Notes under the pieces: model-generated
What the model saw: the letters and a program-made list of their open reading frames with translations, nothing else
Told to the model about the DNA's origin: nothing
The model's database searches: none
In this document: positions 1 to 64,000 of the stretch, piece after piece
Position numbering within the stretch: position 1 is the stretch's first letter
How the letters are laid out: every line of letters begins with the position of its first letter
Virus record (IMG/VR): IMGVR_UViG_3300035670_000033
Coordinates: 64,001 to 128,000 of that record
Reading direction: 5' to 3' (one strand)
Source: a virus
DNA: 64,000 nucleotides
Program-made: the position numbers and the translations under genes

Positions 1-2
1 TG

Positions 3-206
3 AATCGTCTCGGGTCTAGTATAAAAGTTTCTCGCGATTTCAGACCGTGGATGATCAAGCGTGGTTTATCTGAGGCTGAGGTTATTGATTTTTTGTGTGA
101 TGCGCGTGACGCGATGGATCCTGACGCAAACTACATTATGATGATGCTTGACAGTCATTCTCTTGAAGAGTTGATTGTTGAGGGTTTGATTAGAATTGAA
201 GACTAA
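3..206 (+). CDS. Partial hypothetical protein (5' end outside window)
   Basis: Open frame from the window edge (NRLGSSIKVSRDFRPWMIKRG...LIRIED*), stop TAA at 204-206; read by hand, not in the ORF track. Confidence 0.6.
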   Translation, partial: NRLGSSIKVSRDFRPWMIKRGLSEAEVIDFLCDARDAMDPDANYIMMMLDSHSLEELIVEGLIRIED

Positions 207-976
207 TAGTTGGCGTGTGCGTCAACAAAATTTAGTACTCGTTCTGCTGTTGTCTCACCGTCTGTACCGGGATCGCTTTTTAGCCAGCGAATAAAGTCAT
301 ACCATTTGCGCTGTTGGTCAGGGCTGTCAAATACGAGCGTGTATTGAACGATCGTTTTGGATCCGTTCGCTACTACTGATGGCGCACCTTGAGTTACTGC
401 TTGGTGTGTGTCGGTTCCTTGTGGTGCGTTGAGAACTGTTTCTCCGCTTTCAAGTTGGACGCTCACGGCTTGTGGAGCCCTATTTTCCTCTTGTGTTAAT
501 GGTGTTATTGGCTGTATTACGGGAGCCTCATACGGTGCGTCGTCTTCTTGGTAGTAGTCGCCTTCCATGGCGGCTAAATCAAATTCATCCCAACCGAGGG
601 CATCAATAAGGTTGTCGTATTGTTCGCCTACTTCTCCTAGAAGTTCAAAAAGCATGTTGCTGTCTGTGGTGCCAAGTTCGTTTGTACGGTTGTCTGCTAA
701 CGCATAGGCGATTGCGCTTTCGGTGTCACCTTGGAATTTTACGCATGCGATTGTTTCCCAGCCAAGTTTTTTTGCTGCTTCGTATTGGTGGTTTCCCGCA
801 ATGATTGTTGATGTTCCGTCAGGGTTGTCTTTAATTACGATCGGTTTTACTTGCCCGAATTCTCGGTATGACGCAACGATCGCGTCAATGTTTCCTTTGC
901 GTGGGTTGTTTTCTAGGTGCACAAGTTTTTCTAGCGGTGTTGCTAGGTGTTCTATGCTTTTATGGATACCAGACAT
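203..976 (-). CDS. ParB/Srx N-terminal (ParB-like nuclease) domain protein
   Basis: NNPRKGNIDAIVASYREFGQVKPIVI...IIAGNHQYEAAKKLGW matches the ParB-N pattern; acidic linker and a small C-terminal domain follow. Confidence 0.8.
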   Translation of the reverse strand: MSGIHKSIEHLATPLEKLVHLENNPRKGNIDAIVASYREFGQVKPIVIKDNPDGTSTIIAGNHQYEAAKKLGWETIACVKFQGDTESAIAYALADNRTNELGTTDSNMLFELLGEVGEQYDNLIDALGWDEFDLAAMEGDYYQEDDAPYEAPVIQPITPLTQEENRAPQAVSVQLESGETVLNAPQGTDTHQAVTQGAPSVVANGSKTIVQYTLVFDSPDQQRKWYDFIRWLKSDPGTDGETTAERVLNFVDAHANY

Positions 977-1321
977 TTATGCTCCTGTTTGTATGCGAAC
1001 ATTGGCGTTCAGTGTCCTCAGTGCGTCTAAGGATGTTCGCACGGTCAAAAGTTTTTCTCGTTTAGATTTAACTAACGCTTCGCTAATCTTATACGAGTAC
1101 GCCTCGTCCGAAAGTTTGTAGTCCGCCCATGCTTCGCGTTCTTTGATGCTTCCTTTGGCGGCTAGATACTCTTTAGCCCAATTGCCTTTCATGAGCGCAT
1201 CTTTTTTCGCTGCGTCCACAGCAAGAACTTCAAAGGCTTCTGTTTCGTCTTCAAGTATGCCTAGTAATCGCATGATTTCTGATTCAATTTCCACTTGGGA
1301 TATTGGTTGTGACCTAGCCAT
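977..1321 (-). CDS. Hypothetical helical/coiled-coil protein
   Basis: 114-aa ORF tightly packed between RuvC and the ParB-like gene. Confidence 0.6.
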   Translation of the reverse strand: MARSQPISQVEIESEIMRLLGILEDETEAFEVLAVDAAKKDALMKGNWAKEYLAAKGSIKEREAWADYKLSDEAYSYKISEALVKSKREKLLTVRTSLDALRTLNANVRIQTGA

Positions 1322-1841
1322 TTTGTTCTCCTGTTATCGCAGTAAAGTCGCATTTTTTGAGCGCTGAAACCTGATCTTCGTTCCAATCGTATTGCGATAA
1401 TCCCAAATAAGTAAGTGTCATTTGTTCAAGAATCCAAGCATCACATCTGTCATTGCCATCACCGCCAGACCAGATTATCCCCGTTTTCGCAGAGATTGCT
1501 GACATCACTTCTGATTTACCTGAGTTTCCTTTTCCCGTAGCGAATTTGGCTCTACACGTTGGTGGTATGACAACTACAGGGATCCCTGTTTCTCGTAAAG
1601 CAACCCTGACAACACCGCCTAGTTCACCGATGGAATGTGCTTGAGAGTGCCTTGAGGCGTATGAGTAACCTTCTATGGCAACAATTTTTACTTCAGCCTC
1701 TTGGGCGAGTTTCATGATTTCGTTTCGTATTTCTAAAAGTCTCTCAGATCCTCTGTTTTTGGATTTTATGCTCGTTGTCAACCCTCCGATACTCACCCCC
1801 GTACTAGTGAGGGAGAGATCTAAACCCATGATATTCGCCAT
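1314..1841 (-). CDS. ruvC: RuvC-like Holliday junction resolvase
   Basis: IMGLDLSLTSTG, VAIEGYSY, ELGGVVR, KFATGKGNSGK, NRCDAWIL: RNase H-fold acidic triad of actinophage RuvC. Confidence 0.85.
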   Translation of the reverse strand: MANIMGLDLSLTSTGVSIGGLTTSIKSKNRGSERLLEIRNEIMKLAQEAEVKIVAIEGYSYASRHSQAHSIGELGGVVRVALRETGIPVVVIPPTCRAKFATGKGNSGKSEVMSAISAKTGIIWSGGDGNDRCDAWILEQMTLTYLGLSQYDWNEDQVSALKKCDFTAITGEQNG

Positions 1842-1882
1842 ATTTTTTAGGTTACTACAGTTTTTTGCACTAATATCTATAT

Positions 1883-2317
1883 GTGGTTAACAAAAAATCT
1901 GCACCTCAAAAACTTGTTGTTTCTATTGAACGGCAAGGAGCGTGGGGAGATGTTTCCTATTATCACAAACTTGAATGCGGTCATATTGAGGTTCGTAAGA
2001 GGGCTTCAACAGCACCACAAATCGCGTGTACATGGTGTGTGATCGGTGAGGAAAAAGGCAGGGAACTCAAGGCGTTAACGATAGTTCAGCCACCAACTCT
2101 TGAGGAGGTGTGGGATTTTTATGATGATTCAATTAACGAAGAAGTAAATGTTGCTCAACTTCGGGCTGGTATTGCAAGTTCTATAGGTTGTCCACAGGAC
2201 AGTGTTGAGGTTGTGTCCGAGGTCGGTGAGGACAATATTCTCCGTGTGAACTATGTGACAGTTTTTTTGGATATTGAACTCGCAAAGAAAATTGGAAAAT
2301 ACGAGAAAAACATTTGA
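1883..2317 (+). CDS. Hypothetical protein with a Cys/His cluster
   Basis: LECGH...CTWC possible Zn site; 144 aa. Confidence 0.55.
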   Translation: MVNKKSAPQKLVVSIERQGAWGDVSYYHKLECGHIEVRKRASTAPQIACTWCVIGEEKGRELKALTIVQPPTLEEVWDFYDDSINEEVNVAQLRAGIASSIGCPQDSVEVVSEVGEDNILRVNYVTVFLDIELAKKIGKYEKNI

Positions 2318-2738
2318 ACTGCGAGACAGCGGTTGTAGTGTTTGGCAAACAATAAACGACTTAAAAGTCAACTCGGGGGGGATTTTGGACACTCAAGATA
2401 TAAGCGACTTTTTTGATACAAGCAAAGCCGCGTGCAAGGGCAAGGACATTACTTTGTTCTACCCAAATCTTCCAGCAGGTCAGCATCGTAAAGATGTTGA
2501 AACGGCGAAACAGATGTGCAGTGAATGCGAGGTTATTGAAGGTTGTTTGGATTATTCTCTTCGTTACGAACCACTTGGGGTTTGGGGTGGTAAAAGTGAA
2601 ACCGAAAGAGAAATTTTGAGACGACAAAGGAAAATAACTTTGCCACTTGACCGAAGAGCATCACCTGCTGTAAGAAGATCGGTGAATGCTGGAAGAGTGC
2701 AGAGAATTATTAATAGATTAGACTCAGCGAATGAGTAA
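2274..2738 (+). CDS. whiB: WhiB-family Fe-S transcription factor (true start probably TTG at 2385)
   Basis: AAC...LFYP...AKQMCSECEVIEGCLDYSL...GVWGGKSETER: four Cys plus the GVWGG turn, basic C-terminal tail. Confidence 0.9.
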   Translation: MNSQRKLENTRKTFELRDSGCSVWQTINDLKVNSGGILDTQDISDFFDTSKAACKGKDITLFYPNLPAGQHRKDVETAKQMCSECEVIEGCLDYSLRYEPLGVWGGKSETEREILRRQRKITLPLDRRASPAVRRSVNAGRVQRIINRLDSANE

Positions 2739-4485
2739 TGTTTCTGTCCCACAGCATGTTGACAGGTTTCTTTCAAGGCTGAACGGTGTTCGCCCAACTA
2801 GTAACGGTTGGGAGGCTCGTTGCCCATGCCGCAACGATGACAATAACCCATCGCTTTCTGTCGGATTGGGTAACGAAGACAAAATTTTACTTACATGCCA
2901 TCGCGGTCAGGGTTGCTCTGTTGATCAGGTGTGTCAGTCGGTTGGTTTGAAATTGGCTGATCTTTATCCCGAGAAAAAAGAAGAACGAAAACTTTCACTA
3001 GTTGCTACATACGATTATCGCGACGAAAACGGAAAACTACTTTTTCAAAAACAGCGGTTCGTTGATCAGTGGGGGAAGAAAACTTTCCGACAGAGACGAC
3101 CCGACCCTGCAAATAAGGGTAAATACATTTTTTCCTTGGATGACACACCAAAAGTTTTGTATCGCTTGCCTGATGTTCTTCACGCCAAAAACAATGGGGA
3201 AGTAATTTGGCTCGTTGAAGGTGAAAAAGATGCAGACAATATGGTCGCCTTGGGCTTTTGTGCCACCACACCACCTAATGGTGCGGGTAAATGGCTTGAC
3301 ATACATACGCGCGCCTTGGAGGGCGCACAGGTATGGATTATTGCGGATAACGACAGTGTTGGCAGAGACCACGCCAAAATGGTCACCAAGACTTTGGAAC
3401 AAAATGGTTGCACAGTCGTTAGTTGGGTTCCACCGAATAACTTTAAGGATGTATCTGAACTTTTGGGTGCTGGTGGAACAATTGATGATCTAGTTGAAAT
3501 GAAAGACGCTGAGCCTTTGGCTGACATAGTTCAGCATGAGGAAGAGGAACAGCAAACAGATGCGATTGTTGAAGCGACAACGCCGTTGGTTGCGCTTGCA
3601 GAGAGACTTAATTCTTTGTTGATCAGGGAGGACATTTCCGAGAATGTTCGTCTAACGAAAGCATCAATGCTCATCGGTTCCTTTGGTCGTGAAGATGAAA
3701 TTGACAGGGGACGACTCGTCAACTGGTCTGAATTTTTGTTGGAGTCAGAGAACGAAGAATATGATTGGATCATCCCCAATGTTCTTGAACGAGGAGAGCG
3801 TGTAATCGTTGTAGCCGCTGAAGGTGTTGGCAAAACAATGCTTGCAAGACAGGTCGCGATTTGTAGTTCATTTGGCATCAACCCTTTCACTATGTCGCGC
3901 ATGAAGCCGATAAGAACTTTAACTATTGACCTTGAAAACCCTGAGCGAATTATTAGAAGAACATCTGCAAATATTATGGGCGCAGCACGCCATCTCGGAT
4001 ATTTGGATGGTGAACCTGAATGCCATATTTTGATCAAACCGTCAGGTGTTGATTTGATGCGTCCGTCGGATAGGTCAATTATTGAGGAAGCGGTTGAGAC
4101 CATCAAGCCTGATTTAATTTTGTTGGGTCCTATTTACAAATCTTTTGTTGATCCGGGTGGCAGGACTTCGGAATCAATCACTGTTGAAGTAGCGAAATAT
4201 TTTGACATGTTGCGTGATTATTACAACTGTTCGCTTTGGCTTGAACACCATGCCCCTTTGGGTACATCTTCCTCCACTAGGGATTTGCGACCGTTTGGTT
4301 CTGCCGTGTGGTCGCGCTGGCCGGAGTTTGGTCTGTCTTTGACTCCTGATCCAACGGCTGTGGGGGATTATGTTTATGATGTGCGACATTTCCGTGGCGC
4401 GCGAGATATACGGGAGTTCCCGACTAAAATGAGAAGAGGGAAAATCTTCCCATTTGAAGTTATTGAATTTATGAAAGCATCCTGA
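2731..4485 (+). CDS. DNA primase-helicase (Zn finger + TOPRIM + RepA/AAA_25-like helicase)
   Basis: RCPC..DDNNPSLS...CHRGQGC; WLVEGEKDAD and IIADNDSVG (TOPRIM); AAEGVGKT (Walker A), LTIDLEN, LILLGP. Confidence 0.85.
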   Translation: MSNVSVPQHVDRFLSRLNGVRPTSNGWEARCPCRNDDNNPSLSVGLGNEDKILLTCHRGQGCSVDQVCQSVGLKLADLYPEKKEERKLSLVATYDYRDENGKLLFQKQRFVDQWGKKTFRQRRPDPANKGKYIFSLDDTPKVLYRLPDVLHAKNNGEVIWLVEGEKDADNMVALGFCATTPPNGAGKWLDIHTRALEGAQVWIIADNDSVGRDHAKMVTKTLEQNGCTVVSWVPPNNFKDVSELLGAGGTIDDLVEMKDAEPLADIVQHEEEEQQTDAIVEATTPLVALAERLNSLLIREDISENVRLTKASMLIGSFGREDEIDRGRLVNWSEFLLESENEEYDWIIPNVLERGERVIVVAAEGVGKTMLARQVAICSSFGINPFTMSRMKPIRTLTIDLENPERIIRRTSANIMGAARHLGYLDGEPECHILIKPSGVDLMRPSDRSIIEEAVETIKPDLILLGPIYKSFVDPGGRTSESITVEVAKYFDMLRDYYNCSLWLEHHAPLGTSSSTRDLRPFGSAVWSRWPEFGLSLTPDPTAVGDYVYDVRHFRGARDIREFPTKMRRGKIFPFEVIEFMKAS

Positions 4486-4486
4486 C

Positions 4487-5137
4487 ATGGCTGAAAAAGG
4501 TTTAACTAGAGAATTCCTTGCCGAGCGTGACTTGCGTATTTTCAAGATGCGTCAGGCTGGTGTGCCAATCGCTGAGATTGCACGAAGGTTCGGGGTTGGC
4601 ACTTCTAATGTTTCTAACTCTATTCGCAGGCAACTTGGCAAGTTGAATCAAGAGGCTCTGCTTGCTTATCCTGAGGTTCTACAGATGGAACTTGAGCGGT
4701 TGGATGCGTTGCAGTCTGCGATCTGGCCGTTAACTCAGCACCGTAAACAGAAAATGGATGACGGCACAGAAGTTTCTATTGAGCCAGATATTAAGGCTGT
4801 TTCTACTGTGCTTTCCATTATTGATCGTCGCGCAAAGTTGCTTGGTATGGAACAAACAAATGTGAATGTTCAAATGGATGTTCGTGACACATCCCCGTTG
4901 CGTGCGGTGCTGGCTGGTGCGCCGGGTGTTGTTCAGGCTGAAAAGTTTGATTCCGAGGCTGAGGCGAAAAAACTTTTGATGTTGATGAGCGATGCGGGGA
5001 TTATGCCTCGTGAAACGATTAAAGAGTTGCTTGGTGATTTGTCTGCGTTGGGTGATGGCGAAGATGATATTCAGGACGCCGAAATAGTTGATGCCGACGA
5101 AACTGCTCTATCACAAAAAGAGATTGACACCATCTAA
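4487..5137 (+). CDS. HTH DNA-binding protein, possibly terminase small subunit-like
   Basis: MRQAGVPIAEIARRFGVGTSNVS (HTH); ELERLDALQSAIW...IIDRRAKLLG resembles actinophage TerS-like proteins. Confidence 0.5.
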   Translation: MAEKGLTREFLAERDLRIFKMRQAGVPIAEIARRFGVGTSNVSNSIRRQLGKLNQEALLAYPEVLQMELERLDALQSAIWPLTQHRKQKMDDGTEVSIEPDIKAVSTVLSIIDRRAKLLGMEQTNVNVQMDVRDTSPLRAVLAGAPGVVQAEKFDSEAEAKKLLMLMSDAGIMPRETIKELLGDLSALGDGEDDIQDAEIVDADETALSQKEIDTI

Positions 5138-5197
5138 TTTCATAAAACGATAGTTTCTTGCAGTTGATCGCTTGTAGAGATGGCATCATATATCTCT

Positions 5198-5353
5198 ATG
5201 ATTATCGCACTAATACTCACATTTACAGTTATTGTCTCCACTCATTTGTTCGTCATGGATTCCGTAGACAAGTTCAATGGCTACGGCGACGGTGGAGGAA
5301 GTTACCGCGAATGGATTGAGTTTGAAAAAGAGAAGAATTCAGTAGGTTTCTGA
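5198..5353 (+). CDS. Small membrane protein (alternative ATG at 5180)
   Basis: Hand-translated MIIALILTFTVIVSTHLFVMDSVDKFNGYGDGGGSYREWIEFEKEKNSVGF*; hydrophobic N-terminal helix. Confidence 0.5.
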   Translation: MIIALILTFTVIVSTHLFVMDSVDKFNGYGDGGGSYREWIEFEKEKNSVGF

Positions 5354-5402
5354 TTTTGGTTTTATAAATCACACCAAAAATCAGGTTTTAGGTTTTCTCC
5401 GA

Positions 5403-6035
5403 CTAGATATCGTCTCGGTAGAATATTTCAAAACCACAGTGCATTACTGCCGAAGCAAGTGTTCCAAAATATGTTTCTCTGTCTAGTGAATTGTCAATTG
5501 GCTCTTGATCTAGCCTCAGGGATGCTTTAAGTGCTGCTGGATACTCAATGTCTCTCATTGCTTTTCCGCCGTTAAACCAAAGAACATCACCGAAGTTCAC
5601 TTTTCTTCCCAGTTTCACCTTGTATGGCATTGCTACAAATATGTGTTGATCAACCGTGAGGTGTGTGAACGATATGCATTCTGTTACTGGTGAGTCTTTT
5701 GACGCAAACAGTTGTGCAAGGTTTTCTCCTTGTGTTTCTGCTGGGGACATAGAGCAGTAACCCTCGGCTGCAATCGTGAATTCGGTTATTCCCCAACCAC
5801 GGCGCATGATCACGGATGCCTCTATGAGTGATTCAATGCGCTCATCTTTTGGTGTAGAAAAAGTATTTTTGAGTTGAATTATTGTTGCCAACTCATTATT
5901 TTTCCACCCAAATATATTAATATTTAAATCTGAACCAATTCCTTCTTCTTCAATCAAAGAAGTTTTCGCGGTTTTTATTGACTCAGCGCACAACGCTATT
6001 TTGTCAAATTCCGTCTCATAGAAGCCTGTATACAT
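5403..6035 (-). CDS. Hypothetical protein
   Basis: 210-aa globular-looking ORF, no motif recognised. Confidence 0.6.
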   Translation of the reverse strand: MYTGFYETEFDKIALCAESIKTAKTSLIEEEGIGSDLNINIFGWKNNELATIIQLKNTFSTPKDERIESLIEASVIMRRGWGITEFTIAAEGYCSMSPAETQGENLAQLFASKDSPVTECISFTHLTVDQHIFVAMPYKVKLGRKVNFGDVLWFNGGKAMRDIEYPAALKASLRLDQEPIDNSLDRETYFGTLASAVMHCGFEIFYRDDI

Positions 6036-6075
6036 GTTAGGAAACCCTACTGCATATGCCCTCTTAAAAAATATA

Positions 6076-6117
6076 GGGGTTGCAGTTGATCGTAGTTTTT
6101 TGTACTAGGGTTTTTTT
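6076..6117 (+). promoter_or_regulatory. Putative late promoter GGGGTTGCAG-N20-TAGGGT, leaderless start
   Basis: TTGCAG 6080-6085, TAGGGT 6106-6111, ATG 6 nt later at 6118; same geometry at 51852 and 18021. Confidence 0.5.
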
Positions 6118-6435
6118 ATGTCATCAAAACAATCAAAGAAAACCAACAAGAAGAAGGCTCCTGTGTCCAACAAGAAGAAGGCTCCTGTCAAGAAGGCTGT
6201 AGCGAAGAAGGCTCCTGCAAAGAAGAAGACTTCCGCACCGAAAGCATCGGTCAGCGCAACATCCAAGAACTCTGATCTCCTTTTGACGAAAACGAGTGAA
6301 CCGAAGCCTCAGTTCGCCAGCGCAGATAAGTTAATGAAAACATTGGCTGAGCAGTCTTCTGTCGTTCGTGTAAATGATGTGAAATCTTTGCCTCTTCGCA
6401 AAAGAATGCTTGCGTGGTTTAAGATTTACAAGTAG
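6118..6435 (+). CDS. Lys/Ala-rich histone H1-like DNA-binding protein
   Basis: KKKAPVSNKKKAPVKKAVAKKAPAKKK, encoded by tandem aagaaggctcctg repeats. Confidence 0.6.
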   Translation: MSSKQSKKTNKKKAPVSNKKKAPVKKAVAKKAPAKKKTSAPKASVSATSKNSDLLLTKTSEPKPQFASADKLMKTLAEQSSVVRVNDVKSLPLRKRMLAWFKIYK

Positions 6436-6469
6436 TCTTATCCCCTGATGAGGGGTTCACGAAAGGACA

Positions 6470-7852
6470 ATGATGAGTGAGGCAAATAGCGGGCTGCCCT
6501 TGAATATTGACAAAAATATTCTTCTTGGTGATGTTCGCGAAACATTGGCTTCACTGGCGGACGGGAGTATTCACTGTGTTGTGACATCGCCTCCGTATTG
6601 GGGTTTGCGAGATTACGGAACAGCGACTTGGATTGGTGGCGATCCAAACTGCTCACACAAACGAGACAGCAAGTTCAGTGAGAGTTGCACAACTGGTCAA
6701 AAGTTGTTGGAAGGTGCTATCGGTGACGGCATCTACAAAGTTCAATGCCCTCGTTGTGGTGCAATGCGAGAAGACAGCCAACTCGGTTTAGAGCCGACAG
6801 TGGATGAATATGTTGAACACATGGTTCAAGTTTTTCGCGAGGTACGCAGGGTACTGAGAGATGATGGAACTCTCTGGTTGAATCTTGGTGATTCCTATGC
6901 TGGTAGTAATGGAAATGGATGGAAGCAAAGCATTGCTTCCACCAATGCTTCCAACGCTGGTGGAGAAAACGAAGATTTCAGAGCAAAAATAGGTCGCGAC
7001 GATGGTGATCTTAAACCAAAAGATTTGGTTGGTGTACCTTGGCGCGTAGCATTCGCGCTACAGGCGGATGGTTGGTATTTGCGTCAAGATATTATTTGGG
7101 CTAAACCAAACCCGATGCCCGAATCTGTTCGTGATAGATGCACCAAGGCACACGAATACATGTTTTTGTTGACAAAAAAGTCACATTATTTCTTTGATAG
7201 CGAAGCCATTAAAGAACCAGCAAAATATGCTTACGATGACAGGGGGTCTCGTGCGGATAGTCGTAAAGATGCAGGTATTTCAAACGCAATGCACGGGTCA
7301 ACTGGAGCCTTCAGGAACAAGAGGTCAGTATGGACTGTAACGACGAAACCATTCAAGGGAGCGCACTTCGCAACATTCCCACAGGATCTGATAGAGCCTT
7401 GTATCTCCGCTGGTACGAGCGAAATGGGATGCTGTGCTCAATGTGGGTCACCGTTGGTTCGGCAAGTGAACCGCAGGCGAATAGCCAGAAACGAACTATC
7501 AGTGGACGACCCTCGCTATCGTCCAAACAACTACGAAGGCGCGTATGGGGAAATAAATGGCAAGGGAGACGCAGGTTATTCTCAAACCGACACAATCGGG
7601 TGGGAAAAGGCTTGCAAATGCGAAACCGTTGAAACCGTTCCATGCACAGTTTTAGATGTGTTTTTTGGTGCTGGCACAACAGGTGTTGTAGCGCAAAAAT
7701 TGGGCAGATCGTATATGGGGTGCGAGTTAAACCCTGAGTATGCGAAAATTGCTACGGAAAGATTGGCTCATGAGAAAGAGAAAAATAGGCTTTTAGTTCT
7801 TGCGAGAGACAGCCAACAGTCTTTATTTGAGGTTACTTCTGACGCAGTTTAA
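6470..7852 (+). CDS. DNA amino-methyltransferase (N4-C/N6-A, beta-type motif order) with Cys-rich insertions
   Basis: VTSPPYWGLRDY (motif IV) N-terminal; IIWAKPNPMPESVRDRCTKAHEY; HFATFP; VLDVFFGAGTTG (motif I) C-terminal. Confidence 0.9.
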   Translation: MMSEANSGLPLNIDKNILLGDVRETLASLADGSIHCVVTSPPYWGLRDYGTATWIGGDPNCSHKRDSKFSESCTTGQKLLEGAIGDGIYKVQCPRCGAMREDSQLGLEPTVDEYVEHMVQVFREVRRVLRDDGTLWLNLGDSYAGSNGNGWKQSIASTNASNAGGENEDFRAKIGRDDGDLKPKDLVGVPWRVAFALQADGWYLRQDIIWAKPNPMPESVRDRCTKAHEYMFLLTKKSHYFFDSEAIKEPAKYAYDDRGSRADSRKDAGISNAMHGSTGAFRNKRSVWTVTTKPFKGAHFATFPQDLIEPCISAGTSEMGCCAQCGSPLVRQVNRRRIARNELSVDDPRYRPNNYEGAYGEINGKGDAGYSQTDTIGWEKACKCETVETVPCTVLDVFFGAGTTGVVAQKLGRSYMGCELNPEYAKIATERLAHEKEKNRLLVLARDSQQSLFEVTSDAV

Positions 7853-7903
7853 ATGTTGTATCATTTATTCACATAGCAATTTCTTTGACTTGGAGGTCAA
7901 TCA

Positions 7904-8335
7904 ATGTCAGCATCAGCACCACTTCTTCTCCCAATGACCGTTAACGGCACTGTTGCAACAACTTCAACCGTTGTTGTTCGCACGCCAGTTGCAGGTCGTG
8001 TCCGAGCAATCACGGTTGCCGCAGGCACCGCACCTGTTGGTTCGGTTTTGAGTGGAACAGTTCGCAAAGCAACAGCAGCGGGAACAGTAATCGGAACTTG
8101 GTCAATCGCAGCATCTGCAACTTCGGCAGTAGCGACAATGTCCTCAACTGATGGTGCAGATGAACTTGCAGAAGACGATCTCGTTCACTTGGTTGTTGGC
8201 GCAGTTGGTTCGGGAACCGCTGGTGCAAACTTGACAGCATTGTTGCAAATTGACCAGTCGGCAGATCAAGACGGTTCGGATGTTGTTTCAGTAGCAACAC
8301 TTCGTGGCAGTCACCCAGGTGGCGTTGTAGCCTGA
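7904..8335 (+). CDS. Probable virion structural beta-sandwich protein
   Basis: A/T/V/G-rich 143 aa (PVAGRVRAITVAAGTAP...DDLVHLVVGAVGSGTAGANL); preceded by TATCAT at 7859 and GGAGG SD. Confidence 0.45.
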   Translation: MSASAPLLLPMTVNGTVATTSTVVVRTPVAGRVRAITVAAGTAPVGSVLSGTVRKATAAGTVIGTWSIAASATSAVATMSSTDGADELAEDDLVHLVVGAVGSGTAGANLTALLQIDQSADQDGSDVVSVATLRGSHPGGVVA

Positions 8336-8368
8336 TAATTCAGTCAGTAAAAATTTAAACCCGACAAG

Positions 8369-8412
8369 TAGTTGATCCCCCACATCCGTGCAGGTCTGTG
8401 GGGGATCAACTA
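8369..8412. terminator. Perfect 16-bp inverted repeat, likely bidirectional terminator
   Basis: TAGTTGATCCCCCACA-N12-TGTGGGGGATCAACTA between convergent genes 7904-8335(+) and 8414-8779(-). Confidence 0.7.
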
Positions 8413-8413
8413 T

Positions 8414-8779
8414 TTACGGGCGTAGAACTGTTATAGCAACTCTGTTGCTTGCTTGTTGAAGCAAAGAAATGGCATCTTGCTTGGTGTGAGATATACACCA
8501 TTCTGCTGTTTCTTTTCCTATTACCATTTCTAGATATTCACAGAAGAACCGTGCCCTTCCACACATGAAGGGTGCTACACCGCTTTCTTCTGCGTCTGTT
8601 ACCCCTTCGGCAAGAAGTTTTTCTTTAGCCCCACAGGCAAGAAGTATTGCCCCCCATAGGTCTACTTCTTTCGTGTATGGGTCGTATGTTGTGTGGTTTG
8701 AGAATCCGTGTTTCTCTATTGTTTCCGCAGCCCGTTCGTACACATCGTGAGCACCTAGTTCTTTTAAGGTTGGGAACAT
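8414..8779 (-). CDS. Hypothetical protein (DUF6197-like pattern)
   Basis: VYERAAETIEKHGF...VDLWGAILLACG resembles a small actinobacterial/phage family; from memory only. Confidence 0.4.
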   Translation of the reverse strand: MFPTLKELGAHDVYERAAETIEKHGFSNHTTYDPYTKEVDLWGAILLACGAKEKLLAEGVTDAEESGVAPFMCGRARFFCEYLEMVIGKETAEWCISHTKQDAISLLQQASNRVAITVLRP

Positions 8780-9036
8780 TATTTTTTTGAGATACCTTTT
8801 TTATGACAAAGGTCAGCATATGCGTGATTCGGGCTTTCCCCTATACCGATTGACTGCTTGTACTCTTCGGTGAATAGATCAACGGCATCGCAGTCGTCAC
8901 CGTAAAAGTAATCAAGCATGGGTTCAGTGAATTCTTCGCATTCGGCGAATGCAAGCCACTTTCCACCCTCATATATCCCCCCATACCTCGCCTCCCTTAT
9001 GACGACGGGGTAGAGGGTGATAGGTTTTTGAGTCAT
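8779..9036 (-). CDS. Hypothetical protein
   Basis: Start re-assigned to MTQKPITLYP (ATG at 9036), immediately after the RNR stop. Confidence 0.55.
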   Translation of the reverse strand: MTQKPITLYPVVIREARYGGIYEGGKWLAFAECEEFTEPMLDYFYGDDCDAVDLFTEEYKQSIGIGESPNHAYADLCHKKGISKK

Positions 9037-9037
9037 T

Positions 9038-10966
9038 TCACTTGATTGGGCATGCACCTGTAGCGCAGTTGTCAAGGTCAAGATCAAGACCTGTTGCCTG
9101 ACTTAAAGGAACTGATGTGTCCACTTTCTTTACGAGCGCATCGTATTCACTTTGTGTGATTTGCTCATATGGTGGCAACGGGAAGTTGTGGTCGGCATGC
9201 AGAAGGAACGAAACCGACTTGACGCCTGTGTCGTAGTTCTTGGACAACCATTCTTTGATTGATTCAAGTTCTTCCTTGCGGTAGTACACGGTCACCGAAA
9301 CGGCGTTGTCTGCCCATTCGGTTTGCATCTTTTTCACCCATTCAAGTTGCTCTACGGCAGTCATGTTTTCGGCGAGCACAGCGTTTTCTGGTGACTTGCA
9401 TGGGAACTCAACAACATAGCGTGTGTGGTCTTCCCGTCCGTCAATACCAATGTCCCAAACAACCTTATGTCCTCGTGCTCGCAAGCCCGCTACAAGGGCG
9501 TCAGACGCGCCAAAACGCACCCTACGGATGTAGAAAGGAGCAAATGCGGGATGAATGCCCGGAGTGATTCCGGGGAGCAAGGAGAGCGTCCCTGAAGGCT
9601 GAACGGTGGTCAACCTTACAGAACGAGGGAAACCTTTTTCCTTTGAATAGTTGACATCAAATTCGTCAAGGTTGCGATATGCCTCATCCAACCAAGAAAC
9701 CTGTTCCTCTGAAGCCTGTAGAACCCCAGAGACACTTTGTCCTAGGCGCGCATTTTTTGCAACAATCGTGTTTGTTTTTGCGTAAGGATAAGTGAGGCGT
9801 GTTATCTGTTTTTGAACCATGTAAAGCAGTTCCGAAAGTTCTTTGAACTGTTCAATACTGCAAATATTCGGCAAAAATATTGTTGAAAGATTGCATGACT
9901 CTCCGTCACCCAAACCAATTTCTGCGCAAGGATTAAATCCTTCAATAGTCTTGTCGGCGCGCTCTTCTTTGAGGCGTCCAAACTTCCTTGCGAGACGACG
10001 ATTCACCAAACCGTATGGTTCACCGCCACCCGTGTAACCCTTCCAGAGTTCTGGCATGATGTGGTCGTAGTAGTCGGCGTAGATGCTGTTGTTTGAGTTT
10101 GCTCGGTAACCCGGGATATCGCCCGATGCCCAGTTCTTTGCTCGCAAAAAGAGAACATCATCAGGGTCTCCAATTGCGATCTGTGCTGAGCGTCGTGATG
10201 AACCAGAAACCACTACACGACCAATGATGTTGCAAATGTCAAGAACATCAATTGAGCGGAGTTTCTTTCCTTCGCGTGCTTCCATGACTTTGCAAATGTC
10301 TGCGATTCCGTCAACTAGTGCACCGGGTCCGCTTGCTGTGCCACCAAATGTCTTGAGTGGTGCACCGAATTCGCGAATAAGGATCGTTGAATAGGAAAAA
10401 GATTTGCCTGTATCAAAATACGATTTCAGAACACTGTGCAGGAGTCGTCGCCAACCCTGACGGGAGTCAGGAACAATGATGTCTGCATCGTTTGAACGGT
10501 CATGCGTGATTTTCACATTAGGCAAAACTTTTGGCAGATCATGGATTTTTGCCCGCTCAACGGAGAACCCAACACCACCTCCAAGCATGAGGTGGTCAAA
10601 TAGGAATTCAAAATCCTCTACTTTTTCTATGTTTACGAAATAGCAGTTATTCAGTGAAGCGGCATTGAACTGTTTGATTAACGGTGTTCCAAGTTGCCAT
10701 AGGGCGCGTCCAGAGAATGATCCACGCAGGTGAAAAACATGGTCAAATAGTTTTTCTGCTTGTTCTTTTGTTAGTGGTGTTCCGATTTCAATTGCGCCAT
10801 TAACGCATCGTTGTACTGTTTCTAGCCATGTTTCGTTTCGGTTCAATTCTTCAATCCGACGCGAGTATGTGCGCAGGTAGACAACCTCCCCAAGACCGCT
10901 GAATCCCCAAGGTGGGGTTTGTGTTTTGTATTGGTCTACGAACTCTTGGGATAACAGCGAAGTCAT
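9038..10966 (-). CDS. nrdJ: Class II (adenosylcobalamin-dependent) ribonucleotide reductase, monomeric RTPR type
   Basis: YLRTYSR, SLNNCYF, LMLGGGVGFS, VVSGSSRRSAQIAIG, GFNPCAEI, TTVQPSGTLSLL, C-terminal CATGACPIK; start MTSLL at 10966 with GAGGA SD. Confidence 0.92.
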   Translation of the reverse strand: MTSLLSQEFVDQYKTQTPPWGFSGLGEVVYLRTYSRRIEELNRNETWLETVQRCVNGAIEIGTPLTKEQAEKLFDHVFHLRGSFSGRALWQLGTPLIKQFNAASLNNCYFVNIEKVEDFEFLFDHLMLGGGVGFSVERAKIHDLPKVLPNVKITHDRSNDADIIVPDSRQGWRRLLHSVLKSYFDTGKSFSYSTILIREFGAPLKTFGGTASGPGALVDGIADICKVMEAREGKKLRSIDVLDICNIIGRVVVSGSSRRSAQIAIGDPDDVLFLRAKNWASGDIPGYRANSNNSIYADYYDHIMPELWKGYTGGGEPYGLVNRRLARKFGRLKEERADKTIEGFNPCAEIGLGDGESCNLSTIFLPNICSIEQFKELSELLYMVQKQITRLTYPYAKTNTIVAKNARLGQSVSGVLQASEEQVSWLDEAYRNLDEFDVNYSKEKGFPRSVRLTTVQPSGTLSLLPGITPGIHPAFAPFYIRRVRFGASDALVAGLRARGHKVVWDIGIDGREDHTRYVVEFPCKSPENAVLAENMTAVEQLEWVKKMQTEWADNAVSVTVYYRKEELESIKEWLSKNYDTGVKSVSFLLHADHNFPLPPYEQITQSEYDALVKKVDTSVPLSQATGLDLDLDNCATGACPIK

Positions 10967-11040
10967 TAAATCCTCTTTCGGCGCACTAGGCAATATGGGT
11001 GGAGAACAATAGTACAGCACCAAGGATTTTCAGTAAAACC

Positions 11041-11334
11041 CTAATTACGGGTAAGGTTATATTTTCTTGCCTCAGATAACGGTATCACTTGACCGACAGC
11101 GAATTTGCGAACTTTGGCAAAAACGCCAGCAGAAATTTCTTCATCAACGAAAAAATCTTCTTCTATTCGGAATGTTTGCTTGTCATCAATTGATTTGAAT
11201 ATACCCAACCCAAACAGTCGTTCAGGAGGTTTGTGTCCTTCGGGCACACAGTTCCCGTTGGGGTCGCCACAGACTATGCAAGGCTCGGAAGTTGCTCGCA
11301 GAATTTCTATATCACCAAAAATATACTCAGGCAT
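11041..11334 (-). CDS. Hypothetical protein (CxxC...C), leaderless
   Basis: PCIVCGDPNGNC; perfect TATAAT 5 nt upstream of ATG 11334. Confidence 0.55.
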   Translation of the reverse strand: MPEYIFGDIEILRATSEPCIVCGDPNGNCVPEGHKPPERLFGLGIFKSIDDKQTFRIEEDFFVDEEISAGVFAKVRKFAVGQVIPLSEARKYNLTRN

Positions 11335-11360
11335 ATGCAATTATACCTCTCCCCATCAAA

Positions 11361-11390
11361 GGAAAAAGGAGCGCCTTTCGGCGCTCCTTC
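11361..11390 (-). terminator. Rho-independent terminator
   Basis: Minus strand AAGGAGCGCC-GAAA-GGCGCTCCTT followed by a T run, downstream of 11430-11672. Confidence 0.75.
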
Positions 11391-11429
11391 CCTTCTATGC
11401 GAGGGGGCATAGACTGATTGCCCCAAAAG

Positions 11430-11672
11430 TTAGTTTTTGGGTGCGAACTTGTTTTCCAACTTCATTGCCTTCATTTCTTCTGCAAACAGTTCATCAAACT
11501 CTTCGCTATATCGGGTTTGTAGAACAAAAGATGCACGACGCTTTGCTTCATTGCGACGCTTTGCTTCAACTTTGCGCAGTTCGGCGCGACGAGCGCGCTC
11601 CTCTGCGGGTAGTGGCTTGCGTCCACGGCTAACCCCAAGTTTCTTTTTCAGTTGCTGATATGTTGTAGCCAT
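11430..11672 (-). CDS. Small basic helical protein (possible DNA binder)
   Basis: GVSRGRKPLP (AT-hook-like) followed by an Arg/Glu-rich helix. Confidence 0.55.
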   Translation of the reverse strand: MATTYQQLKKKLGVSRGRKPLPAEERARRAELRKVEAKRRNEAKRRASFVLQTRYSEEFDELFAEEMKAMKLENKFAPKN

Positions 11673-11805
11673 ATTGGGCTCCTATTTCTGTCTAGTGGTT
11701 TATGTCTTCTTGAAAAGAGAGACTAACTAACATGTCGGAGAAAAACAACTTTTTATATAAAAAAACTTAAATATTTATCCCCCGTATTCTCGGGGTTTTG
11801 GCAGG

Positions 11806-11840
11806 TTGCCGAACACCATACATGGGGCTACACTTACGGT
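11806..11840 (+). promoter_or_regulatory. Housekeeping-sigma-type promoter TTGCCG-N17-TACACT, leaderless transcript
   Basis: -35/-10 with 17-nt spacer, ATG 11841 six nt after the -10. Confidence 0.6.
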
Positions 11841-12368
11841 ATGAGTAATATACCTACAAATACTAAAGAAAGCGAACATATGGAAACATCACTAATAGCC
11901 ATACCAACCGTCAGGAACCTACAAGAGGCACGAATCCAATGCCTTGAATATGACGCCGTGATCACCGCAGGACCGTTCAAGGACGAAGTGCGTGACTTCA
12001 ACCACCCCGTACATAAAGTGGTTGAATTCAGGGACACCATATTTGAAAGTAACGGCGGACCGACATTTGACGATGTTGTTGAACTAGTTGAATTCGGCGC
12101 TGGCGTCCCAAAACTGTTGGTTCACTGTCATGCAGGAATTTCACGCTCTACGGCTACAGCATGGGGCGTTGCAATAGCAAACGGCTTTGATCCACTTGAA
12201 GCATTTTTGACTTTACAAAAAAATCATCCCATTGAAAAAAGTTTCTACCGTGGTGCCCGACGCACTTTTGCGCCAAACACACTGATGGTTAAACATTTGG
12301 ATAAGTACTTCAATCTTGGTACAACCCTGTCAGAAATACGCGGCAACCATGTAGAAATGGGCTGGTAA
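11841..12368 (+). CDS. Cys-based protein tyrosine/dual-specificity phosphatase-like (CX5R)
   Basis: LLVHCHAGISRSTATA P-loop; upstream FRD (acid loop); PNTLMV. Confidence 0.85.
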   Translation: MSNIPTNTKESEHMETSLIAIPTVRNLQEARIQCLEYDAVITAGPFKDEVRDFNHPVHKVVEFRDTIFESNGGPTFDDVVELVEFGAGVPKLLVHCHAGISRSTATAWGVAIANGFDPLEAFLTLQKNHPIEKSFYRGARRTFAPNTLMVKHLDKYFNLGTTLSEIRGNHVEMGW

Positions 12369-12371
12369 TTC

Positions 12372-13319
12372 ATGAAAGTTTTTTGGAACGAAACATACAC
12401 ATGTATTCAGCATGATTTTGACACATCACGAAAGTCAAACAATATTGTCAATCTAATCACTTCGGATAATGAAATTGCCGAAAGGGTTCGTTTGCTTAAA
12501 GACATACCTGAAATCACAATTGTTGACCCTGAACAAATCACGGACATCTCTGTAACAGATCGTCTTATCAGTAAATGGCTTACCCCGAAATATGTTGAAG
12601 CATTAAAGACAAACAACAACCCACACCTAGCGCAAAGCCAAGGTTTCGGGTGGTGCAAAAATACCTACAAGTTTGCCCGCGCGCACACGCACGGGTTAGT
12701 GGCATCAGTGGACGAGATAAAGGCAGGATCCAGTAGAAGTGGGAGCCTTTCTTCAGGGCTACACCATGCCTCAAGAGGTAGCGGTGCAGGTTTCTGCACG
12801 ATCAACGGAATCGCACTGTCAGCAATCTACGCATATCAGCAAGGGTTTGAACCTATCGTCCTTGATTTTGATGCTCACTGTGGTGGTGGAACAATGGACT
12901 TTTTGAAAGAATTCAACAAGAACTTTCAAACATCAGTTAAACCCATCAGACACATTGACCTATCAACCAACCATTTTGACGACTACGACATTGCCGAAAG
13001 CGAGACATGGGCATCCCTTCATGTTCTCTGCCGTGAAGAAAACTATTTAGATGAAATCCGTAACGCCATGAATTTGGCTGAACCATTCATTACAGATAAG
13101 ACATTGTTCATATACAACGCAGGCATTGACCCAATAGGATCTCATGGTATTGACGAAAGTGTTATAGCGGAACGAGAGAAAATGGTTTCTAATTTCATTG
13201 GTTCAAGTAAGGCTATTTTTGCTTTGGCAGGCGGATATTCGGGCGGTAAAACAACACGAGATGATGTAGCAAAAACACATCTCCGAACTATTTATGGTTG
13301 GTCATGGCAGACGAAATAA
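12372..13319 (+). CDS. Zn-dependent histone-deacetylase-family (HDAC/AcuC-like) hydrolase
   Basis: SSGLHHA, GFCTINGIA, LDFDAHCGGGT, YNAGIDP, LAGGY: the full HDAC-family motif series. Confidence 0.85.
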   Translation: MKVFWNETYTCIQHDFDTSRKSNNIVNLITSDNEIAERVRLLKDIPEITIVDPEQITDISVTDRLISKWLTPKYVEALKTNNNPHLAQSQGFGWCKNTYKFARAHTHGLVASVDEIKAGSSRSGSLSSGLHHASRGSGAGFCTINGIALSAIYAYQQGFEPIVLDFDAHCGGGTMDFLKEFNKNFQTSVKPIRHIDLSTNHFDDYDIAESETWASLHVLCREENYLDEIRNAMNLAEPFITDKTLFIYNAGIDPIGSHGIDESVIAEREKMVSNFIGSSKAIFALAGGYSGGKTTRDDVAKTHLRTIYGWSWQTK

Positions 13320-13570
13320 TTCACGGGCTTTACGCCACATATACGAACCTAAAATGCAGGTGCAACCTCTGCAAAAAGGCAGCGGCAGAGTACATGCGTG
13401 GGTACAGGAAAACTTCCGTCGGGAAGTCTCAGGCACGATTTCACCAAGTTGTTGCCAATAAGCGCTCACAGATTGCCATCAAATGGATTAAAGATAACCA
13501 TCCAGAACAATGGGATAAGATATGTTCACGAGCGCTAAAAATCGTTGAAAAACAAGAGAACGGAGAATGA
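13304..13570 (+). CDS. Small Cys-containing actinophage-type protein
   Basis: HGLYATYTNLKCRCNLCKKAAAEYMRGYR. Confidence 0.55.
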   Translation: MADEIIHGLYATYTNLKCRCNLCKKAAAEYMRGYRKTSVGKSQARFHQVVANKRSQIAIKWIKDNHPEQWDKICSRALKIVEKQENGE

Positions 13571-13571
13571 C

Positions 13572-13796
13572 ATGCCTTACGGTGGAGACAATATTGAAAG
13601 CCGATTTGAAGATTTTGTTGAAGAAACAAACCAAAAAATTAAAGAACTTGAAACAATGATTCGCTTGCTTCAGGATGAATTAAATACAGCAAAAAGGGAA
13701 ACAGCAAAGGTCAATATCACCAATCAGGACATAAAAAATTCACTTGGTTCCACAATCAAAACCGTAAGCGATATTGTCGGCAAAAGGTTTAAGTGA
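13572..13796 (+). CDS. Small coiled-coil protein
   Basis: GGAGA SD, heptad pattern. Confidence 0.5.
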   Translation: MPYGGDNIESRFEDFVEETNQKIKELETMIRLLQDELNTAKRETAKVNITNQDIKNSLGSTIKTVSDIVGKRFK

Positions 13797-13836
13797 GTTG
13801 TGGTGCTTTCCACTCAAAATAAACTAACATATGTAA

Positions 13837-13995
13837 ATGCTTGAGAAAACGAATTTAGCGGAGCAAGAGTTCAATCATCTCGTTGACGACGAGTTGGAAA
13901 GATTGCGCCGAGAGTTGGAAAAGTTGAAAAAGCAAATTGAATATCTTCAAAGCGATTTGAGATACCTAGAACTTCAAAACACAAAAAATCTTTAA
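13837..13995 (+). CDS. Small coiled-coil protein (52 aa)
   Basis: Hand-translated MLEKTNLAEQEFNHLVDDELERLRRELEKLKKQIEYLQSDLRYLELQNTKNL*. Confidence 0.45.
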   Translation: MLEKTNLAEQEFNHLVDDELERLRRELEKLKKQIEYLQSDLRYLELQNTKNL

Positions 13996-14145
13996 TTACT
14001 TTTTCTTATTTCTGATTTCGTCGTTTGGACTGAATCCCTCAAGCATGCCTTTCATGTAAGCATATTGCTCCTGTGGAGTCATATCCCAATAGGTTTTTTC
14101 AACCTTTTTAAACTTGCGAATCATTTTGTCTGTTAGTTTAGCCAT
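13996..14145 (-). CDS. Small hypothetical protein (49 aa), last gene of the head operon
   Basis: Hand-translated MAKLTDKMIRKFKKVEKTYWDMTPQEQYAYMKGMLEGFSPNDEIRNKKK*, abutting the 14147 stop. Confidence 0.5.
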   Translation of the reverse strand: MAKLTDKMIRKFKKVEKTYWDMTPQEQYAYMKGMLEGFSPNDEIRNKKK

Positions 14146-14146
14146 T

Positions 14147-14965
14147 TTAATTTCCCTCTTTTCTTCCTGTAACAATTATACGGAACGACTTTAAAGAAGT
14201 CAACTGTTCTGATAAAGATTTTTCGTTTGCCTTGTAGGTTTTGCTTATCTGCGGAGGCTCAATTGAGTCATATATCTTGGCAAGGTCGGCGAATACGGAG
14301 ACATCTATCGTTTCGGCTCCGTCCCCACCAGAGTCAATGGTTGTTCCAGTCCAGTCACCTGTAGCGAGTGCTATTTGAATTTGGTCTAGGTCTGCGACTG
14401 CTATCTGGTTTTCAGCCTTACCTCTTGCTGGCGCTTTAGCCATGTTTTCTGGTGTGTTGTCGTAGATATCAACAACATCAAGATAGAAGTCTTCTCCGTC
14501 AAGCCATCCGCCAATTCCGACTTCTCGTGCGCCTTCCTTCGGATTCAGAAATACTTCCTTACCATGAAATGCAAGCCAAGCCATTGTCGTTTTGATTGCC
14601 GAATCTTTGGGTTCGCCATTCTCATCAAAAACATCGGATTTTTTAAGTTTTACACCGTGTTTATTTCTTCCGATTGATATTCCAGTTCTAACATCGTCTG
14701 CAACAAGTTTGTCTACAGTGAATCCACCGTCACGACCTTTTTCAAGGATTGCTTTGATTCTTTTCTTTCTCTCTGGATCTGCTTTAACAAAAGACATTGT
14801 ACGCTTTTTTGTTGTTCTACGAACCATTTCGGCAGCCACTGGAAGAGGGACATTGTCTTCATCGCCGAGGGTAAACATTCCATCGCCATCTCCGTCTTTG
14901 GGCACTTTGTCGGAGGAGAAACCACCAATTGGTTGACCAAGTATTTTGTACAAAAGTTCGCTCAT
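14147..14965 (-). CDS. DGDGDG-tagged putative head-cargo protein
   Basis: N-terminal YKILGQPIGG...DGDGDGMFTLGDEDNVP shared with 18037 and 19440; C-terminal GGFT...IGGW...YLDV...NQIAVADL domain. Confidence 0.6.
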   Translation of the reverse strand: MSELLYKILGQPIGGFSSDKVPKDGDGDGMFTLGDEDNVPLPVAAEMVRRTTKKRTMSFVKADPERKKRIKAILEKGRDGGFTVDKLVADDVRTGISIGRNKHGVKLKKSDVFDENGEPKDSAIKTTMAWLAFHGKEVFLNPKEGAREVGIGGWLDGEDFYLDVVDIYDNTPENMAKAPARGKAENQIAVADLDQIQIALATGDWTGTTIDSGGDGAETIDVSVFADLAKIYDSIEPPQISKTYKANEKSLSEQLTSLKSFRIIVTGRKEGN

Positions 14966-14968
14966 TGG

Positions 14969-15316
14969 TTATTTTGCTTTTACGATTCCGTCGGGGATGA
15001 CAGCAAATCGGCATTTTCCTTCAGGGTTAACAGGTAACGAGATGATCTTGCATGAAGAACCACCTTCGTATAGAACACAATTGGAGCATTTTACGCCTAT
15101 CTGCGCGACTTCGTTTTGTGAAGGATCGTCGTATCCCGCCCAAACTCCTGTGTAATCTTGATTAAATTTTCCATATTTTTGAGTAATTTGAATGAGGGAA
15201 TCAGCCAGCGCTCGCTCTTCGGGGTGAAGGTTTGGCATTTTTGGTTTAGATATCGCAATCATTCTTACAGGGATTTGCGACATCAGCATTTCTATAATTG
15301 ATTTTTCTTTTTCCAT
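14969..15316 (-). CDS. Four-Cys (HiPIP-like pattern) protein
   Basis: KCSNCVLYEGGSSCKIISLPVNPEGKCRF (C-x2-C-x8-C-x12-C); start re-assigned to MEKEK. Confidence 0.5.
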   Translation of the reverse strand: MEKEKSIIEMLMSQIPVRMIAISKPKMPNLHPEERALADSLIQITQKYGKFNQDYTGVWAGYDDPSQNEVAQIGVKCSNCVLYEGGSSCKIISLPVNPEGKCRFAVIPDGIVKAK

Positions 15317-15317
15317 G

Positions 15318-15725
15318 TTATTTTGTTTCCTTTTTGAACTCTGCCCAAGTTTTATCCCCAACGCCATAATACTCTCTGGCGTTTCCTGACTGGATCATGT
15401 CAATATTTAGGCACGCTGTTTGAGGGTCTTCAATTTTGTCTGATGAGTAAATTCTTGCCAGAACACGACCATATTTGTCGTTCTTGTCGGGAATCGTGTT
15501 AACGAAAACCCATTTGTGGTTAGTCATCCAATCTTCAACAAACTTTTTTGCTTTTAGACCTAACTCTTTTTCTTTAAGATCTTTTGTTCGTGATTCAGGT
15601 GTGTTGACTCCATATAAACGAACACGGATTTTGTGATGCACGCTGAAACCTAAATCAACCATCAGGTCTACCGTGTCACCGTCAACTACTTTCAGGATTG
15701 TTGCACCATACCAAAATCTTTCCAC
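15318..15725 (-). CDS. Thermonuclease (SNase-fold) family nuclease
   Basis: KVVDGDTVDL, RVRLYGVNTPE, DKYGRVLA. Confidence 0.88.
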   Translation of the reverse strand: MERFWYGATILKVVDGDTVDLMVDLGFSVHHKIRVRLYGVNTPESRTKDLKEKELGLKAKKFVEDWMTNHKWVFVNTIPDKNDKYGRVLARIYSSDKIEDPQTACLNIDMIQSGNAREYYGVGDKTWAEFKKETK

Positions 15726-15727
15726 GG

Positions 15728-16489
15728 CTAATCCTTGTCCTTAGAGTTCTTATATCGTTCAAGCATTCGTTTGCCTTTAGCGGCTAATTCCCTAGCATCA
15801 TCCGCATTCTGTGGAACTGGTTCACCCCAAGCCGCCGCTGAAAGAGCAAGCCGAGTTGGGCGACCCTTTTCATCTTTCATAGGACCAGAAGGATTGGTGA
15901 AGAACCGTGTAAGAAATGATCCCTTACGACGCATCTTTTCTGGTGTGTCAGCAGGACCCTTGACACCCGGCTTCAAATTGGATCCATCTGTTCTGTTGAA
16001 ATGCGCACGACCCGCTGCGGTTAAACCACCTTTAGGGTCTCTCAGTGGTTTGGCAGATTTCTCTTTGACGATCGGACCACCAGCAACCCACGCACGGCAA
16101 GTCCTTTTTGATGCACATTTGAAATCAAATGCTTCGCAATATCCAAGTTCGCCAGCGCTATCAATTGCTTCCCACTCATCCTGACGATCCCCGCCAGTTA
16201 CACCTTTATTGATGCAGTCTTTCATTGAGGGTGTTTGAATGAAAAGTGAACAGTTACCGCACAATTGTTTTTTAGCGGAAGCATTATCAACGTCCCACTC
16301 TTTTGCTAACTTCCCCCAATACTCTGTGTTTGGTTCAGAAGGGTTGAGCGGACCATACATTGCTGTCTTTATCGCTTTTCCTCTGTTGGCAAGGTTTACG
16401 GCAATGTCCTGTGTGGCTTTAGGGCAAGATTCTTCTGCCTTGACACGGATAGAAATCGGTTGACCGTTGATTAAATCGGTAAATTTCAT
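15728..16489 (-). CDS. Two-module head-associated protein (Cys-rich module + DUF6321-like module)
   Basis: CPKATQDIAVNL..R...YGPLNP...CGNC...C...C...CRAW, then VKEKSA and KGGLTAAGRAHFN...RRKGSFLTRF. Confidence 0.55.
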   Translation of the reverse strand: MKFTDLINGQPISIRVKAEESCPKATQDIAVNLANRGKAIKTAMYGPLNPSEPNTEYWGKLAKEWDVDNASAKKQLCGNCSLFIQTPSMKDCINKGVTGGDRQDEWEAIDSAGELGYCEAFDFKCASKRTCRAWVAGGPIVKEKSAKPLRDPKGGLTAAGRAHFNRTDGSNLKPGVKGPADTPEKMRRKGSFLTRFFTNPSGPMKDEKGRPTRLALSAAAWGEPVPQNADDARELAAKGKRMLERYKNSKDKD

Positions 16490-16513
16490 AGTTCCTTATT
16501 ATCCCACAAAAAG

Positions 16514-16555
16514 CAAAAACCCCGCCCCAACCTTTCGGCTAGAGCGGGGTTTTTG
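16514..16555 (-). terminator. Terminator downstream of the major capsid gene
   Basis: CAAAAACCCCGC-N18-GCGGGGTTTTTG, A/T runs on both sides. Confidence 0.75.
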
Positions 16556-16570
16556 TTAATTACTTAATGA

Positions 16571-17884
16571 TTAGGCTGATGGAGCCGCATCAAAACTTAC
16601 CTTCACGAACGACTCTGGTCGCTTCACAGCGAGAGCGAGGCGTTGCTCGGCAAGGATCACAATTGCGTTACGCACGAAGAAGTCTGCGTGCTGTTCGCTA
16701 ATGCGGATGCTTGGTGATTCACGGTCGTAGATTTGTGCTCCCGTACCGAATGCACCGATAAGTGCTGTACCTTCAGCAATTGCAGGGGTGTCCACAACTG
16801 GGATCCTCCACAACTTCTGCTCGCCACCCATTGCAACAGAGACTGCTACGACATAAGCGCCGTTGCCGTCCTTGCTGAGTTCAATGTCTTCCCAATCGTT
16901 CGGGTTAAGAACGATACCCGATGGCTCGTAGTAAGCCAAGAAGGAAAGGGTTGCGGCACGACGGATTGCGTCAGCCTTGGTGTCGCTCATACCAGCAGTT
17001 GCTGAGTACACGCCATCCGACCAGTTGTAGGTCTGTACGCCTGAGGTATTCAAGATACCTGTCAGGTTTTCGCCAGTTCCCGAACCGTTAAGGATTTGTG
17101 CATCTTCCTGCAAGCGGAGACCGTACATCAACTCGTTGTCAATGATTGAGCGCAGTTGTGGCTCATCAGCAAGAACATTGCGGTGTGCGGCTTCCCAGTG
17201 AGCCAAGGTGCGAACAGGAGCCTGCTCACCAACGAAGGTGAAAGACGACTGTGGCTTGGCACCGAATGCGGAACCCGAACGCTCAGCAACTGCTGCTGCG
17301 TTGTTGGTGAATCCCGTCATGCGGAAGTATTCAATGATCGCAGCAGTTGTGGTGCGACTTGGGAACAAGTCACGAACACGCTTGGTGCGCATTGGAGGGA
17401 TGACGATTGCATCGCGTTGAATGGTTCCAAACGAGCCAGGTGTACCAGTTGGGAGTGCCGAGTACAAGTCCTTCTGACTGTACACTTCGCTACCCGACTT
17501 GTATGGTGCTGGCATGTTTGCTGAACCGCTAGCCAAAAGGGACTTGAACTCTGCTGAAGCAAGGAATGCTTCACCGATGCTCTTGCGACCCATTGACTGA
17601 ACTACTTGCTGGATTTCCTGTGAAGCGTAAGCAGAAGCCTGTGCTACTGAATCCTGTGGCTCTGAAGCCCACTTGTCAGCATCACGCATTGACTCAAGGC
17701 TCTCAACGAGCGACTTGATCTCGCGGATATCTGCCATGTTCTTGTCAAACGCGGTCTTTTGTTCTGCGGATACGACTACGGTGCCGTCTTCAATTTTGAA
17801 GTTGTCGGCGATTGTCTTGTTTTCTGCCATCTTGGCGCGCATTGCACCTTGAAGTTCAGTTAAACGGCTGTTGTCAAATGACAT
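16571..17884 (-). CDS. Major capsid protein, HK97 fold with N-terminal delta (scaffold) domain
   Basis: Coiled-coil N-terminus, GRK|SIGEAF candidate cleavage site, RVRDLF, VRTLAHW, LRLQEDAQILNGSG, ILAEQRLALAVKRPESF; AGGAG SD before ATG 17884. Confidence 0.93.
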   Translation of the reverse strand: MSFDNSRLTELQGAMRAKMAENKTIADNFKIEDGTVVVSAEQKTAFDKNMADIREIKSLVESLESMRDADKWASEPQDSVAQASAYASQEIQQVVQSMGRKSIGEAFLASAEFKSLLASGSANMPAPYKSGSEVYSQKDLYSALPTGTPGSFGTIQRDAIVIPPMRTKRVRDLFPSRTTTAAIIEYFRMTGFTNNAAAVAERSGSAFGAKPQSSFTFVGEQAPVRTLAHWEAAHRNVLADEPQLRSIIDNELMYGLRLQEDAQILNGSGTGENLTGILNTSGVQTYNWSDGVYSATAGMSDTKADAIRRAATLSFLAYYEPSGIVLNPNDWEDIELSKDGNGAYVVAVSVAMGGEQKLWRIPVVDTPAIAEGTALIGAFGTGAQIYDRESPSIRISEQHADFFVRNAIVILAEQRLALAVKRPESFVKVSFDAAPSA

Positions 17885-17985
17885 GTTTTTCACTCCTAGT
17901 GAATTGGATTTGGTTGGTGATTACTTATGTTTCTTTATTGCAGACTTCGGTAAGCACCTAGTCCAGTTACTATTACTGTAATACG

Positions 17986-18021
17986 AGAATAACATCAAAG
18001 TAGTATTAGAAATGCAACCCC
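17986..18021 (-). promoter_or_regulatory. Putative late promoter GGGGTTGCAT-N20-TATTCT for the capsid gene
   Basis: Reverse complement of 18012-18021 is GGGGTTGCAT; TATTCT at 17991-17986, exactly 20 nt downstream. Confidence 0.5.
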
Positions 18022-18036
18022 ATATTTAACACTTGG

Positions 18037-19443
18037 CTATTTTGAACGGTATCTTTTAACCGCCTGTGGACAGCATCCGCCAGCGTATTTAATACCGTAT
18101 TCCCCTTCATCAAAACCAGCCCATTTTTTGGCTGTTTTACGGTTTTTCCATGGGTGGTCAATAGGCAAAAGATCATTATCTTCCGAATATTTTACATCTT
18201 TGGGTTTTTCCGAGTTCAGCAAAGACAGGAACTTTGAGACCCGCTTATTCGCTTCTTCCCGACCGCCGTCAGCAAAACCTCTAACGAACACAACCTTAAG
18301 GTCGCGAAGGTTGGTTTTGGCAGAAGTTTTTGCTTTAGCATTATTTTTGCGCACCATAACAGCGAGATTATTGATGTCTGTGCTTGTCACGGTTGGAGGC
18401 TTTTTCTTTGGCTTGGGTACACCTTTGTAAAAAAATATTCCGTCGTCCAGTACATCTTTTTGCGATCTTTTAGCCCCACGCGCAAGCATCACATCTCTCA
18501 CATTTAGTTCCTCTGGAGTAACTACGTAAGGAAGTTTCTCTGCGCGACCTACTTCGTTAATGTGTTGTTGTACTTCCTTGGGTGAAAGTTTATATTTGCG
18601 CGATGCGCGAAGGTATGCGAATTTTTGAATTCTGCGCATTTTTTTGGCGTATTCCTTGTCATCTTTGCTGAGACCTGAAGTTTTTACGATCTCATCAATT
18701 GATGATTTCCAATAATTCTTGACATCTTTTGCCTTGTCGTAATCTATTCGTGTTACAGAACGAGGTGCATTCGCTTCACGAGATGGGCTCTTGGGTGCAT
18801 TTTGCCTTCTTCTCCGAACCATTTCTGCTTGATGTTCAGCAAAACTAAGGCGCTGTTTCTTCGGCTTGTTTGCTTTTGGTTTTGGCACTTTTGCTACAGG
18901 AATATTATCTTCGCCATCTGCACCCGTAGCGAAACCATCTCCGTCTCCGTCTTCAAGAGCACCCATCCCACCGATCGGTTTGAACATTCTTCTATAACCA
19001 CTGATTGAACGACCAAGCGCTTTTTCGTCCATTTCTGACTTCTTCTTAAACCCTGAACCTTGGCGTCGCGGATTATTTATCGGACTGTTATCCCCGCGGA
19101 TACCTGTGACACGGTTGTAATCAGAAACATTTGTACAAGGAAGCCAAACAAGTTTTCCATCGCGTGCCGTGTAACGGCGAATACCTATACATCCAAGGTT
19201 GCGTGCACGAATACGGGCAGACTCGGGGTCACTGAAAGTATCAGGATCTGTGGAACGGCTAACAAAGTTAACGAAACCCTTTTCTTCTACAGGTTTCTCT
19301 AAAGTCTGCTTTTTATTCATGCCTTTGATGTACTCAGCAGGATTTTGATTTTTCACTATTGTAAAGTAATAAAAATCAGCCTTCTCATCAGGCGACAAGG
19401 TTTGTACGAGAATGGCTAATTCTCTTGATTCGGTAGGTGTCAT
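18037..19443 (-). CDS. Modular basic head-associated protein with LGCxG module and DGDGDG tag
   Basis: ARNLGCIG...WLPC; DEKALGRSISG...PIGG...DGDGDGFATGADGEDNIP; C-terminal RG...RVSKFL...DNDLLPIDHP module. Confidence 0.6.
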   Translation of the reverse strand: MTPTESRELAILVQTLSPDEKADFYYFTIVKNQNPAEYIKGMNKKQTLEKPVEEKGFVNFVSRSTDPDTFSDPESARIRARNLGCIGIRRYTARDGKLVWLPCTNVSDYNRVTGIRGDNSPINNPRRQGSGFKKKSEMDEKALGRSISGYRRMFKPIGGMGALEDGDGDGFATGADGEDNIPVAKVPKPKANKPKKQRLSFAEHQAEMVRRRRQNAPKSPSREANAPRSVTRIDYDKAKDVKNYWKSSIDEIVKTSGLSKDDKEYAKKMRRIQKFAYLRASRKYKLSPKEVQQHINEVGRAEKLPYVVTPEELNVRDVMLARGAKRSQKDVLDDGIFFYKGVPKPKKKPPTVTSTDINNLAVMVRKNNAKAKTSAKTNLRDLKVVFVRGFADGGREEANKRVSKFLSLLNSEKPKDVKYSEDNDLLPIDHPWKNRKTAKKWAGFDEGEYGIKYAGGCCPQAVKRYRSK

Positions 19444-20678
19444 ATGGTTTCCACAAATCCTTCTTCAACGGCGAGCATTGACCTATCCCATACAACAAAA
19501 AAATTGTCTTTAGTTAGAGCAGCCCTATGACCCTTAGCCGCGAAGAGACGACCAATATCGTCGTCTCCACCGAACTCACTTTTTCTACCGCTGTATCTCG
19601 CCTCAATCATTTCATCAAATTCTGATCTCTCTGTAACGGTGTTCGGGGGAATTGCCACCCTCATCACCGTTCCTTGCATCGCATTATTAATATAGGCGTA
19701 TTGTCTAGCGGTTCTAAGGTCATCCGTAAAATAGATTCCATTAGCCTGATGACCCATACCCGCCCAGTAGTCACCTTCCATAAACTGTTTTGCCAACTGT
19801 TCAGATGTTGACAATCTATTATCAGGGGTGCCAGGTAAATCGGCGTTAAAAACATCCTTAATGCCTCGGTAAGCAATCGTCCAACCCTCTTGTTCCAACT
19901 GTTTCATTTTTTCAGACGAGACAACTTTTGGCTTGCCCGTAAAACCCTGTTTTTCCGCAATTATTTCAAGTTGGACATCTCCATATTGCTTTCCAGCAAG
20001 TTTGTATTCATTCGTTCGCTTTTTTATTTCTTTGTCGCCCTCTGATCTAACTTCAATAAAACCCCTATAGTTTCCAAAGTAAACTTTCAAATCGTCCGTA
20101 ATGTCCTTGGCTCGCTTAAGTATTTTTTTAGTAGGGGCAGGAATATTGTCTTCTCCGTCAGGACCAGTAGTGAACCCGTCGCTATCGCCGTCAAACTCTG
20201 CTACACCACCAATAGGGCGACCTAAAGACTTGCCAGAAAACGAGCCAGTTACAAGCCCACCACCCGGCAAGGTTGCGATGCCAGTAATAGGTTTCTCGTC
20301 AAGGTTCTCCCAACCCCGTTTAGGTGCCTTGTGGTTGCAAACCGCATAATACTTTTTCCCTGCAAGCAGAACAGTTCGTACACCACCACAACCACGAGCC
20401 TTAGAAATAGCAACAGCATCAGCACGATTCTCATAATATGCATCAGACTTTGTTTCTAAACGCTTGGTGCGTTGAACCATTTTCGGCAAAGGTTTTTTAT
20501 TATTTGAAGCACGAACTTTTAAATACTCTTCTTTACCCTTTTTGATTCCCTCATATTCTTCGTGTGAGGCGCAAGGCATCCAACCAGCATCGGTCTCATG
20601 GGCTCCCTGACATCCAAGCATGCGGGCAACACGAAGCGCCTGATCCCTAGTGGTTTTATTCTTTTCGTCTTCAGACAT
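19440..20678 (-). CDS. DGDGDG-tagged protein with C-terminal ADP-ribosyltransferase-like domain
   Basis: Two LGC/RGC modules, SGKSLGRPIGG...DGDSDG...EDNIP, then IAYRGIKD...GMGHQANGIYFT...ARQYA...GTVMRVAI. Confidence 0.65.
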   Translation of the reverse strand: MSEDEKNKTTRDQALRVARMLGCQGAHETDAGWMPCASHEEYEGIKKGKEEYLKVRASNNKKPLPKMVQRTKRLETKSDAYYENRADAVAISKARGCGGVRTVLLAGKKYYAVCNHKAPKRGWENLDEKPITGIATLPGGGLVTGSFSGKSLGRPIGGVAEFDGDSDGFTTGPDGEDNIPAPTKKILKRAKDITDDLKVYFGNYRGFIEVRSEGDKEIKKRTNEYKLAGKQYGDVQLEIIAEKQGFTGKPKVVSSEKMKQLEQEGWTIAYRGIKDVFNADLPGTPDNRLSTSEQLAKQFMEGDYWAGMGHQANGIYFTDDLRTARQYAYINNAMQGTVMRVAIPPNTVTERSEFDEMIEARYSGRKSEFGGDDDIGRLFAAKGHRAALTKDNFFVVWDRSMLAVEEGFVETI

Positions 20679-20941
20679 TATTGTTTTTCTTTTTTAGATA
20701 CTTTTTCAACCTCTGAAGCATATTCCATAGACATCGCGTACTGATCAAATAGTTCATCTATTTTGTCTGCATTCTCTTTGTTCATCAGATACGAGACCAT
20801 TGACTCAAGGTCACCATCTTTGCCATTTTCATTTGCATACCCGTAGGCAATGGCAATAATTTTAGAACGTGTCTCAGGGTTCTTTACTGTCGTTAGCAGT
20901 TGATTTTTGATTGAGTTTTTTTGTTCTGTTGTAAGTTTCAT
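20678..20941 (-). CDS. Small partner (immunity-like) protein
   Basis: 87 aa, start overlaps the stop of the GNAT-like effector. Confidence 0.55.
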   Translation of the reverse strand: MKLTTEQKNSIKNQLLTTVKNPETRSKIIAIAYGYANENGKDGDLESMVSYLMNKENADKIDELFDQYAMSMEYASEVEKVSKKEKQ

Positions 20942-23900
20942 TACGCCAACCTCGGTGGTTCCACCCGTATTCTAGGGCGAGCAATTTTTGGTTTCTTAGG
21001 GAGTTTCTGACCAATTTTTTGTTCAGCAAAAGATAGCGTTCCACCACCAAATCCAAGATTTGCTTTAAACCATTGTTTCACATATTCCATTTTTTCCCTG
21101 TCGCCAGTAGGATCATCCAAAGCAAAGATTATGTCTTGATGCTGATACTGCTTACCACCTCGCGCCTGTGCGAGAATTGATTTAATTCTCGCATATTCTG
21201 CGTCATTGTTTATCAATCCGCCAGCACCAAAATCCTCATAAAATTTGAGAGGTGACTGAAGCACCTGTAGGTCTCTGTCTGCCAAGCCATAGTTTCTTTT
21301 GAATCCAACACGAGCCCAAACATATTGTCCATCATCGGCTGCGTTCACCATCGCCTTTGTGACACCTATTTGCTTCAGGTAAAGAAACGCGTGCTGGTTA
21401 TAAATTGTTTGAATATCAGCGCCTCTATCTATTTTGCTTGTCACAAACATTGAATTTTGGCTTACCGTACCCTGCGATACGCTTACACTCCGAGACGATT
21501 TAGCGATTGCTGCTCTTATAACTTCACCGTTTGCGTTGATCTCGTCAAACGTAACCGAAATCTGAAACCCATTTTGAGGAGACACTGTTGCGGTAGCACG
21601 GTAAAGTTTCCCGTTCTTGCCTTCAATTCTTTGGTGGGAATAAGCCTGTTTCAAGTACTCTGCCTTTTGCGGAGCAGTGAGTCTTCCCCATTTTACGGGT
21701 GTCATGTCTTCATATGGTGCACCACCGTTTGGGTGCCGTTGCTTAAGATACTTAGCAAGTTTCCCTTGACGACGTTCAATCGCCTCGTTCACCTGATCAT
21801 TGATCTTCTTCGCTACATCTTCTGGAAGCGGTCTAGGAATATTTGTTGCATCTGGATTGAAAACAAAACCTTGTTTCCTTCTTTCTGATGCTTTCCGTAT
21901 TTCTGGTCCTAATGCTTCTATCAACTGAAGATGACCTTCATATTTGCCAATATCAGACTGTAATTGAGCAATTTTTTTCATTGTCTCAACACGGTTGAAT
22001 TCTTTTGCTTCTGGAGTATTTCCAATAGGTGAACGCATAAGTCTGAATTCTGCGCTTAGTTGTGTTTCTAATTCGGTAAGTTTGGTTCGCACACCCGCGA
22101 CACCACCTTGTGGTCTTACGTATCCGATATATTTTCTTTTTGCCTCGGTGACTAAAGCCGATACATCGGCATCGGGGTTTGCTCGGAGCAAATCAGCAAC
22201 TCTTGAAAGTTCTTTTTGAAAGTTCCGCACCGCTAGTTGGCGACCTTCATTTTGGTTGAACAATGCTTGATCGGCTAGTAATCCAAGTTGTCCCAAAAGT
22301 TTTGGATCTTGCATTTGAAGCAATACTTCTTCAATCAGATCTTCATTTTCTTTTTTGAATTTGGCTGCTTCCATCTTTGGTGGAACATGCTTCAGTTCGT
22401 CTGGAACATCTCGGATATCGCGTGGCGATGGGGTGTCAACACTATTAGCGATCGGAGCGTCAACTGGAGGTTCTCCAGTACGGTTGGCGTCATAGATTTC
22501 CTGCCATGCGTCCCTGTAGTCTTTAATATATGTTTTAATGCGGGCAATATTTATTTCCTCGTCTTGCCTTCGTTCAATGAAGTCATTGTCAGAAAGTTCA
22601 CCTCTAGCAATCGCTTGCTCTATACGCGCTATCCTTGCATCCGCTGCAACTATTTTTTGTGCGGCTTCAACCAATTTCTGTCCGCGTCCAGCGCCAATGG
22701 GTGGGAAGTTGGCGGGGTCATTGATGATCATTATCCTGTCATTTGGCATGACATCATTTAAAACATAACCTTCAAAGTCTCTATCGTTAAGAACTTCATT
22801 CAGGTTAACCCTTTGTCCTGCACCACGCGCTCTATCCGCTCTGGCTTGGCGCATTCTTTCCGAGTTGGCAGCGTTGTCACTGTTGCCGGGTTGTGGGCGA
22901 GCGGGAGATGCCTCTGGTTTTGGTTTTCTGCGTTTAGGTCCTGCTACGGCACGACGCTCTTCCGATTCGGCATCAAGTAGTGCACCAATATCGTTCCTGT
23001 CGGGGTTTGCCCTAGGGCGACGAGGTTTAACTACTTTTGGCTCAACAACTGAGCGTGGAGGCTGAAGACGCCTTACCTCTTCTTCCAACTTAACTATTTT
23101 TTCTCGTTGACGCCTGATTGCTTGTGGCGCCGCACTATTCTGTCGCATCATCTGCAACATGTCTCGTGCTTCGTTAAGATCACGCTCTGCTACTGCGAGC
23201 GGATCGGTCTCATTTGCTCGGCGTGTTGGTGCTTTAGGTTTCTTTGTTGCTTCAACTACGGCACGACGGCGACGGCGAGCAGGCGCTTCACCAGTTCTTG
23301 GTGCACCCGGCTGTTCAATTTCGCGTTGCATTCTTCTTTGTTCTGATTCACGAAGATTTCCTTCACCTCGTGGTCTTGCAGGTTGACGTCTGCGAGCAGG
23401 GCGTGCAGGAGCATTGCGTCGTCTTAGTTCCGCCATTACTCGTTTGTAATCGTCGCTGTCTCTTCCGCCAGTAGCGTTCTCTAATTCGTCGCGCATTTCC
23501 TCTAAAACCTCTAGAGGTTCTGCGGCGAGAAGATTTGCTTCGTCACGGGCAGGGCGAGCGGGTGCTTGTCGTCTGCGTTGCGGACGAGGTGCAGGTGTTA
23601 ACTCTCTAGGTGCTTCAGGTGTGTCAACCGACGGTGGTCGTGCAACAACAGTTCGCCTACGAGCGCCACGAGGACTAGGGGCATTCCCGCCATCCAGTCG
23701 CTCAGCAATACCACGTAAACCTTGCTCAAGACGACCAGCACCACCGCCTTGGGGGTTAAGTCTTGCAAGTATTCGGCGTTCACGACGAGCAATACGACGA
23801 CCACGGCGAGCATCATCAACATTTTCCAACCGTTGACCAATATCTGATATTTGATTAGCGATGCGTCGTGCGACCCCCCAACCGCAAGACCGACCAAAAC

Positions 23901-24087
23901 GATCTGTTATCTGTCCACCATACCGTGTCCCCGTTGGACAGCGCCAGCCTCCACGACGGTTAGTGCCGGGGATAGAAAGACTCGGATCCCACATGGCGCG
24001 AACAGCCTTGACTTCATAAGCAATAGTTGACGTGTTCCGTTCGCTAAGAAAAGATTTTGCCTTAAAGTCGGCGATATTCTGAAGCAT
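20941..24087 (-). CDS. Cys-tagged polymorphic effector with C-terminal GNAT-like domain
   Basis: N-terminal EVK|AVRAMWDPSLSIPGTNRRGGWRCPTGTRYGGQITDRFGRSCGW; Arg/Pro-rich linker; C-terminal DRGADIQ...LKQIGVTKAMVNAADDGQYVWARVGF. Confidence 0.65.
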   Translation of the reverse strand: MLQNIADFKAKSFLSERNTSTIAYEVKAVRAMWDPSLSIPGTNRRGGWRCPTGTRYGGQITDRFGRSCGWGVARRIANQISDIGQRLENVDDARRGRRIARRERRILARLNPQGGGAGRLEQGLRGIAERLDGGNAPSPRGARRRTVVARPPSVDTPEAPRELTPAPRPQRRRQAPARPARDEANLLAAEPLEVLEEMRDELENATGGRDSDDYKRVMAELRRRNAPARPARRRQPARPRGEGNLRESEQRRMQREIEQPGAPRTGEAPARRRRRAVVEATKKPKAPTRRANETDPLAVAERDLNEARDMLQMMRQNSAAPQAIRRQREKIVKLEEEVRRLQPPRSVVEPKVVKPRRPRANPDRNDIGALLDAESEERRAVAGPKRRKPKPEASPARPQPGNSDNAANSERMRQARADRARGAGQRVNLNEVLNDRDFEGYVLNDVMPNDRIMIINDPANFPPIGAGRGQKLVEAAQKIVAADARIARIEQAIARGELSDNDFIERRQDEEINIARIKTYIKDYRDAWQEIYDANRTGEPPVDAPIANSVDTPSPRDIRDVPDELKHVPPKMEAAKFKKENEDLIEEVLLQMQDPKLLGQLGLLADQALFNQNEGRQLAVRNFQKELSRVADLLRANPDADVSALVTEAKRKYIGYVRPQGGVAGVRTKLTELETQLSAEFRLMRSPIGNTPEAKEFNRVETMKKIAQLQSDIGKYEGHLQLIEALGPEIRKASERRKQGFVFNPDATNIPRPLPEDVAKKINDQVNEAIERRQGKLAKYLKQRHPNGGAPYEDMTPVKWGRLTAPQKAEYLKQAYSHQRIEGKNGKLYRATATVSPQNGFQISVTFDEINANGEVIRAAIAKSSRSVSVSQGTVSQNSMFVTSKIDRGADIQTIYNQHAFLYLKQIGVTKAMVNAADDGQYVWARVGFKRNYGLADRDLQVLQSPLKFYEDFGAGGLINNDAEYARIKSILAQARGGKQYQHQDIIFALDDPTGDREKMEYVKQWFKANLGFGGGTLSFAEQKIGQKLPKKPKIARPRIRVEPPRLA
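23966..23991. repeat. 26-bp exact repeat (copy 1; copy 2 at 30451-30476; diverged copy near 26830) within the shared effector tag
   Basis: CCGGGGATAGAAAGACTCGGATCCCA is identical at both positions. Confidence 0.8.
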
Positions 24088-24090
24088 GGT

Positions 24091-24408
24091 TTAAGCCTTA
24101 AAACTTTTTTTATTTGGAAGAGACTTAATTTGATTTTTATACATTTCTTCAGTTACTTGCCCATCAGAACTGTATTGTGCGGACATTGAATTAAGACGGT
24201 AAAGAATATATTCCATTCCGCTTCCCTCCAAAGGGATCTCGTTTCGTGCCGACGATTCTGAAAGAATTTCAATAAGTTGATCAACAAGTTCTTTATCGGA
24301 AGCGTGTATTTCTACAAGTCCATCAATATTTTTTCCAGCGCAAGACCCATTTACCTTGTTTGTAAATGGATCCATGAATTGACCTATAAAAAACTCTCTC
24401 ATGATCAC
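24091..24408 (-). CDS. Small partner (immunity-like) protein
   Basis: 105 aa, overlaps the stop of the upstream kinase-like effector by 4 nt. Confidence 0.55.
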   Translation of the reverse strand: MIMREFFIGQFMDPFTNKVNGSCAGKNIDGLVEIHASDKELVDQLIEILSESSARNEIPLEGSGMEYILYRLNSMSAQYSSDGQVTEEMYKNQIKSLPNKKSFKA

Positions 24409-27284
24409 CTTTGGTTACTTGGAATTATGTTGACTATCTCATTTTCGGCGTTGCGAAGGTTTGCAAGACTTCGTACCATGCCATCATAAAGTGCTCCTGC
24501 TCGGGCTTTATTTGAGTCAGTCTTACTTACTTTTTGCAATGCGTCTGTTATGAATTGTTCACGACCGACAGCAAGTGTTTTTTCTGTTTGCACAACAACC
24601 TGTCTGTACACTTCTTGAATTCGCGCATAAGTTTCACGCCTTTGCGCGGCTGACATAGCGGGTAGTGCGGTGCGCATAGTGGCAAGAATGTCCGTGTCCA
24701 TACGAAAACCCCGTTGGTAACGATCAAATAGTCCTCCGTGATCCCTTCCAGCCCAACCCAAGTCCATCGGAACGACATGCGCTAATTTCTTGCCGTCTGG
24801 TAATTCCACTACACGACCCATACCGTTGCCTCCGTGGCGGTCGCTAACACCAAGAATATAGTTGGCTAGAACATTAGACAATCTTTCAGGAAGACCTTTA
24901 TCTGGAAGGGCATTCAGGGCTCCTTTGTTGAAATCGTAGCCACCAGCAGCACCGCCGATTACTGCTCCTTCAGGCACGTCGTTGTGTGCCAGAGGGATCA
25001 TGATGTAGGGGGTTCCTTTTCGGACTGTTCCAAGAGGCTTTCGTACATCTGCTTCAAGTTTACCGTCTTGAATTGCTCCGTCTTCCAAGATCCCTACAGC
25101 AGCCAAGTAGTTCCATCCAATGAGTTCGCCGACATTGTCGGCAGGTTTTGCAGCCTTGAAAACCCATCCCTGATTAGTTGGATTTCCATTTTCATCACGC
25201 AAAAAGTAAATTTTAGTTACACCTACAGCGCCACCGTTGGGTTGTACTTTTTTGAAACGCTTATTCGTGTCTCGTGGATCTGATGAAGCGTTTGCTTCTA
25301 TGGCAATGTGCATGAATTTTGCTGGAACCTTTTGTATGTCTCCACCATTTTTTATATGGTCAATCGCTTTTTGTTCCGTGTTAATTGTTCGGTCTTCTTC
25401 TGAAACAAATTTTCCAATTGGAGAATTCCGTCTATCTATCTTTAATTTGCCATGCGCATTTTTGCTTCTAGCAAATTTTCGGAAAGGAGATTTTTTTTGC
25501 TGTTTTGCTTGTTGCGCTTGCGGTGATGGTGGTGTCCTTGGCGTTGGTGGTTCAGGTGGTTCGCTATTTCCGTTGCTTAGATCCAAAAACTGTTGACTAA
25601 AATCGCGTAAGTAACGATTCAGTGACGCTTGACCCTGTGGACCTCGGTACTCTTGTTCTAGCGCGTCACCATCAACGATATTTCTGGCTAGGAAACCACG
25701 AAATTTTCCGCTTTCTTGTGGGAGTAATTCAATTTCCCAGTTTCCTTTTTTCCATCTAGTTGAACCATCAGGTTGGTTAATAGCGTCCCAACCTTCTCCA
25801 CCAAAATCGGGCATTCTTACATTTGCCCGTGCCGGTGCGCCTCCGTCCCCAGGTGTGACAAAACCGCGACCATCTGGTGAGCGTCGCGGTTGGCGTGCAG
25901 GGCGTGCAGGGCGTGCAGGTGCTGGCTCGGGAATATCATTCGCTTGTGGTTTGCGTGATGCGCTACGACCAGCACCCTGTGCTGTTGCTTGCCGACGGCG
26001 ACGACGGCTATTTTGTGGGCGACGATTACGAGGCGCTGGTGGTTCAAAATCTATTGGTGCTGAACGACCGTGTGCATCTTTCCAAGCATCGCGAAGATTA
26101 TTTTTGTTGATCTCGTACCATTCACGGCGAGTCAACATTCCTGCGTTCCCGCCACCTTCGCGAATTTCTCGTACTCGTTTAGCGTATTCACCATATTTTC
26201 GTAATACATACGGTTTGAAATCTTCTGTTTCACCAGCGTCGGAAGCATCTCTTGCGGTGAGAACATCAACATTTGCTGGTTGTGGTGCAACGCGCGGGCG
26301 TGCCTGTGGTCGTGCCTGTGGGCGTCGTTGTCCTGCTGGTGCTGGTCGGCGTGCAGGACGAGGTGTTGGTGCGGGTGTAGGCGCTGTTTCTGGTATTGCG
26401 TCACGACGACGGTTTCTCGGCACTCGTGCTGGTGCCTCAACTTCAGGTGTTTCGTCGTTGCGTCGTCCACCTCTATTGACTCTTCGGTTAATAGCACCCG
26501 CTAAACCTTCATTGTTTACCCTGTCCAACAAATTCCCTCGCCGTGGGGACTCACCTCCCTCAAGGCGATCAGCGATATTCCGCAGACCGCCTTCAACCCG
26601 ACCAGTTTCCGCAACTCCGCCAAGCCTTCTCATCATTCGTGCGTTACGGCGATCAAGACGACGCTTCCGTTTGTCATCATCTCGTTGTTCTAAGCGTTCG
26701 CCAATGTCAGCAATTTGGTTTGCAATTCGTCGCGCAACTCCCCATCCGCACGAACGACCAAAACGATCTGTTATCTGTCCGCCGTATCTTGTGCCTACAG
26801 GGCATCGGAAACCGCCACGGCGGTTAGTGCCGGGGATGGAGAGGCTTGGATCCCAAACTGCACGAACACCTTTGATTTCAAAATGCGCTGACGAACGAGT
26901 TTGGTCAGAAATAAAAGAAGATGCTTTAAAAGTCAAAACATTTTTGAACTCTTCGTTAGAAAACTCAGAAAGCAAAACTTCAGAAATAGATAAAACTGGC
27001 AGGTTTTTGAATTCCATCGGCTCACTTTGAATATGTGCAAGTGAAGCAACTTTTTTCTGAACTGCTGTTCCTGATGGGCTCGGACCTTCAATTATTTTGG
27101 ATGCATCCATTGACTGAACTAGTTCAGGCTTAGTGATTGGGGTGTCGGCGTATTCTTCGCGGAGTATCCCAACAAGTTCCTTTGCATCTTCCGTCATCGG
27201 TTTGAATGTGGATCCCTTGGGGGTCGTTGAAACAACCATAAATGGTGTGTTGTCACGGTTCTTGATAATGAAAACTAGGTTCAT
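24405..27284 (-). CDS. Cys-tagged polymorphic effector with C-terminal HipA/PI3K-like kinase
   Basis: Same N-proximal tag; C-terminal WVFK...GELIG...LANYILGVSDRHGGN...VVPMDLG. Confidence 0.75.
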   Translation of the reverse strand: MNLVFIIKNRDNTPFMVVSTTPKGSTFKPMTEDAKELVGILREEYADTPITKPELVQSMDASKIIEGPSPSGTAVQKKVASLAHIQSEPMEFKNLPVLSISEVLLSEFSNEEFKNVLTFKASSFISDQTRSSAHFEIKGVRAVWDPSLSIPGTNRRGGFRCPVGTRYGGQITDRFGRSCGWGVARRIANQIADIGERLEQRDDDKRKRRLDRRNARMMRRLGGVAETGRVEGGLRNIADRLEGGESPRRGNLLDRVNNEGLAGAINRRVNRGGRRNDETPEVEAPARVPRNRRRDAIPETAPTPAPTPRPARRPAPAGQRRPQARPQARPRVAPQPANVDVLTARDASDAGETEDFKPYVLRKYGEYAKRVREIREGGGNAGMLTRREWYEINKNNLRDAWKDAHGRSAPIDFEPPAPRNRRPQNSRRRRRQATAQGAGRSASRKPQANDIPEPAPARPARPARQPRRSPDGRGFVTPGDGGAPARANVRMPDFGGEGWDAINQPDGSTRWKKGNWEIELLPQESGKFRGFLARNIVDGDALEQEYRGPQGQASLNRYLRDFSQQFLDLSNGNSEPPEPPTPRTPPSPQAQQAKQQKKSPFRKFARSKNAHGKLKIDRRNSPIGKFVSEEDRTINTEQKAIDHIKNGGDIQKVPAKFMHIAIEANASSDPRDTNKRFKKVQPNGGAVGVTKIYFLRDENGNPTNQGWVFKAAKPADNVGELIGWNYLAAVGILEDGAIQDGKLEADVRKPLGTVRKGTPYIMIPLAHNDVPEGAVIGGAAGGYDFNKGALNALPDKGLPERLSNVLANYILGVSDRHGGNGMGRVVELPDGKKLAHVVPMDLGWAGRDHGGLFDRYQRGFRMDTDILATMRTALPAMSAAQRRETYARIQEVYRQVVVQTEKTLAVGREQFITDALQKVSKTDSNKARAGALYDGMVRSLANLRNAENEIVNIIPSNQR

Positions 27285-27408
27285 TGTTTACTTTCCACAT
27301 TTGTGAAGGCATTGAGCAAGCCCTGTAAGTCTTGCGTCGCAATATCGCTACTGTAAAATGGTATCACTAACGGCAGATATCAAAATTATGACACTGTAAA
27401 CATATTAT

Positions 27409-27702
27409 TTATTTGTCTAATTTTTTGTGCCCTAATTGAATAAGAAAATTATCAATTTTCTCTTTGCTTGAACCCTCGTATTTTAATATTTCTGCATTGA
27501 GGTAAGAGTACCCATGCAACATGTTTTCAAGAGTCGCCATCTTGGGGGAATTCTTCTTCATAGTTAGGAAATGCTCATTATCTCGTTTGTCGTTATCGCG
27601 ATTTTTTGAGTAATAAGTGATAATCCCCTTATCGTCTTCCACCAAAACAATTGGGGAAGCCTGAACCAGTGGATCCTTAGAGGTGATGATTGCCGCTCTC
27701 AT
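27409..27702 (-). CDS. Small partner (immunity-like) protein
   Basis: 97 aa, starts 5 nt after the stop of the 27708 kinase-like effector. Confidence 0.55.
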   Translation of the reverse strand: MRAAIITSKDPLVQASPIVLVEDDKGIITYYSKNRDNDKRDNEHFLTMKKNSPKMATLENMLHGYSYLNAEILKYEGSSKEKIDNFLIQLGHKKLDK

Positions 27703-27707
27703 GATAT

Positions 27708-30572
27708 TTACAATCCTAATAGCAAGTCGGCGATCCTTGATGGATCAACATCGGTCAAATATTTCATTTTCTTTTGTGGTCTTTCGCCAATTCTGACAAC
27801 AGCCTGATCTCCAGCCCTTGGATTCGGTGTTCCATCTCCGCCTGTTTTTAGAACATCATTAACCATATTCAAATATGGGTTTTTTCTTTCGGCTTCGCGA
27901 ATAGATTTCTGCACATCGGCAACCGCGGCTATTACCTCACGCCTACTCAGTCTCCCCTGTCTAACCTGTTCGCGAAGAGTTGAAAGCATGTCGTTTCGTC
28001 CACCACCGTAACTATCTCGTAGCCACCCTACAAAACCAGCGTCGTCGCCATCAAATGCTTCAAATGCTCTACCTCCCCAGTTGACATCAAAACCAAGAGA
28101 TGGGTCAATTGGAACAAATCGGAGTTTCCCGTTCGCGTCTGGCGCAACAAAAAAGTTACCACCGTGACGATCTCTATTAACAATTACAAAGTCCATTAAT
28201 GTCGCACGAACACGATCAGACGGCTTTATGTCGCCCATATTCGCAACGTCTCTTCCCAATCGCAGTCTTCCTTCAACATAGTTTCCTGCGTGTTCGTAAA
28301 CTATTGCGCGACCACCGCTATGTGGTACACCATTCCCGCCTTTTTGTTTGCCGTCTAGTCGCAAACCACCAACGGGCATGCCGAAACGACCTGCGAGATT
28401 ATTGCCGACCATTTCGTGAATATCTTCGTTTTCCGCCTGTGCACCAGCCTGATATTTAAGGAAATACTGTTTCCCTGTTACGGAATCCGTAAACATGTGC
28501 ATGTTGTCAGGGATCATTCCGTTAACTCCACCACCAGCATCCTGTTTGCTGAATCTATTCGTCGCACCATGTAACGCTTCTCCCAAGAATTCGTCTGGTA
28601 CGTCGGCTAAATCTCCACCTTGTTCTAGGTGAGCGATTGCTTGTCCCTTGGTGTCAATTCCTTTATTTCCCACAGGAACGCTTTTCACGTCAGGGAGACC
28701 ATCTTCTCCTTTGGAATTTAGTTTCTCTGGTGCGTGATCTTGCTTCGCTGAAGGTGGAGAAACATCCCAACCTCCTTCGGGCTCTGGTATTTCCGCTGGT
28801 CTATCAGGTGGGCGGACTGGAGGTTGTACTCGTGGGGCATTAGGGGCTTCAACATTGTTGTTGGCAACAACAGGAGGTCTTTGCCTGAAGGCAATATCCG
28901 CCTCAATTTCAACAGCCCTTAATTCAGCAGCGGCAACATTCTCTTTAATTTTTTCTTTTTGCGCCCATGATCGCAATAAATTCTCTCGGGCTTCATCTCT
29001 TTCTCTTTGATTTCCGTTTTTCTTAGAACGCCAGTCGTCGTATGCTTTATCAAAACCAGTTTGTGCCTGTTTCAAAAGGTCTTGATATTCATTTTTTTTG
29101 CCTAAAACTTGTTCCCTTGACAGGTTGCGCAAATTGTTGTAGGCGTTTGGCTTGTATCTTGCAACTTCATCTTTGACTATTTTGACCAAATCTTTATCTC
29201 CCGGCTGGTCAAACTCTGCATCTGGGTTTATGTCTCTTGCAGGAATCGGTGGTGGACCTGCTGGTCGTGCGGGTGCTTTTGGTGCGGGCGCTGGCGGTGC
29301 AGGCTGTGGCGCTCCTGCCTGTTGTGCAAATATTTGTTGGTTAACAAAATTGCCACGAGCATTACGCTTATTGTTGTCACCGTAATAGCGACCGAACCTT
29401 CTTTCTAGTTCGGCTCTCTCTTCACCTTCAGGGAAATCTGGTTTACGCCAATACGCATCTTCGGGTAGCCCGCGAAGATCACCGAAACGGTTACGAACAT
29501 TGCGAATAGAAGCAGCGTCTGGAACGCTTCCACCCAACTCGTCTGCTGTTGGATTCCATGCGGGTGGATCAGGAATTGGTGTTGATGGTTTCTGTTGTTC
29601 TGGCGGTTTTGGTGCAGGTTTTCTGCGTGGCACCTTCGTCGGTTCGGGTTTAGCACTGTCAACAAAATCTGCTTCAGGCTTTCTTCTTGCTGTTCGTTTC
29701 GCGCCCTGTTGTGCTGCGGCTCGTCGTCGGCGTCGTGGAGCATTCGGTCTTGGTGGTTCACCTGTACGCGGTGCGCCGGGTTCAACTAATTCTCGTTCCA
29801 TTCTTCGTGCTTCAGATTCGCGAAGGTTCCCTTGTCGGCGAGGTGCTTTTTTACCTCTACGATTCAGTTCCGCGTTAACTTTGTCTAGACGTTGCCGTGC
29901 GGTAGATCTTTGAACACTGACAGGGAGCATACCGATTCTTCCGTCATCACGAGGTTTGTCCACTGCGTCTCGCAGAATGTCAACTGCTCGTTGTGCGTCT
30001 TGATACTGTTTTTCTAGATCTTCATCACTCATAGTGCGAAGGTTCTCTACATATGGATCTTTGTCATCTCGTCTCGGAAGTGCGGGAATATCGCGAGTTG
30101 GCATTACTGGACGGGCTGGAGGTTGCGCAGGGATTCTTGGGCGTGCTGTTGGTCGTGCCTGTTGCGGAGCCTGTCCACCCTCAAGTGCTTCTGCAATATT
30201 TCTTGCACCACGCTCAAGAAAACCTGGCTTGTTCTGACGAGCCAACATTCGTTGTACACGAGCATTGCGTCTTGCCAAACGGTCGTTTCGTTTGCGGTCA
30301 TCAATGTTTTCTAAACGCTCACCGATATCTGCGATTTGGTTTGCAATACGACGTGCAACACCCCATCCGCATGAGCGACCAAATCTGTCGGTTATCTGTC
30401 CACCGTAACGGGTGCCAACCGGGCATCGCCATCCTCCGCGACGATTCGTTCCGGGGATAGAAAGACTCGGATCCCAAATCGCTCTAACGCCTTTTACTTC
30501 ATAACTGAAAGTACTGGATGTTTGTTCAGAGAGGAAAGTAAGAGCCTTAAAATTTACTTCGTTTTTGAGCAT
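27708..30572 (-). CDS. Cys-tagged polymorphic effector with C-terminal HipA/PI3K-like kinase
   Basis: Same tag; C-terminal YFLKY...HEMVG...LMDFVIVNRDRHGGNF...FVPIDPSLGF. Confidence 0.78.
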   Translation of the reverse strand: MLKNEVNFKALTFLSEQTSSTFSYEVKGVRAIWDPSLSIPGTNRRGGWRCPVGTRYGGQITDRFGRSCGWGVARRIANQIADIGERLENIDDRKRNDRLARRNARVQRMLARQNKPGFLERGARNIAEALEGGQAPQQARPTARPRIPAQPPARPVMPTRDIPALPRRDDKDPYVENLRTMSDEDLEKQYQDAQRAVDILRDAVDKPRDDGRIGMLPVSVQRSTARQRLDKVNAELNRRGKKAPRRQGNLRESEARRMERELVEPGAPRTGEPPRPNAPRRRRRAAAQQGAKRTARRKPEADFVDSAKPEPTKVPRRKPAPKPPEQQKPSTPIPDPPAWNPTADELGGSVPDAASIRNVRNRFGDLRGLPEDAYWRKPDFPEGEERAELERRFGRYYGDNNKRNARGNFVNQQIFAQQAGAPQPAPPAPAPKAPARPAGPPPIPARDINPDAEFDQPGDKDLVKIVKDEVARYKPNAYNNLRNLSREQVLGKKNEYQDLLKQAQTGFDKAYDDWRSKKNGNQRERDEARENLLRSWAQKEKIKENVAAAELRAVEIEADIAFRQRPPVVANNNVEAPNAPRVQPPVRPPDRPAEIPEPEGGWDVSPPSAKQDHAPEKLNSKGEDGLPDVKSVPVGNKGIDTKGQAIAHLEQGGDLADVPDEFLGEALHGATNRFSKQDAGGGVNGMIPDNMHMFTDSVTGKQYFLKYQAGAQAENEDIHEMVGNNLAGRFGMPVGGLRLDGKQKGGNGVPHSGGRAIVYEHAGNYVEGRLRLGRDVANMGDIKPSDRVRATLMDFVIVNRDRHGGNFFVAPDANGKLRFVPIDPSLGFDVNWGGRAFEAFDGDDAGFVGWLRDSYGGGRNDMLSTLREQVRQGRLSRREVIAAVADVQKSIREAERKNPYLNMVNDVLKTGGDGTPNPRAGDQAVVRIGERPQKKMKYLTDVDPSRIADLLLGL

Positions 30573-32288
30573 TTACGATTTCTTTCGCTCTTTCGCGAGG
30601 TCGGGTTTGATGAATGTTTCGTAAAGCCAGCGCGGAGCCTTTCGCTTGACACCATCAGTACCAGTGTATTCAACAAGTTGAAGTGCATCTGGAATCTCAC
30701 CACTGTCAACATTGAATTTGAATGCGCCTTCTGACGCGTTAGCAAAATCTTCAATATTTTTTATGATGTTGTCTTTGTTGCTTGACTCGGCAAGAGAGTT
30801 AATCATTCGCGGAAACTTTCGCTTCTCACCGATAGTGAAAGGACGTGATCGTTCAATACTGATGCTCACACCGTTGGGCGCAACGAAAGCAATTTTACTC
30901 ATTGAAGGACCACCCAATAGCGCTAGGTCATCAGCACCTATGTCAGATGGAAGTTGAACTGCGCGAACCATTGCACCGTCAACCATGTCAGGGTTCTCAC
31001 TGAAGGAACGCAAAACCGATGATGGAACTACAGGGCGAAGAACCACTCCATCTCTGCGGATCATTCGTCCTTCGCCTCGTGGAGCACCCTTCAAAAGACT
31101 CACCGCATCCGACACAGACTTGCCGAACCTATCTTTTTGGAAAGCACCTGTTCTTGGTATTTGCGCCATGCGTTGAATCTGTATGGTGCGCGTATTGCTT
31201 GGATTTCCTTCTAATACTTCAGAAAGGTTTTCTGCTCGTGCTTGTGGAAGTCGTGTGGTTGCCCCTCGTACCGCGCGAGCGGCTAGTGCGAGTGGTCCTG
31301 GTATTTCAAACAGTTGCGCACCACAGGTTGAAAAACGGTTGTCCGTGAATCGTCCACCATATTCAAAACCAGCAGGGCATCGTGCTTGACGCTTGCGATT
31401 GGGCTTTAGTCTACTTAACGCTCCACCGCCCCCACCGGGTACGAGTGCACCATAAACTCGTGAACGGATAGGTGATGTAAGTGGTGAAATGTTCCCCGGC
31501 GTTAGTGCAGAACCAACGGCTTGTGCCGCTCTGCCTGCCGTGCTTCCAGAACCTATAAGTCCTGCTTTCGTTTCCATGTCCTCTGCATCGTCTTTGCCGA
31601 CACGGTATCCACCACCACGTTTTTTATATTCACGAACAAGCCAAGCATTAGCGTAAGCAGATGGGTATACATTGAATTTCTTTTTTGCTTCTGCTTTGAC
31701 CCGTGCATAAAGTTCAGGGTCTGTGGGGATATTTTCGCTCTTGAATTCTTCTCCATCGGACTTAAATGTGGAGACATTGATCGGCTTGTTTTCTTCCCGA
31801 TCTCCTGTTGTTTCTGCTCGTCGTTTTCTGCGTACCGCTGAATCAATTTCTTCCGCAGACATTTTCATGGCGGTAGATTTCTTTACACACTTAGGGTATT
31901 TACCTGAATCTGCGTCCCCGCGACCGCAAGGTTCAAAACCGCCACCTTTTTTAGGGCGTGAAATGTCAACCCATTCTTCTTCAAACCATTTGCCCAAACC
32001 ACCACGCTTGGTTTCATCACCGACGAATGTTTCTGCACCGAGCCTTGAGGAGCGAGACTTCAGGTAAAGTTTTGCTTTGAAGTTTAGAAGAGTTCTGCTT
32101 CCGTCAAGTGGAGTTTTACGAACATCTGATCCTTTAGTAAAAAGGAATTTTGTTTTCGCATTATCAGGATTAAAATAAAGTTCCTCACCCGAGACAATAT
32201 TTGTGCGTTTCATGGCAGTTTTCATGCGCATGGACATACGGAGTTTCCTTGCGAAATACTCAAAGTCTTGGTTGAGGTAGTTGCTCAT
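30573..32288 (-). CDS. Modular head-associated protein (DUF5872-like modules + divergent Cys tag + unknown C-terminal domain)
   Basis: GLGKWFEEEWVDI...PCGR...YPKC; PTDPELYARVK...SAYANAWLVREYKKRGGGY; RCPAGFEYGGRFTDNRFSTC. Confidence 0.6.
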   Translation of the reverse strand: MSNYLNQDFEYFARKLRMSMRMKTAMKRTNIVSGEELYFNPDNAKTKFLFTKGSDVRKTPLDGSRTLLNFKAKLYLKSRSSRLGAETFVGDETKRGGLGKWFEEEWVDISRPKKGGGFEPCGRGDADSGKYPKCVKKSTAMKMSAEEIDSAVRRKRRAETTGDREENKPINVSTFKSDGEEFKSENIPTDPELYARVKAEAKKKFNVYPSAYANAWLVREYKKRGGGYRVGKDDAEDMETKAGLIGSGSTAGRAAQAVGSALTPGNISPLTSPIRSRVYGALVPGGGGGALSRLKPNRKRQARCPAGFEYGGRFTDNRFSTCGAQLFEIPGPLALAARAVRGATTRLPQARAENLSEVLEGNPSNTRTIQIQRMAQIPRTGAFQKDRFGKSVSDAVSLLKGAPRGEGRMIRRDGVVLRPVVPSSVLRSFSENPDMVDGAMVRAVQLPSDIGADDLALLGGPSMSKIAFVAPNGVSISIERSRPFTIGEKRKFPRMINSLAESSNKDNIIKNIEDFANASEGAFKFNVDSGEIPDALQLVEYTGTDGVKRKAPRWLYETFIKPDLAKERKKS

Positions 32289-32416
32289 TTTGTCAGTTCT
32301 TTAGGTGCTAATTGATCTGGCAGGGATTTTCCCATTGCATACTGGGCACCAACCCGCTATCTAAAGAATATCAGGTTGATGCCTTCTTGAATATTTGCGT
32401 ACTTAGACAGTGGCTT

Positions 32417-32617
32417 TCAGCCGTCTTGTTTTACTGGCTCCCAATATCCTCGGGAAAGAACCGAGTCAATCATGACTTCCGTTTGGACGCCGTTCCCCAT
32501 TTGTATGAAACCCATTCTCCTAGACACACCTTCCACAGGGCTGTCATGGGTGTAAAAAAGTTTATCGTTACCCCTGTTGGCTATGTGCTGATTGTTGACT
32601 AAGTGCTGATTTTTCAT
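32417..32617 (-). CDS. Small partner (immunity-like) protein
   Basis: 66 aa ending DSVLSRGYWEP, overlaps the stop of the DUF3626-like gene. Confidence 0.5.
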   Translation of the reverse strand: MKNQHLVNNQHIANRGNDKLFYTHDSPVEGVSRRMGFIQMGNGVQTEVMIDSVLSRGYWEPVKQDG

Positions 32618-34290
32618 ACAGGCGATTCTTCCTCTACTAATTCTTGTTCTGTCTTCACCACATCCATAATTGTCCCCGACTGCACATCAAACTTTTGATT
32701 TTTCCTTACAGGTGCGACACGAATGCCTGCTTTTTCAAGTTTTTCTCTGATGGTTTCAAAGTCTTTTTCGGTGACACTGTTACCAAACGGATCGTTGTCG
32801 TCAACGGCGATAACGGCAAATTCAACGTCTCCTGTGGATACGCCTCCGTGCAATTGTGCTTCCGCATACTCAATTTTGTATGGACTCCAAACCGCATCTG
32901 CGCTTGGTGTGCCAATAGGTGCTGGTTTGTAGGTAGGTCTTCCGAGACTGTCTCCACCTGTATATGTTGAGCGCGACTCAATGTCTTTTTTCATCATCAA
33001 CTGAATGGCACCATAAGTTCTGACTTCGGTCAACGAATCACGGTCAACCTTCCCGTTCTGTGTGAGATATCCGTAAATAGGACGCTTTGACGGCTCAACA
33101 CTTGGGTGGTACCCCAACTGAACAGCCTCTGATTGTGCGCGTTGACCAAAATCCAAAGTACCCATAGATGTACCTGTTTCAAACTGCGATTTGAAACGAC
33201 CAGATTCAAGTATCTTGTCCAAAACATCGGGTTGTACTGCAATTGTCACGCGCGAGTTTTCTATGGTTTCTTTCGCTGTTTGCAAACGACGCTCTTCACT
33301 AAAGTTTTCATCAAAGGCGGTGACGTTTCCGGCTCTAGTTTGCGCCTGCCATCTTTTGTGTCTGAGTAAATCAACTTGTGCTTCAACAATTATTTTTGTT
33401 TCATCTGAATTGAAACCTAGATTTCCGTATTCAGTTGTTGCTATTTTCGCGTAGGCGTCCATCAGATCTGTTACTTCGCTGTCTGTTGTATTTGGATCTT
33501 GAATTAACGGCAAAGAACGATCATATTTATCTTGTACTGAACTTGGGAAAGTCCCAACTAGAAGCATCTTCAATGGTCTTCCAGTTTCCTTTGCTTCGGC
33601 GATGTCATCTGTTGGGGTGCGAACATCATCAAGTTCTTTTTCTTTTTCTTTTTTATCTTTACGCCTTTTCAGGCTTGCTAGCACAAAGTTTCTTGCGTCA
33701 ACCGCAGCATCTTTTTTGAGTTTTGACGCAACCGCTTCCAACTGTTCTTTTTTCTTGTCAGATATTTTGCCTCGTTTATGTAGCGAATCAGAAGCAAAAT
33801 CCAATAGTTGCCCCCCACCAACCCTTAATAGCATCGCGCTCATGAGTGTGGAATCAGTAAGAGAACCTGAACCGTCTACATGCATATAATCTAATGTTTG
33901 TAAAGCCAAGAGCGCTGTTGCTTTTGCGCCATTCCTTATATTTTCGTTTTTTAGGATGCCTCTAGCACCATCAATGAGTTTCCCAGCCATAGAAGCCGCC
34001 CCGCGGGCTGCTGATTCAGCAGAAGGTGTAAGACAGTTTGACATTTGCATGTCGGTAAATTGGTTCGCATTTGGAGTTCCGGGCGGGCATCGTAGTTTGC
34101 CTGATGAGTCAACAATAACACCAGCGGCTCGCGCTGCTCTTACTCCAACAGAACCTAGTTCGGGTTTATCTTTGATCGTCGGACCAAGAAAACCTTTGAA
34201 TAAAAGAATGTTATCTTGGACAACTTTCACCGACTGAAAATAGTCGGCTACTCTCTCGTTTGCGTCAAATGCGCGAGACGATTTGCTCAT
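32614..34290 (-). CDS. Cys-tagged effector with C-terminal DUF3626-like (ART-like) domain
   Basis: LRCPPGTPNANQFTDMQMSNC tag; GRFKSQFETGTS...RPIYG...YG...TYTGGDS...YAEAQLHG; start MSKSS with GGAGGAG SD. Confidence 0.7.
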   Translation of the reverse strand: MSKSSRAFDANERVADYFQSVKVVQDNILLFKGFLGPTIKDKPELGSVGVRAARAAGVIVDSSGKLRCPPGTPNANQFTDMQMSNCLTPSAESAARGAASMAGKLIDGARGILKNENIRNGAKATALLALQTLDYMHVDGSGSLTDSTLMSAMLLRVGGGQLLDFASDSLHKRGKISDKKKEQLEAVASKLKKDAAVDARNFVLASLKRRKDKKEKEKELDDVRTPTDDIAEAKETGRPLKMLLVGTFPSSVQDKYDRSLPLIQDPNTTDSEVTDLMDAYAKIATTEYGNLGFNSDETKIIVEAQVDLLRHKRWQAQTRAGNVTAFDENFSEERRLQTAKETIENSRVTIAVQPDVLDKILESGRFKSQFETGTSMGTLDFGQRAQSEAVQLGYHPSVEPSKRPIYGYLTQNGKVDRDSLTEVRTYGAIQLMMKKDIESRSTYTGGDSLGRPTYKPAPIGTPSADAVWSPYKIEYAEAQLHGGVSTGDVEFAVIAVDDNDPFGNSVTEKDFETIREKLEKAGIRVAPVRKNQKFDVQSGTIMDVVKTEQELVEEESPV

Positions 34291-34302
34291 CGTCTCCTCC
34301 AA

Positions 34303-34569
34303 CTATTCTTTGCTGGTTTCTGTCGCTTTTGTAAGTGTGGAAAGTGGAACAACATCATCATCCTCTACTGCTTTTTTAGGAGCCTTCTTCGTTTCCACTT
34401 TTTGCTCTACGACAACTTCTTGCTCAACAGTTTCTTCTTTTACTTCAACTTCAATAACCGCAGGAGTATCTACCACAACAACATCTGGTGTTGGCTGTAT
34501 TTCTTCCTTGGTATCAAAGGTTAAGCCAGAAGTACTGACTGAATCATTGATTTGGTTTTTCTTTTTCAC
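34303..34569 (-). CDS. Small acidic low-complexity protein
   Basis: 88 aa, V/E/K/T rich. Confidence 0.45.
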   Translation of the reverse strand: MKKKNQINDSVSTSGLTFDTKEEIQPTPDVVVVDTPAVIEVEVKEETVEQEVVVEQKVETKKAPKKAVEDDDVVPLSTLTKATETSKE

Positions 34570-36047
34570 TTATCCAAACCTGTTTCAATTTCAAGCATTT
34601 CAAGTTCCATCAAACTGCTCAAGAACTCTTTTGCTTCATCATCAAGAAGGGTCTTCTCTTCTGACCACTCAGCAGGAATCATGTCCTCTTTGTCAAGTTC
34701 CATTGCACGCTTTTTGATGTGTGCCATTGCCTTGCTCTTGTCTTTTGCGCGACCATAAGCCATGATTGCGTTCTTGAGGTCTTCCTCGTCCTTGATTGGG
34801 TAAGAACCGTCAGCCATAGCCATTCCGCCCTTAGCCATTTCCATGCGCTCATCTTCGTCGTACATTGCCTTCAAAGCAATGTCGGCTACTTCTTCGTCAA
34901 TGTCGGCTGCTTCTTCAGGATCGTATTCATCAAAGCCAAGGATTTCTCCGTCTACTCCGACATAAACATCGTAAGACTTTCCATCCAAACCTTCAATTTC
35001 AACTGCGTATGCGTCGTAACCGTCAAACATGTCTGCATCAACGGAAACAACATCGCCTTCAATTGACTTTGTTGCGATTGCTGAAGCCTCACTGAAAGAA
35101 ATTACTTTCTGACCCGGAACGGTTACTACTTCACCGATCAGATCTTCGTTAAGAAGATGCCAACCCATGCACTCACCGCTTGTTCCGTCAAAGTAAGCCT
35201 CAACAGGTTTTCCATCTTTGCGTTGAACATCTACAACGAAGATGTCTACTTCGTCTGCATAGCCTGAGTCAAGAACTTTTCCTGCGAACATACTCTCAGC
35301 CATACCTTCAACTTCAAGAAGGCTTGGCATTGTGTCTTGTTGTTCACATCCACCTGGACATGAAGCGCAGATTTCCGAACCACCTGAATAAACGCGACGC
35401 TCAATAGCGCAAACAAAAGCAAGATCGTCATAGTCAGCAGACTTGACACCCATTGTCTCCATGCGCTTTGCGCGTGCCTTCTTGCGCTGTTCCATCATCT
35501 TTTCAATCTCGCCATACATCTTTTCTTCTTCATCGTCAAGATCTTCAGGCATGTCTTCTTCGTCGTCTTCCTCTTCCATTTCCACGACTTCAGCAGGCTT
35601 CTTTTTCTTTTTGGTTGAAGAGGTTGACATTTCGTCTTCCATCATCGCAAGATCTTCTTCCAACTTTGCGCCCTTCTCTTCCGAAGCGGTAACCCATTCC
35701 GATTTCTCCACTGGTGTTGCTGCCTCAGGCGCGGCATCTGCTGGAACTTCTTCTTCTGTTTGTGTTACAGCCTTCGCTCCACACTTGCCACAAACTTTTG
35801 CGCCGGGCTTGTAGCCACAGTCTTTTAGTTCTAAACCTTTTGCACACTCAATTCCGCCGTCTGCTAAAAGTTTTACTGTCGGTGTTTCGCTAGCCATGTT
35901 CGTGGACTCCTTGTAGTGCATCGTTTTAGCGATACACCTTGATGGATTAGAGCAAACAGAGCATGGCGTCAGACGCTTTTCGCCTGACATCAAACACTGA
36001 TACTTTGCTGTTTTTTGTGGTAAACCTGTTATTGAAGTATAACTCAT
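34566..36047 (-). CDS. Acidic head-assembly protein with Cys clusters, tandem PepSY-like domains and a C-terminal capsid-associated module (start possibly 35897)
   Basis: PSLLEVEGMAE...VVDVQRKDG...FDGTSGE and ISFSEASAIA...YAVEIEGLDG...VDGEIL (PepSY pattern); ADGSYPIK...DLKNAI.AYGRA...HIKKRA..L...IP..W. Confidence 0.6.
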   Translation of the reverse strand: MSYTSITGLPQKTAKYQCLMSGEKRLTPCSVCSNPSRCIAKTMHYKESTNMASETPTVKLLADGGIECAKGLELKDCGYKPGAKVCGKCGAKAVTQTEEEVPADAAPEAATPVEKSEWVTASEEKGAKLEEDLAMMEDEMSTSSTKKKKKPAEVVEMEEEDDEEDMPEDLDDEEEKMYGEIEKMMEQRKKARAKRMETMGVKSADYDDLAFVCAIERRVYSGGSEICASCPGGCEQQDTMPSLLEVEGMAESMFAGKVLDSGYADEVDIFVVDVQRKDGKPVEAYFDGTSGECMGWHLLNEDLIGEVVTVPGQKVISFSEASAIATKSIEGDVVSVDADMFDGYDAYAVEIEGLDGKSYDVYVGVDGEILGFDEYDPEEAADIDEEVADIALKAMYDEDERMEMAKGGMAMADGSYPIKDEEDLKNAIMAYGRAKDKSKAMAHIKKRAMELDKEDMIPAEWSEEKTLLDDEAKEFLSSLMELEMLEIETGLDK

Positions 36048-36101
36048 AATAGTGTTTTGTTTCTGCTACAAATGGAACCAATACAAAAACCGTATGATTA
36101 T

Positions 36102-38201
36102 TTACATTGAGTCCATAATGTTGAGAAGCGCATCAAAGGCATCATCTTCAACATCACCGATTTCAACTTGTACACCCTCTTCCGTGACTTCTGATTTCAT
36201 CTGATAATAATCCAAAATCGGATCAAGAAGTTCTTTCACTTCATACAGGGAGTGCTCCGACGAGGAGATGAGAAGCATTTCTTTTTCATCACCCAACAGT
36301 GATTTTGCTTCAATATCCGAAGAAACGCCACCAGCATTAAGAACTTCTTTTAGAAGATTGAAAGCGTTTTGCAGTTTTGTCATATTGCGAGAATTAATGA
36401 CTCGTCCTGCCTTCACCTCAATGTCTTCGTCGGCATCTTTGCCCATAAGTTCCGAAATAGCCGCCATAAGCATGCCCATCATTTGCTTTGGGTCTTTGCC
36501 CCCGCCGCCACAACCACAGTCGTCATCGTCTCCGTCTCGGGAGTATGGCATCTCTACAACGCCACCATTATCATCGTCGCCTTCCATGACCCAATTGTCT
36601 TTATCAGCCATGTAGTTGATGAAATCTGGTTCAGCGTTCATGAATTCCTTAAGAGCCTCATACGCTTTTTCGTTGCCCTCGTCTTCGTTCTCAAACTCAA
36701 CATCTTCCATTTTCATGGTTTCTTCTGTTTCATCTGATTCAGCCAAACGACTAGCCATAGCCTCCATCATTTCATAACCCTTTTCCTCAGAGTCAAGGAA
36801 GTCAAATATTGACTTGATTTCTTCTTCAGTCATGGATTCAATAGACTTTCCGGGTTTGAGCACTCCGCCGAGACGGTTATTAAACTCACTGTCATCCCAA
36901 TTTCGTTTGCGTAGTTTTCCACGACAATTCTTCATGCCCGGATGATGGCATCCTTCGTTCGGCCAGAGACCCGTTGTTTCGTGATGCAACCAAGCACAGA
37001 TATTGCTCAACGGGTAAAGTTCTGGATGATTTGCAAGGATTACTCGGCATCGGCGGAATCCGCCCGGCTTGCGCATGATTGGGCGCCAGTAGCGAAGTAG
37101 TTTTTCAAGGTTCCCACGACGCGGACCGTATCCACGGGTTCGTGCGGTAACAATTTCCTGAGGGATTATTCCGCCAAGTGGGTCAGCCTTTTCAGGTGAC
37201 TTTGGCTTAACACCAGCAGGTACTTGTGGGTCTTCATCCATGCGGTAGCGGTCTTCATAACGGCGTTCACCATCAGACCCGCTAGGCGTATCGCCGTCTG
37301 CGTTGATATAGACGGTTTGTGGCTTAACCCTTGTTGGTTCGCCGAACATGAACTGTCCATCTTCAAAATGGTAGGAGACACGCATAGTGGTAATTCCACC
37401 CTGTTCGCCTCTGTGGTCAAAGATGACGCTGTTCGCATCTGATTCCCTTAACCGTACTGCTCCACCAAACTTCTTCGCTAAAGCAAGCGGAAGGTTCTCT
37501 TTGCGTCCCTTTGCTGGCATTGGAGCATCAACCGCATCATCATCTTCTTCTTCACGAGGCTTCTGCCTGTTCATGCTGTTAGCGAGAATACGCATAAGCA
37601 AAGAACGACCTTGTTCTGTTAACTTGCCATCACCATCGCGCATTTGACCTTTGATTTCAGAATCATCTGTTTGATTTTCAACCGACTTTATTGAAATCGT
37701 GCCAGTCAGTTGGTTTGCGCCATGAAGCACAGGGCTTGCTTCATAGAGTTCAACTTTTTTCAAAACATTTGCTTGACGCTGTGGGTCAAAGTCCGCATCT
37801 AGAGTCTTGTAGCCAATTGACCATTCTTGTTCTTCGCCAAAGAAAGCAACATCAGCGAAAGCCTGTCGTCCTCGTTCGGACTTCAGGTTGAACTGAACTT
37901 TCGCGTACAGACCGCCGATACCAGCGGCGCGCATTTTGATAGGAAGTCGTGGGTCAGAAGGTGGAACTTCATACATTTCAAGGACTTTGCCGATTGGCTC
38001 ATTCCAGTTGTGTCCCCATACAACACGGGGTTTGCGCCTTTTCAGGCTTTCCGTGAACGCGCCGGGGACGATGATGTCGCCTACAGAGTCCTTGTTGCCA
38101 ATTCCCGCGACGAAACATTCAACAACGCCGAGTGCCTCGTCAATATTGAATTGACCCTGAAGGGCTTTATATTGCTGTGTTTCTGATAATGCTGTTGGCA
38201 T
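36102..38201 (-). CDS. HK97-type prohead (capsid maturation) protease with long C-terminal extensions
   Basis: GNKDSVGDIIVPGAF, VVWGHNWNEPIG, GGLYAKVQFNL, EWSIGY, LYEASPVLHGAN; then a YW...GGFRRC...CAWLHHETTGLWP module and EVK|AGRVINSRN; start MPTAL (GGAG SD). Confidence 0.88.
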   Translation of the reverse strand: MPTALSETQQYKALQGQFNIDEALGVVECFVAGIGNKDSVGDIIVPGAFTESLKRRKPRVVWGHNWNEPIGKVLEMYEVPPSDPRLPIKMRAAGIGGLYAKVQFNLKSERGRQAFADVAFFGEEQEWSIGYKTLDADFDPQRQANVLKKVELYEASPVLHGANQLTGTISIKSVENQTDDSEIKGQMRDGDGKLTEQGRSLLMRILANSMNRQKPREEEDDDAVDAPMPAKGRKENLPLALAKKFGGAVRLRESDANSVIFDHRGEQGGITTMRVSYHFEDGQFMFGEPTRVKPQTVYINADGDTPSGSDGERRYEDRYRMDEDPQVPAGVKPKSPEKADPLGGIIPQEIVTARTRGYGPRRGNLEKLLRYWRPIMRKPGGFRRCRVILANHPELYPLSNICAWLHHETTGLWPNEGCHHPGMKNCRGKLRKRNWDDSEFNNRLGGVLKPGKSIESMTEEEIKSIFDFLDSEEKGYEMMEAMASRLAESDETEETMKMEDVEFENEDEGNEKAYEALKEFMNAEPDFINYMADKDNWVMEGDDDNGGVVEMPYSRDGDDDDCGCGGGGKDPKQMMGMLMAAISELMGKDADEDIEVKAGRVINSRNMTKLQNAFNLLKEVLNAGGVSSDIEAKSLLGDEKEMLLISSSEHSLYEVKELLDPILDYYQMKSEVTEEGVQVEIGDVEDDAFDALLNIMDSM

Positions 38202-38293
38202 GACGCTCCATATATGTTGGTTTATAAACAATAAACCATTTGAAGCGTCAAAAAAGGAACACTTTCAGTATAACTAGGTTATTTTACTGAAAA

Positions 38294-40504
38294 CTACTCT
38301 TTGTCAAACCCGAAACGAAGACGACAACGACAATTAAATGTAAGCGCAGGTGGCGCTATCGGATCACCCGGAAATCGCAACATCATTCCGTCAACAACAA
38401 AACCATCACCAAATTTAACGGTTTTGCCTTCAAGGAACTTGTGAGCGTTGCGAACACGGGAATCTTTTCTAGTCAGCCAAGTCTTAGTGAAACCACCCTG
38501 ACTGTCTTTACCCGCTAAATAAACACCGCCGTTGTACGAAGCCTGAGCCTCATGTTCAGCAATGTCCCTTTTCCTCTTGGAAATAAGTTTCAAAAATATC
38601 GCTATCAAAGCCAACCTCAAAAGAGTGGATCGTTCCTCTTGGTCTGCTTCCATCATGGCAACAGCGATCGCCGCGGCTATCTCTTCTGCTGTCCCCGTGT
38701 TGGCTTGTTGCATCCGCTCTATTTGCTGTTGCGCAAGTTTTTCAACTTCCTGTGGTTCAAGCGCGACTTGCTCACTGGTTCGCGACGCCACATATTCCTT
38801 GGCGTCAACATAAATCGCGGAGATAATTGGCTCCAGGTCATCTTCTAATTGCTTGTTCCAAATCTCGGGATCAAAAACCATGTCAACAGTAAGCGCTCCG
38901 CTAGCCAGTGCTTTCACGCCACGCTTACCAAACGCTTTTTCCATGACCACTCGTTGCTGTCTTTCAAATAGTCGCTCTAAAGCGCGATCAAGTATTTCCG
39001 TCCACCTGTCAGTATCTGTGTCGGCTTTGGTTTCAATTTCCTCAACGAACTTAAGTTGCATCTCATGTTGAATTTTTTCAAACTCTGAGAGTTGTTGATC
39101 AGGCGTGAGAGCCGCTGTTTCTGTTGGTGCTTCCGCTGGCATATCTGGCGCTGGCACTGGTGCAGGTGGAGCGGGTGGCGGTATAGCCATTGCACCATCT
39201 TGAGGTGGAAGACCGCCGGGTACTGCATTCGGATCAACACCAGCCATATCAACAGGCTGTTGTTCTTCAGGTTTGAACGGCTTCTCCGTGTTCGCGATAG
39301 GCGTGAGGTTCGGGTTAGAGAGAAGCGAATCCGCAAGTTCTGATTCAACTTTTTTTCTTCCTGTTGCCGTACGGTACTCGTTCAACGAAATGAGACCCTG
39401 TTGAAATTCGTCCATTACATATCGTTCGCGTTCTTGTTTAGCAAGAATCAAAATAGGAATGTCGTCGGTATCAAAGTCAACATAATATTTATCGTCAAGT
39501 TCATCAAGCGCACGAGCAATCGTGTGCAGGTGAGGAGCCATTGTCTCCATCCAAAAAACACGCAGTTCTTCTGACGCATTTGAGAAAGTTCTTCCAGCGG
39601 CGTTACCGATTACTGACTCTGGCACTCCGAACGCGGCAAAGATTTCGTTCTTCTGTATTTCTCTCATTTGCGAGTAGGCGGCATCTCGCGGTGATGCGGA
39701 GGTGTCTACATAGTCAACTCCTGCTTCAGATGCAATAACTGTTGTAGAACCAGTCTTGGAAAGGTTGCCCCTGAAACGGTTTTTCAATTCTTGTTTATCG
39801 TCGTCTTCCATGTCGCCACGAACAACTAGCAAACCGCCGGGTCGTCCATCGTTCAACAAGTAGTTCCTGTTATACAGTTTTGACAGAGTTTCTAATTCAA
39901 TTGCTATACCAGCAGATTCCATTGGTGTCATGGAAAGGTATGGATCTAATGGGTGGGGTCGGCGAATCCAACAAACATCTTCTGGCTTAAGAACAAACTT
40001 TGTTCCGTTGCGCATATCAACTTCAAAACCTGCAACAAATCTTTTAGGGTCAGGGATCGGTGCAGTGAATTGAGGCGGAAGAAGTTGCAGAGCAATAATT
40101 TTCCCGTCTCGCGAGCGAACCTTCTCAATGAATACGCCTCTTGTGCTCATCAAAAGTTGAGCGGAAATTCTGTAGCGGAAAGCGAATGAGTTTTCACCTT
40201 CATTGGACTTGGAGTTAAAAATCTCTAGTAGTGACTCGTTGCTCTTTGTTTTTTCTCCACGCTGATCATTGCCTTTTCGCAAGATGACAGGAAGTCGCGC
40301 TTGGTTTCCTGCGATTGCATCTATGCATCGGAAAACCCATGTAACTTTTTGCATGCCGTCGCGATATGCGCGTTCAATGTCCCAACCGTCTTTGTACGGT
40401 TTGCCTTGGCGTGAAACATCAAATGCAACTGGTGCGCCGGGGTTTGACATTGCCTTTTCAGCAAAGTTCCTGAGATCCTTATTGTTATTGCTGTTCCAAG
40501 CCAT
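38294..40504 (-). CDS. Portal protein fused to a C-terminal MuF-like (SPP1 gp7-like) minor head domain
   Basis: Portal: WVFRCIDAIA, YNRNYLLNDGRPGG, IFAAFGVP...N.SN; Pro-rich linker; MuF: KTWLTRKDSRVRNAH...LRFPGDP...NCRCRL. Confidence 0.88.
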   Translation of the reverse strand: MAWNSNNNKDLRNFAEKAMSNPGAPVAFDVSRQGKPYKDGWDIERAYRDGMQKVTWVFRCIDAIAGNQARLPVILRKGNDQRGEKTKSNESLLEIFNSKSNEGENSFAFRYRISAQLLMSTRGVFIEKVRSRDGKIIALQLLPPQFTAPIPDPKRFVAGFEVDMRNGTKFVLKPEDVCWIRRPHPLDPYLSMTPMESAGIAIELETLSKLYNRNYLLNDGRPGGLLVVRGDMEDDDKQELKNRFRGNLSKTGSTTVIASEAGVDYVDTSASPRDAAYSQMREIQKNEIFAAFGVPESVIGNAAGRTFSNASEELRVFWMETMAPHLHTIARALDELDDKYYVDFDTDDIPILILAKQERERYVMDEFQQGLISLNEYRTATGRKKVESELADSLLSNPNLTPIANTEKPFKPEEQQPVDMAGVDPNAVPGGLPPQDGAMAIPPPAPPAPVPAPDMPAEAPTETAALTPDQQLSEFEKIQHEMQLKFVEEIETKADTDTDRWTEILDRALERLFERQQRVVMEKAFGKRGVKALASGALTVDMVFDPEIWNKQLEDDLEPIISAIYVDAKEYVASRTSEQVALEPQEVEKLAQQQIERMQQANTGTAEEIAAAIAVAMMEADQEERSTLLRLALIAIFLKLISKRKRDIAEHEAQASYNGGVYLAGKDSQGGFTKTWLTRKDSRVRNAHKFLEGKTVKFGDGFVVDGMMLRFPGDPIAPPALTFNCRCRLRFGFDKE

Positions 40505-40680
40505 TATTCAGATCCCAACAGATACCCATAGATTCCGCAAGCAACTCCACCAGTGATAAATCCCGCAGGGAGAAATATGAGACCAGTACCTAAAGAAACA
40601 CCTACGACGAATAGAAACATCAGACAGTTTGCTAGGTTGCGGCGTGTAGCGAATAACTTTAGTTTGCGATAAATATCCAT
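40504..40680 (-). CDS. Small two-TM membrane protein preceding the portal
   Basis: Hand-translated MDIYRKLKLFATRRNLANCLMFLFVVGVSLGTGLIFLPAGFITGGVACGIYGYLLGSE*; stop overlaps the portal ATG. Confidence 0.6.
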   Translation of the reverse strand: MDIYRKLKLFATRRNLANCLMFLFVVGVSLGTGLIFLPAGFITGGVACGIYGYLLGSE

Positions 40681-40754
40681 TTAGACCGTCACCTTAGCAA
40701 ATGAAAGACCTATTTAATACTACATTATGTATCTATCCACATTTACGAGGACAC

Positions 40755-42062
40755 ATGACCGCTGACTGGAATAAAGTTTACGAGTATCTACAACCGAAGG
40801 AACCTTTGTATTGTCCTGAAGGGGCATCGTTAACTCAGAAAGTATTTTTGCGGAGTTATTCACTTGAAGGTCTTTTTGGTGGAGCGGCTGGTGGGGGCAA
40901 AAGCAGCGCCTTGCTTATGGCGGCTTTGCAATATGTGGATGTCCCAAATTACTCTGCAATTCTCTTTCGTCGTACTTACGCCGACTTGGCTTTGCCGGGT
41001 GCTTTGATGGATCGTTTCCGAAATTGGGTTATGTCCTATGAGGATGTTCATTGGAACGCGAATAGTTATGTGGCTACTTTCCCTTCTGGTGCTCGTGTTT
41101 CATTCGGTTATCTGAATAATACGAACGATTATCTGCGATATAAGGGTTCGGAGTTTCAGTTCATAGGTATGGATGAGGTCACCGAAATTCGCGAAAGTGA
41201 CTACAGGTATATGTTCTCCCGTTTGCGTCGTCCTGCTTCTGGTCCGCTTTCCAAGGTTCCACTGCGGATGCGTTCGGCTTCAAACCCTGCCCCTAATTGG
41301 GTTCGCCAACGCTTTATTGTGGAAGGCAAAAATGAACAGAGATTTTTTGTACCCTCATTTTTAACTGATAACCCAGGAATTGACGCCGAGTCCTACCGTC
41401 AAGCATTGTCCGTTCTTGACCCTGTTGAGCGAAAAAGGCTTGAGTTTGGCGACTGGTGGGCTACAACTCTTGGAACATTGTTTGACAGAACTGATTTCCC
41501 CATTATTGACGGTTCAGATGTCCCCGAAATCACTAGTAGCGCCCGCGCCGTACGATATTGGGACTTGGCGGCTACCGAGCCCCATTCAGGGAATACTGAC
41601 CCTGACTGGACGGTGGGTACTCTCATGTTGTTTGACCAAGGAATTGCTTATGTTATGGATGTCCGCAAAATTAGGGCTAAATCAGACAAGGTGGAGTCCT
41701 TCATCTCTCAAACAGCCCAAGAAGACGGCAAAGCGGTGGCAATCAGAATGGAGCAGGAACCCGGATCTTCAGGAAAAGCCCTAATTGATCAATATGCACG
41801 GTATGTCGTTCCGGGCTGGGACTTGCAGGGCATCAGGTCGTCGGGGGATAAAGAAACGAGGGCGAGACCGTTCGCCGCGGCTGTAGCAAACGGAAATGTT
41901 CGCTTGGTGCGAGGCAAGTGGATAACTGATTGGCTTGACGAAATTTCTTCGTTTCCTGAGGCTTGCAACCATGATGACCAAGTTGACTCTGCGGTTGGAG
42001 CATTTACTTTTTTAACTGGATTGGGGTTGCCACAGAGGAAAAGAGCCACTATCATCGTGTGA
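40755..42062 (+). CDS. terL: Terminase large subunit
   Basis: LFGGAAGGGKS (Walker A), FIGMDEVT (Walker B), RSASNP, RYWDLAAT...DWTVG, HDDQVDS; start MTADW with GAGG SD. Confidence 0.92.
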   Translation: MTADWNKVYEYLQPKEPLYCPEGASLTQKVFLRSYSLEGLFGGAAGGGKSSALLMAALQYVDVPNYSAILFRRTYADLALPGALMDRFRNWVMSYEDVHWNANSYVATFPSGARVSFGYLNNTNDYLRYKGSEFQFIGMDEVTEIRESDYRYMFSRLRRPASGPLSKVPLRMRSASNPAPNWVRQRFIVEGKNEQRFFVPSFLTDNPGIDAESYRQALSVLDPVERKRLEFGDWWATTLGTLFDRTDFPIIDGSDVPEITSSARAVRYWDLAATEPHSGNTDPDWTVGTLMLFDQGIAYVMDVRKIRAKSDKVESFISQTAQEDGKAVAIRMEQEPGSSGKALIDQYARYVVPGWDLQGIRSSGDKETRARPFAAAVANGNVRLVRGKWITDWLDEISSFPEACNHDDQVDSAVGAFTFLTGLGLPQRKRATIIV

Positions 42063-42101
42063 GATAAACCTATACCACTATTGCCCGAAAGGAATAGAAA
42101 T

Positions 42102-42353
42102 ATGAAAAAGACCCTAAAACCACCAACAAAAACACAGTTACGAACTGCCACCAATCAAAGCAAGACAGTTATTTCTGAGTGGGTTAGGAACTCTCGCACG
42201 ACACTTGAACTCAGTCAAGAAGGTTTGGCTGAAATCGCAGGCGTTGATCGCAAGACAATTAACCGAATTGAAAACGGACACTTCTCGCCAAGCATTGATA
42301 CTTTGGTAAGAATTTCTGTATCTCTCAACTCAAAAATCCCTGCACTCGTATGA
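42102..42353 (+). CDS. XRE/Cro-family HTH regulator
   Basis: LSQEGLAEIAGVDRKTINRIENGHFSPSIDTL; TTGCCA-N17-TATCAT promoter at 42027-42055. Confidence 0.85.
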   Translation: MKKTLKPPTKTQLRTATNQSKTVISEWVRNSRTTLELSQEGLAEIAGVDRKTINRIENGHFSPSIDTLVRISVSLNSKIPALV

Positions 42354-42856
42354 GCAATTGGGATAATGAAAATCTAGCACCATTTGTTGAGATCCGAAAA
42401 GCCCTTATGGCTATCGGTGACAAGGCTTTGGACAACCTAGATCAGGATGATGAACAACTTTGGTTTGACACACTCGTCTTGCTTCACTCTGTCAAGAGCG
42501 ATATTGCGAATATTTTCACGCAGTACTCAAATTTGATTGCTACCAAACTTGAAAAAGATGAGGCAACAGCATCAAATGGTCAAAAGATTGAGAAAAAATC
42601 AGCGTTTGACCGCAAGGGTTGGAAGCATGAAGACCTCGCTTCAGAGGTTCTGCGCAGACTAAATGACCTGTCTGTTGACATGGACACAGGCGAAGTTGTG
42701 ATGTCTTCTAGCGAGATTGCGATGAAACTTCTTGACTATGTACAACCATCGTATTGGCGCATAAAAGAATTGTCCAAACTTGGAATCAACGCAGATCAAT
42801 ACTGTGAAGTCGGAGAACTAAAAACAAGCATTATCGTACGAAAGGAACAATCATGA
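42350..42856 (+). CDS. Hypothetical protein
   Basis: 168 aa, coupled to the recombination genes. Confidence 0.55.
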   Translation: MSNWDNENLAPFVEIRKALMAIGDKALDNLDQDDEQLWFDTLVLLHSVKSDIANIFTQYSNLIATKLEKDEATASNGQKIEKKSAFDRKGWKHEDLASEVLRRLNDLSVDMDTGEVVMSSSEIAMKLLDYVQPSYWRIKELSKLGINADQYCEVGELKTSIIVRKEQS

Positions 42857-43548
42857 GTAACATTTATTCACAGTTAACGGAATACTTTCCACCAGAGATG
42901 GAGAAGCGTCTCAACAAGGGTGGCGCGAACTTGGTGTACATCCCAATCAGCGAAGTGATCAACCGAATGAACAAGGTTCTCGGTGTAGAAAATTGGTCAT
43001 TCACTGTGAAGAACTGGCAACAACTTGGAACTTCCATCGTTGCACATGTTTCTGTTGTAGCCACGATTGATGGCAATGTGGTCACTCGTGAAGGTGTGGG
43101 TGGGCAGAAAATCAAGATGTCCAAAAACGGTGATCCTGTTGACATTGGCGACGAGGTTAAGGGTGCGGTTTCTGATGCCCTGAAAAAGGCTGTACAGACT
43201 CTCGGCATCGGTCTTTACCTTGCTCGCTCTGAAGAAGCAATTGAAATAGAGCACGCAATTGATGCCACCGCTATTACACCATTGGCACCTGTGGTTTCAC
43301 CAAAGTACACACAGTTCAAGTCGTTGCTTGAGTCAAAAGAAGAGAATAAAGCAAAGATTAAGACTTTTTGGTCTAACTATGGTGGCGGTCGTCCAGTACC
43401 AAAGCCTTCAGAGTTCACTGAAGAAGAACTTGATGCGCTCATCACCGAATTGATTTCGTATCAGTTTGAGGGGTCTGTGGTCGTAGAGGCAACAGCGCCT
43501 AAAAAGACTAAATCTCCCGAGATGCCACCTCGCAGAGATATTGACTGA
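42853..43548 (+). CDS. Rad52/Rad22 (Sak-like) single-strand annealing protein
   Basis: YIPISEVINRMNKVLGVENWSF, KGAVSDALKKAVQTLGIGLYL. Confidence 0.82.
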   Translation: MSNIYSQLTEYFPPEMEKRLNKGGANLVYIPISEVINRMNKVLGVENWSFTVKNWQQLGTSIVAHVSVVATIDGNVVTREGVGGQKIKMSKNGDPVDIGDEVKGAVSDALKKAVQTLGIGLYLARSEEAIEIEHAIDATAITPLAPVVSPKYTQFKSLLESKEENKAKIKTFWSNYGGGRPVPKPSEFTEEELDALITELISYQFEGSVVVEATAPKKTKSPEMPPRRDID

Positions 43549-44314
43549 TGTGCTCAACGCCCCTGAATATCTTTCGCCGAGTTCTATAGCCACATTTCAT
43601 CAGTGCCCGTTCAAGTACAAACTTTCTCGGATTGATGGACTAAAAGAACCGCCAACAGAACACACACTGTTGGGCAACTATGTCCATTCCATTTTGGAAG
43701 AGTTCTATCGTCTTGAAGCATCTGAACGAACAGTTTTGGGTGCTAGGACATTATTTCGTGCCATTTGGGATGATTACGCAGAAGCGGTGATAGGCATATA
43801 CCGAGGCGACAAGGTTCATGTTGATCAATTTAGGCTCAGGGCTCGCTACTGCGTAGAGAACTTGTTGAAAATGGAACCATCTGATGCAATTGAGTTTGAT
43901 GGCATTGAAACCGAATTGAATCATGCTGTTCTTGGCGTTCAAATCAAAGGATTCATTGACCGTTGGGCTATCAAAGATGGGAAATTAAACATCGGCGATT
44001 ACAAAACAGGAAAAGTCCCACAATTACGGTTTCGCGATGACAAGTTTGATCAACTTTTAATTTATGCGATTATCTTGTCTGAACTTGAAGACAAAGAGAT
44101 CGGCACATTGGAGTTGCTCTACATTAAAGACGGAGTTAGGCTTACCAAAGAACCGACAGAAGAAGATGTAAATAGAATTAAGTCAATGTTAGTAGAAACA
44201 AGAAATTCCATAGATGAACGATGCCAGACTGGTGTTTTTGAAACAAAAGTTGGGGTGTTGTGCGGATGGTGCCATTTTAAACCTATATGTCCTGCATGGA
44301 GCAAAAACAAATGA
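43541..44314 (+). CDS. PD-(D/E)XK RecB/Cas4-like exonuclease with Fe-S staple
   Basis: LSPSSI..F..CPFKY; KGFIDR, IGDYKTGK, QLLIY; CGWCHFKPIC. Confidence 0.85.
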   Translation: MTDVLNAPEYLSPSSIATFHQCPFKYKLSRIDGLKEPPTEHTLLGNYVHSILEEFYRLEASERTVLGARTLFRAIWDDYAEAVIGIYRGDKVHVDQFRLRARYCVENLLKMEPSDAIEFDGIETELNHAVLGVQIKGFIDRWAIKDGKLNIGDYKTGKVPQLRFRDDKFDQLLIYAIILSELEDKEIGTLELLYIKDGVRLTKEPTEEDVNRIKSMLVETRNSIDERCQTGVFETKVGVLCGWCHFKPICPAWSKNK

Positions 44315-44820
44315 ACGATGAAGCATTCTCGCGACTTGTCGCCGAAGAAGTTAAAAACAAAGCATCTGATGCGCAGAAGAAGTACTTGGCGCTACCCGAA
44401 AATTTGGAAAGATGGAAACGGGCGTTGCAATATCTTGCCTCAAACTTGGAAGAGCAGATTGTTGAAATTGACCGTCAAGAAAAAACTCGTTTAACTCAAT
44501 ACGAGGGATTGGGCGCAGAGGGAGATCTTTTGATCGCGGAGGCTTCCGCTAATTCTGCTATTCGTAGATCAAAGATTGATCGCTTCAGGTTCTTCGTTAC
44601 GGCAAAACTTGATGAAGTTACAAGAATTTCTGCATCGTCTTCTGATGAGAATTTATCCGATGATTTTTATCGCAGGGCTATCAAAAAGTGGTGGTCTTTG
44701 ATGGAAGATTTTGAGATGGAACCAACACGAATTGACTATGCGCTTCACGCATCTTTGGATGGCAAATGGGAATTTGATGATTTGAGCCTAGAAAATAATT
44801 TTGACGACTTTGAAGACTAG
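44311..44820 (+). CDS. Hypothetical helical protein
   Basis: ATGA overlap with the exonuclease stop. Confidence 0.55.
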   Translation: MNDEAFSRLVAEEVKNKASDAQKKYLALPENLERWKRALQYLASNLEEQIVEIDRQEKTRLTQYEGLGAEGDLLIAEASANSAIRRSKIDRFRFFVTAKLDEVTRISASSSDENLSDDFYRRAIKKWWSLMEDFEMEPTRIDYALHASLDGKWEFDDLSLENNFDDFED

Positions 44821-44831
44821 GAGATAATCCT

Positions 44832-45965
44832 TTGACTCGTCAACGACTGTTCCTAGACACTTCTTGTGTTGATGCCGCTCGCGAGCGGTTGCGCCATGTT
44901 TATGACACTTTTGACACTGTCTGCTATCAATTCTCTGGAGGCAAAGACAGTACTGCGATCATTTATTTGGCAAAAGAAATACATGAAGAACGAAACCTAG
45001 GAAAAGTAAAGGTTATTTTTCGTGACGAAGAAATGGTCAGTCCGTCTGTTGTTAGTTTTGTTGAAAAAGTTCGCCAATACGATTGGGTTGATATGGAATG
45101 GTATTGCCTTCCATCAGGTCAAGAGATTTGGGTTTTGGGTAGACGAGAGTATGTTTTGCTGTGGTCGCCTCAACGAAAAGCAGAAGGTCGTTTAGTTAGA
45201 GAAATGCCTGAATGGGCTATTAGGGCTGAACACTTTGGTTTAGATCCATCTAAGCCTTGCCCGAATCTTGTTGACTATTACACGATGCAAGGCAAAAAGG
45301 GTAGGACTGCTTTTGTTATGGGTGTCAGAGCGAACGAGTCAATGGTTAGGTATCGCTCATGCGTACAAAAATTGCATGAAAACTATATTGTTTCCCCGTT
45401 CTTGTTGCAAAAATCAATCCCATTAAAATTTGCGAAAGTCATTTACGATTGGACAACCGAAGATGTTCTCAAATTCATTATTGATGAACATAAAGCGGAG
45501 TACTGCGAATATTATGATTTGGCTGAACTAACAGGTAGCAATAGCCGTGTTGGTATCCCGTTGCATTCTGTTGCCATTCGCAGGATCGGTGATGTTGTCG
45601 CTACCGAACCCGAGTTCTACGATCAACTTGTTCGCTGTTTCCCTCAAATAGATGCACAACGCAGATATTGGGCTGATTTTGATATTGAATCTTTGATTTC
45701 CAATTATGCAGTCAACGGGTGGGATGGTGTTTCGGACTGTATTGATGACCATATGCTCACACCGGGGATGCGTTTAGATGCGCTGAAATTTGCTTCTGCT
45801 TTTCGTAAAAAACGAGTAGTTGACCCATATGGTTTTCCACTTGAGTATCTGATAAGAACTTTGCTTCTTAACGAATTCCATCAGTCAACACCAACGCCTG
45901 TCGGTCCTAAAACAAGGGCTCACACTATGAGGTTGAAGGCGATTGAAGCGGGGGACGATTACTAG
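44832..45965 (+). CDS. PAPS-reductase-family PP-loop protein (YbdN/IbrA-like)
   Basis: FSGGKDS PP-loop, IFRDEE, GVRANES, IYDWTTEDV, RVGIP...EPEFY; TTG start. Confidence 0.8.
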   Translation: MTRQRLFLDTSCVDAARERLRHVYDTFDTVCYQFSGGKDSTAIIYLAKEIHEERNLGKVKVIFRDEEMVSPSVVSFVEKVRQYDWVDMEWYCLPSGQEIWVLGRREYVLLWSPQRKAEGRLVREMPEWAIRAEHFGLDPSKPCPNLVDYYTMQGKKGRTAFVMGVRANESMVRYRSCVQKLHENYIVSPFLLQKSIPLKFAKVIYDWTTEDVLKFIIDEHKAEYCEYYDLAELTGSNSRVGIPLHSVAIRRIGDVVATEPEFYDQLVRCFPQIDAQRRYWADFDIESLISNYAVNGWDGVSDCIDDHMLTPGMRLDALKFASAFRKKRVVDPYGFPLEYLIRTLLLNEFHQSTPTPVGPKTRAHTMRLKAIEAGDDY

Positions 45966-46469
45966 ATGGCTTTCAATTATGTTGAGTCGTTTCATATTGG
46001 TGGATTTTGGTCTAAGGAAGTTGCAAAAGTTTTGAATGGGCGTGGAGTGAGGTGTGTTGCTCCTGATGTCAAGATCGCTAAAAATAATCATGAGCGTGAT
46101 GAAATGACGAAGTTTGAGAAAGACATTATTTTTGATTGGACAGATAAATGTCTTGAAGTCAAATCTTCAACACGAGAGTTTACTGATGATGTTTTTCAAT
46201 ATCCTTTTGAATCTTTATTTGTTGACACTGTTTCGGGATATGACGCCAAGGTTGACAAACCTCTTGCTTATGTTTTGATTTCGCAGAAAACCCGTGGGAT
46301 TGTTTGTATTTCACCTAAAACTTATGACAAGTGGAGAAAGGTGAACACCTTTGACCATAAGAGGGAAATCATGGAATGGTTTTATAGTGCCCCTAAAGGT
46401 GTTCTGCAACCTTTTGATTCTTTGGTTAATCATCTCATTAAAATTCAGAACGAAAGCGATGGCTGGTAA
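45966..46469 (+). CDS. Possible PD-(D/E)XK nuclease
   Basis: EKDII...CLEVKS (D...ExK). Confidence 0.45.
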   Translation: MAFNYVESFHIGGFWSKEVAKVLNGRGVRCVAPDVKIAKNNHERDEMTKFEKDIIFDWTDKCLEVKSSTREFTDDVFQYPFESLFVDTVSGYDAKVDKPLAYVLISQKTRGIVCISPKTYDKWRKVNTFDHKREIMEWFYSAPKGVLQPFDSLVNHLIKIQNESDGW

Positions 46470-47017
46470 TGGAAATATCTTTTGTAGACAACAAGCAACT
46501 CAAGATCCCTTCGTGGGGGGTGACTAGTATTTTGCGACCCGAGAAGATGCTCCTTAAGGCTTCAATGGTTGATTATGGGTGGATACAGCCAATAGTTGTC
46601 AAGTCTTCTGACAACATGATCATTGACGGCTATCAAAGGTATTTGATATCCATTGACGACGACAAGTTTCTCAAAAAGCACGGGAGTTTGGTCCCTGTCA
46701 TTTACAAAAACGTAGATGAAGTTGAAGCGATGGTTTTACATATTCGTTTGAACCGTGCGCGTGGTGTTGTGAATTCGTATGCGCTCAGCCGTGCTGTTAA
46801 AAGGTTGGTTTCATCAGGGAAATATGAAGAAGATGATTTATCTAATTTGTTTCTGATGCATGATGATGAAATTGATTTGCTTATGTCGGATGGGCTTTTG
46901 AAGAAGAAGAACTGGCAAAAATACGAGTATTCTCGCGCATGGGTGCCGATTGAGGTTGCAAAACCAGTCGCAGAGGAAACTGTGACCATTGAGCGTCCAC
47001 CGAATAGAGATCGCTAA
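46469..47017 (+). CDS. ParB-like protein (YbdM/IbrB-like)
   Basis: LLKASMVDYGWIQPIVV...IIDGYQRY...HIRLNRARG. Confidence 0.8.
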   Translation: MEISFVDNKQLKIPSWGVTSILRPEKMLLKASMVDYGWIQPIVVKSSDNMIIDGYQRYLISIDDDKFLKKHGSLVPVIYKNVDEVEAMVLHIRLNRARGVVNSYALSRAVKRLVSSGKYEEDDLSNLFLMHDDEIDLLMSDGLLKKKNWQKYEYSRAWVPIEVAKPVAEETVTIERPPNRDR

Positions 47018-47075
47018 ATATTGCCGATACTCCATATGTGGTAAAATCCGAGTAGCCCTTTTTAGGAGAATACTC

Positions 47076-47483
47076 ATGCCACGACCAAGAATGACGGAAG
47101 ATGTTGAGTTCCGCACAGATGTAGACACTGCTGGCGATGTTGTTCGCCGCGCTCGTTTTGTTCGTCGTCGTCGTCGTGTGGGTGGTCGTAATGTGCCCGG
47201 AAATGCTCGGTATTACCGTCGCCGTCAGGCAGAACTCAACGCGGCGAGGCGTCAACGCCGTGGCGCTGTAGCAGGTGCTCGTAACGCCGCTCGTCGTGGT
47301 CGTGCCGCTGAAAGAACAGCGCGAGGCGCAGGTCGTGCAGGTCGTAACGCTGGCAATTCACGCACCGTAACCCCTCGGGCGACTCAGGGGGCAACTCGTC
47401 GTGGCGGAATCAGGGGAGCGTTGGCTCGGGTAGCAAGAGCAGCCGCCAACAGGCTTGAGAGACGCCGTAATAGTCGTCGCTAA
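47076..47483 (+). CDS. Arg-rich protamine-like protein
   Basis: AGGAGA SD then MPRPRM...; about 41 Arg in 135 aa and no Lys (hand count). Confidence 0.65.
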   Translation: MPRPRMTEDVEFRTDVDTAGDVVRRARFVRRRRRVGGRNVPGNARYYRRRQAELNAARRQRRGAVAGARNAARRGRAAERTARGAGRAGRNAGNSRTVTPRATQGATRRGGIRGALARVARAAANRLERRRNSRR

Positions 47484-47499
47484 TAATCGGAGGTAACCG

Positions 47500-48375
47500 A
47501 TGGCTTTGGTGACGGTTTCTGAACTGAAGACTTACATGGATATTAGTTTTTCTAATAGACAAGAAGACGCTGCTCAATTTGTGATTGATGGTCTTCAAAG
47601 CGAGTTGGAAACATATTTGCGACGACCAATTGAAGTTGATTCTTTCGTGGAAACACATGTTCTTGAATCTGATCATGTTGGCTTGCCTATGAGTTCAAGT
47701 CTTTTCAATGACGTTTATAACGCAACAGATATTGATCCTGTTGGAATAGTTACATTCGGTACCCCGCCTCCAACGATCTATTTGCTTAACTCTCCCGTCA
47801 TATCTGTGCAGAGCGTCACTATAAAAAATCTCTCTCAGGCACAACAGGTTTTGGGTGAGGCACTGAAAAGGACCGCAACTGTAACAGGGGCAACTGTTAC
47901 TTCAACAACTGTTACTTATACTGCCTCAAACCATGGTTTCACGATCGGTCAAAATGTTTCTGTAACAGGAATGAGTAATTCTCAAATTAATTTGGCATCA
48001 AAAATTATTTCCGCTGTAACTTCATCAACTTTTGTGGTTGAACAAACTGGTTTGACTACAGGAACTTTTACTCAAACGGGTACAGCGGACGCAACAGGGT
48101 ATGACTATACGGTTCGTAAATATGGAATTGATTTTTATCGTGGGTATGCAAATGACAATGTCACCGTCACCTATACTGCTGGTCTCGCTGGAGATGGAAT
48201 ACCAATGTTTAAACTCATGATTCTTCGCGCCGCTGCTCGTGAAGTTCAAAACATGCATGACGATGTTGTGGGTATCAAGGATCTTGGTGCTCGTGAAGTA
48301 GCCCTTCAGGAAACAGGGTTTTTGGAGAAAGAATTGATGGCTGTGAAACGGTGGCGCAGAAACAGGATTGGGTAG
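47500..48375 (+). CDS. Head-tail adaptor (gp6/gp15-like) with inserted beta domain
   Basis: LVTVSELKTYM...ETYLRRP; VTVTYTAG...KLMILRAAAR; T/V-rich insertion. Confidence 0.75.
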   Translation: MALVTVSELKTYMDISFSNRQEDAAQFVIDGLQSELETYLRRPIEVDSFVETHVLESDHVGLPMSSSLFNDVYNATDIDPVGIVTFGTPPPTIYLLNSPVISVQSVTIKNLSQAQQVLGEALKRTATVTGATVTSTTVTYTASNHGFTIGQNVSVTGMSNSQINLASKIISAVTSSTFVVEQTGLTTGTFTQTGTADATGYDYTVRKYGIDFYRGYANDNVTVTYTAGLAGDGIPMFKLMILRAAAREVQNMHDDVVGIKDLGAREVALQETGFLEKELMAVKRWRRNRIG

Positions 48376-48378
48376 ATA

Positions 48379-48843
48379 ATGGCAAGTGACCTGAAAATAA
48401 AAATAAAGGTTGATGCCCGCGCCGCCATAGCGAGAATGAAAGCGATGGAGCGACGCTCAATGGATTTTCGTCCTGTTTTCAAATGGGCTAAACGAGAGTT
48501 GCAAAGAGCGAACGCAGCGAACTTTACTGCGAATGGTTTACCTGTTGGTGGATGGTCTCCGTTGAAGCCTCGTTACGCGGCTTGGAAGGCAACAAGATTC
48601 CCCGGTGCACCGACTTTGGTTATGTCTGGAAAACTATTTCGTGAATTACGCTCTCTTGATGGTCCTGCGAATAGTGTCGGTTTGAAGAAGGCTACTTTTG
48701 GTACTGATGTTGAGTACGCAAAGTTTCATCAATATGGAACCACGAATATGGCGAAACGGCAGATAGTTTATGAGCCAACTGGTTTTGCTGAGAGGCTCGC
48801 AATAATTGCTGCCGACTATGTCACTGACGGGCGGGTGCGCTAA
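48379..48843 (+). CDS. Virion morphogenesis (Mu gpG-like) neck protein
   Basis: W.PL.P.Y...K...L..SG.L...FGTDVEYAKFHQYGT..M..R. Confidence 0.78.
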   Translation: MASDLKIKIKVDARAAIARMKAMERRSMDFRPVFKWAKRELQRANAANFTANGLPVGGWSPLKPRYAAWKATRFPGAPTLVMSGKLFRELRSLDGPANSVGLKKATFGTDVEYAKFHQYGTTNMAKRQIVYEPTGFAERLAIIAADYVTDGRVR

Positions 48844-49455
48844 ATGTCTACCCCTGTAACAGATTTGATGCATGGCGCACAGTGGGCTAAGTATTATGTC
48901 AACAATTATTTGATTAGTGATTTGCCGAACAGAATGAACCGTTACCGTTCAGGTTGGAACCTTGACTCAAACGAACTTCCAACACCCGAGTTCTTCTTAA
49001 CCTATGAGCCAATCGCGCTTGACCACTGGCCGACAATTATCACCGTATGTTTATCCACTTCGCCTTTTGAGCGAATGATGCAGGGTCTTCAAGGCGATCC
49101 CATCTATCGTGTCACCTACAGTATGCGCACATACATTTGGACGAAAACCGAAGGTTCCGAAGAAGTGACACTGATGCGAGATAGGTTGACAACTGTTGTC
49201 AGGTCGGCGTTGATGGATAAGCCCTGTCTGACACGGTATGACAGCACCCTTGACACCGAAGTAATGGTTGAGGAATCATCTATTCGTGAAGAGTTTTCTG
49301 ATTTAACTCTCATAAAAGGTGACCGCGTATTAGCGGGAGCATATTTAGGCTATGATTTAATATTGAACGAAGTCATTTATAGAGATCAAATTGCGGCTAT
49401 AACTGGCTACAACATTGAAAACTACAACATGCGCAACACAGGAGCAACGTACTAA
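48844..49455 (+). CDS. Tail terminator/completion-like protein
   Basis: Position between neck and sheath genes; WPTII motif. Confidence 0.55.
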   Translation: MSTPVTDLMHGAQWAKYYVNNYLISDLPNRMNRYRSGWNLDSNELPTPEFFLTYEPIALDHWPTIITVCLSTSPFERMMQGLQGDPIYRVTYSMRTYIWTKTEGSEEVTLMRDRLTTVVRSALMDKPCLTRYDSTLDTEVMVEESSIREEFSDLTLIKGDRVLAGAYLGYDLILNEVIYRDQIAAITGYNIENYNMRNTGATY

Positions 49456-49820
49456 TGGAGCCAAATTACGGCAAAACGGGTTCTAAGGGCACTATTCGTG
49501 TCTGGAATACAACCAATGGCTACCTTGACGTATCTGAGGAAGGACACCTCCTTCAAGGACAAACCGCTGCATGGGTGGAAGAAACTTCAGAAATAGTTTC
49601 CCTGATTGAACAAGGACTATTAGAAGTGCTTGAAGGTCAAGTAAGCGTAAGCACACAAACCTCTTCCGCTGAAATGCCAAAAAAAAAGAAGTCATCCCCA
49701 TTAGCAGGGGAAACATCCAGCAATTCGGAAACAGACGATCAAGTTGCTGTGGACGACGATAAAAAAGATGAAAAAGAATCAACCCAATCAAATAATGATG
49801 TTTCTGTTGAGACAGTTTAA
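49455..49820 (+). CDS. Small tail-associated protein
   Basis: Short beta domain plus charged tail, immediately before the sheath gene. Confidence 0.45.
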   Translation: MEPNYGKTGSKGTIRVWNTTNGYLDVSEEGHLLQGQTAAWVEETSEIVSLIEQGLLEVLEGQVSVSTQTSSAEMPKKKKSSPLAGETSSNSETDDQVAVDDDKKDEKESTQSNNDVSVETV

Positions 49821-49873
49821 GTAATGTATACTCGTTTTACGGAAATTTCTTCAACTCAAATGGATGGTGCTAG

Positions 49874-51346
49874 ATGGCCGGAGTAACAATTACAACAGCA
49901 GTTCGCACGGGCGCTGTCAATGTGGGAACCGCACCCGCAGCGAAATTTTTCCTTTTGGGAACAGCCGAGCGCGGAAAAGGTTCCGTAGCGGTCGCTGTAA
50001 CTTCGCTTGAAGATTTTGAAGACAAATTCGGAGTACATGTAAGCGGTTCGTACTCGTGGTACTCAATGAAGACCTTCTTTGAAGAAGGTGGTGTTGAGGC
50101 TTACTTTGTTAAAGTTGACGCCGACGCTGGCGTTGCGGCAACGAAAGCACTAACAAGCGCAACCTCCGCAGGACCTGGTGTAACTTTTACAGCAGTAAGT
50201 AAAGGCGCTTGGGGTAACACGGCAACATTTGTGGTAACCAACAACACAACCACTTTTGACCTGACGATCTCGTATGACACTAGCGGAGCAACCATTTTTT
50301 CTGGCACGGGCTACACCTCGCTTACCGAATTGGTTGAAGCAGCGAATGCAGATACGACACTGGCGAACTACTACACCTGCGCCCTGACATCTGGTGCAGA
50401 TGCTTCACACCTTTTGGCGACATCTGCTTCTTCTTCAGCAACTAACGGCGCGGACGGAACAGTGGCGAAATCAGATTTCATTAGCGCGATTTCTTTGTTC
50501 ACCGAAGATCTCGGTTCAGGGGCAGTTGCGGCACCGGGTGTCGCTACAGGCTCTTCTGATGCGGCTTTGTATGATGCTCTTCGCACGCATGCCGTTTCAT
50601 ATAACCGTATTGCGCTTTGTGGTTTCGCTTCATCTGCGACACTTGCTCAGGCACGCTCCGCTTCAACGGGATACACGGGAACGACTTCACACGAATATAT
50701 GGCTTTCTACCATCCATGGGTGCAAATCCCTAATGGTTCAGTAACCGTTGACATACCAGCAGAAGCATATGTAGCCGCTGTCCGTTCACGCACACACAAC
50801 GCAGTTGGTGCTTGGAAGGCTTACGCAGGTGTTGCTTCTGAAGCAAAATTCGTAACAGGTATCACATTACCTGTAAGCAGAAGCGATGCGGATCTAATGG
50901 ATGCATCGTATGTCAACCCATTGCGTATCATCAACGGTCGTGTCCGCATCTATGGTGCTCGTTCACACTCATCGGTTGTTGCTCAATGGCGTTTCATTAC
51001 TGCCCGCGACACAATCAACTACATCAATGTTGAGGCAAACAACCGTCTAGAGGATCTCGTGTTCTCAACCATTGACGGACGAAGCACCCTTTACGCAAAC
51101 ATCATCAACGCAATTCAATCCGTTGTTGAACCGATTCGCATTAACGGTGGCTTCTACGAAGGCTTCGCCGCTGATGGTCGCCGTATTGACTACGGTTACA
51201 CAATCAAGTGTGATGCTTCTTTGAACCCGCTGTCACAACTTGAAGCAGGAACAGTTAAGGCAAGACTTGGTGTTCGCGTCTCAAGTATCGGCGACAAAAT
51301 TGAAGTTGATCTCATCAAGTCAAATCTAACAACTGCTTTGGCATAA
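49874..51346 (+). CDS. Contractile tail sheath protein
   Basis: MAGVTIT..., SLEDFEDKFG, AFYHPWV, VNPLRII...RIYGARS, W.FI..R, VSSIGDKI. Confidence 0.88.
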   Translation: MAGVTITTAVRTGAVNVGTAPAAKFFLLGTAERGKGSVAVAVTSLEDFEDKFGVHVSGSYSWYSMKTFFEEGGVEAYFVKVDADAGVAATKALTSATSAGPGVTFTAVSKGAWGNTATFVVTNNTTTFDLTISYDTSGATIFSGTGYTSLTELVEAANADTTLANYYTCALTSGADASHLLATSASSSATNGADGTVAKSDFISAISLFTEDLGSGAVAAPGVATGSSDAALYDALRTHAVSYNRIALCGFASSATLAQARSASTGYTGTTSHEYMAFYHPWVQIPNGSVTVDIPAEAYVAAVRSRTHNAVGAWKAYAGVASEAKFVTGITLPVSRSDADLMDASYVNPLRIINGRVRIYGARSHSSVVAQWRFITARDTINYINVEANNRLEDLVFSTIDGRSTLYANIINAIQSVVEPIRINGGFYEGFAADGRRIDYGYTIKCDASLNPLSQLEAGTVKARLGVRVSSIGDKIEVDLIKSNLTTALA

Positions 51347-51357
51347 CGGAGGAATAA

Positions 51358-51837
51358 ATGGCTCGTCCACAACTGTTCAAGAATCTTGCTACACAACGCC
51401 AAATTGTTGGTAAGATCACGCCATCGCAAGGCACCGTTGGTCTCCCAACATTCCCTGACTATTTCACACAGATCTCTGGTGGAGAAATCACGGCATCGGT
51501 TGAGAAGGTGTATCACGGTGGAGACTTGTTCTCAGAAACTCTTTGTGCCCCAATGGAAATTGGCGACATCACCGTAACGGGATATGTGTCAACTGATAGT
51601 GCGTTTATGCAGAAGATTCAGGCTTTGCGTCCAGTTGTTGGTCGTGTCCGTTACGACATTGATGTTCATGTTTTTGACTGTGATATTGCTGTTCCTGGTG
51701 CTGACCGTCAGTACACCAACGCTCTTCTTGTTGGTTTGACCGAACCAGACGGTGATGCCACCTCGGGAACTCCAGCGACTTTCACGCTGACATTCAGTGT
51801 CGCTACCGTTTCTGTGGGTAACACGCCACAAGCATAA
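51358..51837 (+). CDS. Tail tube protein
   Basis: 159 aa directly after the sheath; FTQISGG...GDITVT...TLTFSV. Confidence 0.75.
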   Translation: MARPQLFKNLATQRQIVGKITPSQGTVGLPTFPDYFTQISGGEITASVEKVYHGGDLFSETLCAPMEIGDITVTGYVSTDSAFMQKIQALRPVVGRVRYDIDVHVFDCDIAVPGADRQYTNALLVGLTEPDGDATSGTPATFTLTFSVATVSVGNTPQA

Positions 51838-51851
51838 TCACCCTTTTATTC

Positions 51852-51894
51852 GGGGTTGCATTTTGGTGGTTGAAGCCGTGTTAGTGTTGCGTCC
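51852..51894 (+). promoter_or_regulatory. Putative late promoter GGGGTTGCAT-N20-TAGTGT, leaderless start
   Basis: TTGCAT 51856-51861, TAGTGT 51882-51887, ATG 51895. Confidence 0.5.
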
Positions 51895-52443
51895 ATGACC
51901 AACATTCAATTCAATTCAGAAGATAGTACGAGTTTCACTACTTCGGCAGTGCCAATGTCTCGTCGTGTGGATAGTACGACTGCGGAACCAGACAATGTTT
52001 TGGACAGTTTGAAGAAAGTTATTCAAGACAAGGTTCGCCGCGGTGATGTCTATATTCCAATCCCAGAGCGACCCGGTGTCATGATTCGTGTATCACCAAA
52101 CATCTCCCAAGCGCAACTTAAGAGTTGGCGTCGTAACGCTGGCGAGGAGCGCAAGGGCGGAATGGACACATTGAAGTTCTCAACTAATCTCATCGCCGCG
52201 ACAACTACAGGCATTTTGCTTAACGAAGTTGTTGCTACTGATGACAATGGTGTTGAAGTAACTTTTGCTTCGCCTGAGATCATGGCTATGACTAACACTT
52301 CGCGACCACACCCTGACTGCGTTTTGGCTTTCTTCGGTTTGGAACCTCATGTTGAAGCAGCGGCTGTAGCGATCATTGAGGCTGCTGGTTATGGAGACAA
52401 TGTGGACGCATTGGACCCTACGAAGAGGTCTTCCGAGAGTTAA
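51895..52443 (+). CDS. Tail assembly chaperone (gpG-like)
   Basis: Between tube and tape measure; ends ...ALDPTKRSSES*. Confidence 0.7.
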   Translation: MTNIQFNSEDSTSFTTSAVPMSRRVDSTTAEPDNVLDSLKKVIQDKVRRGDVYIPIPERPGVMIRVSPNISQAQLKSWRRNAGEERKGGMDTLKFSTNLIAATTTGILLNEVVATDDNGVEVTFASPEIMAMTNTSRPHPDCVLAFFGLEPHVEAAAVAIIEAAGYGDNVDALDPTKRSSES

Positions 52444-52616
52444 CGGACGATTTCCGCGTAATTTTAGCGGCGAGGCTTGGAGACCTCTTCAAAACCGATC
52501 CAATACAACTCTTGAACAGCACTACAGAAGAATGGATTATTCGTCTTGCTTGTGCTAAAGTTATACAGACGGATAGAGAAAAACAGGAAGCAGAACAACG
52601 AAGAAATTCTCGTTGA
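52417..52616 (+). CDS. Frameshifted chaperone extension (gpGT-like, -1 frame)
   Basis: The -1 frame is open 52380-52616 (…PYEEVFRELTDDFRVILAARLGDLFKTDPIQLL...RRNSR*) with no start codon before the protein-like part; candidate slip GAC-CCT-ACG at 52414-52422. Confidence 0.6.
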
Positions 52617-52663
52617 TTTGCTGGAGCGCTCATATTCATAACCCTTAAAACGGAGATGGATGT

Positions 52664-55600
52664 ATGCCAGCCGAGCGCGTAGTAATTGATATTGAGGTCA
52701 ATTCTGATATCGCGACGATTGAGGCTACCCGTCAAGCCCTTGATCGTTTAACGAACGCACAACGCAGATATAACCGTGAGCGAGACCGAGAACCCCGTGG
52801 TGGGGGTGGCGGTGGCTCAGGTAGTGGGGGCGGTGGCTCTGGTGGTGGTTCTGGTGGCGGTGGCGGACGAGGAGGACGAGGTGGCGGAGGTCGTCGCGGC
52901 AACGGACGCTATGACGGATTCGGTGGACAAGTTTTTGACTTCCGTGGGGACGCAGGAAAAGCAATCGCTAGTTACGGAAAACTTCTTGGGTTGGTTAACA
53001 AACTTTCAATGATTTCTCTTCCGCTTATGGCGGGCGCATTGGGTTTGATAAGTCTCGCTTTTAAGGCTGGGACATATTTTGTGAAAATGTATCAGGCGGC
53101 GATGTCTACGCTTGCCTCAAGTGTTGGTATCGCGTTTGTTGCATTGACAACGTTCTTGGCTGCGCAAAGAGAGTTTTCTGCTGTGCAGAACTCGCCAGCC
53201 TATTATCAGGGCGCGGTAAACACTACCGATAGGTTTGTTGCCGCTGGGCAGGCTCTTTCAATGTTCACAGACAACACCCAACTTGCTGTAGTTGGGGCGA
53301 AAGGTTTGCAGGCTTCTTTCACAACGCTGAGCAAAGTAAAACCAGTTACTGGTGAAACTGTTGCCGCTTACACATCGTTGATGGATGTTGTTGCTGGTAG
53401 TGGTGGAGACTTGGAGAAGGGTTCACAGAAACTTGCCGACTTCTTGGCGGCTGTGCAAAAGAAGGGTAGTCTTGCTGGTGGTGCTCAAGCCGCCAAAGAG
53501 TTGGGTCCTGATTTTGAAAAGATAGTCAAAGAAGCATCTGCTCTCGGTATTAAAACTAGTGAAGAGTTTTTGAAAGCAGCGGCTGAAGGAAAACTTGGTG
53601 AAACTTTTGCCACCAAATACGCTGGAACATTAGACGCCTTAAACAATACTGTAATGGGTCGTTTCAAGCAGGCTATTACCGCAATCAAGGGGCAACTAAC
53701 CGATCTCGGTGGACAGTACCTCGGTGAAACTGGTGGGGCGATTTCTCGTCTTCAGGGGATTATTTCTAAGGTCATTTCTCGTCTGAATTATGTGCTTCAG
53801 GATTTTGATGTAAGCGGGAAAATGGGTGGTTTTCTTGATGCTGTAGATAAGGGTGCAGACAAGTTAATTGTTTTGATGACCAAGTATCTCAATACAACAC
53901 CTACTCTTTTTCAGTTTTTTGCAAACAGTTTTAACACGATCGGCAATGCGTTTGACGCTATGCAGGATTGGATGAGACAATTCCAAGCCGCTGGCGAACT
54001 TATCAATGAATACTTTTTTAAACCTCTGTTTTCTTCGTTGGGTACGAGTTTCACAACGAGCATGTCAAGTCTTGCTGACACCATTGAAAGAAACAAGGGA
54101 AGTATTGAATCTTTTGCAAATCAAATTGCGAACACCCTTATTGCTATCGGCAAGTATGGCGATGTTGTTCGTCAACTATTCGTGGGGGCGATGCCTGTAT
54201 TGCAACTCCTTTTGAAAGTTGTTGAATTATTTTTCAAAGGGTTAGCAGGTTTCGGCAAGGCTGCTTTGAGTATCGCCAACGCCTTAAAGTCTATTGGTCT
54301 AGGCAAATTAGGCGGTGTAGTCAATGTCGTTGCCTTGTACGCATTGTTCACTATTGCTAAAAGATTTTTTACTGTTCTTGGAACAATGTTTGGGAAAAGA
54401 ATGCCAAATATGAACATTCAGGCTGGTGTGGTAAATGTTAATGGAGGAATCGGTGCAGGTGGTTTGACCCCCAACCAGATGTCGGGTAGGGGCTACATGT
54501 CAGCGAGACAAAGAATGATGTCTATGGGCAGACAAATAAGGGGTGGTGGTTTAGTGAGAGGAGGCAGGGCGGCATTGGCTGGTGTTTCAAAATTTGCCGC
54601 TCCTCTTGCGATCGCTGGTGGTTCATATTTGGCAGGAAGCGCAATCGCTGGACGATTCAATGACGACTCCGTAAAATCTAAAGGAACTTCTGCGCTTGCG
54701 AGCGCGGCGGTCGGCGCTGCTATTGGTGGCGCTATTGGTGGTCCTGTTGGTGCTGGTATCGGTGCGGCTATAGGTGGTTTAACTGGATATCTCAAGGCAG
54801 GAAAACAACGAAAAGAAACACGCAAAGCCGCAGAGGGTCTTTTAGACAATTTCTCAGCAAGCATTGACGAGGCTATCGCTGGCGGAAACGTTGACGACCT
54901 GTTAGCAGCCCGAGATCAACTCATTGCTGATAGAGCAAAACTAATAAACACCAACGCCGATCCAGCGTATGCCGCTAAGGCTGTTGCAAAATATGATGCT
55001 GAGTTTGAAAAGTTGAACTCGCATATAGATAATTACACAAACAATGTTGGTATTTCTGATAAATATTTTGGTATCGGCGCTGAATCTTTGAACAAACTCG
55101 CACTCGCTGCGGGTATTGACCTTAAAGACCGAATGATGAATTTCCGTGAAGTTCTTGACCTTGTTGGTAAAACCGCTGAGGAAAAAGCAAGACTGATAAA
55201 AGTTGCTTGGGCGAACATAGGTTCTTTTGCTGTTAGTGAGGCAATGAGTTACTTTGATAAGAAGGCTCAAGCCAAGGAGCAAGGGAAGCAACTTAACGCT
55301 ACTCAAGCGAGAATTTTGACTGGTGATGTTTCTACTGCGACAAGCGATCAATATCTTAAGCAGATGTTGGATTACAACGTTTCCAAGTTTGGTGATGTTG
55401 GTGGTTTAACTAACGCTTTTGTTACTTTAGAAAAGCAGTTGACCACTGGTAGTTTGAAGGATATTAGTGATACTCAAAAAGAGTATTTGCGCAGTGAATT
55501 AGTTAATGCTGGTGCTACACCTGAGGCATTGTTGAAGAACATTGACGCAACCGAACTGGCAACCCTTGTCAGTGGTAATGGTGGCTTGTCGGCTTTCACT

Positions 55601-56002
55601 AAGTCCGACGGAACAATAGACTCAGCAAGATTAATGAGTATGATTACGAGTAAGGTTTCCACTGATCCAACATTCCTTGCGAACTTTATTGAAGCACAGC
55701 AATCAGCAGATGCTTCGGTTGCCGCTTATCAGACGAACGCGCTTTTAACAACTGGTTCCGTACCAGCATCAATGATTGGCGCTGGTGGGTCAATGTCTCC
55801 AGCGGAAAGAAATGCTAGGGGCATACCTAGCGTTTATACCCCACCAGCAGCAAATGCTATGTCCCCGTCATATGTAAACACTACGATCAACGCTTCTGTT
55901 TTGGATCGTGGAACTATTCAACAAATTGAAGCGGCTATCGCTAAGGCTCTTCGTGAACAAAAAGAGCGCGGTGCACAAGCACCAGTCGCACCGAGATCGT
56001 AG
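52664..56002 (+). CDS. Tape measure protein
   Basis: 1112 aa, Ala/Gly-rich helical, hydrophobic segments and glycine zipper, after the chaperone genes. Confidence 0.85.
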   Translation: MPAERVVIDIEVNSDIATIEATRQALDRLTNAQRRYNRERDREPRGGGGGGSGSGGGGSGGGSGGGGGRGGRGGGGRRGNGRYDGFGGQVFDFRGDAGKAIASYGKLLGLVNKLSMISLPLMAGALGLISLAFKAGTYFVKMYQAAMSTLASSVGIAFVALTTFLAAQREFSAVQNSPAYYQGAVNTTDRFVAAGQALSMFTDNTQLAVVGAKGLQASFTTLSKVKPVTGETVAAYTSLMDVVAGSGGDLEKGSQKLADFLAAVQKKGSLAGGAQAAKELGPDFEKIVKEASALGIKTSEEFLKAAAEGKLGETFATKYAGTLDALNNTVMGRFKQAITAIKGQLTDLGGQYLGETGGAISRLQGIISKVISRLNYVLQDFDVSGKMGGFLDAVDKGADKLIVLMTKYLNTTPTLFQFFANSFNTIGNAFDAMQDWMRQFQAAGELINEYFFKPLFSSLGTSFTTSMSSLADTIERNKGSIESFANQIANTLIAIGKYGDVVRQLFVGAMPVLQLLLKVVELFFKGLAGFGKAALSIANALKSIGLGKLGGVVNVVALYALFTIAKRFFTVLGTMFGKRMPNMNIQAGVVNVNGGIGAGGLTPNQMSGRGYMSARQRMMSMGRQIRGGGLVRGGRAALAGVSKFAAPLAIAGGSYLAGSAIAGRFNDDSVKSKGTSALASAAVGAAIGGAIGGPVGAGIGAAIGGLTGYLKAGKQRKETRKAAEGLLDNFSASIDEAIAGGNVDDLLAARDQLIADRAKLINTNADPAYAAKAVAKYDAEFEKLNSHIDNYTNNVGISDKYFGIGAESLNKLALAAGIDLKDRMMNFREVLDLVGKTAEEKARLIKVAWANIGSFAVSEAMSYFDKKAQAKEQGKQLNATQARILTGDVSTATSDQYLKQMLDYNVSKFGDVGGLTNAFVTLEKQLTTGSLKDISDTQKEYLRSELVNAGATPEALLKNIDATELATLVSGNGGLSAFTKSDGTIDSARLMSMITSKVSTDPTFLANFIEAQQSADASVAAYQTNALLTTGSVPASMIGAGGSMSPAERNARGIPSVYTPPAANAMSPSYVNTTINASVLDRGTIQQIEAAIAKALREQKERGAQAPVAPRS

Positions 56003-56008
56003 GCGGTT

Positions 56009-56815
56009 ATGGCTAATACAGTTACTGTTTGGGTGAGATTAAAGGATCCAACACCAGAGGCTGACCGACTTCAGTCGGCTACACCGGGTGCTTCTCCGCT
56101 TATTCTTCGTATGCGTTCTTCTGATTCTACGACTGAGGAAGATTTTGTTTTTCCTTACAGTCCTAGGGAAATAAATATCGGTAAACTTTCTGACGAAATG
56201 GTTCAGATAGCACGACCGGGTACAACTCCGATTGTTGCGTTTAAGTCACACAATCTTATGACCCTTGATTTTACGGCACTTATTGCACATCCGGGTGATG
56301 GTCTTATTCAGAGTGTTGATTCAGAAATTTTTGCTTTGCGGAGAATGGCTTCAAGTAGCGATAAAGTTTTTCAGTTGCTTAATTACGATATTTTTACACG
56401 AACACCTTATGTTTATCGGAATATGAGTGAAGAGAGAATGAGTGGATTGTTTTTCTCAATCACCGAGATGAGCATTGATGTGACGCGTAGGAATAAAGAA
56501 AATTCAATAACTAGCGCAAATGTGAAGATCAGTTTGGTAGAAAATAGGAACCCTAATATCAATATTGCTCTGATCCCTCCTTTGAAATTTACTCGCGGTA
56601 ATCCTTCATGCAAGGATCCTGCGTATGCAAAAAAGTTTCCGAGAAGGTGTAAAACAACAAAAACTTCAAAAACGACCAACTCTGCCACCAACGAAGCAGA
56701 CACTTCTGCTGGTCAAACACAAAACAAATTTAAGGGCAAATTGGGTCAACTGTGTTTGCAGGCTGATGGAACAGAAAAGTTTATTCAACCGGGTCAACCT
56801 GGGTATTGCGGATAA
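56009..56815 (+). CDS. Tail tube initiator/baseplate hub-proximal protein
   Basis: FPYSPREI...ARPG..P; position after the tape measure. Confidence 0.55.
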   Translation: MANTVTVWVRLKDPTPEADRLQSATPGASPLILRMRSSDSTTEEDFVFPYSPREINIGKLSDEMVQIARPGTTPIVAFKSHNLMTLDFTALIAHPGDGLIQSVDSEIFALRRMASSSDKVFQLLNYDIFTRTPYVYRNMSEERMSGLFFSITEMSIDVTRRNKENSITSANVKISLVENRNPNINIALIPPLKFTRGNPSCKDPAYAKKFPRRCKTTKTSKTTNSATNEADTSAGQTQNKFKGKLGQLCLQADGTEKFIQPGQPGYCG

Positions 56816-57837
56816 TGATTACAGATTCTACGATAAAAATAATCGGGCACTCTCAGGTTGAGGCGGTTCGCCTCATAGCCCAAAGCGTCACCAATATCAC
56901 CGTCAGTTATACGGTTGATGGGGCATCGCAGGTGACAGTGGAACTAGTAGACGAAGATCTAGCCATGTGGAACAACAACTATTTTGCTGTAAGCAATATT
57001 GTTTTATTTAATGATGGGACGGTCACGGAAAGGTACATGATCGCAAGTCATGAAATTTCCAACGGTGAAGGTAGGCATTTTAATATCAAATTAGAGTTAC
57101 GGACAGAGGCAATACAGAAAATGAAGTTGGATAAAAAGCCTCAAGCGTTCAGATCTACAACTGGATACGAGTTTGCCCGAAAGGTAGCCAAAAAGTTTGG
57201 TTTAGAGTTTTTGGGTCAGGAACCCAAGGGTGTTAAAACAACAACCATCAAGGTAAAAACTGACAAAAATCAAGAGTCCGTGTACGACGTTTTGGTTCGT
57301 TCTGCAAAAGATATCCAATATCTTTGTTTCGTGATGTATGCGATACCCGAGGGTAAAACGGTGGCGGTTCCAACATTGTTCTATGGTTCGCCGAACTGGT
57401 TGCTTGGTCGTTGGGGGATAGAAAAAACACCTGCATACACATTCACCACGACAGACGGTAAAAAAGAGGTTCGCCCGCTCTACTACATTCCCCTCAAATA
57501 CCCTAATGATGACAAAATGAACTTTTTCCTGACAGAAGTTCCTGAACTTCGCAGGTCAATGGACAGCCCTAAAGAGTCCGAGGGTTCCGCAAACATATGG
57601 GTTGGGGACAAGTACGAGCAGAATGTCGGAAGCGCCTACAATATAAGGGCAGGGATGACTGTCGTTATATACGGCATCAAAGGGTTTGACCAAACAGCAT
57701 ATTTGATCACTTCGGTTCAATATTTGTACGGTCAGCCTGAACCCGTAAAGATCAGTTTTGCTACTTTGGAAAAAATTTCGCCAGAGGACAAAAAGAAGAT
57801 TGATCAAAAAGTTTCAGAAACTATAGTGATTGGATAA
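56815..57837 (+). CDS. Baseplate hub protein (late control D/gp27-like)
   Basis: SQVTVELVD...ESVYDVL...IRAGMTV.I.GI..F...YLITSVQY. Confidence 0.65.
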   Translation: MITDSTIKIIGHSQVEAVRLIAQSVTNITVSYTVDGASQVTVELVDEDLAMWNNNYFAVSNIVLFNDGTVTERYMIASHEISNGEGRHFNIKLELRTEAIQKMKLDKKPQAFRSTTGYEFARKVAKKFGLEFLGQEPKGVKTTTIKVKTDKNQESVYDVLVRSAKDIQYLCFVMYAIPEGKTVAVPTLFYGSPNWLLGRWGIEKTPAYTFTTTDGKKEVRPLYYIPLKYPNDDKMNFFLTEVPELRRSMDSPKESEGSANIWVGDKYEQNVGSAYNIRAGMTVVIYGIKGFDQTAYLITSVQYLYGQPEPVKISFATLEKISPEDKKKIDQKVSETIVIG

Positions 57838-57846
57838 GGCGGAATT

Positions 57847-58260
57847 ATGTCAATAATAGGTGGAGATGCAATAGATCAGATGAGCCGCCCTGACTCGGCT
57901 GCGCCAACATTTGCTGAGTTTTCTTCCATTCATCTTGGGGTTTTGACAGCCAAGAATGATGCTACGAGAACTGGTTTCGTGAAAATTACTGCACTGAACA
58001 CCAACGCTCAACTCGGTCCATACAAGTTCATGGCACCTTTCACTTTCCCTGTCAGCACTGCTGTTGAGCAGACTTTGAACACCACAACAGCAGTCGTTTC
58101 GGGAACATCTGTTGTTACTAGTGCTTCGCTTTCCGAAACCACAACAAACATTTCTGGTTCCTACAGCGCAACATTGTCCTTGCCCGCTGTTGGTGCTCGT
58201 GTCCTTGTTGTACTATTAAACAATTCCCTTGACGAGGGCGTGATTGTTGGGTCTTTATGA
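57847..58260 (+). CDS. Baseplate spike-like protein
   Basis: OB-fold-like N-terminus; LPAVGARVLV...IVG. Confidence 0.6.
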   Translation: MSIIGGDAIDQMSRPDSAAPTFAEFSSIHLGVLTAKNDATRTGFVKITALNTNAQLGPYKFMAPFTFPVSTAVEQTLNTTTAVVSGTSVVTSASLSETTTNISGSYSATLSLPAVGARVLVVLLNNSLDEGVIVGSL

Positions 58261-58559
58261 ACACGATTAGATTACCGATGAAATTCAAACATGAATCATT
58301 TGAGATGGAGACGATAGTTGACCAATCGGATGAGTATTATGCGACGCTCATAGGTTTCGCTGTTCAAATTGAGCCGGGTTCTTTGCCTATTTCAACTTTT
58401 TACGGAACAAAGGATCCAACTTTTGACAGTAAACAAACAAGACAGGTTGGCGTTCAGGTGGGAAACTTAATACCAGAAATACGAATAACTGGTGTTGATG
58501 TTATACCAGACAATAACGGTCAAACAAATCTAACAATCAAATTTGAACGGACATCGTAA
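58257..58559 (+). CDS. Baseplate wedge (gp25-like)
   Basis: 100 aa; PGSLPISTFYG..DP.F...IPEIRI. Confidence 0.65.
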   Translation: MNTIRLPMKFKHESFEMETIVDQSDEYYATLIGFAVQIEPGSLPISTFYGTKDPTFDSKQTRQVGVQVGNLIPEIRITGVDVIPDNNGQTNLTIKFERTS

Positions 58560-58561
58560 TC

Positions 58562-59971
58562 ATGGCTTCACCAAACTTTTTGAATTATGTAAATTTAACC
58601 GTAAACGATAAAGATATTACGGATATCTATGATGATGCGGTTGAATACGCACAGACAGCGATGCCCGAATTCGCTCCTCGTGTCGGTACGGTTGAAAATG
58701 CTTTACTTGAGGCTGTTTCTCATACGACTGGCAGTTTGATCGCGACCATTAACCGTCTTCCCGACGGTTTGATGGAGGGTTTGCTGAATTTGATGGGCTT
58801 TTCTCGCATTGAGGCAACAGCAGCAACTGGAACTGTTGAAATTGAATTATCAGTCAATACTGGAGCGACCATCGTTGCAGGAACGGTTTTCTCGTACGAT
58901 GTTTACGATGGTTCTGGTGTTCTAACACAATATCTTTACGAAACAATTAACGACATCACCATAGAGTCGGGAAGTACTACAGGTTCCGTTTCAGTTATTG
59001 CTTCCGACCCATCTCTATACCCTGACACACCTACACCGTCAGAATTAACTGTTGTTTCTAGCACCCCTTTCATCCTTTCCGCAACACTTACCTCTCTGGC
59101 GAGTGTTGGAACTGATACGGAAACGGATACGGAATATTTTGATCGTGCTGTCACGTTTCTTGGTTCATTGAGTAGTTCAATCACTACCGCCGCACAGTTA
59201 ACAAACTATATTGCAGTAAATTATCCGACCATTAGCAGGTTCAAGGTTTATGACCTAACACAAGCAAAAGAAAATGACATTGTTAATGCTGTCCTCACTT
59301 CAAATGTGGTCACTTTGACAACGAGATATGCCCACGATTTTTCGGTTGGTGATGTAGTTGACGTCGCAGATATGGCTACCGCCACTTACAACGGAACATA
59401 CACGATAACAGCAACACCAACCGCAACGACATTCAGTTATGCACGAACCAATGCTAATATTGCTACAGCAGTAACCACCGTCGGAAGTGTTGTTCTCGGG
59501 AACGGGATGCTATTTGCTACAGCAGATGTCGGTGGCGCGGTAACTATTTCTATGTGTGACTCAACTGGAGCGTCATTGTCAACCGCCCAAAAATTGATTG
59601 TTGAACAAGATATTGAATCCCGTGTTGTCGCTGGTCTTATAGTTCACCTTCACGACATGAACACGTTTGATGTAACCGTTAACGCAAGTATTGTCGTTGA
59701 ACCAAACTACTCAACTTCAGACGTCGGAGCATCCGTATCGGAAGCGATAGAAAATTACCTTTCCGTAAATGGATGGGATTTCTCAGAGTCAGTAAACCGC
59801 CTATATTTGACTACAATTGCATCAAAAATTGCTGGTGTTAAATATGTTAGTTCAATGACCGCGGCTGTTGTTGGTTCTCCATCTTTTGCGTCAGATAACT
59901 CGGGTGATGTTTCAATACTTGAAAAAGGTGCCATACCGATTGGTGAATGTACGACTGTAGCGACTGCCTGA
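58562..59971 (+). CDS. Baseplate J-like wedge protein with inserted beta domain
   Basis: A.ATGTV...I..GT.F, G.DTETD.EY..R; C-terminal AI..YL...IAGV.YV. Confidence 0.8.
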   Translation: MASPNFLNYVNLTVNDKDITDIYDDAVEYAQTAMPEFAPRVGTVENALLEAVSHTTGSLIATINRLPDGLMEGLLNLMGFSRIEATAATGTVEIELSVNTGATIVAGTVFSYDVYDGSGVLTQYLYETINDITIESGSTTGSVSVIASDPSLYPDTPTPSELTVVSSTPFILSATLTSLASVGTDTETDTEYFDRAVTFLGSLSSSITTAAQLTNYIAVNYPTISRFKVYDLTQAKENDIVNAVLTSNVVTLTTRYAHDFSVGDVVDVADMATATYNGTYTITATPTATTFSYARTNANIATAVTTVGSVVLGNGMLFATADVGGAVTISMCDSTGASLSTAQKLIVEQDIESRVVAGLIVHLHDMNTFDVTVNASIVVEPNYSTSDVGASVSEAIENYLSVNGWDFSESVNRLYLTTIASKIAGVKYVSSMTAAVVGSPSFASDNSGDVSILEKGAIPIGECTTVATA

Positions 59972-59973
59972 TT

Positions 59974-61251
59974 ATGGGGATAATATTCAACTACATTGAT
60001 GAAACAGAGAGAACGTTTCTTGAATCATCAACTTTTATTTCTTCAATAACAGATTTATGGACTTCCGACGGAACCCTATCTGTAGACGCAGTTAACTATC
60101 AAGACTCAAATTATGGGTCTTTGAAACTGTCTCCTACAGCATTGGAGAATTTTGTTTATTACAACAATCACGCTTTGACATCGGATACGCCTTCACAGTT
60201 TTCTATAACACTTTCTCAGGATGCTGGAGATTTCGTTGAAAGTTTCATGTGGGTAAAGCCAACAAAAAACTGCACAATTTACCTAAAAACCGTTTTGTCT
60301 GAAGTTGAATTTGACGAAAATAGTTCAACTTTCTCTTTCATTGACCCATTCAATCAGGTTATTGGAAATGAGGGTTCGTTTGTTGTCGCGCTTGGTGGAG
60401 CAGATGAACCTAGATGGCAATTACTCCGATCTGTTCCTGTACAGGTTCCAGAAAATGGACGATGGTCAATACAGTTACAGTTTCGTGTTGTTTTCTCAAC
60501 CTTAACTGATGCGTATCTAAATATTTCTAGACCTACGGCTCATCAATCTAAAAGAATTTTCTCTAATACATTCTTAAGTCAGTCTTTTGAATATATACCA
60601 GAAATTTTTCTTGAATCAGACTTGGCTGACTTCACGACAAATGAGCCAACATACCCTCTTGCTCGTTTTTTTGATGTTATGACCTCTTCTTCTGATGATA
60701 TTTACGATCAAGTTGTTTCTTTTGAATATCTTGATAGAAGTGAGGGTGGTGACCCCACCAATTTGGCAACCCTGAGTCGTTTCATTGATCCACGAGTGTG
60801 CGACAGTTCGTACCTTTCTTGGATTGCACAGTTCAGAGGGCGACCAATATTGGTGACTTACCAACCTTCAACCGAAGGTGTTGGATGGGAGATTTTCACT
60901 TTGAACTCAAGCCTTCTAGACGGTGATGACGTTCTCGGAAGTGGTGCAACAAACTTGGGAGGTCTCCCCGCTGGAATTGATGCTTTTGCTCGTTGGCAGG
61001 TAGAGACAGGATATTACGGACATAACGCTGGAACCCTTCAGTCCATGGTCAGTGCAATACAAAGAAACTTAACTGGAGACAAAGTTGTCGGATACTCCAT
61101 AAGCCCTAATCAAATAGATTTCACGACAAGTCAAGCAGAAACATTCGGCACGCTACCCGAAGGCGTGGGTACATCAAATGAGGTTATTTTGTCGTTAATT
61201 GAACCAGCAAGACCTTTGGGAATGATTGTCACTCACACATTGACTGCGTGA
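59974..61251 (+). CDS. Baseplate/tail protein (tail I-like C-terminus)
   Basis: DP..CD..YL.WIAQF.G; GT......A; ARPLG..VT; N-terminal carbohydrate-binding-like beta region. Confidence 0.6.
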   Translation: MGIIFNYIDETERTFLESSTFISSITDLWTSDGTLSVDAVNYQDSNYGSLKLSPTALENFVYYNNHALTSDTPSQFSITLSQDAGDFVESFMWVKPTKNCTIYLKTVLSEVEFDENSSTFSFIDPFNQVIGNEGSFVVALGGADEPRWQLLRSVPVQVPENGRWSIQLQFRVVFSTLTDAYLNISRPTAHQSKRIFSNTFLSQSFEYIPEIFLESDLADFTTNEPTYPLARFFDVMTSSSDDIYDQVVSFEYLDRSEGGDPTNLATLSRFIDPRVCDSSYLSWIAQFRGRPILVTYQPSTEGVGWEIFTLNSSLLDGDDVLGSGATNLGGLPAGIDAFARWQVETGYYGHNAGTLQSMVSAIQRNLTGDKVVGYSISPNQIDFTTSQAETFGTLPEGVGTSNEVILSLIEPARPLGMIVTHTLTA

Positions 61252-61288
61252 TGTAGAATATGTAGGTAACTTCAAAATTGGAGGATCC

Positions 61289-61549
61289 ATGGAAGAGGAA
61301 AATTCCCAAAGTTCTGTGGATAAAGAAATTGAGGAACTCCTTCGGGGGGCTTTGCCTCAGGGTCTTGTAACCAATTTTGTTCTTATCGCAGAAGTAGTTT
61401 CCGACTCTCAACAGGAGTTGGTTCTATCCATTTCCGATTCTATGACCCCATGGCTTGCCCAAGGGATGCTTGACACGGCGATGGACATGCTTCGCGCAGG
61501 CGAATACCAATTCCCTATAACGGAGGAAAACAATGGACAAGAATATTAA
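61289..61549 (+). CDS. Hypothetical protein
   Basis: GGAGG SD; TAGAAT -10 at 61254. Confidence 0.55.
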   Translation: MEEENSQSSVDKEIEELLRGALPQGLVTNFVLIAEVVSDSQQELVLSISDSMTPWLAQGMLDTAMDMLRAGEYQFPITEENNGQEY

Positions 61550-61775
61550 AGCAAACGTAAGTGATCAGGCTGTCAAGGGTGCCCTTTTAGGTGGTCTTGG
61601 ATATTTGGCAAATAAGTGGGGTGTTTCGGCTGAAGTCGTGGCTTTGGTTATGCCTGTAGCCCTTACCGCCCTTGCTTGGGTTTCAACCAAGATTGGTGAC
61701 AAGAACACTACGGCTATTTTCACTGCTGTTACAGCGATTGTTGACGCTCAAGCGAAAAGCAAGAAAAAGGCTTAA
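61533..61775 (+). CDS. Holin-like two-TM protein
   Basis: Two hydrophobic segments and a basic C-terminus (KAKSKKKA). Confidence 0.5.
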   Translation: MDKNIKANVSDQAVKGALLGGLGYLANKWGVSAEVVALVMPVALTALAWVSTKIGDKNTTAIFTAVTAIVDAQAKSKKKA

Positions 61776-61854
61776 CGCTTCAAATCGTCAAGATACAAGT
61801 GTTGTATTCTTGATGGGTGACAGCAGTTTGTGCTGCGTTACGGATTGAGGGCTG

Positions 61855-62205
61855 ATGCTTGCAGGAAAATACAACATGGTATGTGATCAGGGGTCAACCT
61901 TTACGCGTACCATTGAGATCAAAGAAGCAGACGGAACAGTTTTCCCTTTAGCGGGCTACACCGCACGCATGGAAGTACGGCGAACTGTTGACGCCTCTTC
62001 CGCTCTTATAGGTTTATCTACCGCTAATGGGCGTATAGTGATAAACGCTTCTCTTGGGGCTTTAACAATAACCCTCACACCTGACCTCACCGCATCCCTT
62101 ACACAGAGCGGTGTTTACGACCTAGAGATCGTTCACACCGCCACGGGGGCTGTCCATAAGGTGATTAGAGGAGAGTTCAAACTTGAAAAAGAGGTATCAC
62201 GATGA
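61855..62205 (+). CDS. Virion structural beta-sandwich protein (BppU-like)
   Basis: DQGSTFTRTI...GYTARMEVR...GVYDLEI...I.G.F. Confidence 0.6.
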   Translation: MLAGKYNMVCDQGSTFTRTIEIKEADGTVFPLAGYTARMEVRRTVDASSALIGLSTANGRIVINASLGALTITLTPDLTASLTQSGVYDLEIVHTATGAVHKVIRGEFKLEKEVSR

Positions 62206-62399
62206 GTGATCTTTCCACACAGTTGACGATGGGTAACGCAAATTTCAATGTAGTCATAGAGGATCAACGCAACATTGTTGAAATCGGCAACGAAGAACCA
62301 AACATCATTCAGGTTGTTTTACCCGGCGTAGCCGCAAGTTCACGAACAAATGTTTCCTATGGTGAGGGTGTCCCTTGGGAGATAGAGGTGGAAATCTAA
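62202..62399 (+). CDS. Small virion-associated protein
   Basis: 65 aa, coupled to neighbours. Confidence 0.45.
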   Translation: MSDLSTQLTMGNANFNVVIEDQRNIVEIGNEEPNIIQVVLPGVAASSRTNVSYGEGVPWEIEVEI

Positions 62400-62400
62400 T

Positions 62401-62748
62401 ATGCCCGCACAGCCTTCTGATTACGGCAATATTGGAGATATCTATATTGACGTACTCACTGGCGATTTTTATGGTCCTAAAACTTCTGATGGGTGGCCAG
62501 ATACACCGTTTTTTACGGCTTTAACCTCCACAACGGTTGACGCAGCGGTTCTTAACGATCGGCTCATTTTCACACAGGCATCCCCGTCTGCTACATGGAA
62601 CATCACCCATGAATTGGGTGGGAGACCCTCTGTAACCATCGTTGATAGCGCAGGTACGGTCGTTTACGGAGAAGTTGTGTATAATAGCAACACAAGTATT
62701 ACAGCATTTTTTTCAGCACCTTTTTCTGGTTTCGCATATTTGACCTAA
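62401..62748 (+). CDS. Tail-fibre-associated protein
   Basis: GNIGDIYIDVLTGDFYGPK; FTQASPSATWNITHELGGRPSVTIVD. Confidence 0.55.
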   Translation: MPAQPSDYGNIGDIYIDVLTGDFYGPKTSDGWPDTPFFTALTSTTVDAAVLNDRLIFTQASPSATWNITHELGGRPSVTIVDSAGTVVYGEVVYNSNTSITAFFSAPFSGFAYLT

Positions 62749-62760
62749 GGATTTAAAACA

Positions 62761-64000
62761 ATGGCACAAAAATTTCTGACAAATATTGACCTTAATCAGA
62801 ATCAGGTTATTAACGCCTCTTTTGAGGTTTTGGCAACCAACCCATCCACAAATCTTTTTGATGGTCGGATGTTTTTTGATAGCGCTGAAGGTGTTATCAA
62901 AATTTATGATGCTACTGCGACTGCATGGCGAAAAGTTGTTGCAGGTTACGATGGTGTAACTGCGGGTGTTATTTCTGGTGGCACACATTCTGTTGCTTTA
63001 ACAATCACCGAAGATAACGGTCAGATCACTGTCACCCCAAACCTTGCTGACGGAACCAATGCTGGTCTTCTTAGCGCTTCAGATTTTACGAAACTTGCTG
63101 ACTCTACAGCAGACGCAACCGCGAACAAACTGGTCATTCGTGATGGTGCGGGTAACGCAAAGGTTGCCACCCCAACAGATTCGGCTCATATTGCCACCAA
63201 GGGATATGTTGACGCCGCTCGTCAAGGTCTTGATGTTAAACAATCCGTAAGAGTTGCAACAACTGCACCAATTAACCTTGCTTCCGACCTTGAGGCTGGC
63301 GACACAGTAGACGGTGTAACACTTGTTGCTGGCGACCGTGTTCTCGTAAAGAACCAAAGCACCGCAACAGAGAACGGCATTTATGTTGCTGTTGCTTCGG
63401 GTGCGGCTTCTCGTTCATCTGACGCAAACGGAACAGCCGACACTGGCGAACTCAAGCCAGGAACTTTCACCTTCGTTGAAGAAGGTACAGTTAACTCGGA
63501 TAAGGGCTTTGTTGTTTCCACCAACGGCACTATCACGATCGGTGCTACGAATATTGAGTGGACACAGTTCTCTGGTGCTGGTTCGTTTGAGGCTGGCGAC
63601 GGACTCAGCCAATCAGGAAACACCATCAATGTTAACGTTGTATCTGATCGGACTGCGATCACTGGTGATGCGGTAGACATTGCTTCAACCTATGTTGGTC
63701 AAGCAAGCATCACGACCCTTGGCACGATCACAACGGGTGTTTGGAACGGCACAGACATTGCTGTTGCAGACGGTGGTACTGGCGCTTCAGATGCCGCTTC
63801 GGCACGAACAAACCTTGGTATCAAAACTACGGCAGGTGCTGTAACAACGAGTACCTCAACTCTTGCTCGTGTAGCAAGTCAAGGTTGTTCGGCTTCCGCT
63901 GCTGGAACCTCCACGACGACAGTTACCCACAACTTCAACACACTTGACGTCAGTGTGCAAATTGTTGAAGTTGCTGGCGGTGCAACGGTGTATGGTGATG
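62761..64000 (+). CDS. Tail fibre protein (partial, runs off window)
   Basis: Hand-translated MAQKFLTNIDLNQNQ...ATKGYVD...GLDVKQSVRVATT...GDRVLVKNQ..ATENGIY; open to the window end, absent from the ORF track. Confidence 0.8.
   Translation, partial: MAQKFLTNIDLNQNQVINASFEVLATNPSTNLFDGRMFFDSAEGVIKIYDATATAWRKVVAGYDGVTAGVISGGTHSVALTITEDNGQITVTPNLADGTNAGLLSASDFTKLADSTADATANKLVIRDGAGNAKVATPTDSAHIATKGYVDAARQGLDVKQSVRVATTAPINLASDLEAGDTVDGVTLVAGDRVLVKNQSTATENGIYVAVASGAASRSSDANGTADTGELKPGTFTFVEEGTVNSDKGFVVSTNGTITIGATNIEWTQFSGAGSFEAGDGLSQSGNTINVNVVSDRTAITGDAVDIASTYVGQASITTLGTITTGVWNGTDIAVADGGTGASDAASARTNLGIKTTAGAVTTSTSTLARVASQGCSASAAGTSTTTVTHNFNTLDVSVQIVEVAGGATVYGD

Follow-up and report, generated by a model that had tools for sequence, protein, structure and literature searches.

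Conserved lysines at the module borders of head proteins point to probable Lys-directed processing of structural and putative cargo proteins in an uncultured freshwater phage

Does one processing signal run through the head proteins of this phage, and might its prohead protease trim more than the capsid? The window analysed here is a stretch of 64,000 nucleotides from the 138-kb genome of an uncultured freshwater phage, and its head operon occupies positions 14147-40504, with the genes (and all features described below) on the minus strand. The precedent is HK97, in which the capsid protein gp5 is cut by the phage's own protease after a lysine, at K103/S104 (PMC10275583). The mature gp5 chains in the PDB have 282 residues, compared to 385 in the precursor. 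A first-pass annotation had proposed that a recurring K/[AGS] code, matching the HK97 site, marks the operon's portal, protease, capsid and effector-like proteins. All of the peptides that it listed are found in the genes named, on the minus strand.

As a loose motif, the code does not rise above chance. In 19 head-operon proteins, [EVIL]xK[AGS] occurs 36 times, with 36.1 +/- 5.6 expected from shuffling, and in 47 other proteins 38 times, with 38.9 expected; the predicted enrichment in the operon is thus absent. K[AGS] shows no excess either (135 observed versus 144 expected), and the regular expression does not cover all of the sites listed with it, as GRK/S, DEK/A and SGK/S do not fit. A refined pattern, Phi-[polar]-[VTI]-K, is seen 17 times versus 10.1 expected (P = 0.02), but this motif was defined post hoc. 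A scoring matrix derived from the capsid site K141 was rejected as not discriminating: scores of at least 3 are reached by 4 of 612 head and 3 of 339 tail lysines, and while the matrix puts K27 of the cargo protein p954 first among the 612, tail hits score equally well. The chance-level counts of the loose motif and the result with the matrix favour the reading that there is no code, only a degenerate three-residue pattern whose conserved cases are ordinary residues of folded domains. In addition, the sites were first chosen by eye with the tags already seen, and 20 of the 38 Phi-x-x-K-[AGS] head lysines are not especially conserved.

What speaks against this reading is conservation, determined among IMG/VR relatives with identity <=80% and contrasted with the tail proteins of the same phage. 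In head proteins, lysines before A, G or S are more conserved than their surroundings (p = 1e-4), excess conservation in this position being absent for 14 other residue types tested; the signal persists after removal of paralogues and low-complexity regions. A scan of all positions and residue classes, comparing 67 unusually conserved with 429 other head lysines, returned A/G/S at P1' (40% versus 18%, p = 9e-5), which survives correction for the 81 tests in the scan, as well as an enrichment of hydrophobic residues at P4. For both features combined, 18 of 38 head lysines are unusually conserved compared to 49 of 458 others (odds ratio 7.5, p = 1e-7), a p-value that is optimistic because the P4 feature was derived from the same data. 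In the tail module, the same contrast gives no signal (1/16 versus 33/227, odds ratio 0.39). With P1' alone, the odds ratio is 3.1 for head and 1.3 for tail, a marginal difference (z estimated at about 1.7). E or Q at P3, promising by eye and in the first conservation test, was not significant in the unbiased scan and was dropped. The features kept better than P1' are a P4 that is aromatic or hydrophobic and, in many cases, V, T or I at P2; the HK97 site itself, TFNK/S, lies outside this P4/P2 pattern. Given a contrast limited to lysine and to head proteins, a P1' preference that emerged from an unbiased scan, and the coincidence of the sites with module borders, we regard the absence of any code as unlikely. 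The code proposed earlier therefore fails as a loose motif but holds as a set of conserved lysines, found only in head proteins, to which most of the sites listed earlier belong. Likewise, the small P1' residue is enriched among conserved lysines without being invariant: it is R or K in 25 of 65 Cys-tag sites from distant relatives, and D at capsid K141. What is supported of the earlier interpretation is a conserved, head-specific Lys-P1 junction signal common to portal, protease, capsid and cargo proteins. Several conserved motif lysines (for example K99 and K523 of the portal, and K393 of p493) are within probable folded domains, where conservation may have other causes.

The operon encodes an S78 prohead protease polyprotein of 709 residues (36102-38231; true start probably M11), with matches to PF04586 (E = 2.3e-11, residues 37-186) and to the phrog_80 head maturation protease (E = 2.8e-29). 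It aligns with HK97 gp4 (E = 8e-14) such that H74 and S138, invariant among 23 relatives, correspond to H65 and S114, which we take to be the catalytic residues of gp4. The family match and the retained catalytic His and Ser make the protease look active. Its first candidate site, K182 (ISIK/SV, 37686-37688), ends the catalytic domain and is aligned with AAMK/SV at the same point of HK97 gp4; further candidates are K194 (EIK/GQ, 37650-37652), K484 (EEK/GY, 36780-36782), K607 (EVK/AG, 36411-36413) and K643 (36303-36305). Lysine is kept in 50/50 relatives at K182, 43/43 at K607 and 36/43 at K643. In the AlphaFold2 model (pLDDT 52.7), K182, K194, K607 and K643 fall in linkers of pLDDT <50 between better-folded blocks. 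This model and that of the capsid (pLDDT 47.5) are too poor for fold searches, so only their confident and unconfident segments were used. K22 (QYK/AL, 38166-38168) is invariant, but a doubtful site because its surroundings within the N-terminal stretch are also conserved and because it has no counterpart in HK97 gp4, where it aligns with an Asp. A GenBank phage search with the C-terminal domain of the protease gave no match.

The major capsid protein (16571-17893; PF05065, E = 5e-46) has the HK97 fold and an N-terminal scaffold (delta) domain, and matches the HK97 gp5 chains (PDB 1OHG/2GP1/3QPR) with E about 1e-56. Its GRK/SIGEAF sequence, K104/S105 (codon 17582-17584), had been equated with HK97 K103/S104. 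In a profile alignment with gp5, however, K104/SIG falls on HK97 K75/S76, where the spoke helix of the scaffold begins (read against PMC10275583), and the positional equivalent of the HK97 site is K141/D142 (codon 17471-17473). K141 and D142 are both kept in each of the 49 relatives, while K104 is a lysine in 35/49 and is followed by an invariant S/T-[LIV]-G. The model, poor as a whole, has confident helices at residues 8-30 and 43-77 (coiled coil 8-77), a low-confidence linker at 78-105 and a helix at 106-122 that aligns with HK97 S76-S88, which would place K104 at the border of linker and spoke helix; K141 lies near K103 in the profile alignment. A PDB search with residues 1-164 gave no match. 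The maturation site of this capsid is hence to be sought at K141/D142 as well as, or instead of, K104/S105.

The portal (38294-40504, 736 residues; PF04860, E = 1.3e-48) is fused to a MuF part (PF04233, E = 2.5e-7). It has candidate sites at K17 (FAEK/AM, codon 40454-40456; Lys in 25/28 relatives) and, after a Pro-rich linker and before the MuF part, at K493 (IETK/AD, codon 39026-39028), which is a lysine in 35/35 relatives in the context [LWV]-[ED]-T-K/A. The acidic protein p493 (493 residues, 34566-36047) has MGVK/S at K202 (codon 35442-35444; Lys in 36/37), which is part of the conserved motif set. The DUF6321 protein p253 (15728-16489; PF19846) starts with a 17-residue leader that ends in IRVK/A (K17, codon 16439-16441; Lys in 20/20 relatives, Ala at P1' in 17/20). 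In fused forms among the relatives, the DUF6321 module is inside the protease, directly after the ISIK site; here, as a separate gene, it follows an IRVK leader resembling ISIK. The sites are present, their selective conservation is limited to head proteins, and, as the first-pass annotation had suggested, they are placed at module borders: at the DUF6321 joint, in the low-confidence linkers of the protease and on both sides of a cassette in p571.

Two kinds of tag, a Cys motif and DGDGDG, are confined to 8 head-operon proteins in the whole genome. Three of them, p954 (27708-30572, with a kinase-like C-terminus), p959 (24405-27284) and p1048 (20941-24087), are Cys-tag paralogues. In p954 and p1048, the tag follows a 27-residue leader ending in the candidate sites YEVK/G (K27, EVK/GV, codon 30492-30494) and YEVK/A (K27, EVK/AV, codon 24007-24009), respectively; p959 has an N-terminal part of 110 residues, then a p954-type leader ending in FEIK/G (K138, EIK/GV, codon 26871-26873) and the Cys tag. 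The p954 site is present in 65/65 relatives, with Y/F at P4, E at P3, V/I at P2 and G/R/A/K at P1'. In p562 (32614-34302; DUF3626 C-terminal part, PF12294), the leader is followed by LLFK/GF (K36, codon 34195-34197) and the Cys motif at residue 72; K36 is a lysine in 35/35 relatives, and one distant orthologue has VK/SIGRSI instead. The protein p571 (30573-32288) consists of a leader, a first ETK site (K94, 32007-32009), a 150-residue cassette with DUF5872, a second ETK site (K241, ETK/AG, 31566-31568; Lys in 31/39 relatives) and the tag, whose Cys motif is at residue 304. In an alignment with 10 orthologues that do not have the insertion, the cassette sits exactly at their single lysine site, with ETK on both sides.

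The remaining tagged proteins carry the acidic tag. Two DUF3721 units (PF12518), the tag and an enzyme-like C-terminal part make up p412 (19440-20678), which has its candidate site at FSGK/SLG (K150, codon 20229-20231) and DGDSDG at residue 163. In p468 (18037-19443), an N-terminal part precedes MDEK/ALG (K141, codon 19021-19023; Lys in 18/24 relatives) and DGDGDG at residue 165, and in p272 (14147-14965) a 7-residue leader ends in K7/ILG (codon 14945-14947), with DGDGDG at residue 24. In relatives, many proteins that are not orthologues likewise have K-x-[LI]-G 13-25 residues upstream of the acidic tag; the support for this flavour consists of that recurrence and the capsid K104 site, as lysines of this class show no extra conservation (n = 9). 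Pfam names in the cargo and effector-like proteins of the operon are limited to DUF3626, DUF5872, DUF3721, DUF6321 and SNase, and GenBank phage searches with the Cys tag and with the DGDGDG tag gave no match. The kinase-like and ART-like parts were recognised by eye alone.

As stated earlier by the first-pass annotation, a tag comes soon after a candidate lysine, with 11-63 residues separating lysine and tag core in 8/8 tagged proteins. With a K[AGS] about every 60 residues, this proximity is weak evidence by itself. From the gene position between portal and capsid and the confinement of the tags to the operon, we infer that these proteins are likely packaged in the head. The proposal that they are polyproteins fits p571, p412, p468 and p959, with N-terminal parts of 138-241 residues, but not p954, p1048, p562 and p272, whose short leaders (7-36 residues) appear more like a T4-type propeptide.

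The conserved lysines could also belong to docking tags that are never cut and whose binding partner is the scaffold domain, the portal or the inner surface of the capsid, with K-x-L-G-x-P-I-G and Y-E-V-K segments as packaging signals of intact proteins. Indeed, the lysine always accompanies the tag, and in about 26 of 48 distinct contexts K-x-[LI]-G is joined to the DGDGDG core as a single module. Recombination has its break-points past the tag and not at the lysine, residues 1-182 of p412 being reused in a fused relative, and proteins with the tag at the extreme N-terminus still keep a short leader and the lysine. Moreover, capsid K104/SIG aligns with the HK97 spoke helix, which lines the capsomer interior, so that similar peptides could be binders, and the S-L-G-x-P-I-G-G tag segment presumably resembles encapsulin cargo-loading peptides, which are Gly/Leu/Ile-rich and bind the interior of HK97-fold shells. 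On the other hand, several of the lysines are conspicuous within otherwise variable sequence (conservation of 0.67 versus 0.20 at protease K643, 0.74 versus 0.37 at p571 K241, and 0.71 versus 0.40 at capsid K104), which is typical of a cut site and not of a binding block. The same signal is present in portal and protease, which need no packaging tag, and the duplicated ETK around the p571 cassette is hard to account for by docking. We therefore consider docking of uncut proteins a rather improbable explanation of the lysines, while noting that docking and cutting are compatible with each other.

We favour, with some reservation, the reading that the S78 protease cuts after lysine in structural proteins and cargo leaders, as a Lys-specific counterpart of T4/phiKZ-type head processing. 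Since conserved lysines are found at the joints of portal, protease, capsid and 8 cargo proteins, the HK97-type protease probably trims them all. Within the prohead, it would cut after particular lysines of the capsid, of the portal-MuF fusion, of the long extension at its own C-terminus and of the eight cargo proteins, recognising Lys at P1 where P4 is hydrophobic or aromatic, P2 frequently V/T/I and P1' mostly small; a second flavour of the signal, K/[SA]-[LI]-G, would operate in the capsid linker and ahead of the DGDGDG tags. The scaffold domain of the capsid would be removed by a cut at K141 and probably also at K104, the cut portal would release its MuF part, and the protease domain would be separated from its appended modules by self-cutting. 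Cargo would lose a short leader or a whole N-terminal module, so that the new N-terminus would lie at, or close to, the Cys-motif or DGDGDG tag. We infer the cutting itself, and which side of the cut bears the packaging signal, from these patterns.

Alternatively, a host or other trypsin-like protease could cut the same sites, or cutting could wait until the proteins have been ejected into the host. In the sequence, only co-occurrence and the HK97 precedent tie the lysines to the S78 enzyme, and for polyvalent phage proteins processing after injection has been proposed in some systems (PMC5512222). However, both the scaffold border of the capsid and the domain border within the protease itself carry the signal, and HK97 cuts these with its prohead protease; moreover, domain and family searches found no second peptidase domain in the operon. 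We consider this alternative very improbable.

Compared to HK97, the phage has a homologous protease and capsid, a probable coiled-coil N-terminal scaffold domain, lysine at P1 (of candidate sites in the present case) and a Lys-Ser-Val junction that closes the catalytic domain. It differs in a protease longer by about 520 residues, a portal fused to MuF and eight tagged proteins with similar sites, HK97 having no such cargo array. To our knowledge, the only known substrates of the HK97 protease are the capsid protein and the protease itself, and a literature search on S78 specificity beyond HK97 (T5 pb11, N-terminal sequencing, Lys) yielded nothing usable. As in T4/phiKZ-type processing, one short motif is found at capsid, portal, protease and cargo junctions. 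SPN3US gp245 cuts capsid, portal, itself and ejected proteins after AXE (PMC10052503). In SPN3US (gp245), phiKZ (gp175) and T4 (gp21), one protease and one short motif serve the capsid, the portal, the protease itself and abundant ejected proteins; cargo loses N-terminal propeptides, and T4 internal proteins have a capsid-targeting sequence. Those enzymes belong to the T4 gp21 branch and are Glu-specific, whereas the protease here is of HK97/S78 type with lysine as candidate P1, and the predicted cargo bears two additional conserved tags downstream of the putative cut. We know of experimental proof that a head protease processes packaged, ejected proteins only for the Glu-specific T4/phiKZ-type enzymes. 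Polyvalent proteins are large multidomain effectors encoded beside portal/MuF genes, for which packaging and injection have been predicted (Iyer et al. 2017; PMC5512222), and they share with the present proteins the head-gene context and the shuffling of modules between relatives. Their processing has been proposed to occur via peptidase domains inside the same protein (PMC5512222); by contrast, no internal peptidase domain was found here, and the joints carry a signal that is also seen in capsid and prohead protease.

Should a Lys-specific protease of the HK97 type indeed process eight tagged effector-like proteins, the mature ends of the proteins injected by this phage family become predictable from sequence, and a short leader or tag becomes a candidate handle with which foreign proteins could be loaded into HK97-fold capsids. 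Trypsin-based proteomics is blind to cuts after lysine, perhaps the reason why such sites have escaped notice. A more speculative extension, which we hold only tentatively, is that the cargo leaders imitate the junction of scaffold and N-arm in the capsid (a strand end of the form aromatic-x-V/T-K), dock under the capsomers like a piece of scaffold and are then clipped by the Lys-specific HK97-type protease, a general "dock and cut" loading code. If so, a large freshwater phage family would pack interchangeable enzymes (kinase-like, ADP-ribosyltransferase-like, nuclease) into its heads. The closest cultured capsids are those of Gordonia phages of the genus Bendigovirus (46% identity over 97% of the length). 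In these phages, for example Hanem and GMA6, the operon follows the same logic, with a large portal, an ADP-ribosyltransferase and large proteins of unknown function, a maturation protease and the capsid. Their protease is shorter (454 residues) and the Cys-motif and DGDGDG tags are absent, but K/D-V-F-S is kept in the capsid and V-K/S-A in the protease.

A single 138,071-bp contig carries the window as bases 64001-128000, with ribonucleotide reductase, primase-helicase and methylase genes on one flank and, on the opposite flank, a baseplate-J tail module. The lysine sites considered here all belong to the head operon on the minus strand (14147-40504), which runs from a portal-MuF fusion (736 aa) and an S78 prohead protease (709 aa) through p493, p88, p562 (DUF3626) and p571 (DUF5872), all named by length, to the three giant paralogues p954, p959 and p1048 with small genes interspersed; then follow p412 (DUF3721), p468, the HK97-fold capsid protein, p253 (DUF6321), a staphylococcal-nuclease homologue, p132 and p272. 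Five of these proteins (p562, p571, p954, p959 and p1048) have a Cys motif (R-C-P-x-G ... T-D ... C-G) in common and three (p412, p468 and p272) an acidic D-G-D-G-D-G motif; across the whole genome, both tags are limited to these eight putative cargo proteins. IMG/VR holds hundreds of relatives with capsid identities of 70-98%, none of them cultured. The closest cultured capsid, at 46% identity, is that of Gordonia Bendigovirus phages, in which the layout (portal ... ADP-ribosyltransferase ... protease-capsid) is similar to that of the operon. In the Hanem locus (L219, 11311-40684), the interval between portal and protease holds genes for an RNA ligase, a VIP2-like ADP-ribosyltransferase and an unknown protein of 971 aa; several proteins of this interval bear the annotation "minor tail protein", which is doubtful given their position.

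The first-pass annotation had read a recurring cleavage code, lysine followed by A, G or S, across this operon, and all the peptides that it quoted are found in the sequence. The proposed enrichment did not materialise: [EVIL]xK[AGS] occurs 36 times in the 8,521 residues of the head operon versus 36.1 +/- 5.6 expected from composition-preserving shuffles, and 38 times versus 38.9 expected in the 47 other proteins. Within the head operon, K[AGS] falls a little short of what the shuffles predict, and three of the key sites fall outside the annotation's own regular expression. Since the counts equal expectation and these sites are off-pattern, the code as a pattern does not exceed chance.

To assess conservation, homologues at most 80% identical, from 158 and then 217 retrieved loci, were projected onto each protein of the window, and every residue was scored as its own conservation minus the mean of the 24 surrounding residues. 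In head proteins, lysines followed by A, G or S scored above other lysines (p = 1e-4), an excess that persisted after paralogous tag copies and basic low-complexity regions were dropped, and that was absent from all 14 other residue types tested in these proteins. A scan of nine positions and nine residue classes, in which 67 unusually conserved lysines were set against the remaining 429, found A, G or S at P1' in 40% versus 18% (p = 9e-5) and also singled out a hydrophobic or aromatic P4. Among head lysines with both a hydrophobic P4 and a P1' A, G or S, 18/38 were unusually conserved, versus 49/458 of the others (OR 7.5; p = 1e-7, which is optimistic because these same data had yielded the P4 feature). 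The corresponding counts in 24 tail-module proteins, treated identically, were 1/16 versus 33/227; head and tail differ only marginally when P1' is taken by itself. Pure chance would agree with the null enrichment, but the conservation signal is specific to lysine and to head proteins, and we regard this explanation as quite improbable. Most of the sites noted at first pass belong to the conserved set: protease K607 and K643, portal K17 and K493, p562 K36, p571 K241, p468 K141, p954 K27, capsid K104 and p412 K150. Protease K182, p253 K17 and p493 K202 are additions.

The strongest sites have a non-prime-side pattern in common (a slash marks the putative cut): [LWV]-[ED]-T-K/A at portal K493 (K in 35/35), [IMV]-[EDQ]-[VT]-K/A-G-R at protease K607 (43/43), I-S-I-K/S at protease K182 (50/50), [YF]-E-[VI]-K in the Cys-tag leader (65/65, the next residue being G, R, A or K), hydrophobic-[ESQ]-[EVIT]-K/[AV]-G at p571 K241 and [VFI]-x-[VIT]-K/A at p253 K17. 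By these profiles, what is invariant is not the small residue at P1'. A second type of site, K/[SA]-[LI]-G, stands 13-25 residues ahead of the DGDGDG core in many non-orthologous proteins of relatives, and also occurs at capsid K104, where S/T-[LIV]-G is invariant and P1 is lysine in only 35/49 sequences.

HK97 gp5, the capsid protein, is cleaved at K103/S104; in its scaffold domain, S76-S88 make up a helix that lines the capsomer, while K92-G97 contribute a strand to the P-domain sheet (PMC10275583). The capsid K/S-I-G-E-A-F had been taken as the equivalent of this cleavage site, but an alignment of the family with gp5 places it on HK97 K75/S76, at the helix start. HK97 K103/S104 aligns within about one residue of the invariant K141/D142 (ungapped correspondence: window residue = HK97 residue + 39). 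On this alignment K104/S105 does not correspond to the HK97 maturation site; it is a plausible candidate for a further cut where linker and helix meet. The sequence ahead of K141 has, in most relatives, an aromatic residue at P4 and V or T at P2 (Y-N-V-K/D), resembling the Y-E-V-K that ends the Cys-tag leader. The cultured Bendigovirus phages, whose capsid and protease are homologous, have a K/D-V-F-S site. When a matrix derived from the capsid site is applied, p954 K27 ranks top of 612 head lysines, but tail proteins hold equally scoring matches; the likeness is a lead only.

Several sites coincide with module borders. Ten p571 orthologues have, in this order, a leader, a single x-x-[VTE]-K site and the tag; in the window's clade a 150-residue cassette with DUF5872 is placed exactly at that site, flanked by E-T-K on both sides (K94 ahead of it, K241 behind it). 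In several relatives, DUF6321 is located within the protease, immediately following I-S-I-K; here it has its own gene, with a 17-residue leader ending in I-R-V-K. Aligned with HK97 gp4 (E = 8e-14), the protease domain has matching catalytic His and Ser, and its I-S-I-K/S-V falls on gp4 A-A-M-K/S-V, where the catalytic domain ends. In a protease model that is poor overall, K22, K182, K194, K607 and K643 lie in segments with pLDDT <50 between better-predicted blocks. The main alternative is that the conserved lysines are part of uncut docking peptides, as the lysine moves together with its tag and recombination joints fall after the tag; we consider this unlikely as the explanation, and it is compatible with cutting.

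On balance, we lean towards cleavage by the S78 protease after the conserved lysines inside the prohead. Such cutting would remove the capsid scaffold domain, split MuF from the portal, rid the protease of the modules appended to it and take leaders or N-terminal modules off the cargo; cargo loading could depend either on the leader, which would be lost as it is in T4, or on the tag, which would be kept. In SPN3US, phiKZ and T4, a single protease processes capsid and portal, itself and the ejected proteins, at A-X-E or L-x-E (PMC10052503); our proposal carries this logic over to an HK97-type, Lys-specific enzyme. Polyvalent or MuF-linked effectors adjoining head genes are already known, their processing being ascribed to internal peptidase domains (PMC5512222); no such domain is present here. 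Our literature search found no description of a Lys-specific head-processing code for cargo.

The protease gene (36102-38231) also encodes, at residues 383-439, a cluster (C395, H402, C412, H416, H417, C428, H429, H430 and C436) that is invariant in 23 relatives and has no Pfam match, suggestive of a metal-binding domain located after the S78 domain and ahead of the acidic C-terminal part. The longest-ORF starts of protease (38201-38231) and capsid (17884-17893) are probably too early: the gp4 alignment begins at M11, the start in most relatives, and capsid M4 is invariant, residues 1-3 being missing from relatives. The DUF6321 gene (15728-16489), downstream of the capsid gene here and fused inside the protease in L133, L142, L144, L147 and L151-L154, forms a clean fusion/fission pair; a small Cys-rich module is likewise fused inside the protease in some relatives.

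The terminal domains of p954 and p959 (24405-30572), without significant Pfam match, contain D-R-H-G-G-N and [IM]-D-x-[GS], which look like PI3/4-kinase-type catalytic loops. In close relatives (L001:7650-9857), the N-terminal part of p412 (gene 19440-20678), comprising two DUF3721 units and the tag, is combined with most of p468 into a single protein of 735 aa that is missing the ART-like p412 C-terminus, indicating that the cargo array is reshuffled over short evolutionary distances. More distant relatives (L049, L055, L072, L059, L063 and L075) have a variant acidic tag, F-D-P-N-A-x-D-G-D-x-D-G-x-V-Q-E ... E-R-P, which is borne by proteins of up to 2,146 aa and looks like one calcium loop of EF-hand or dockerin type.
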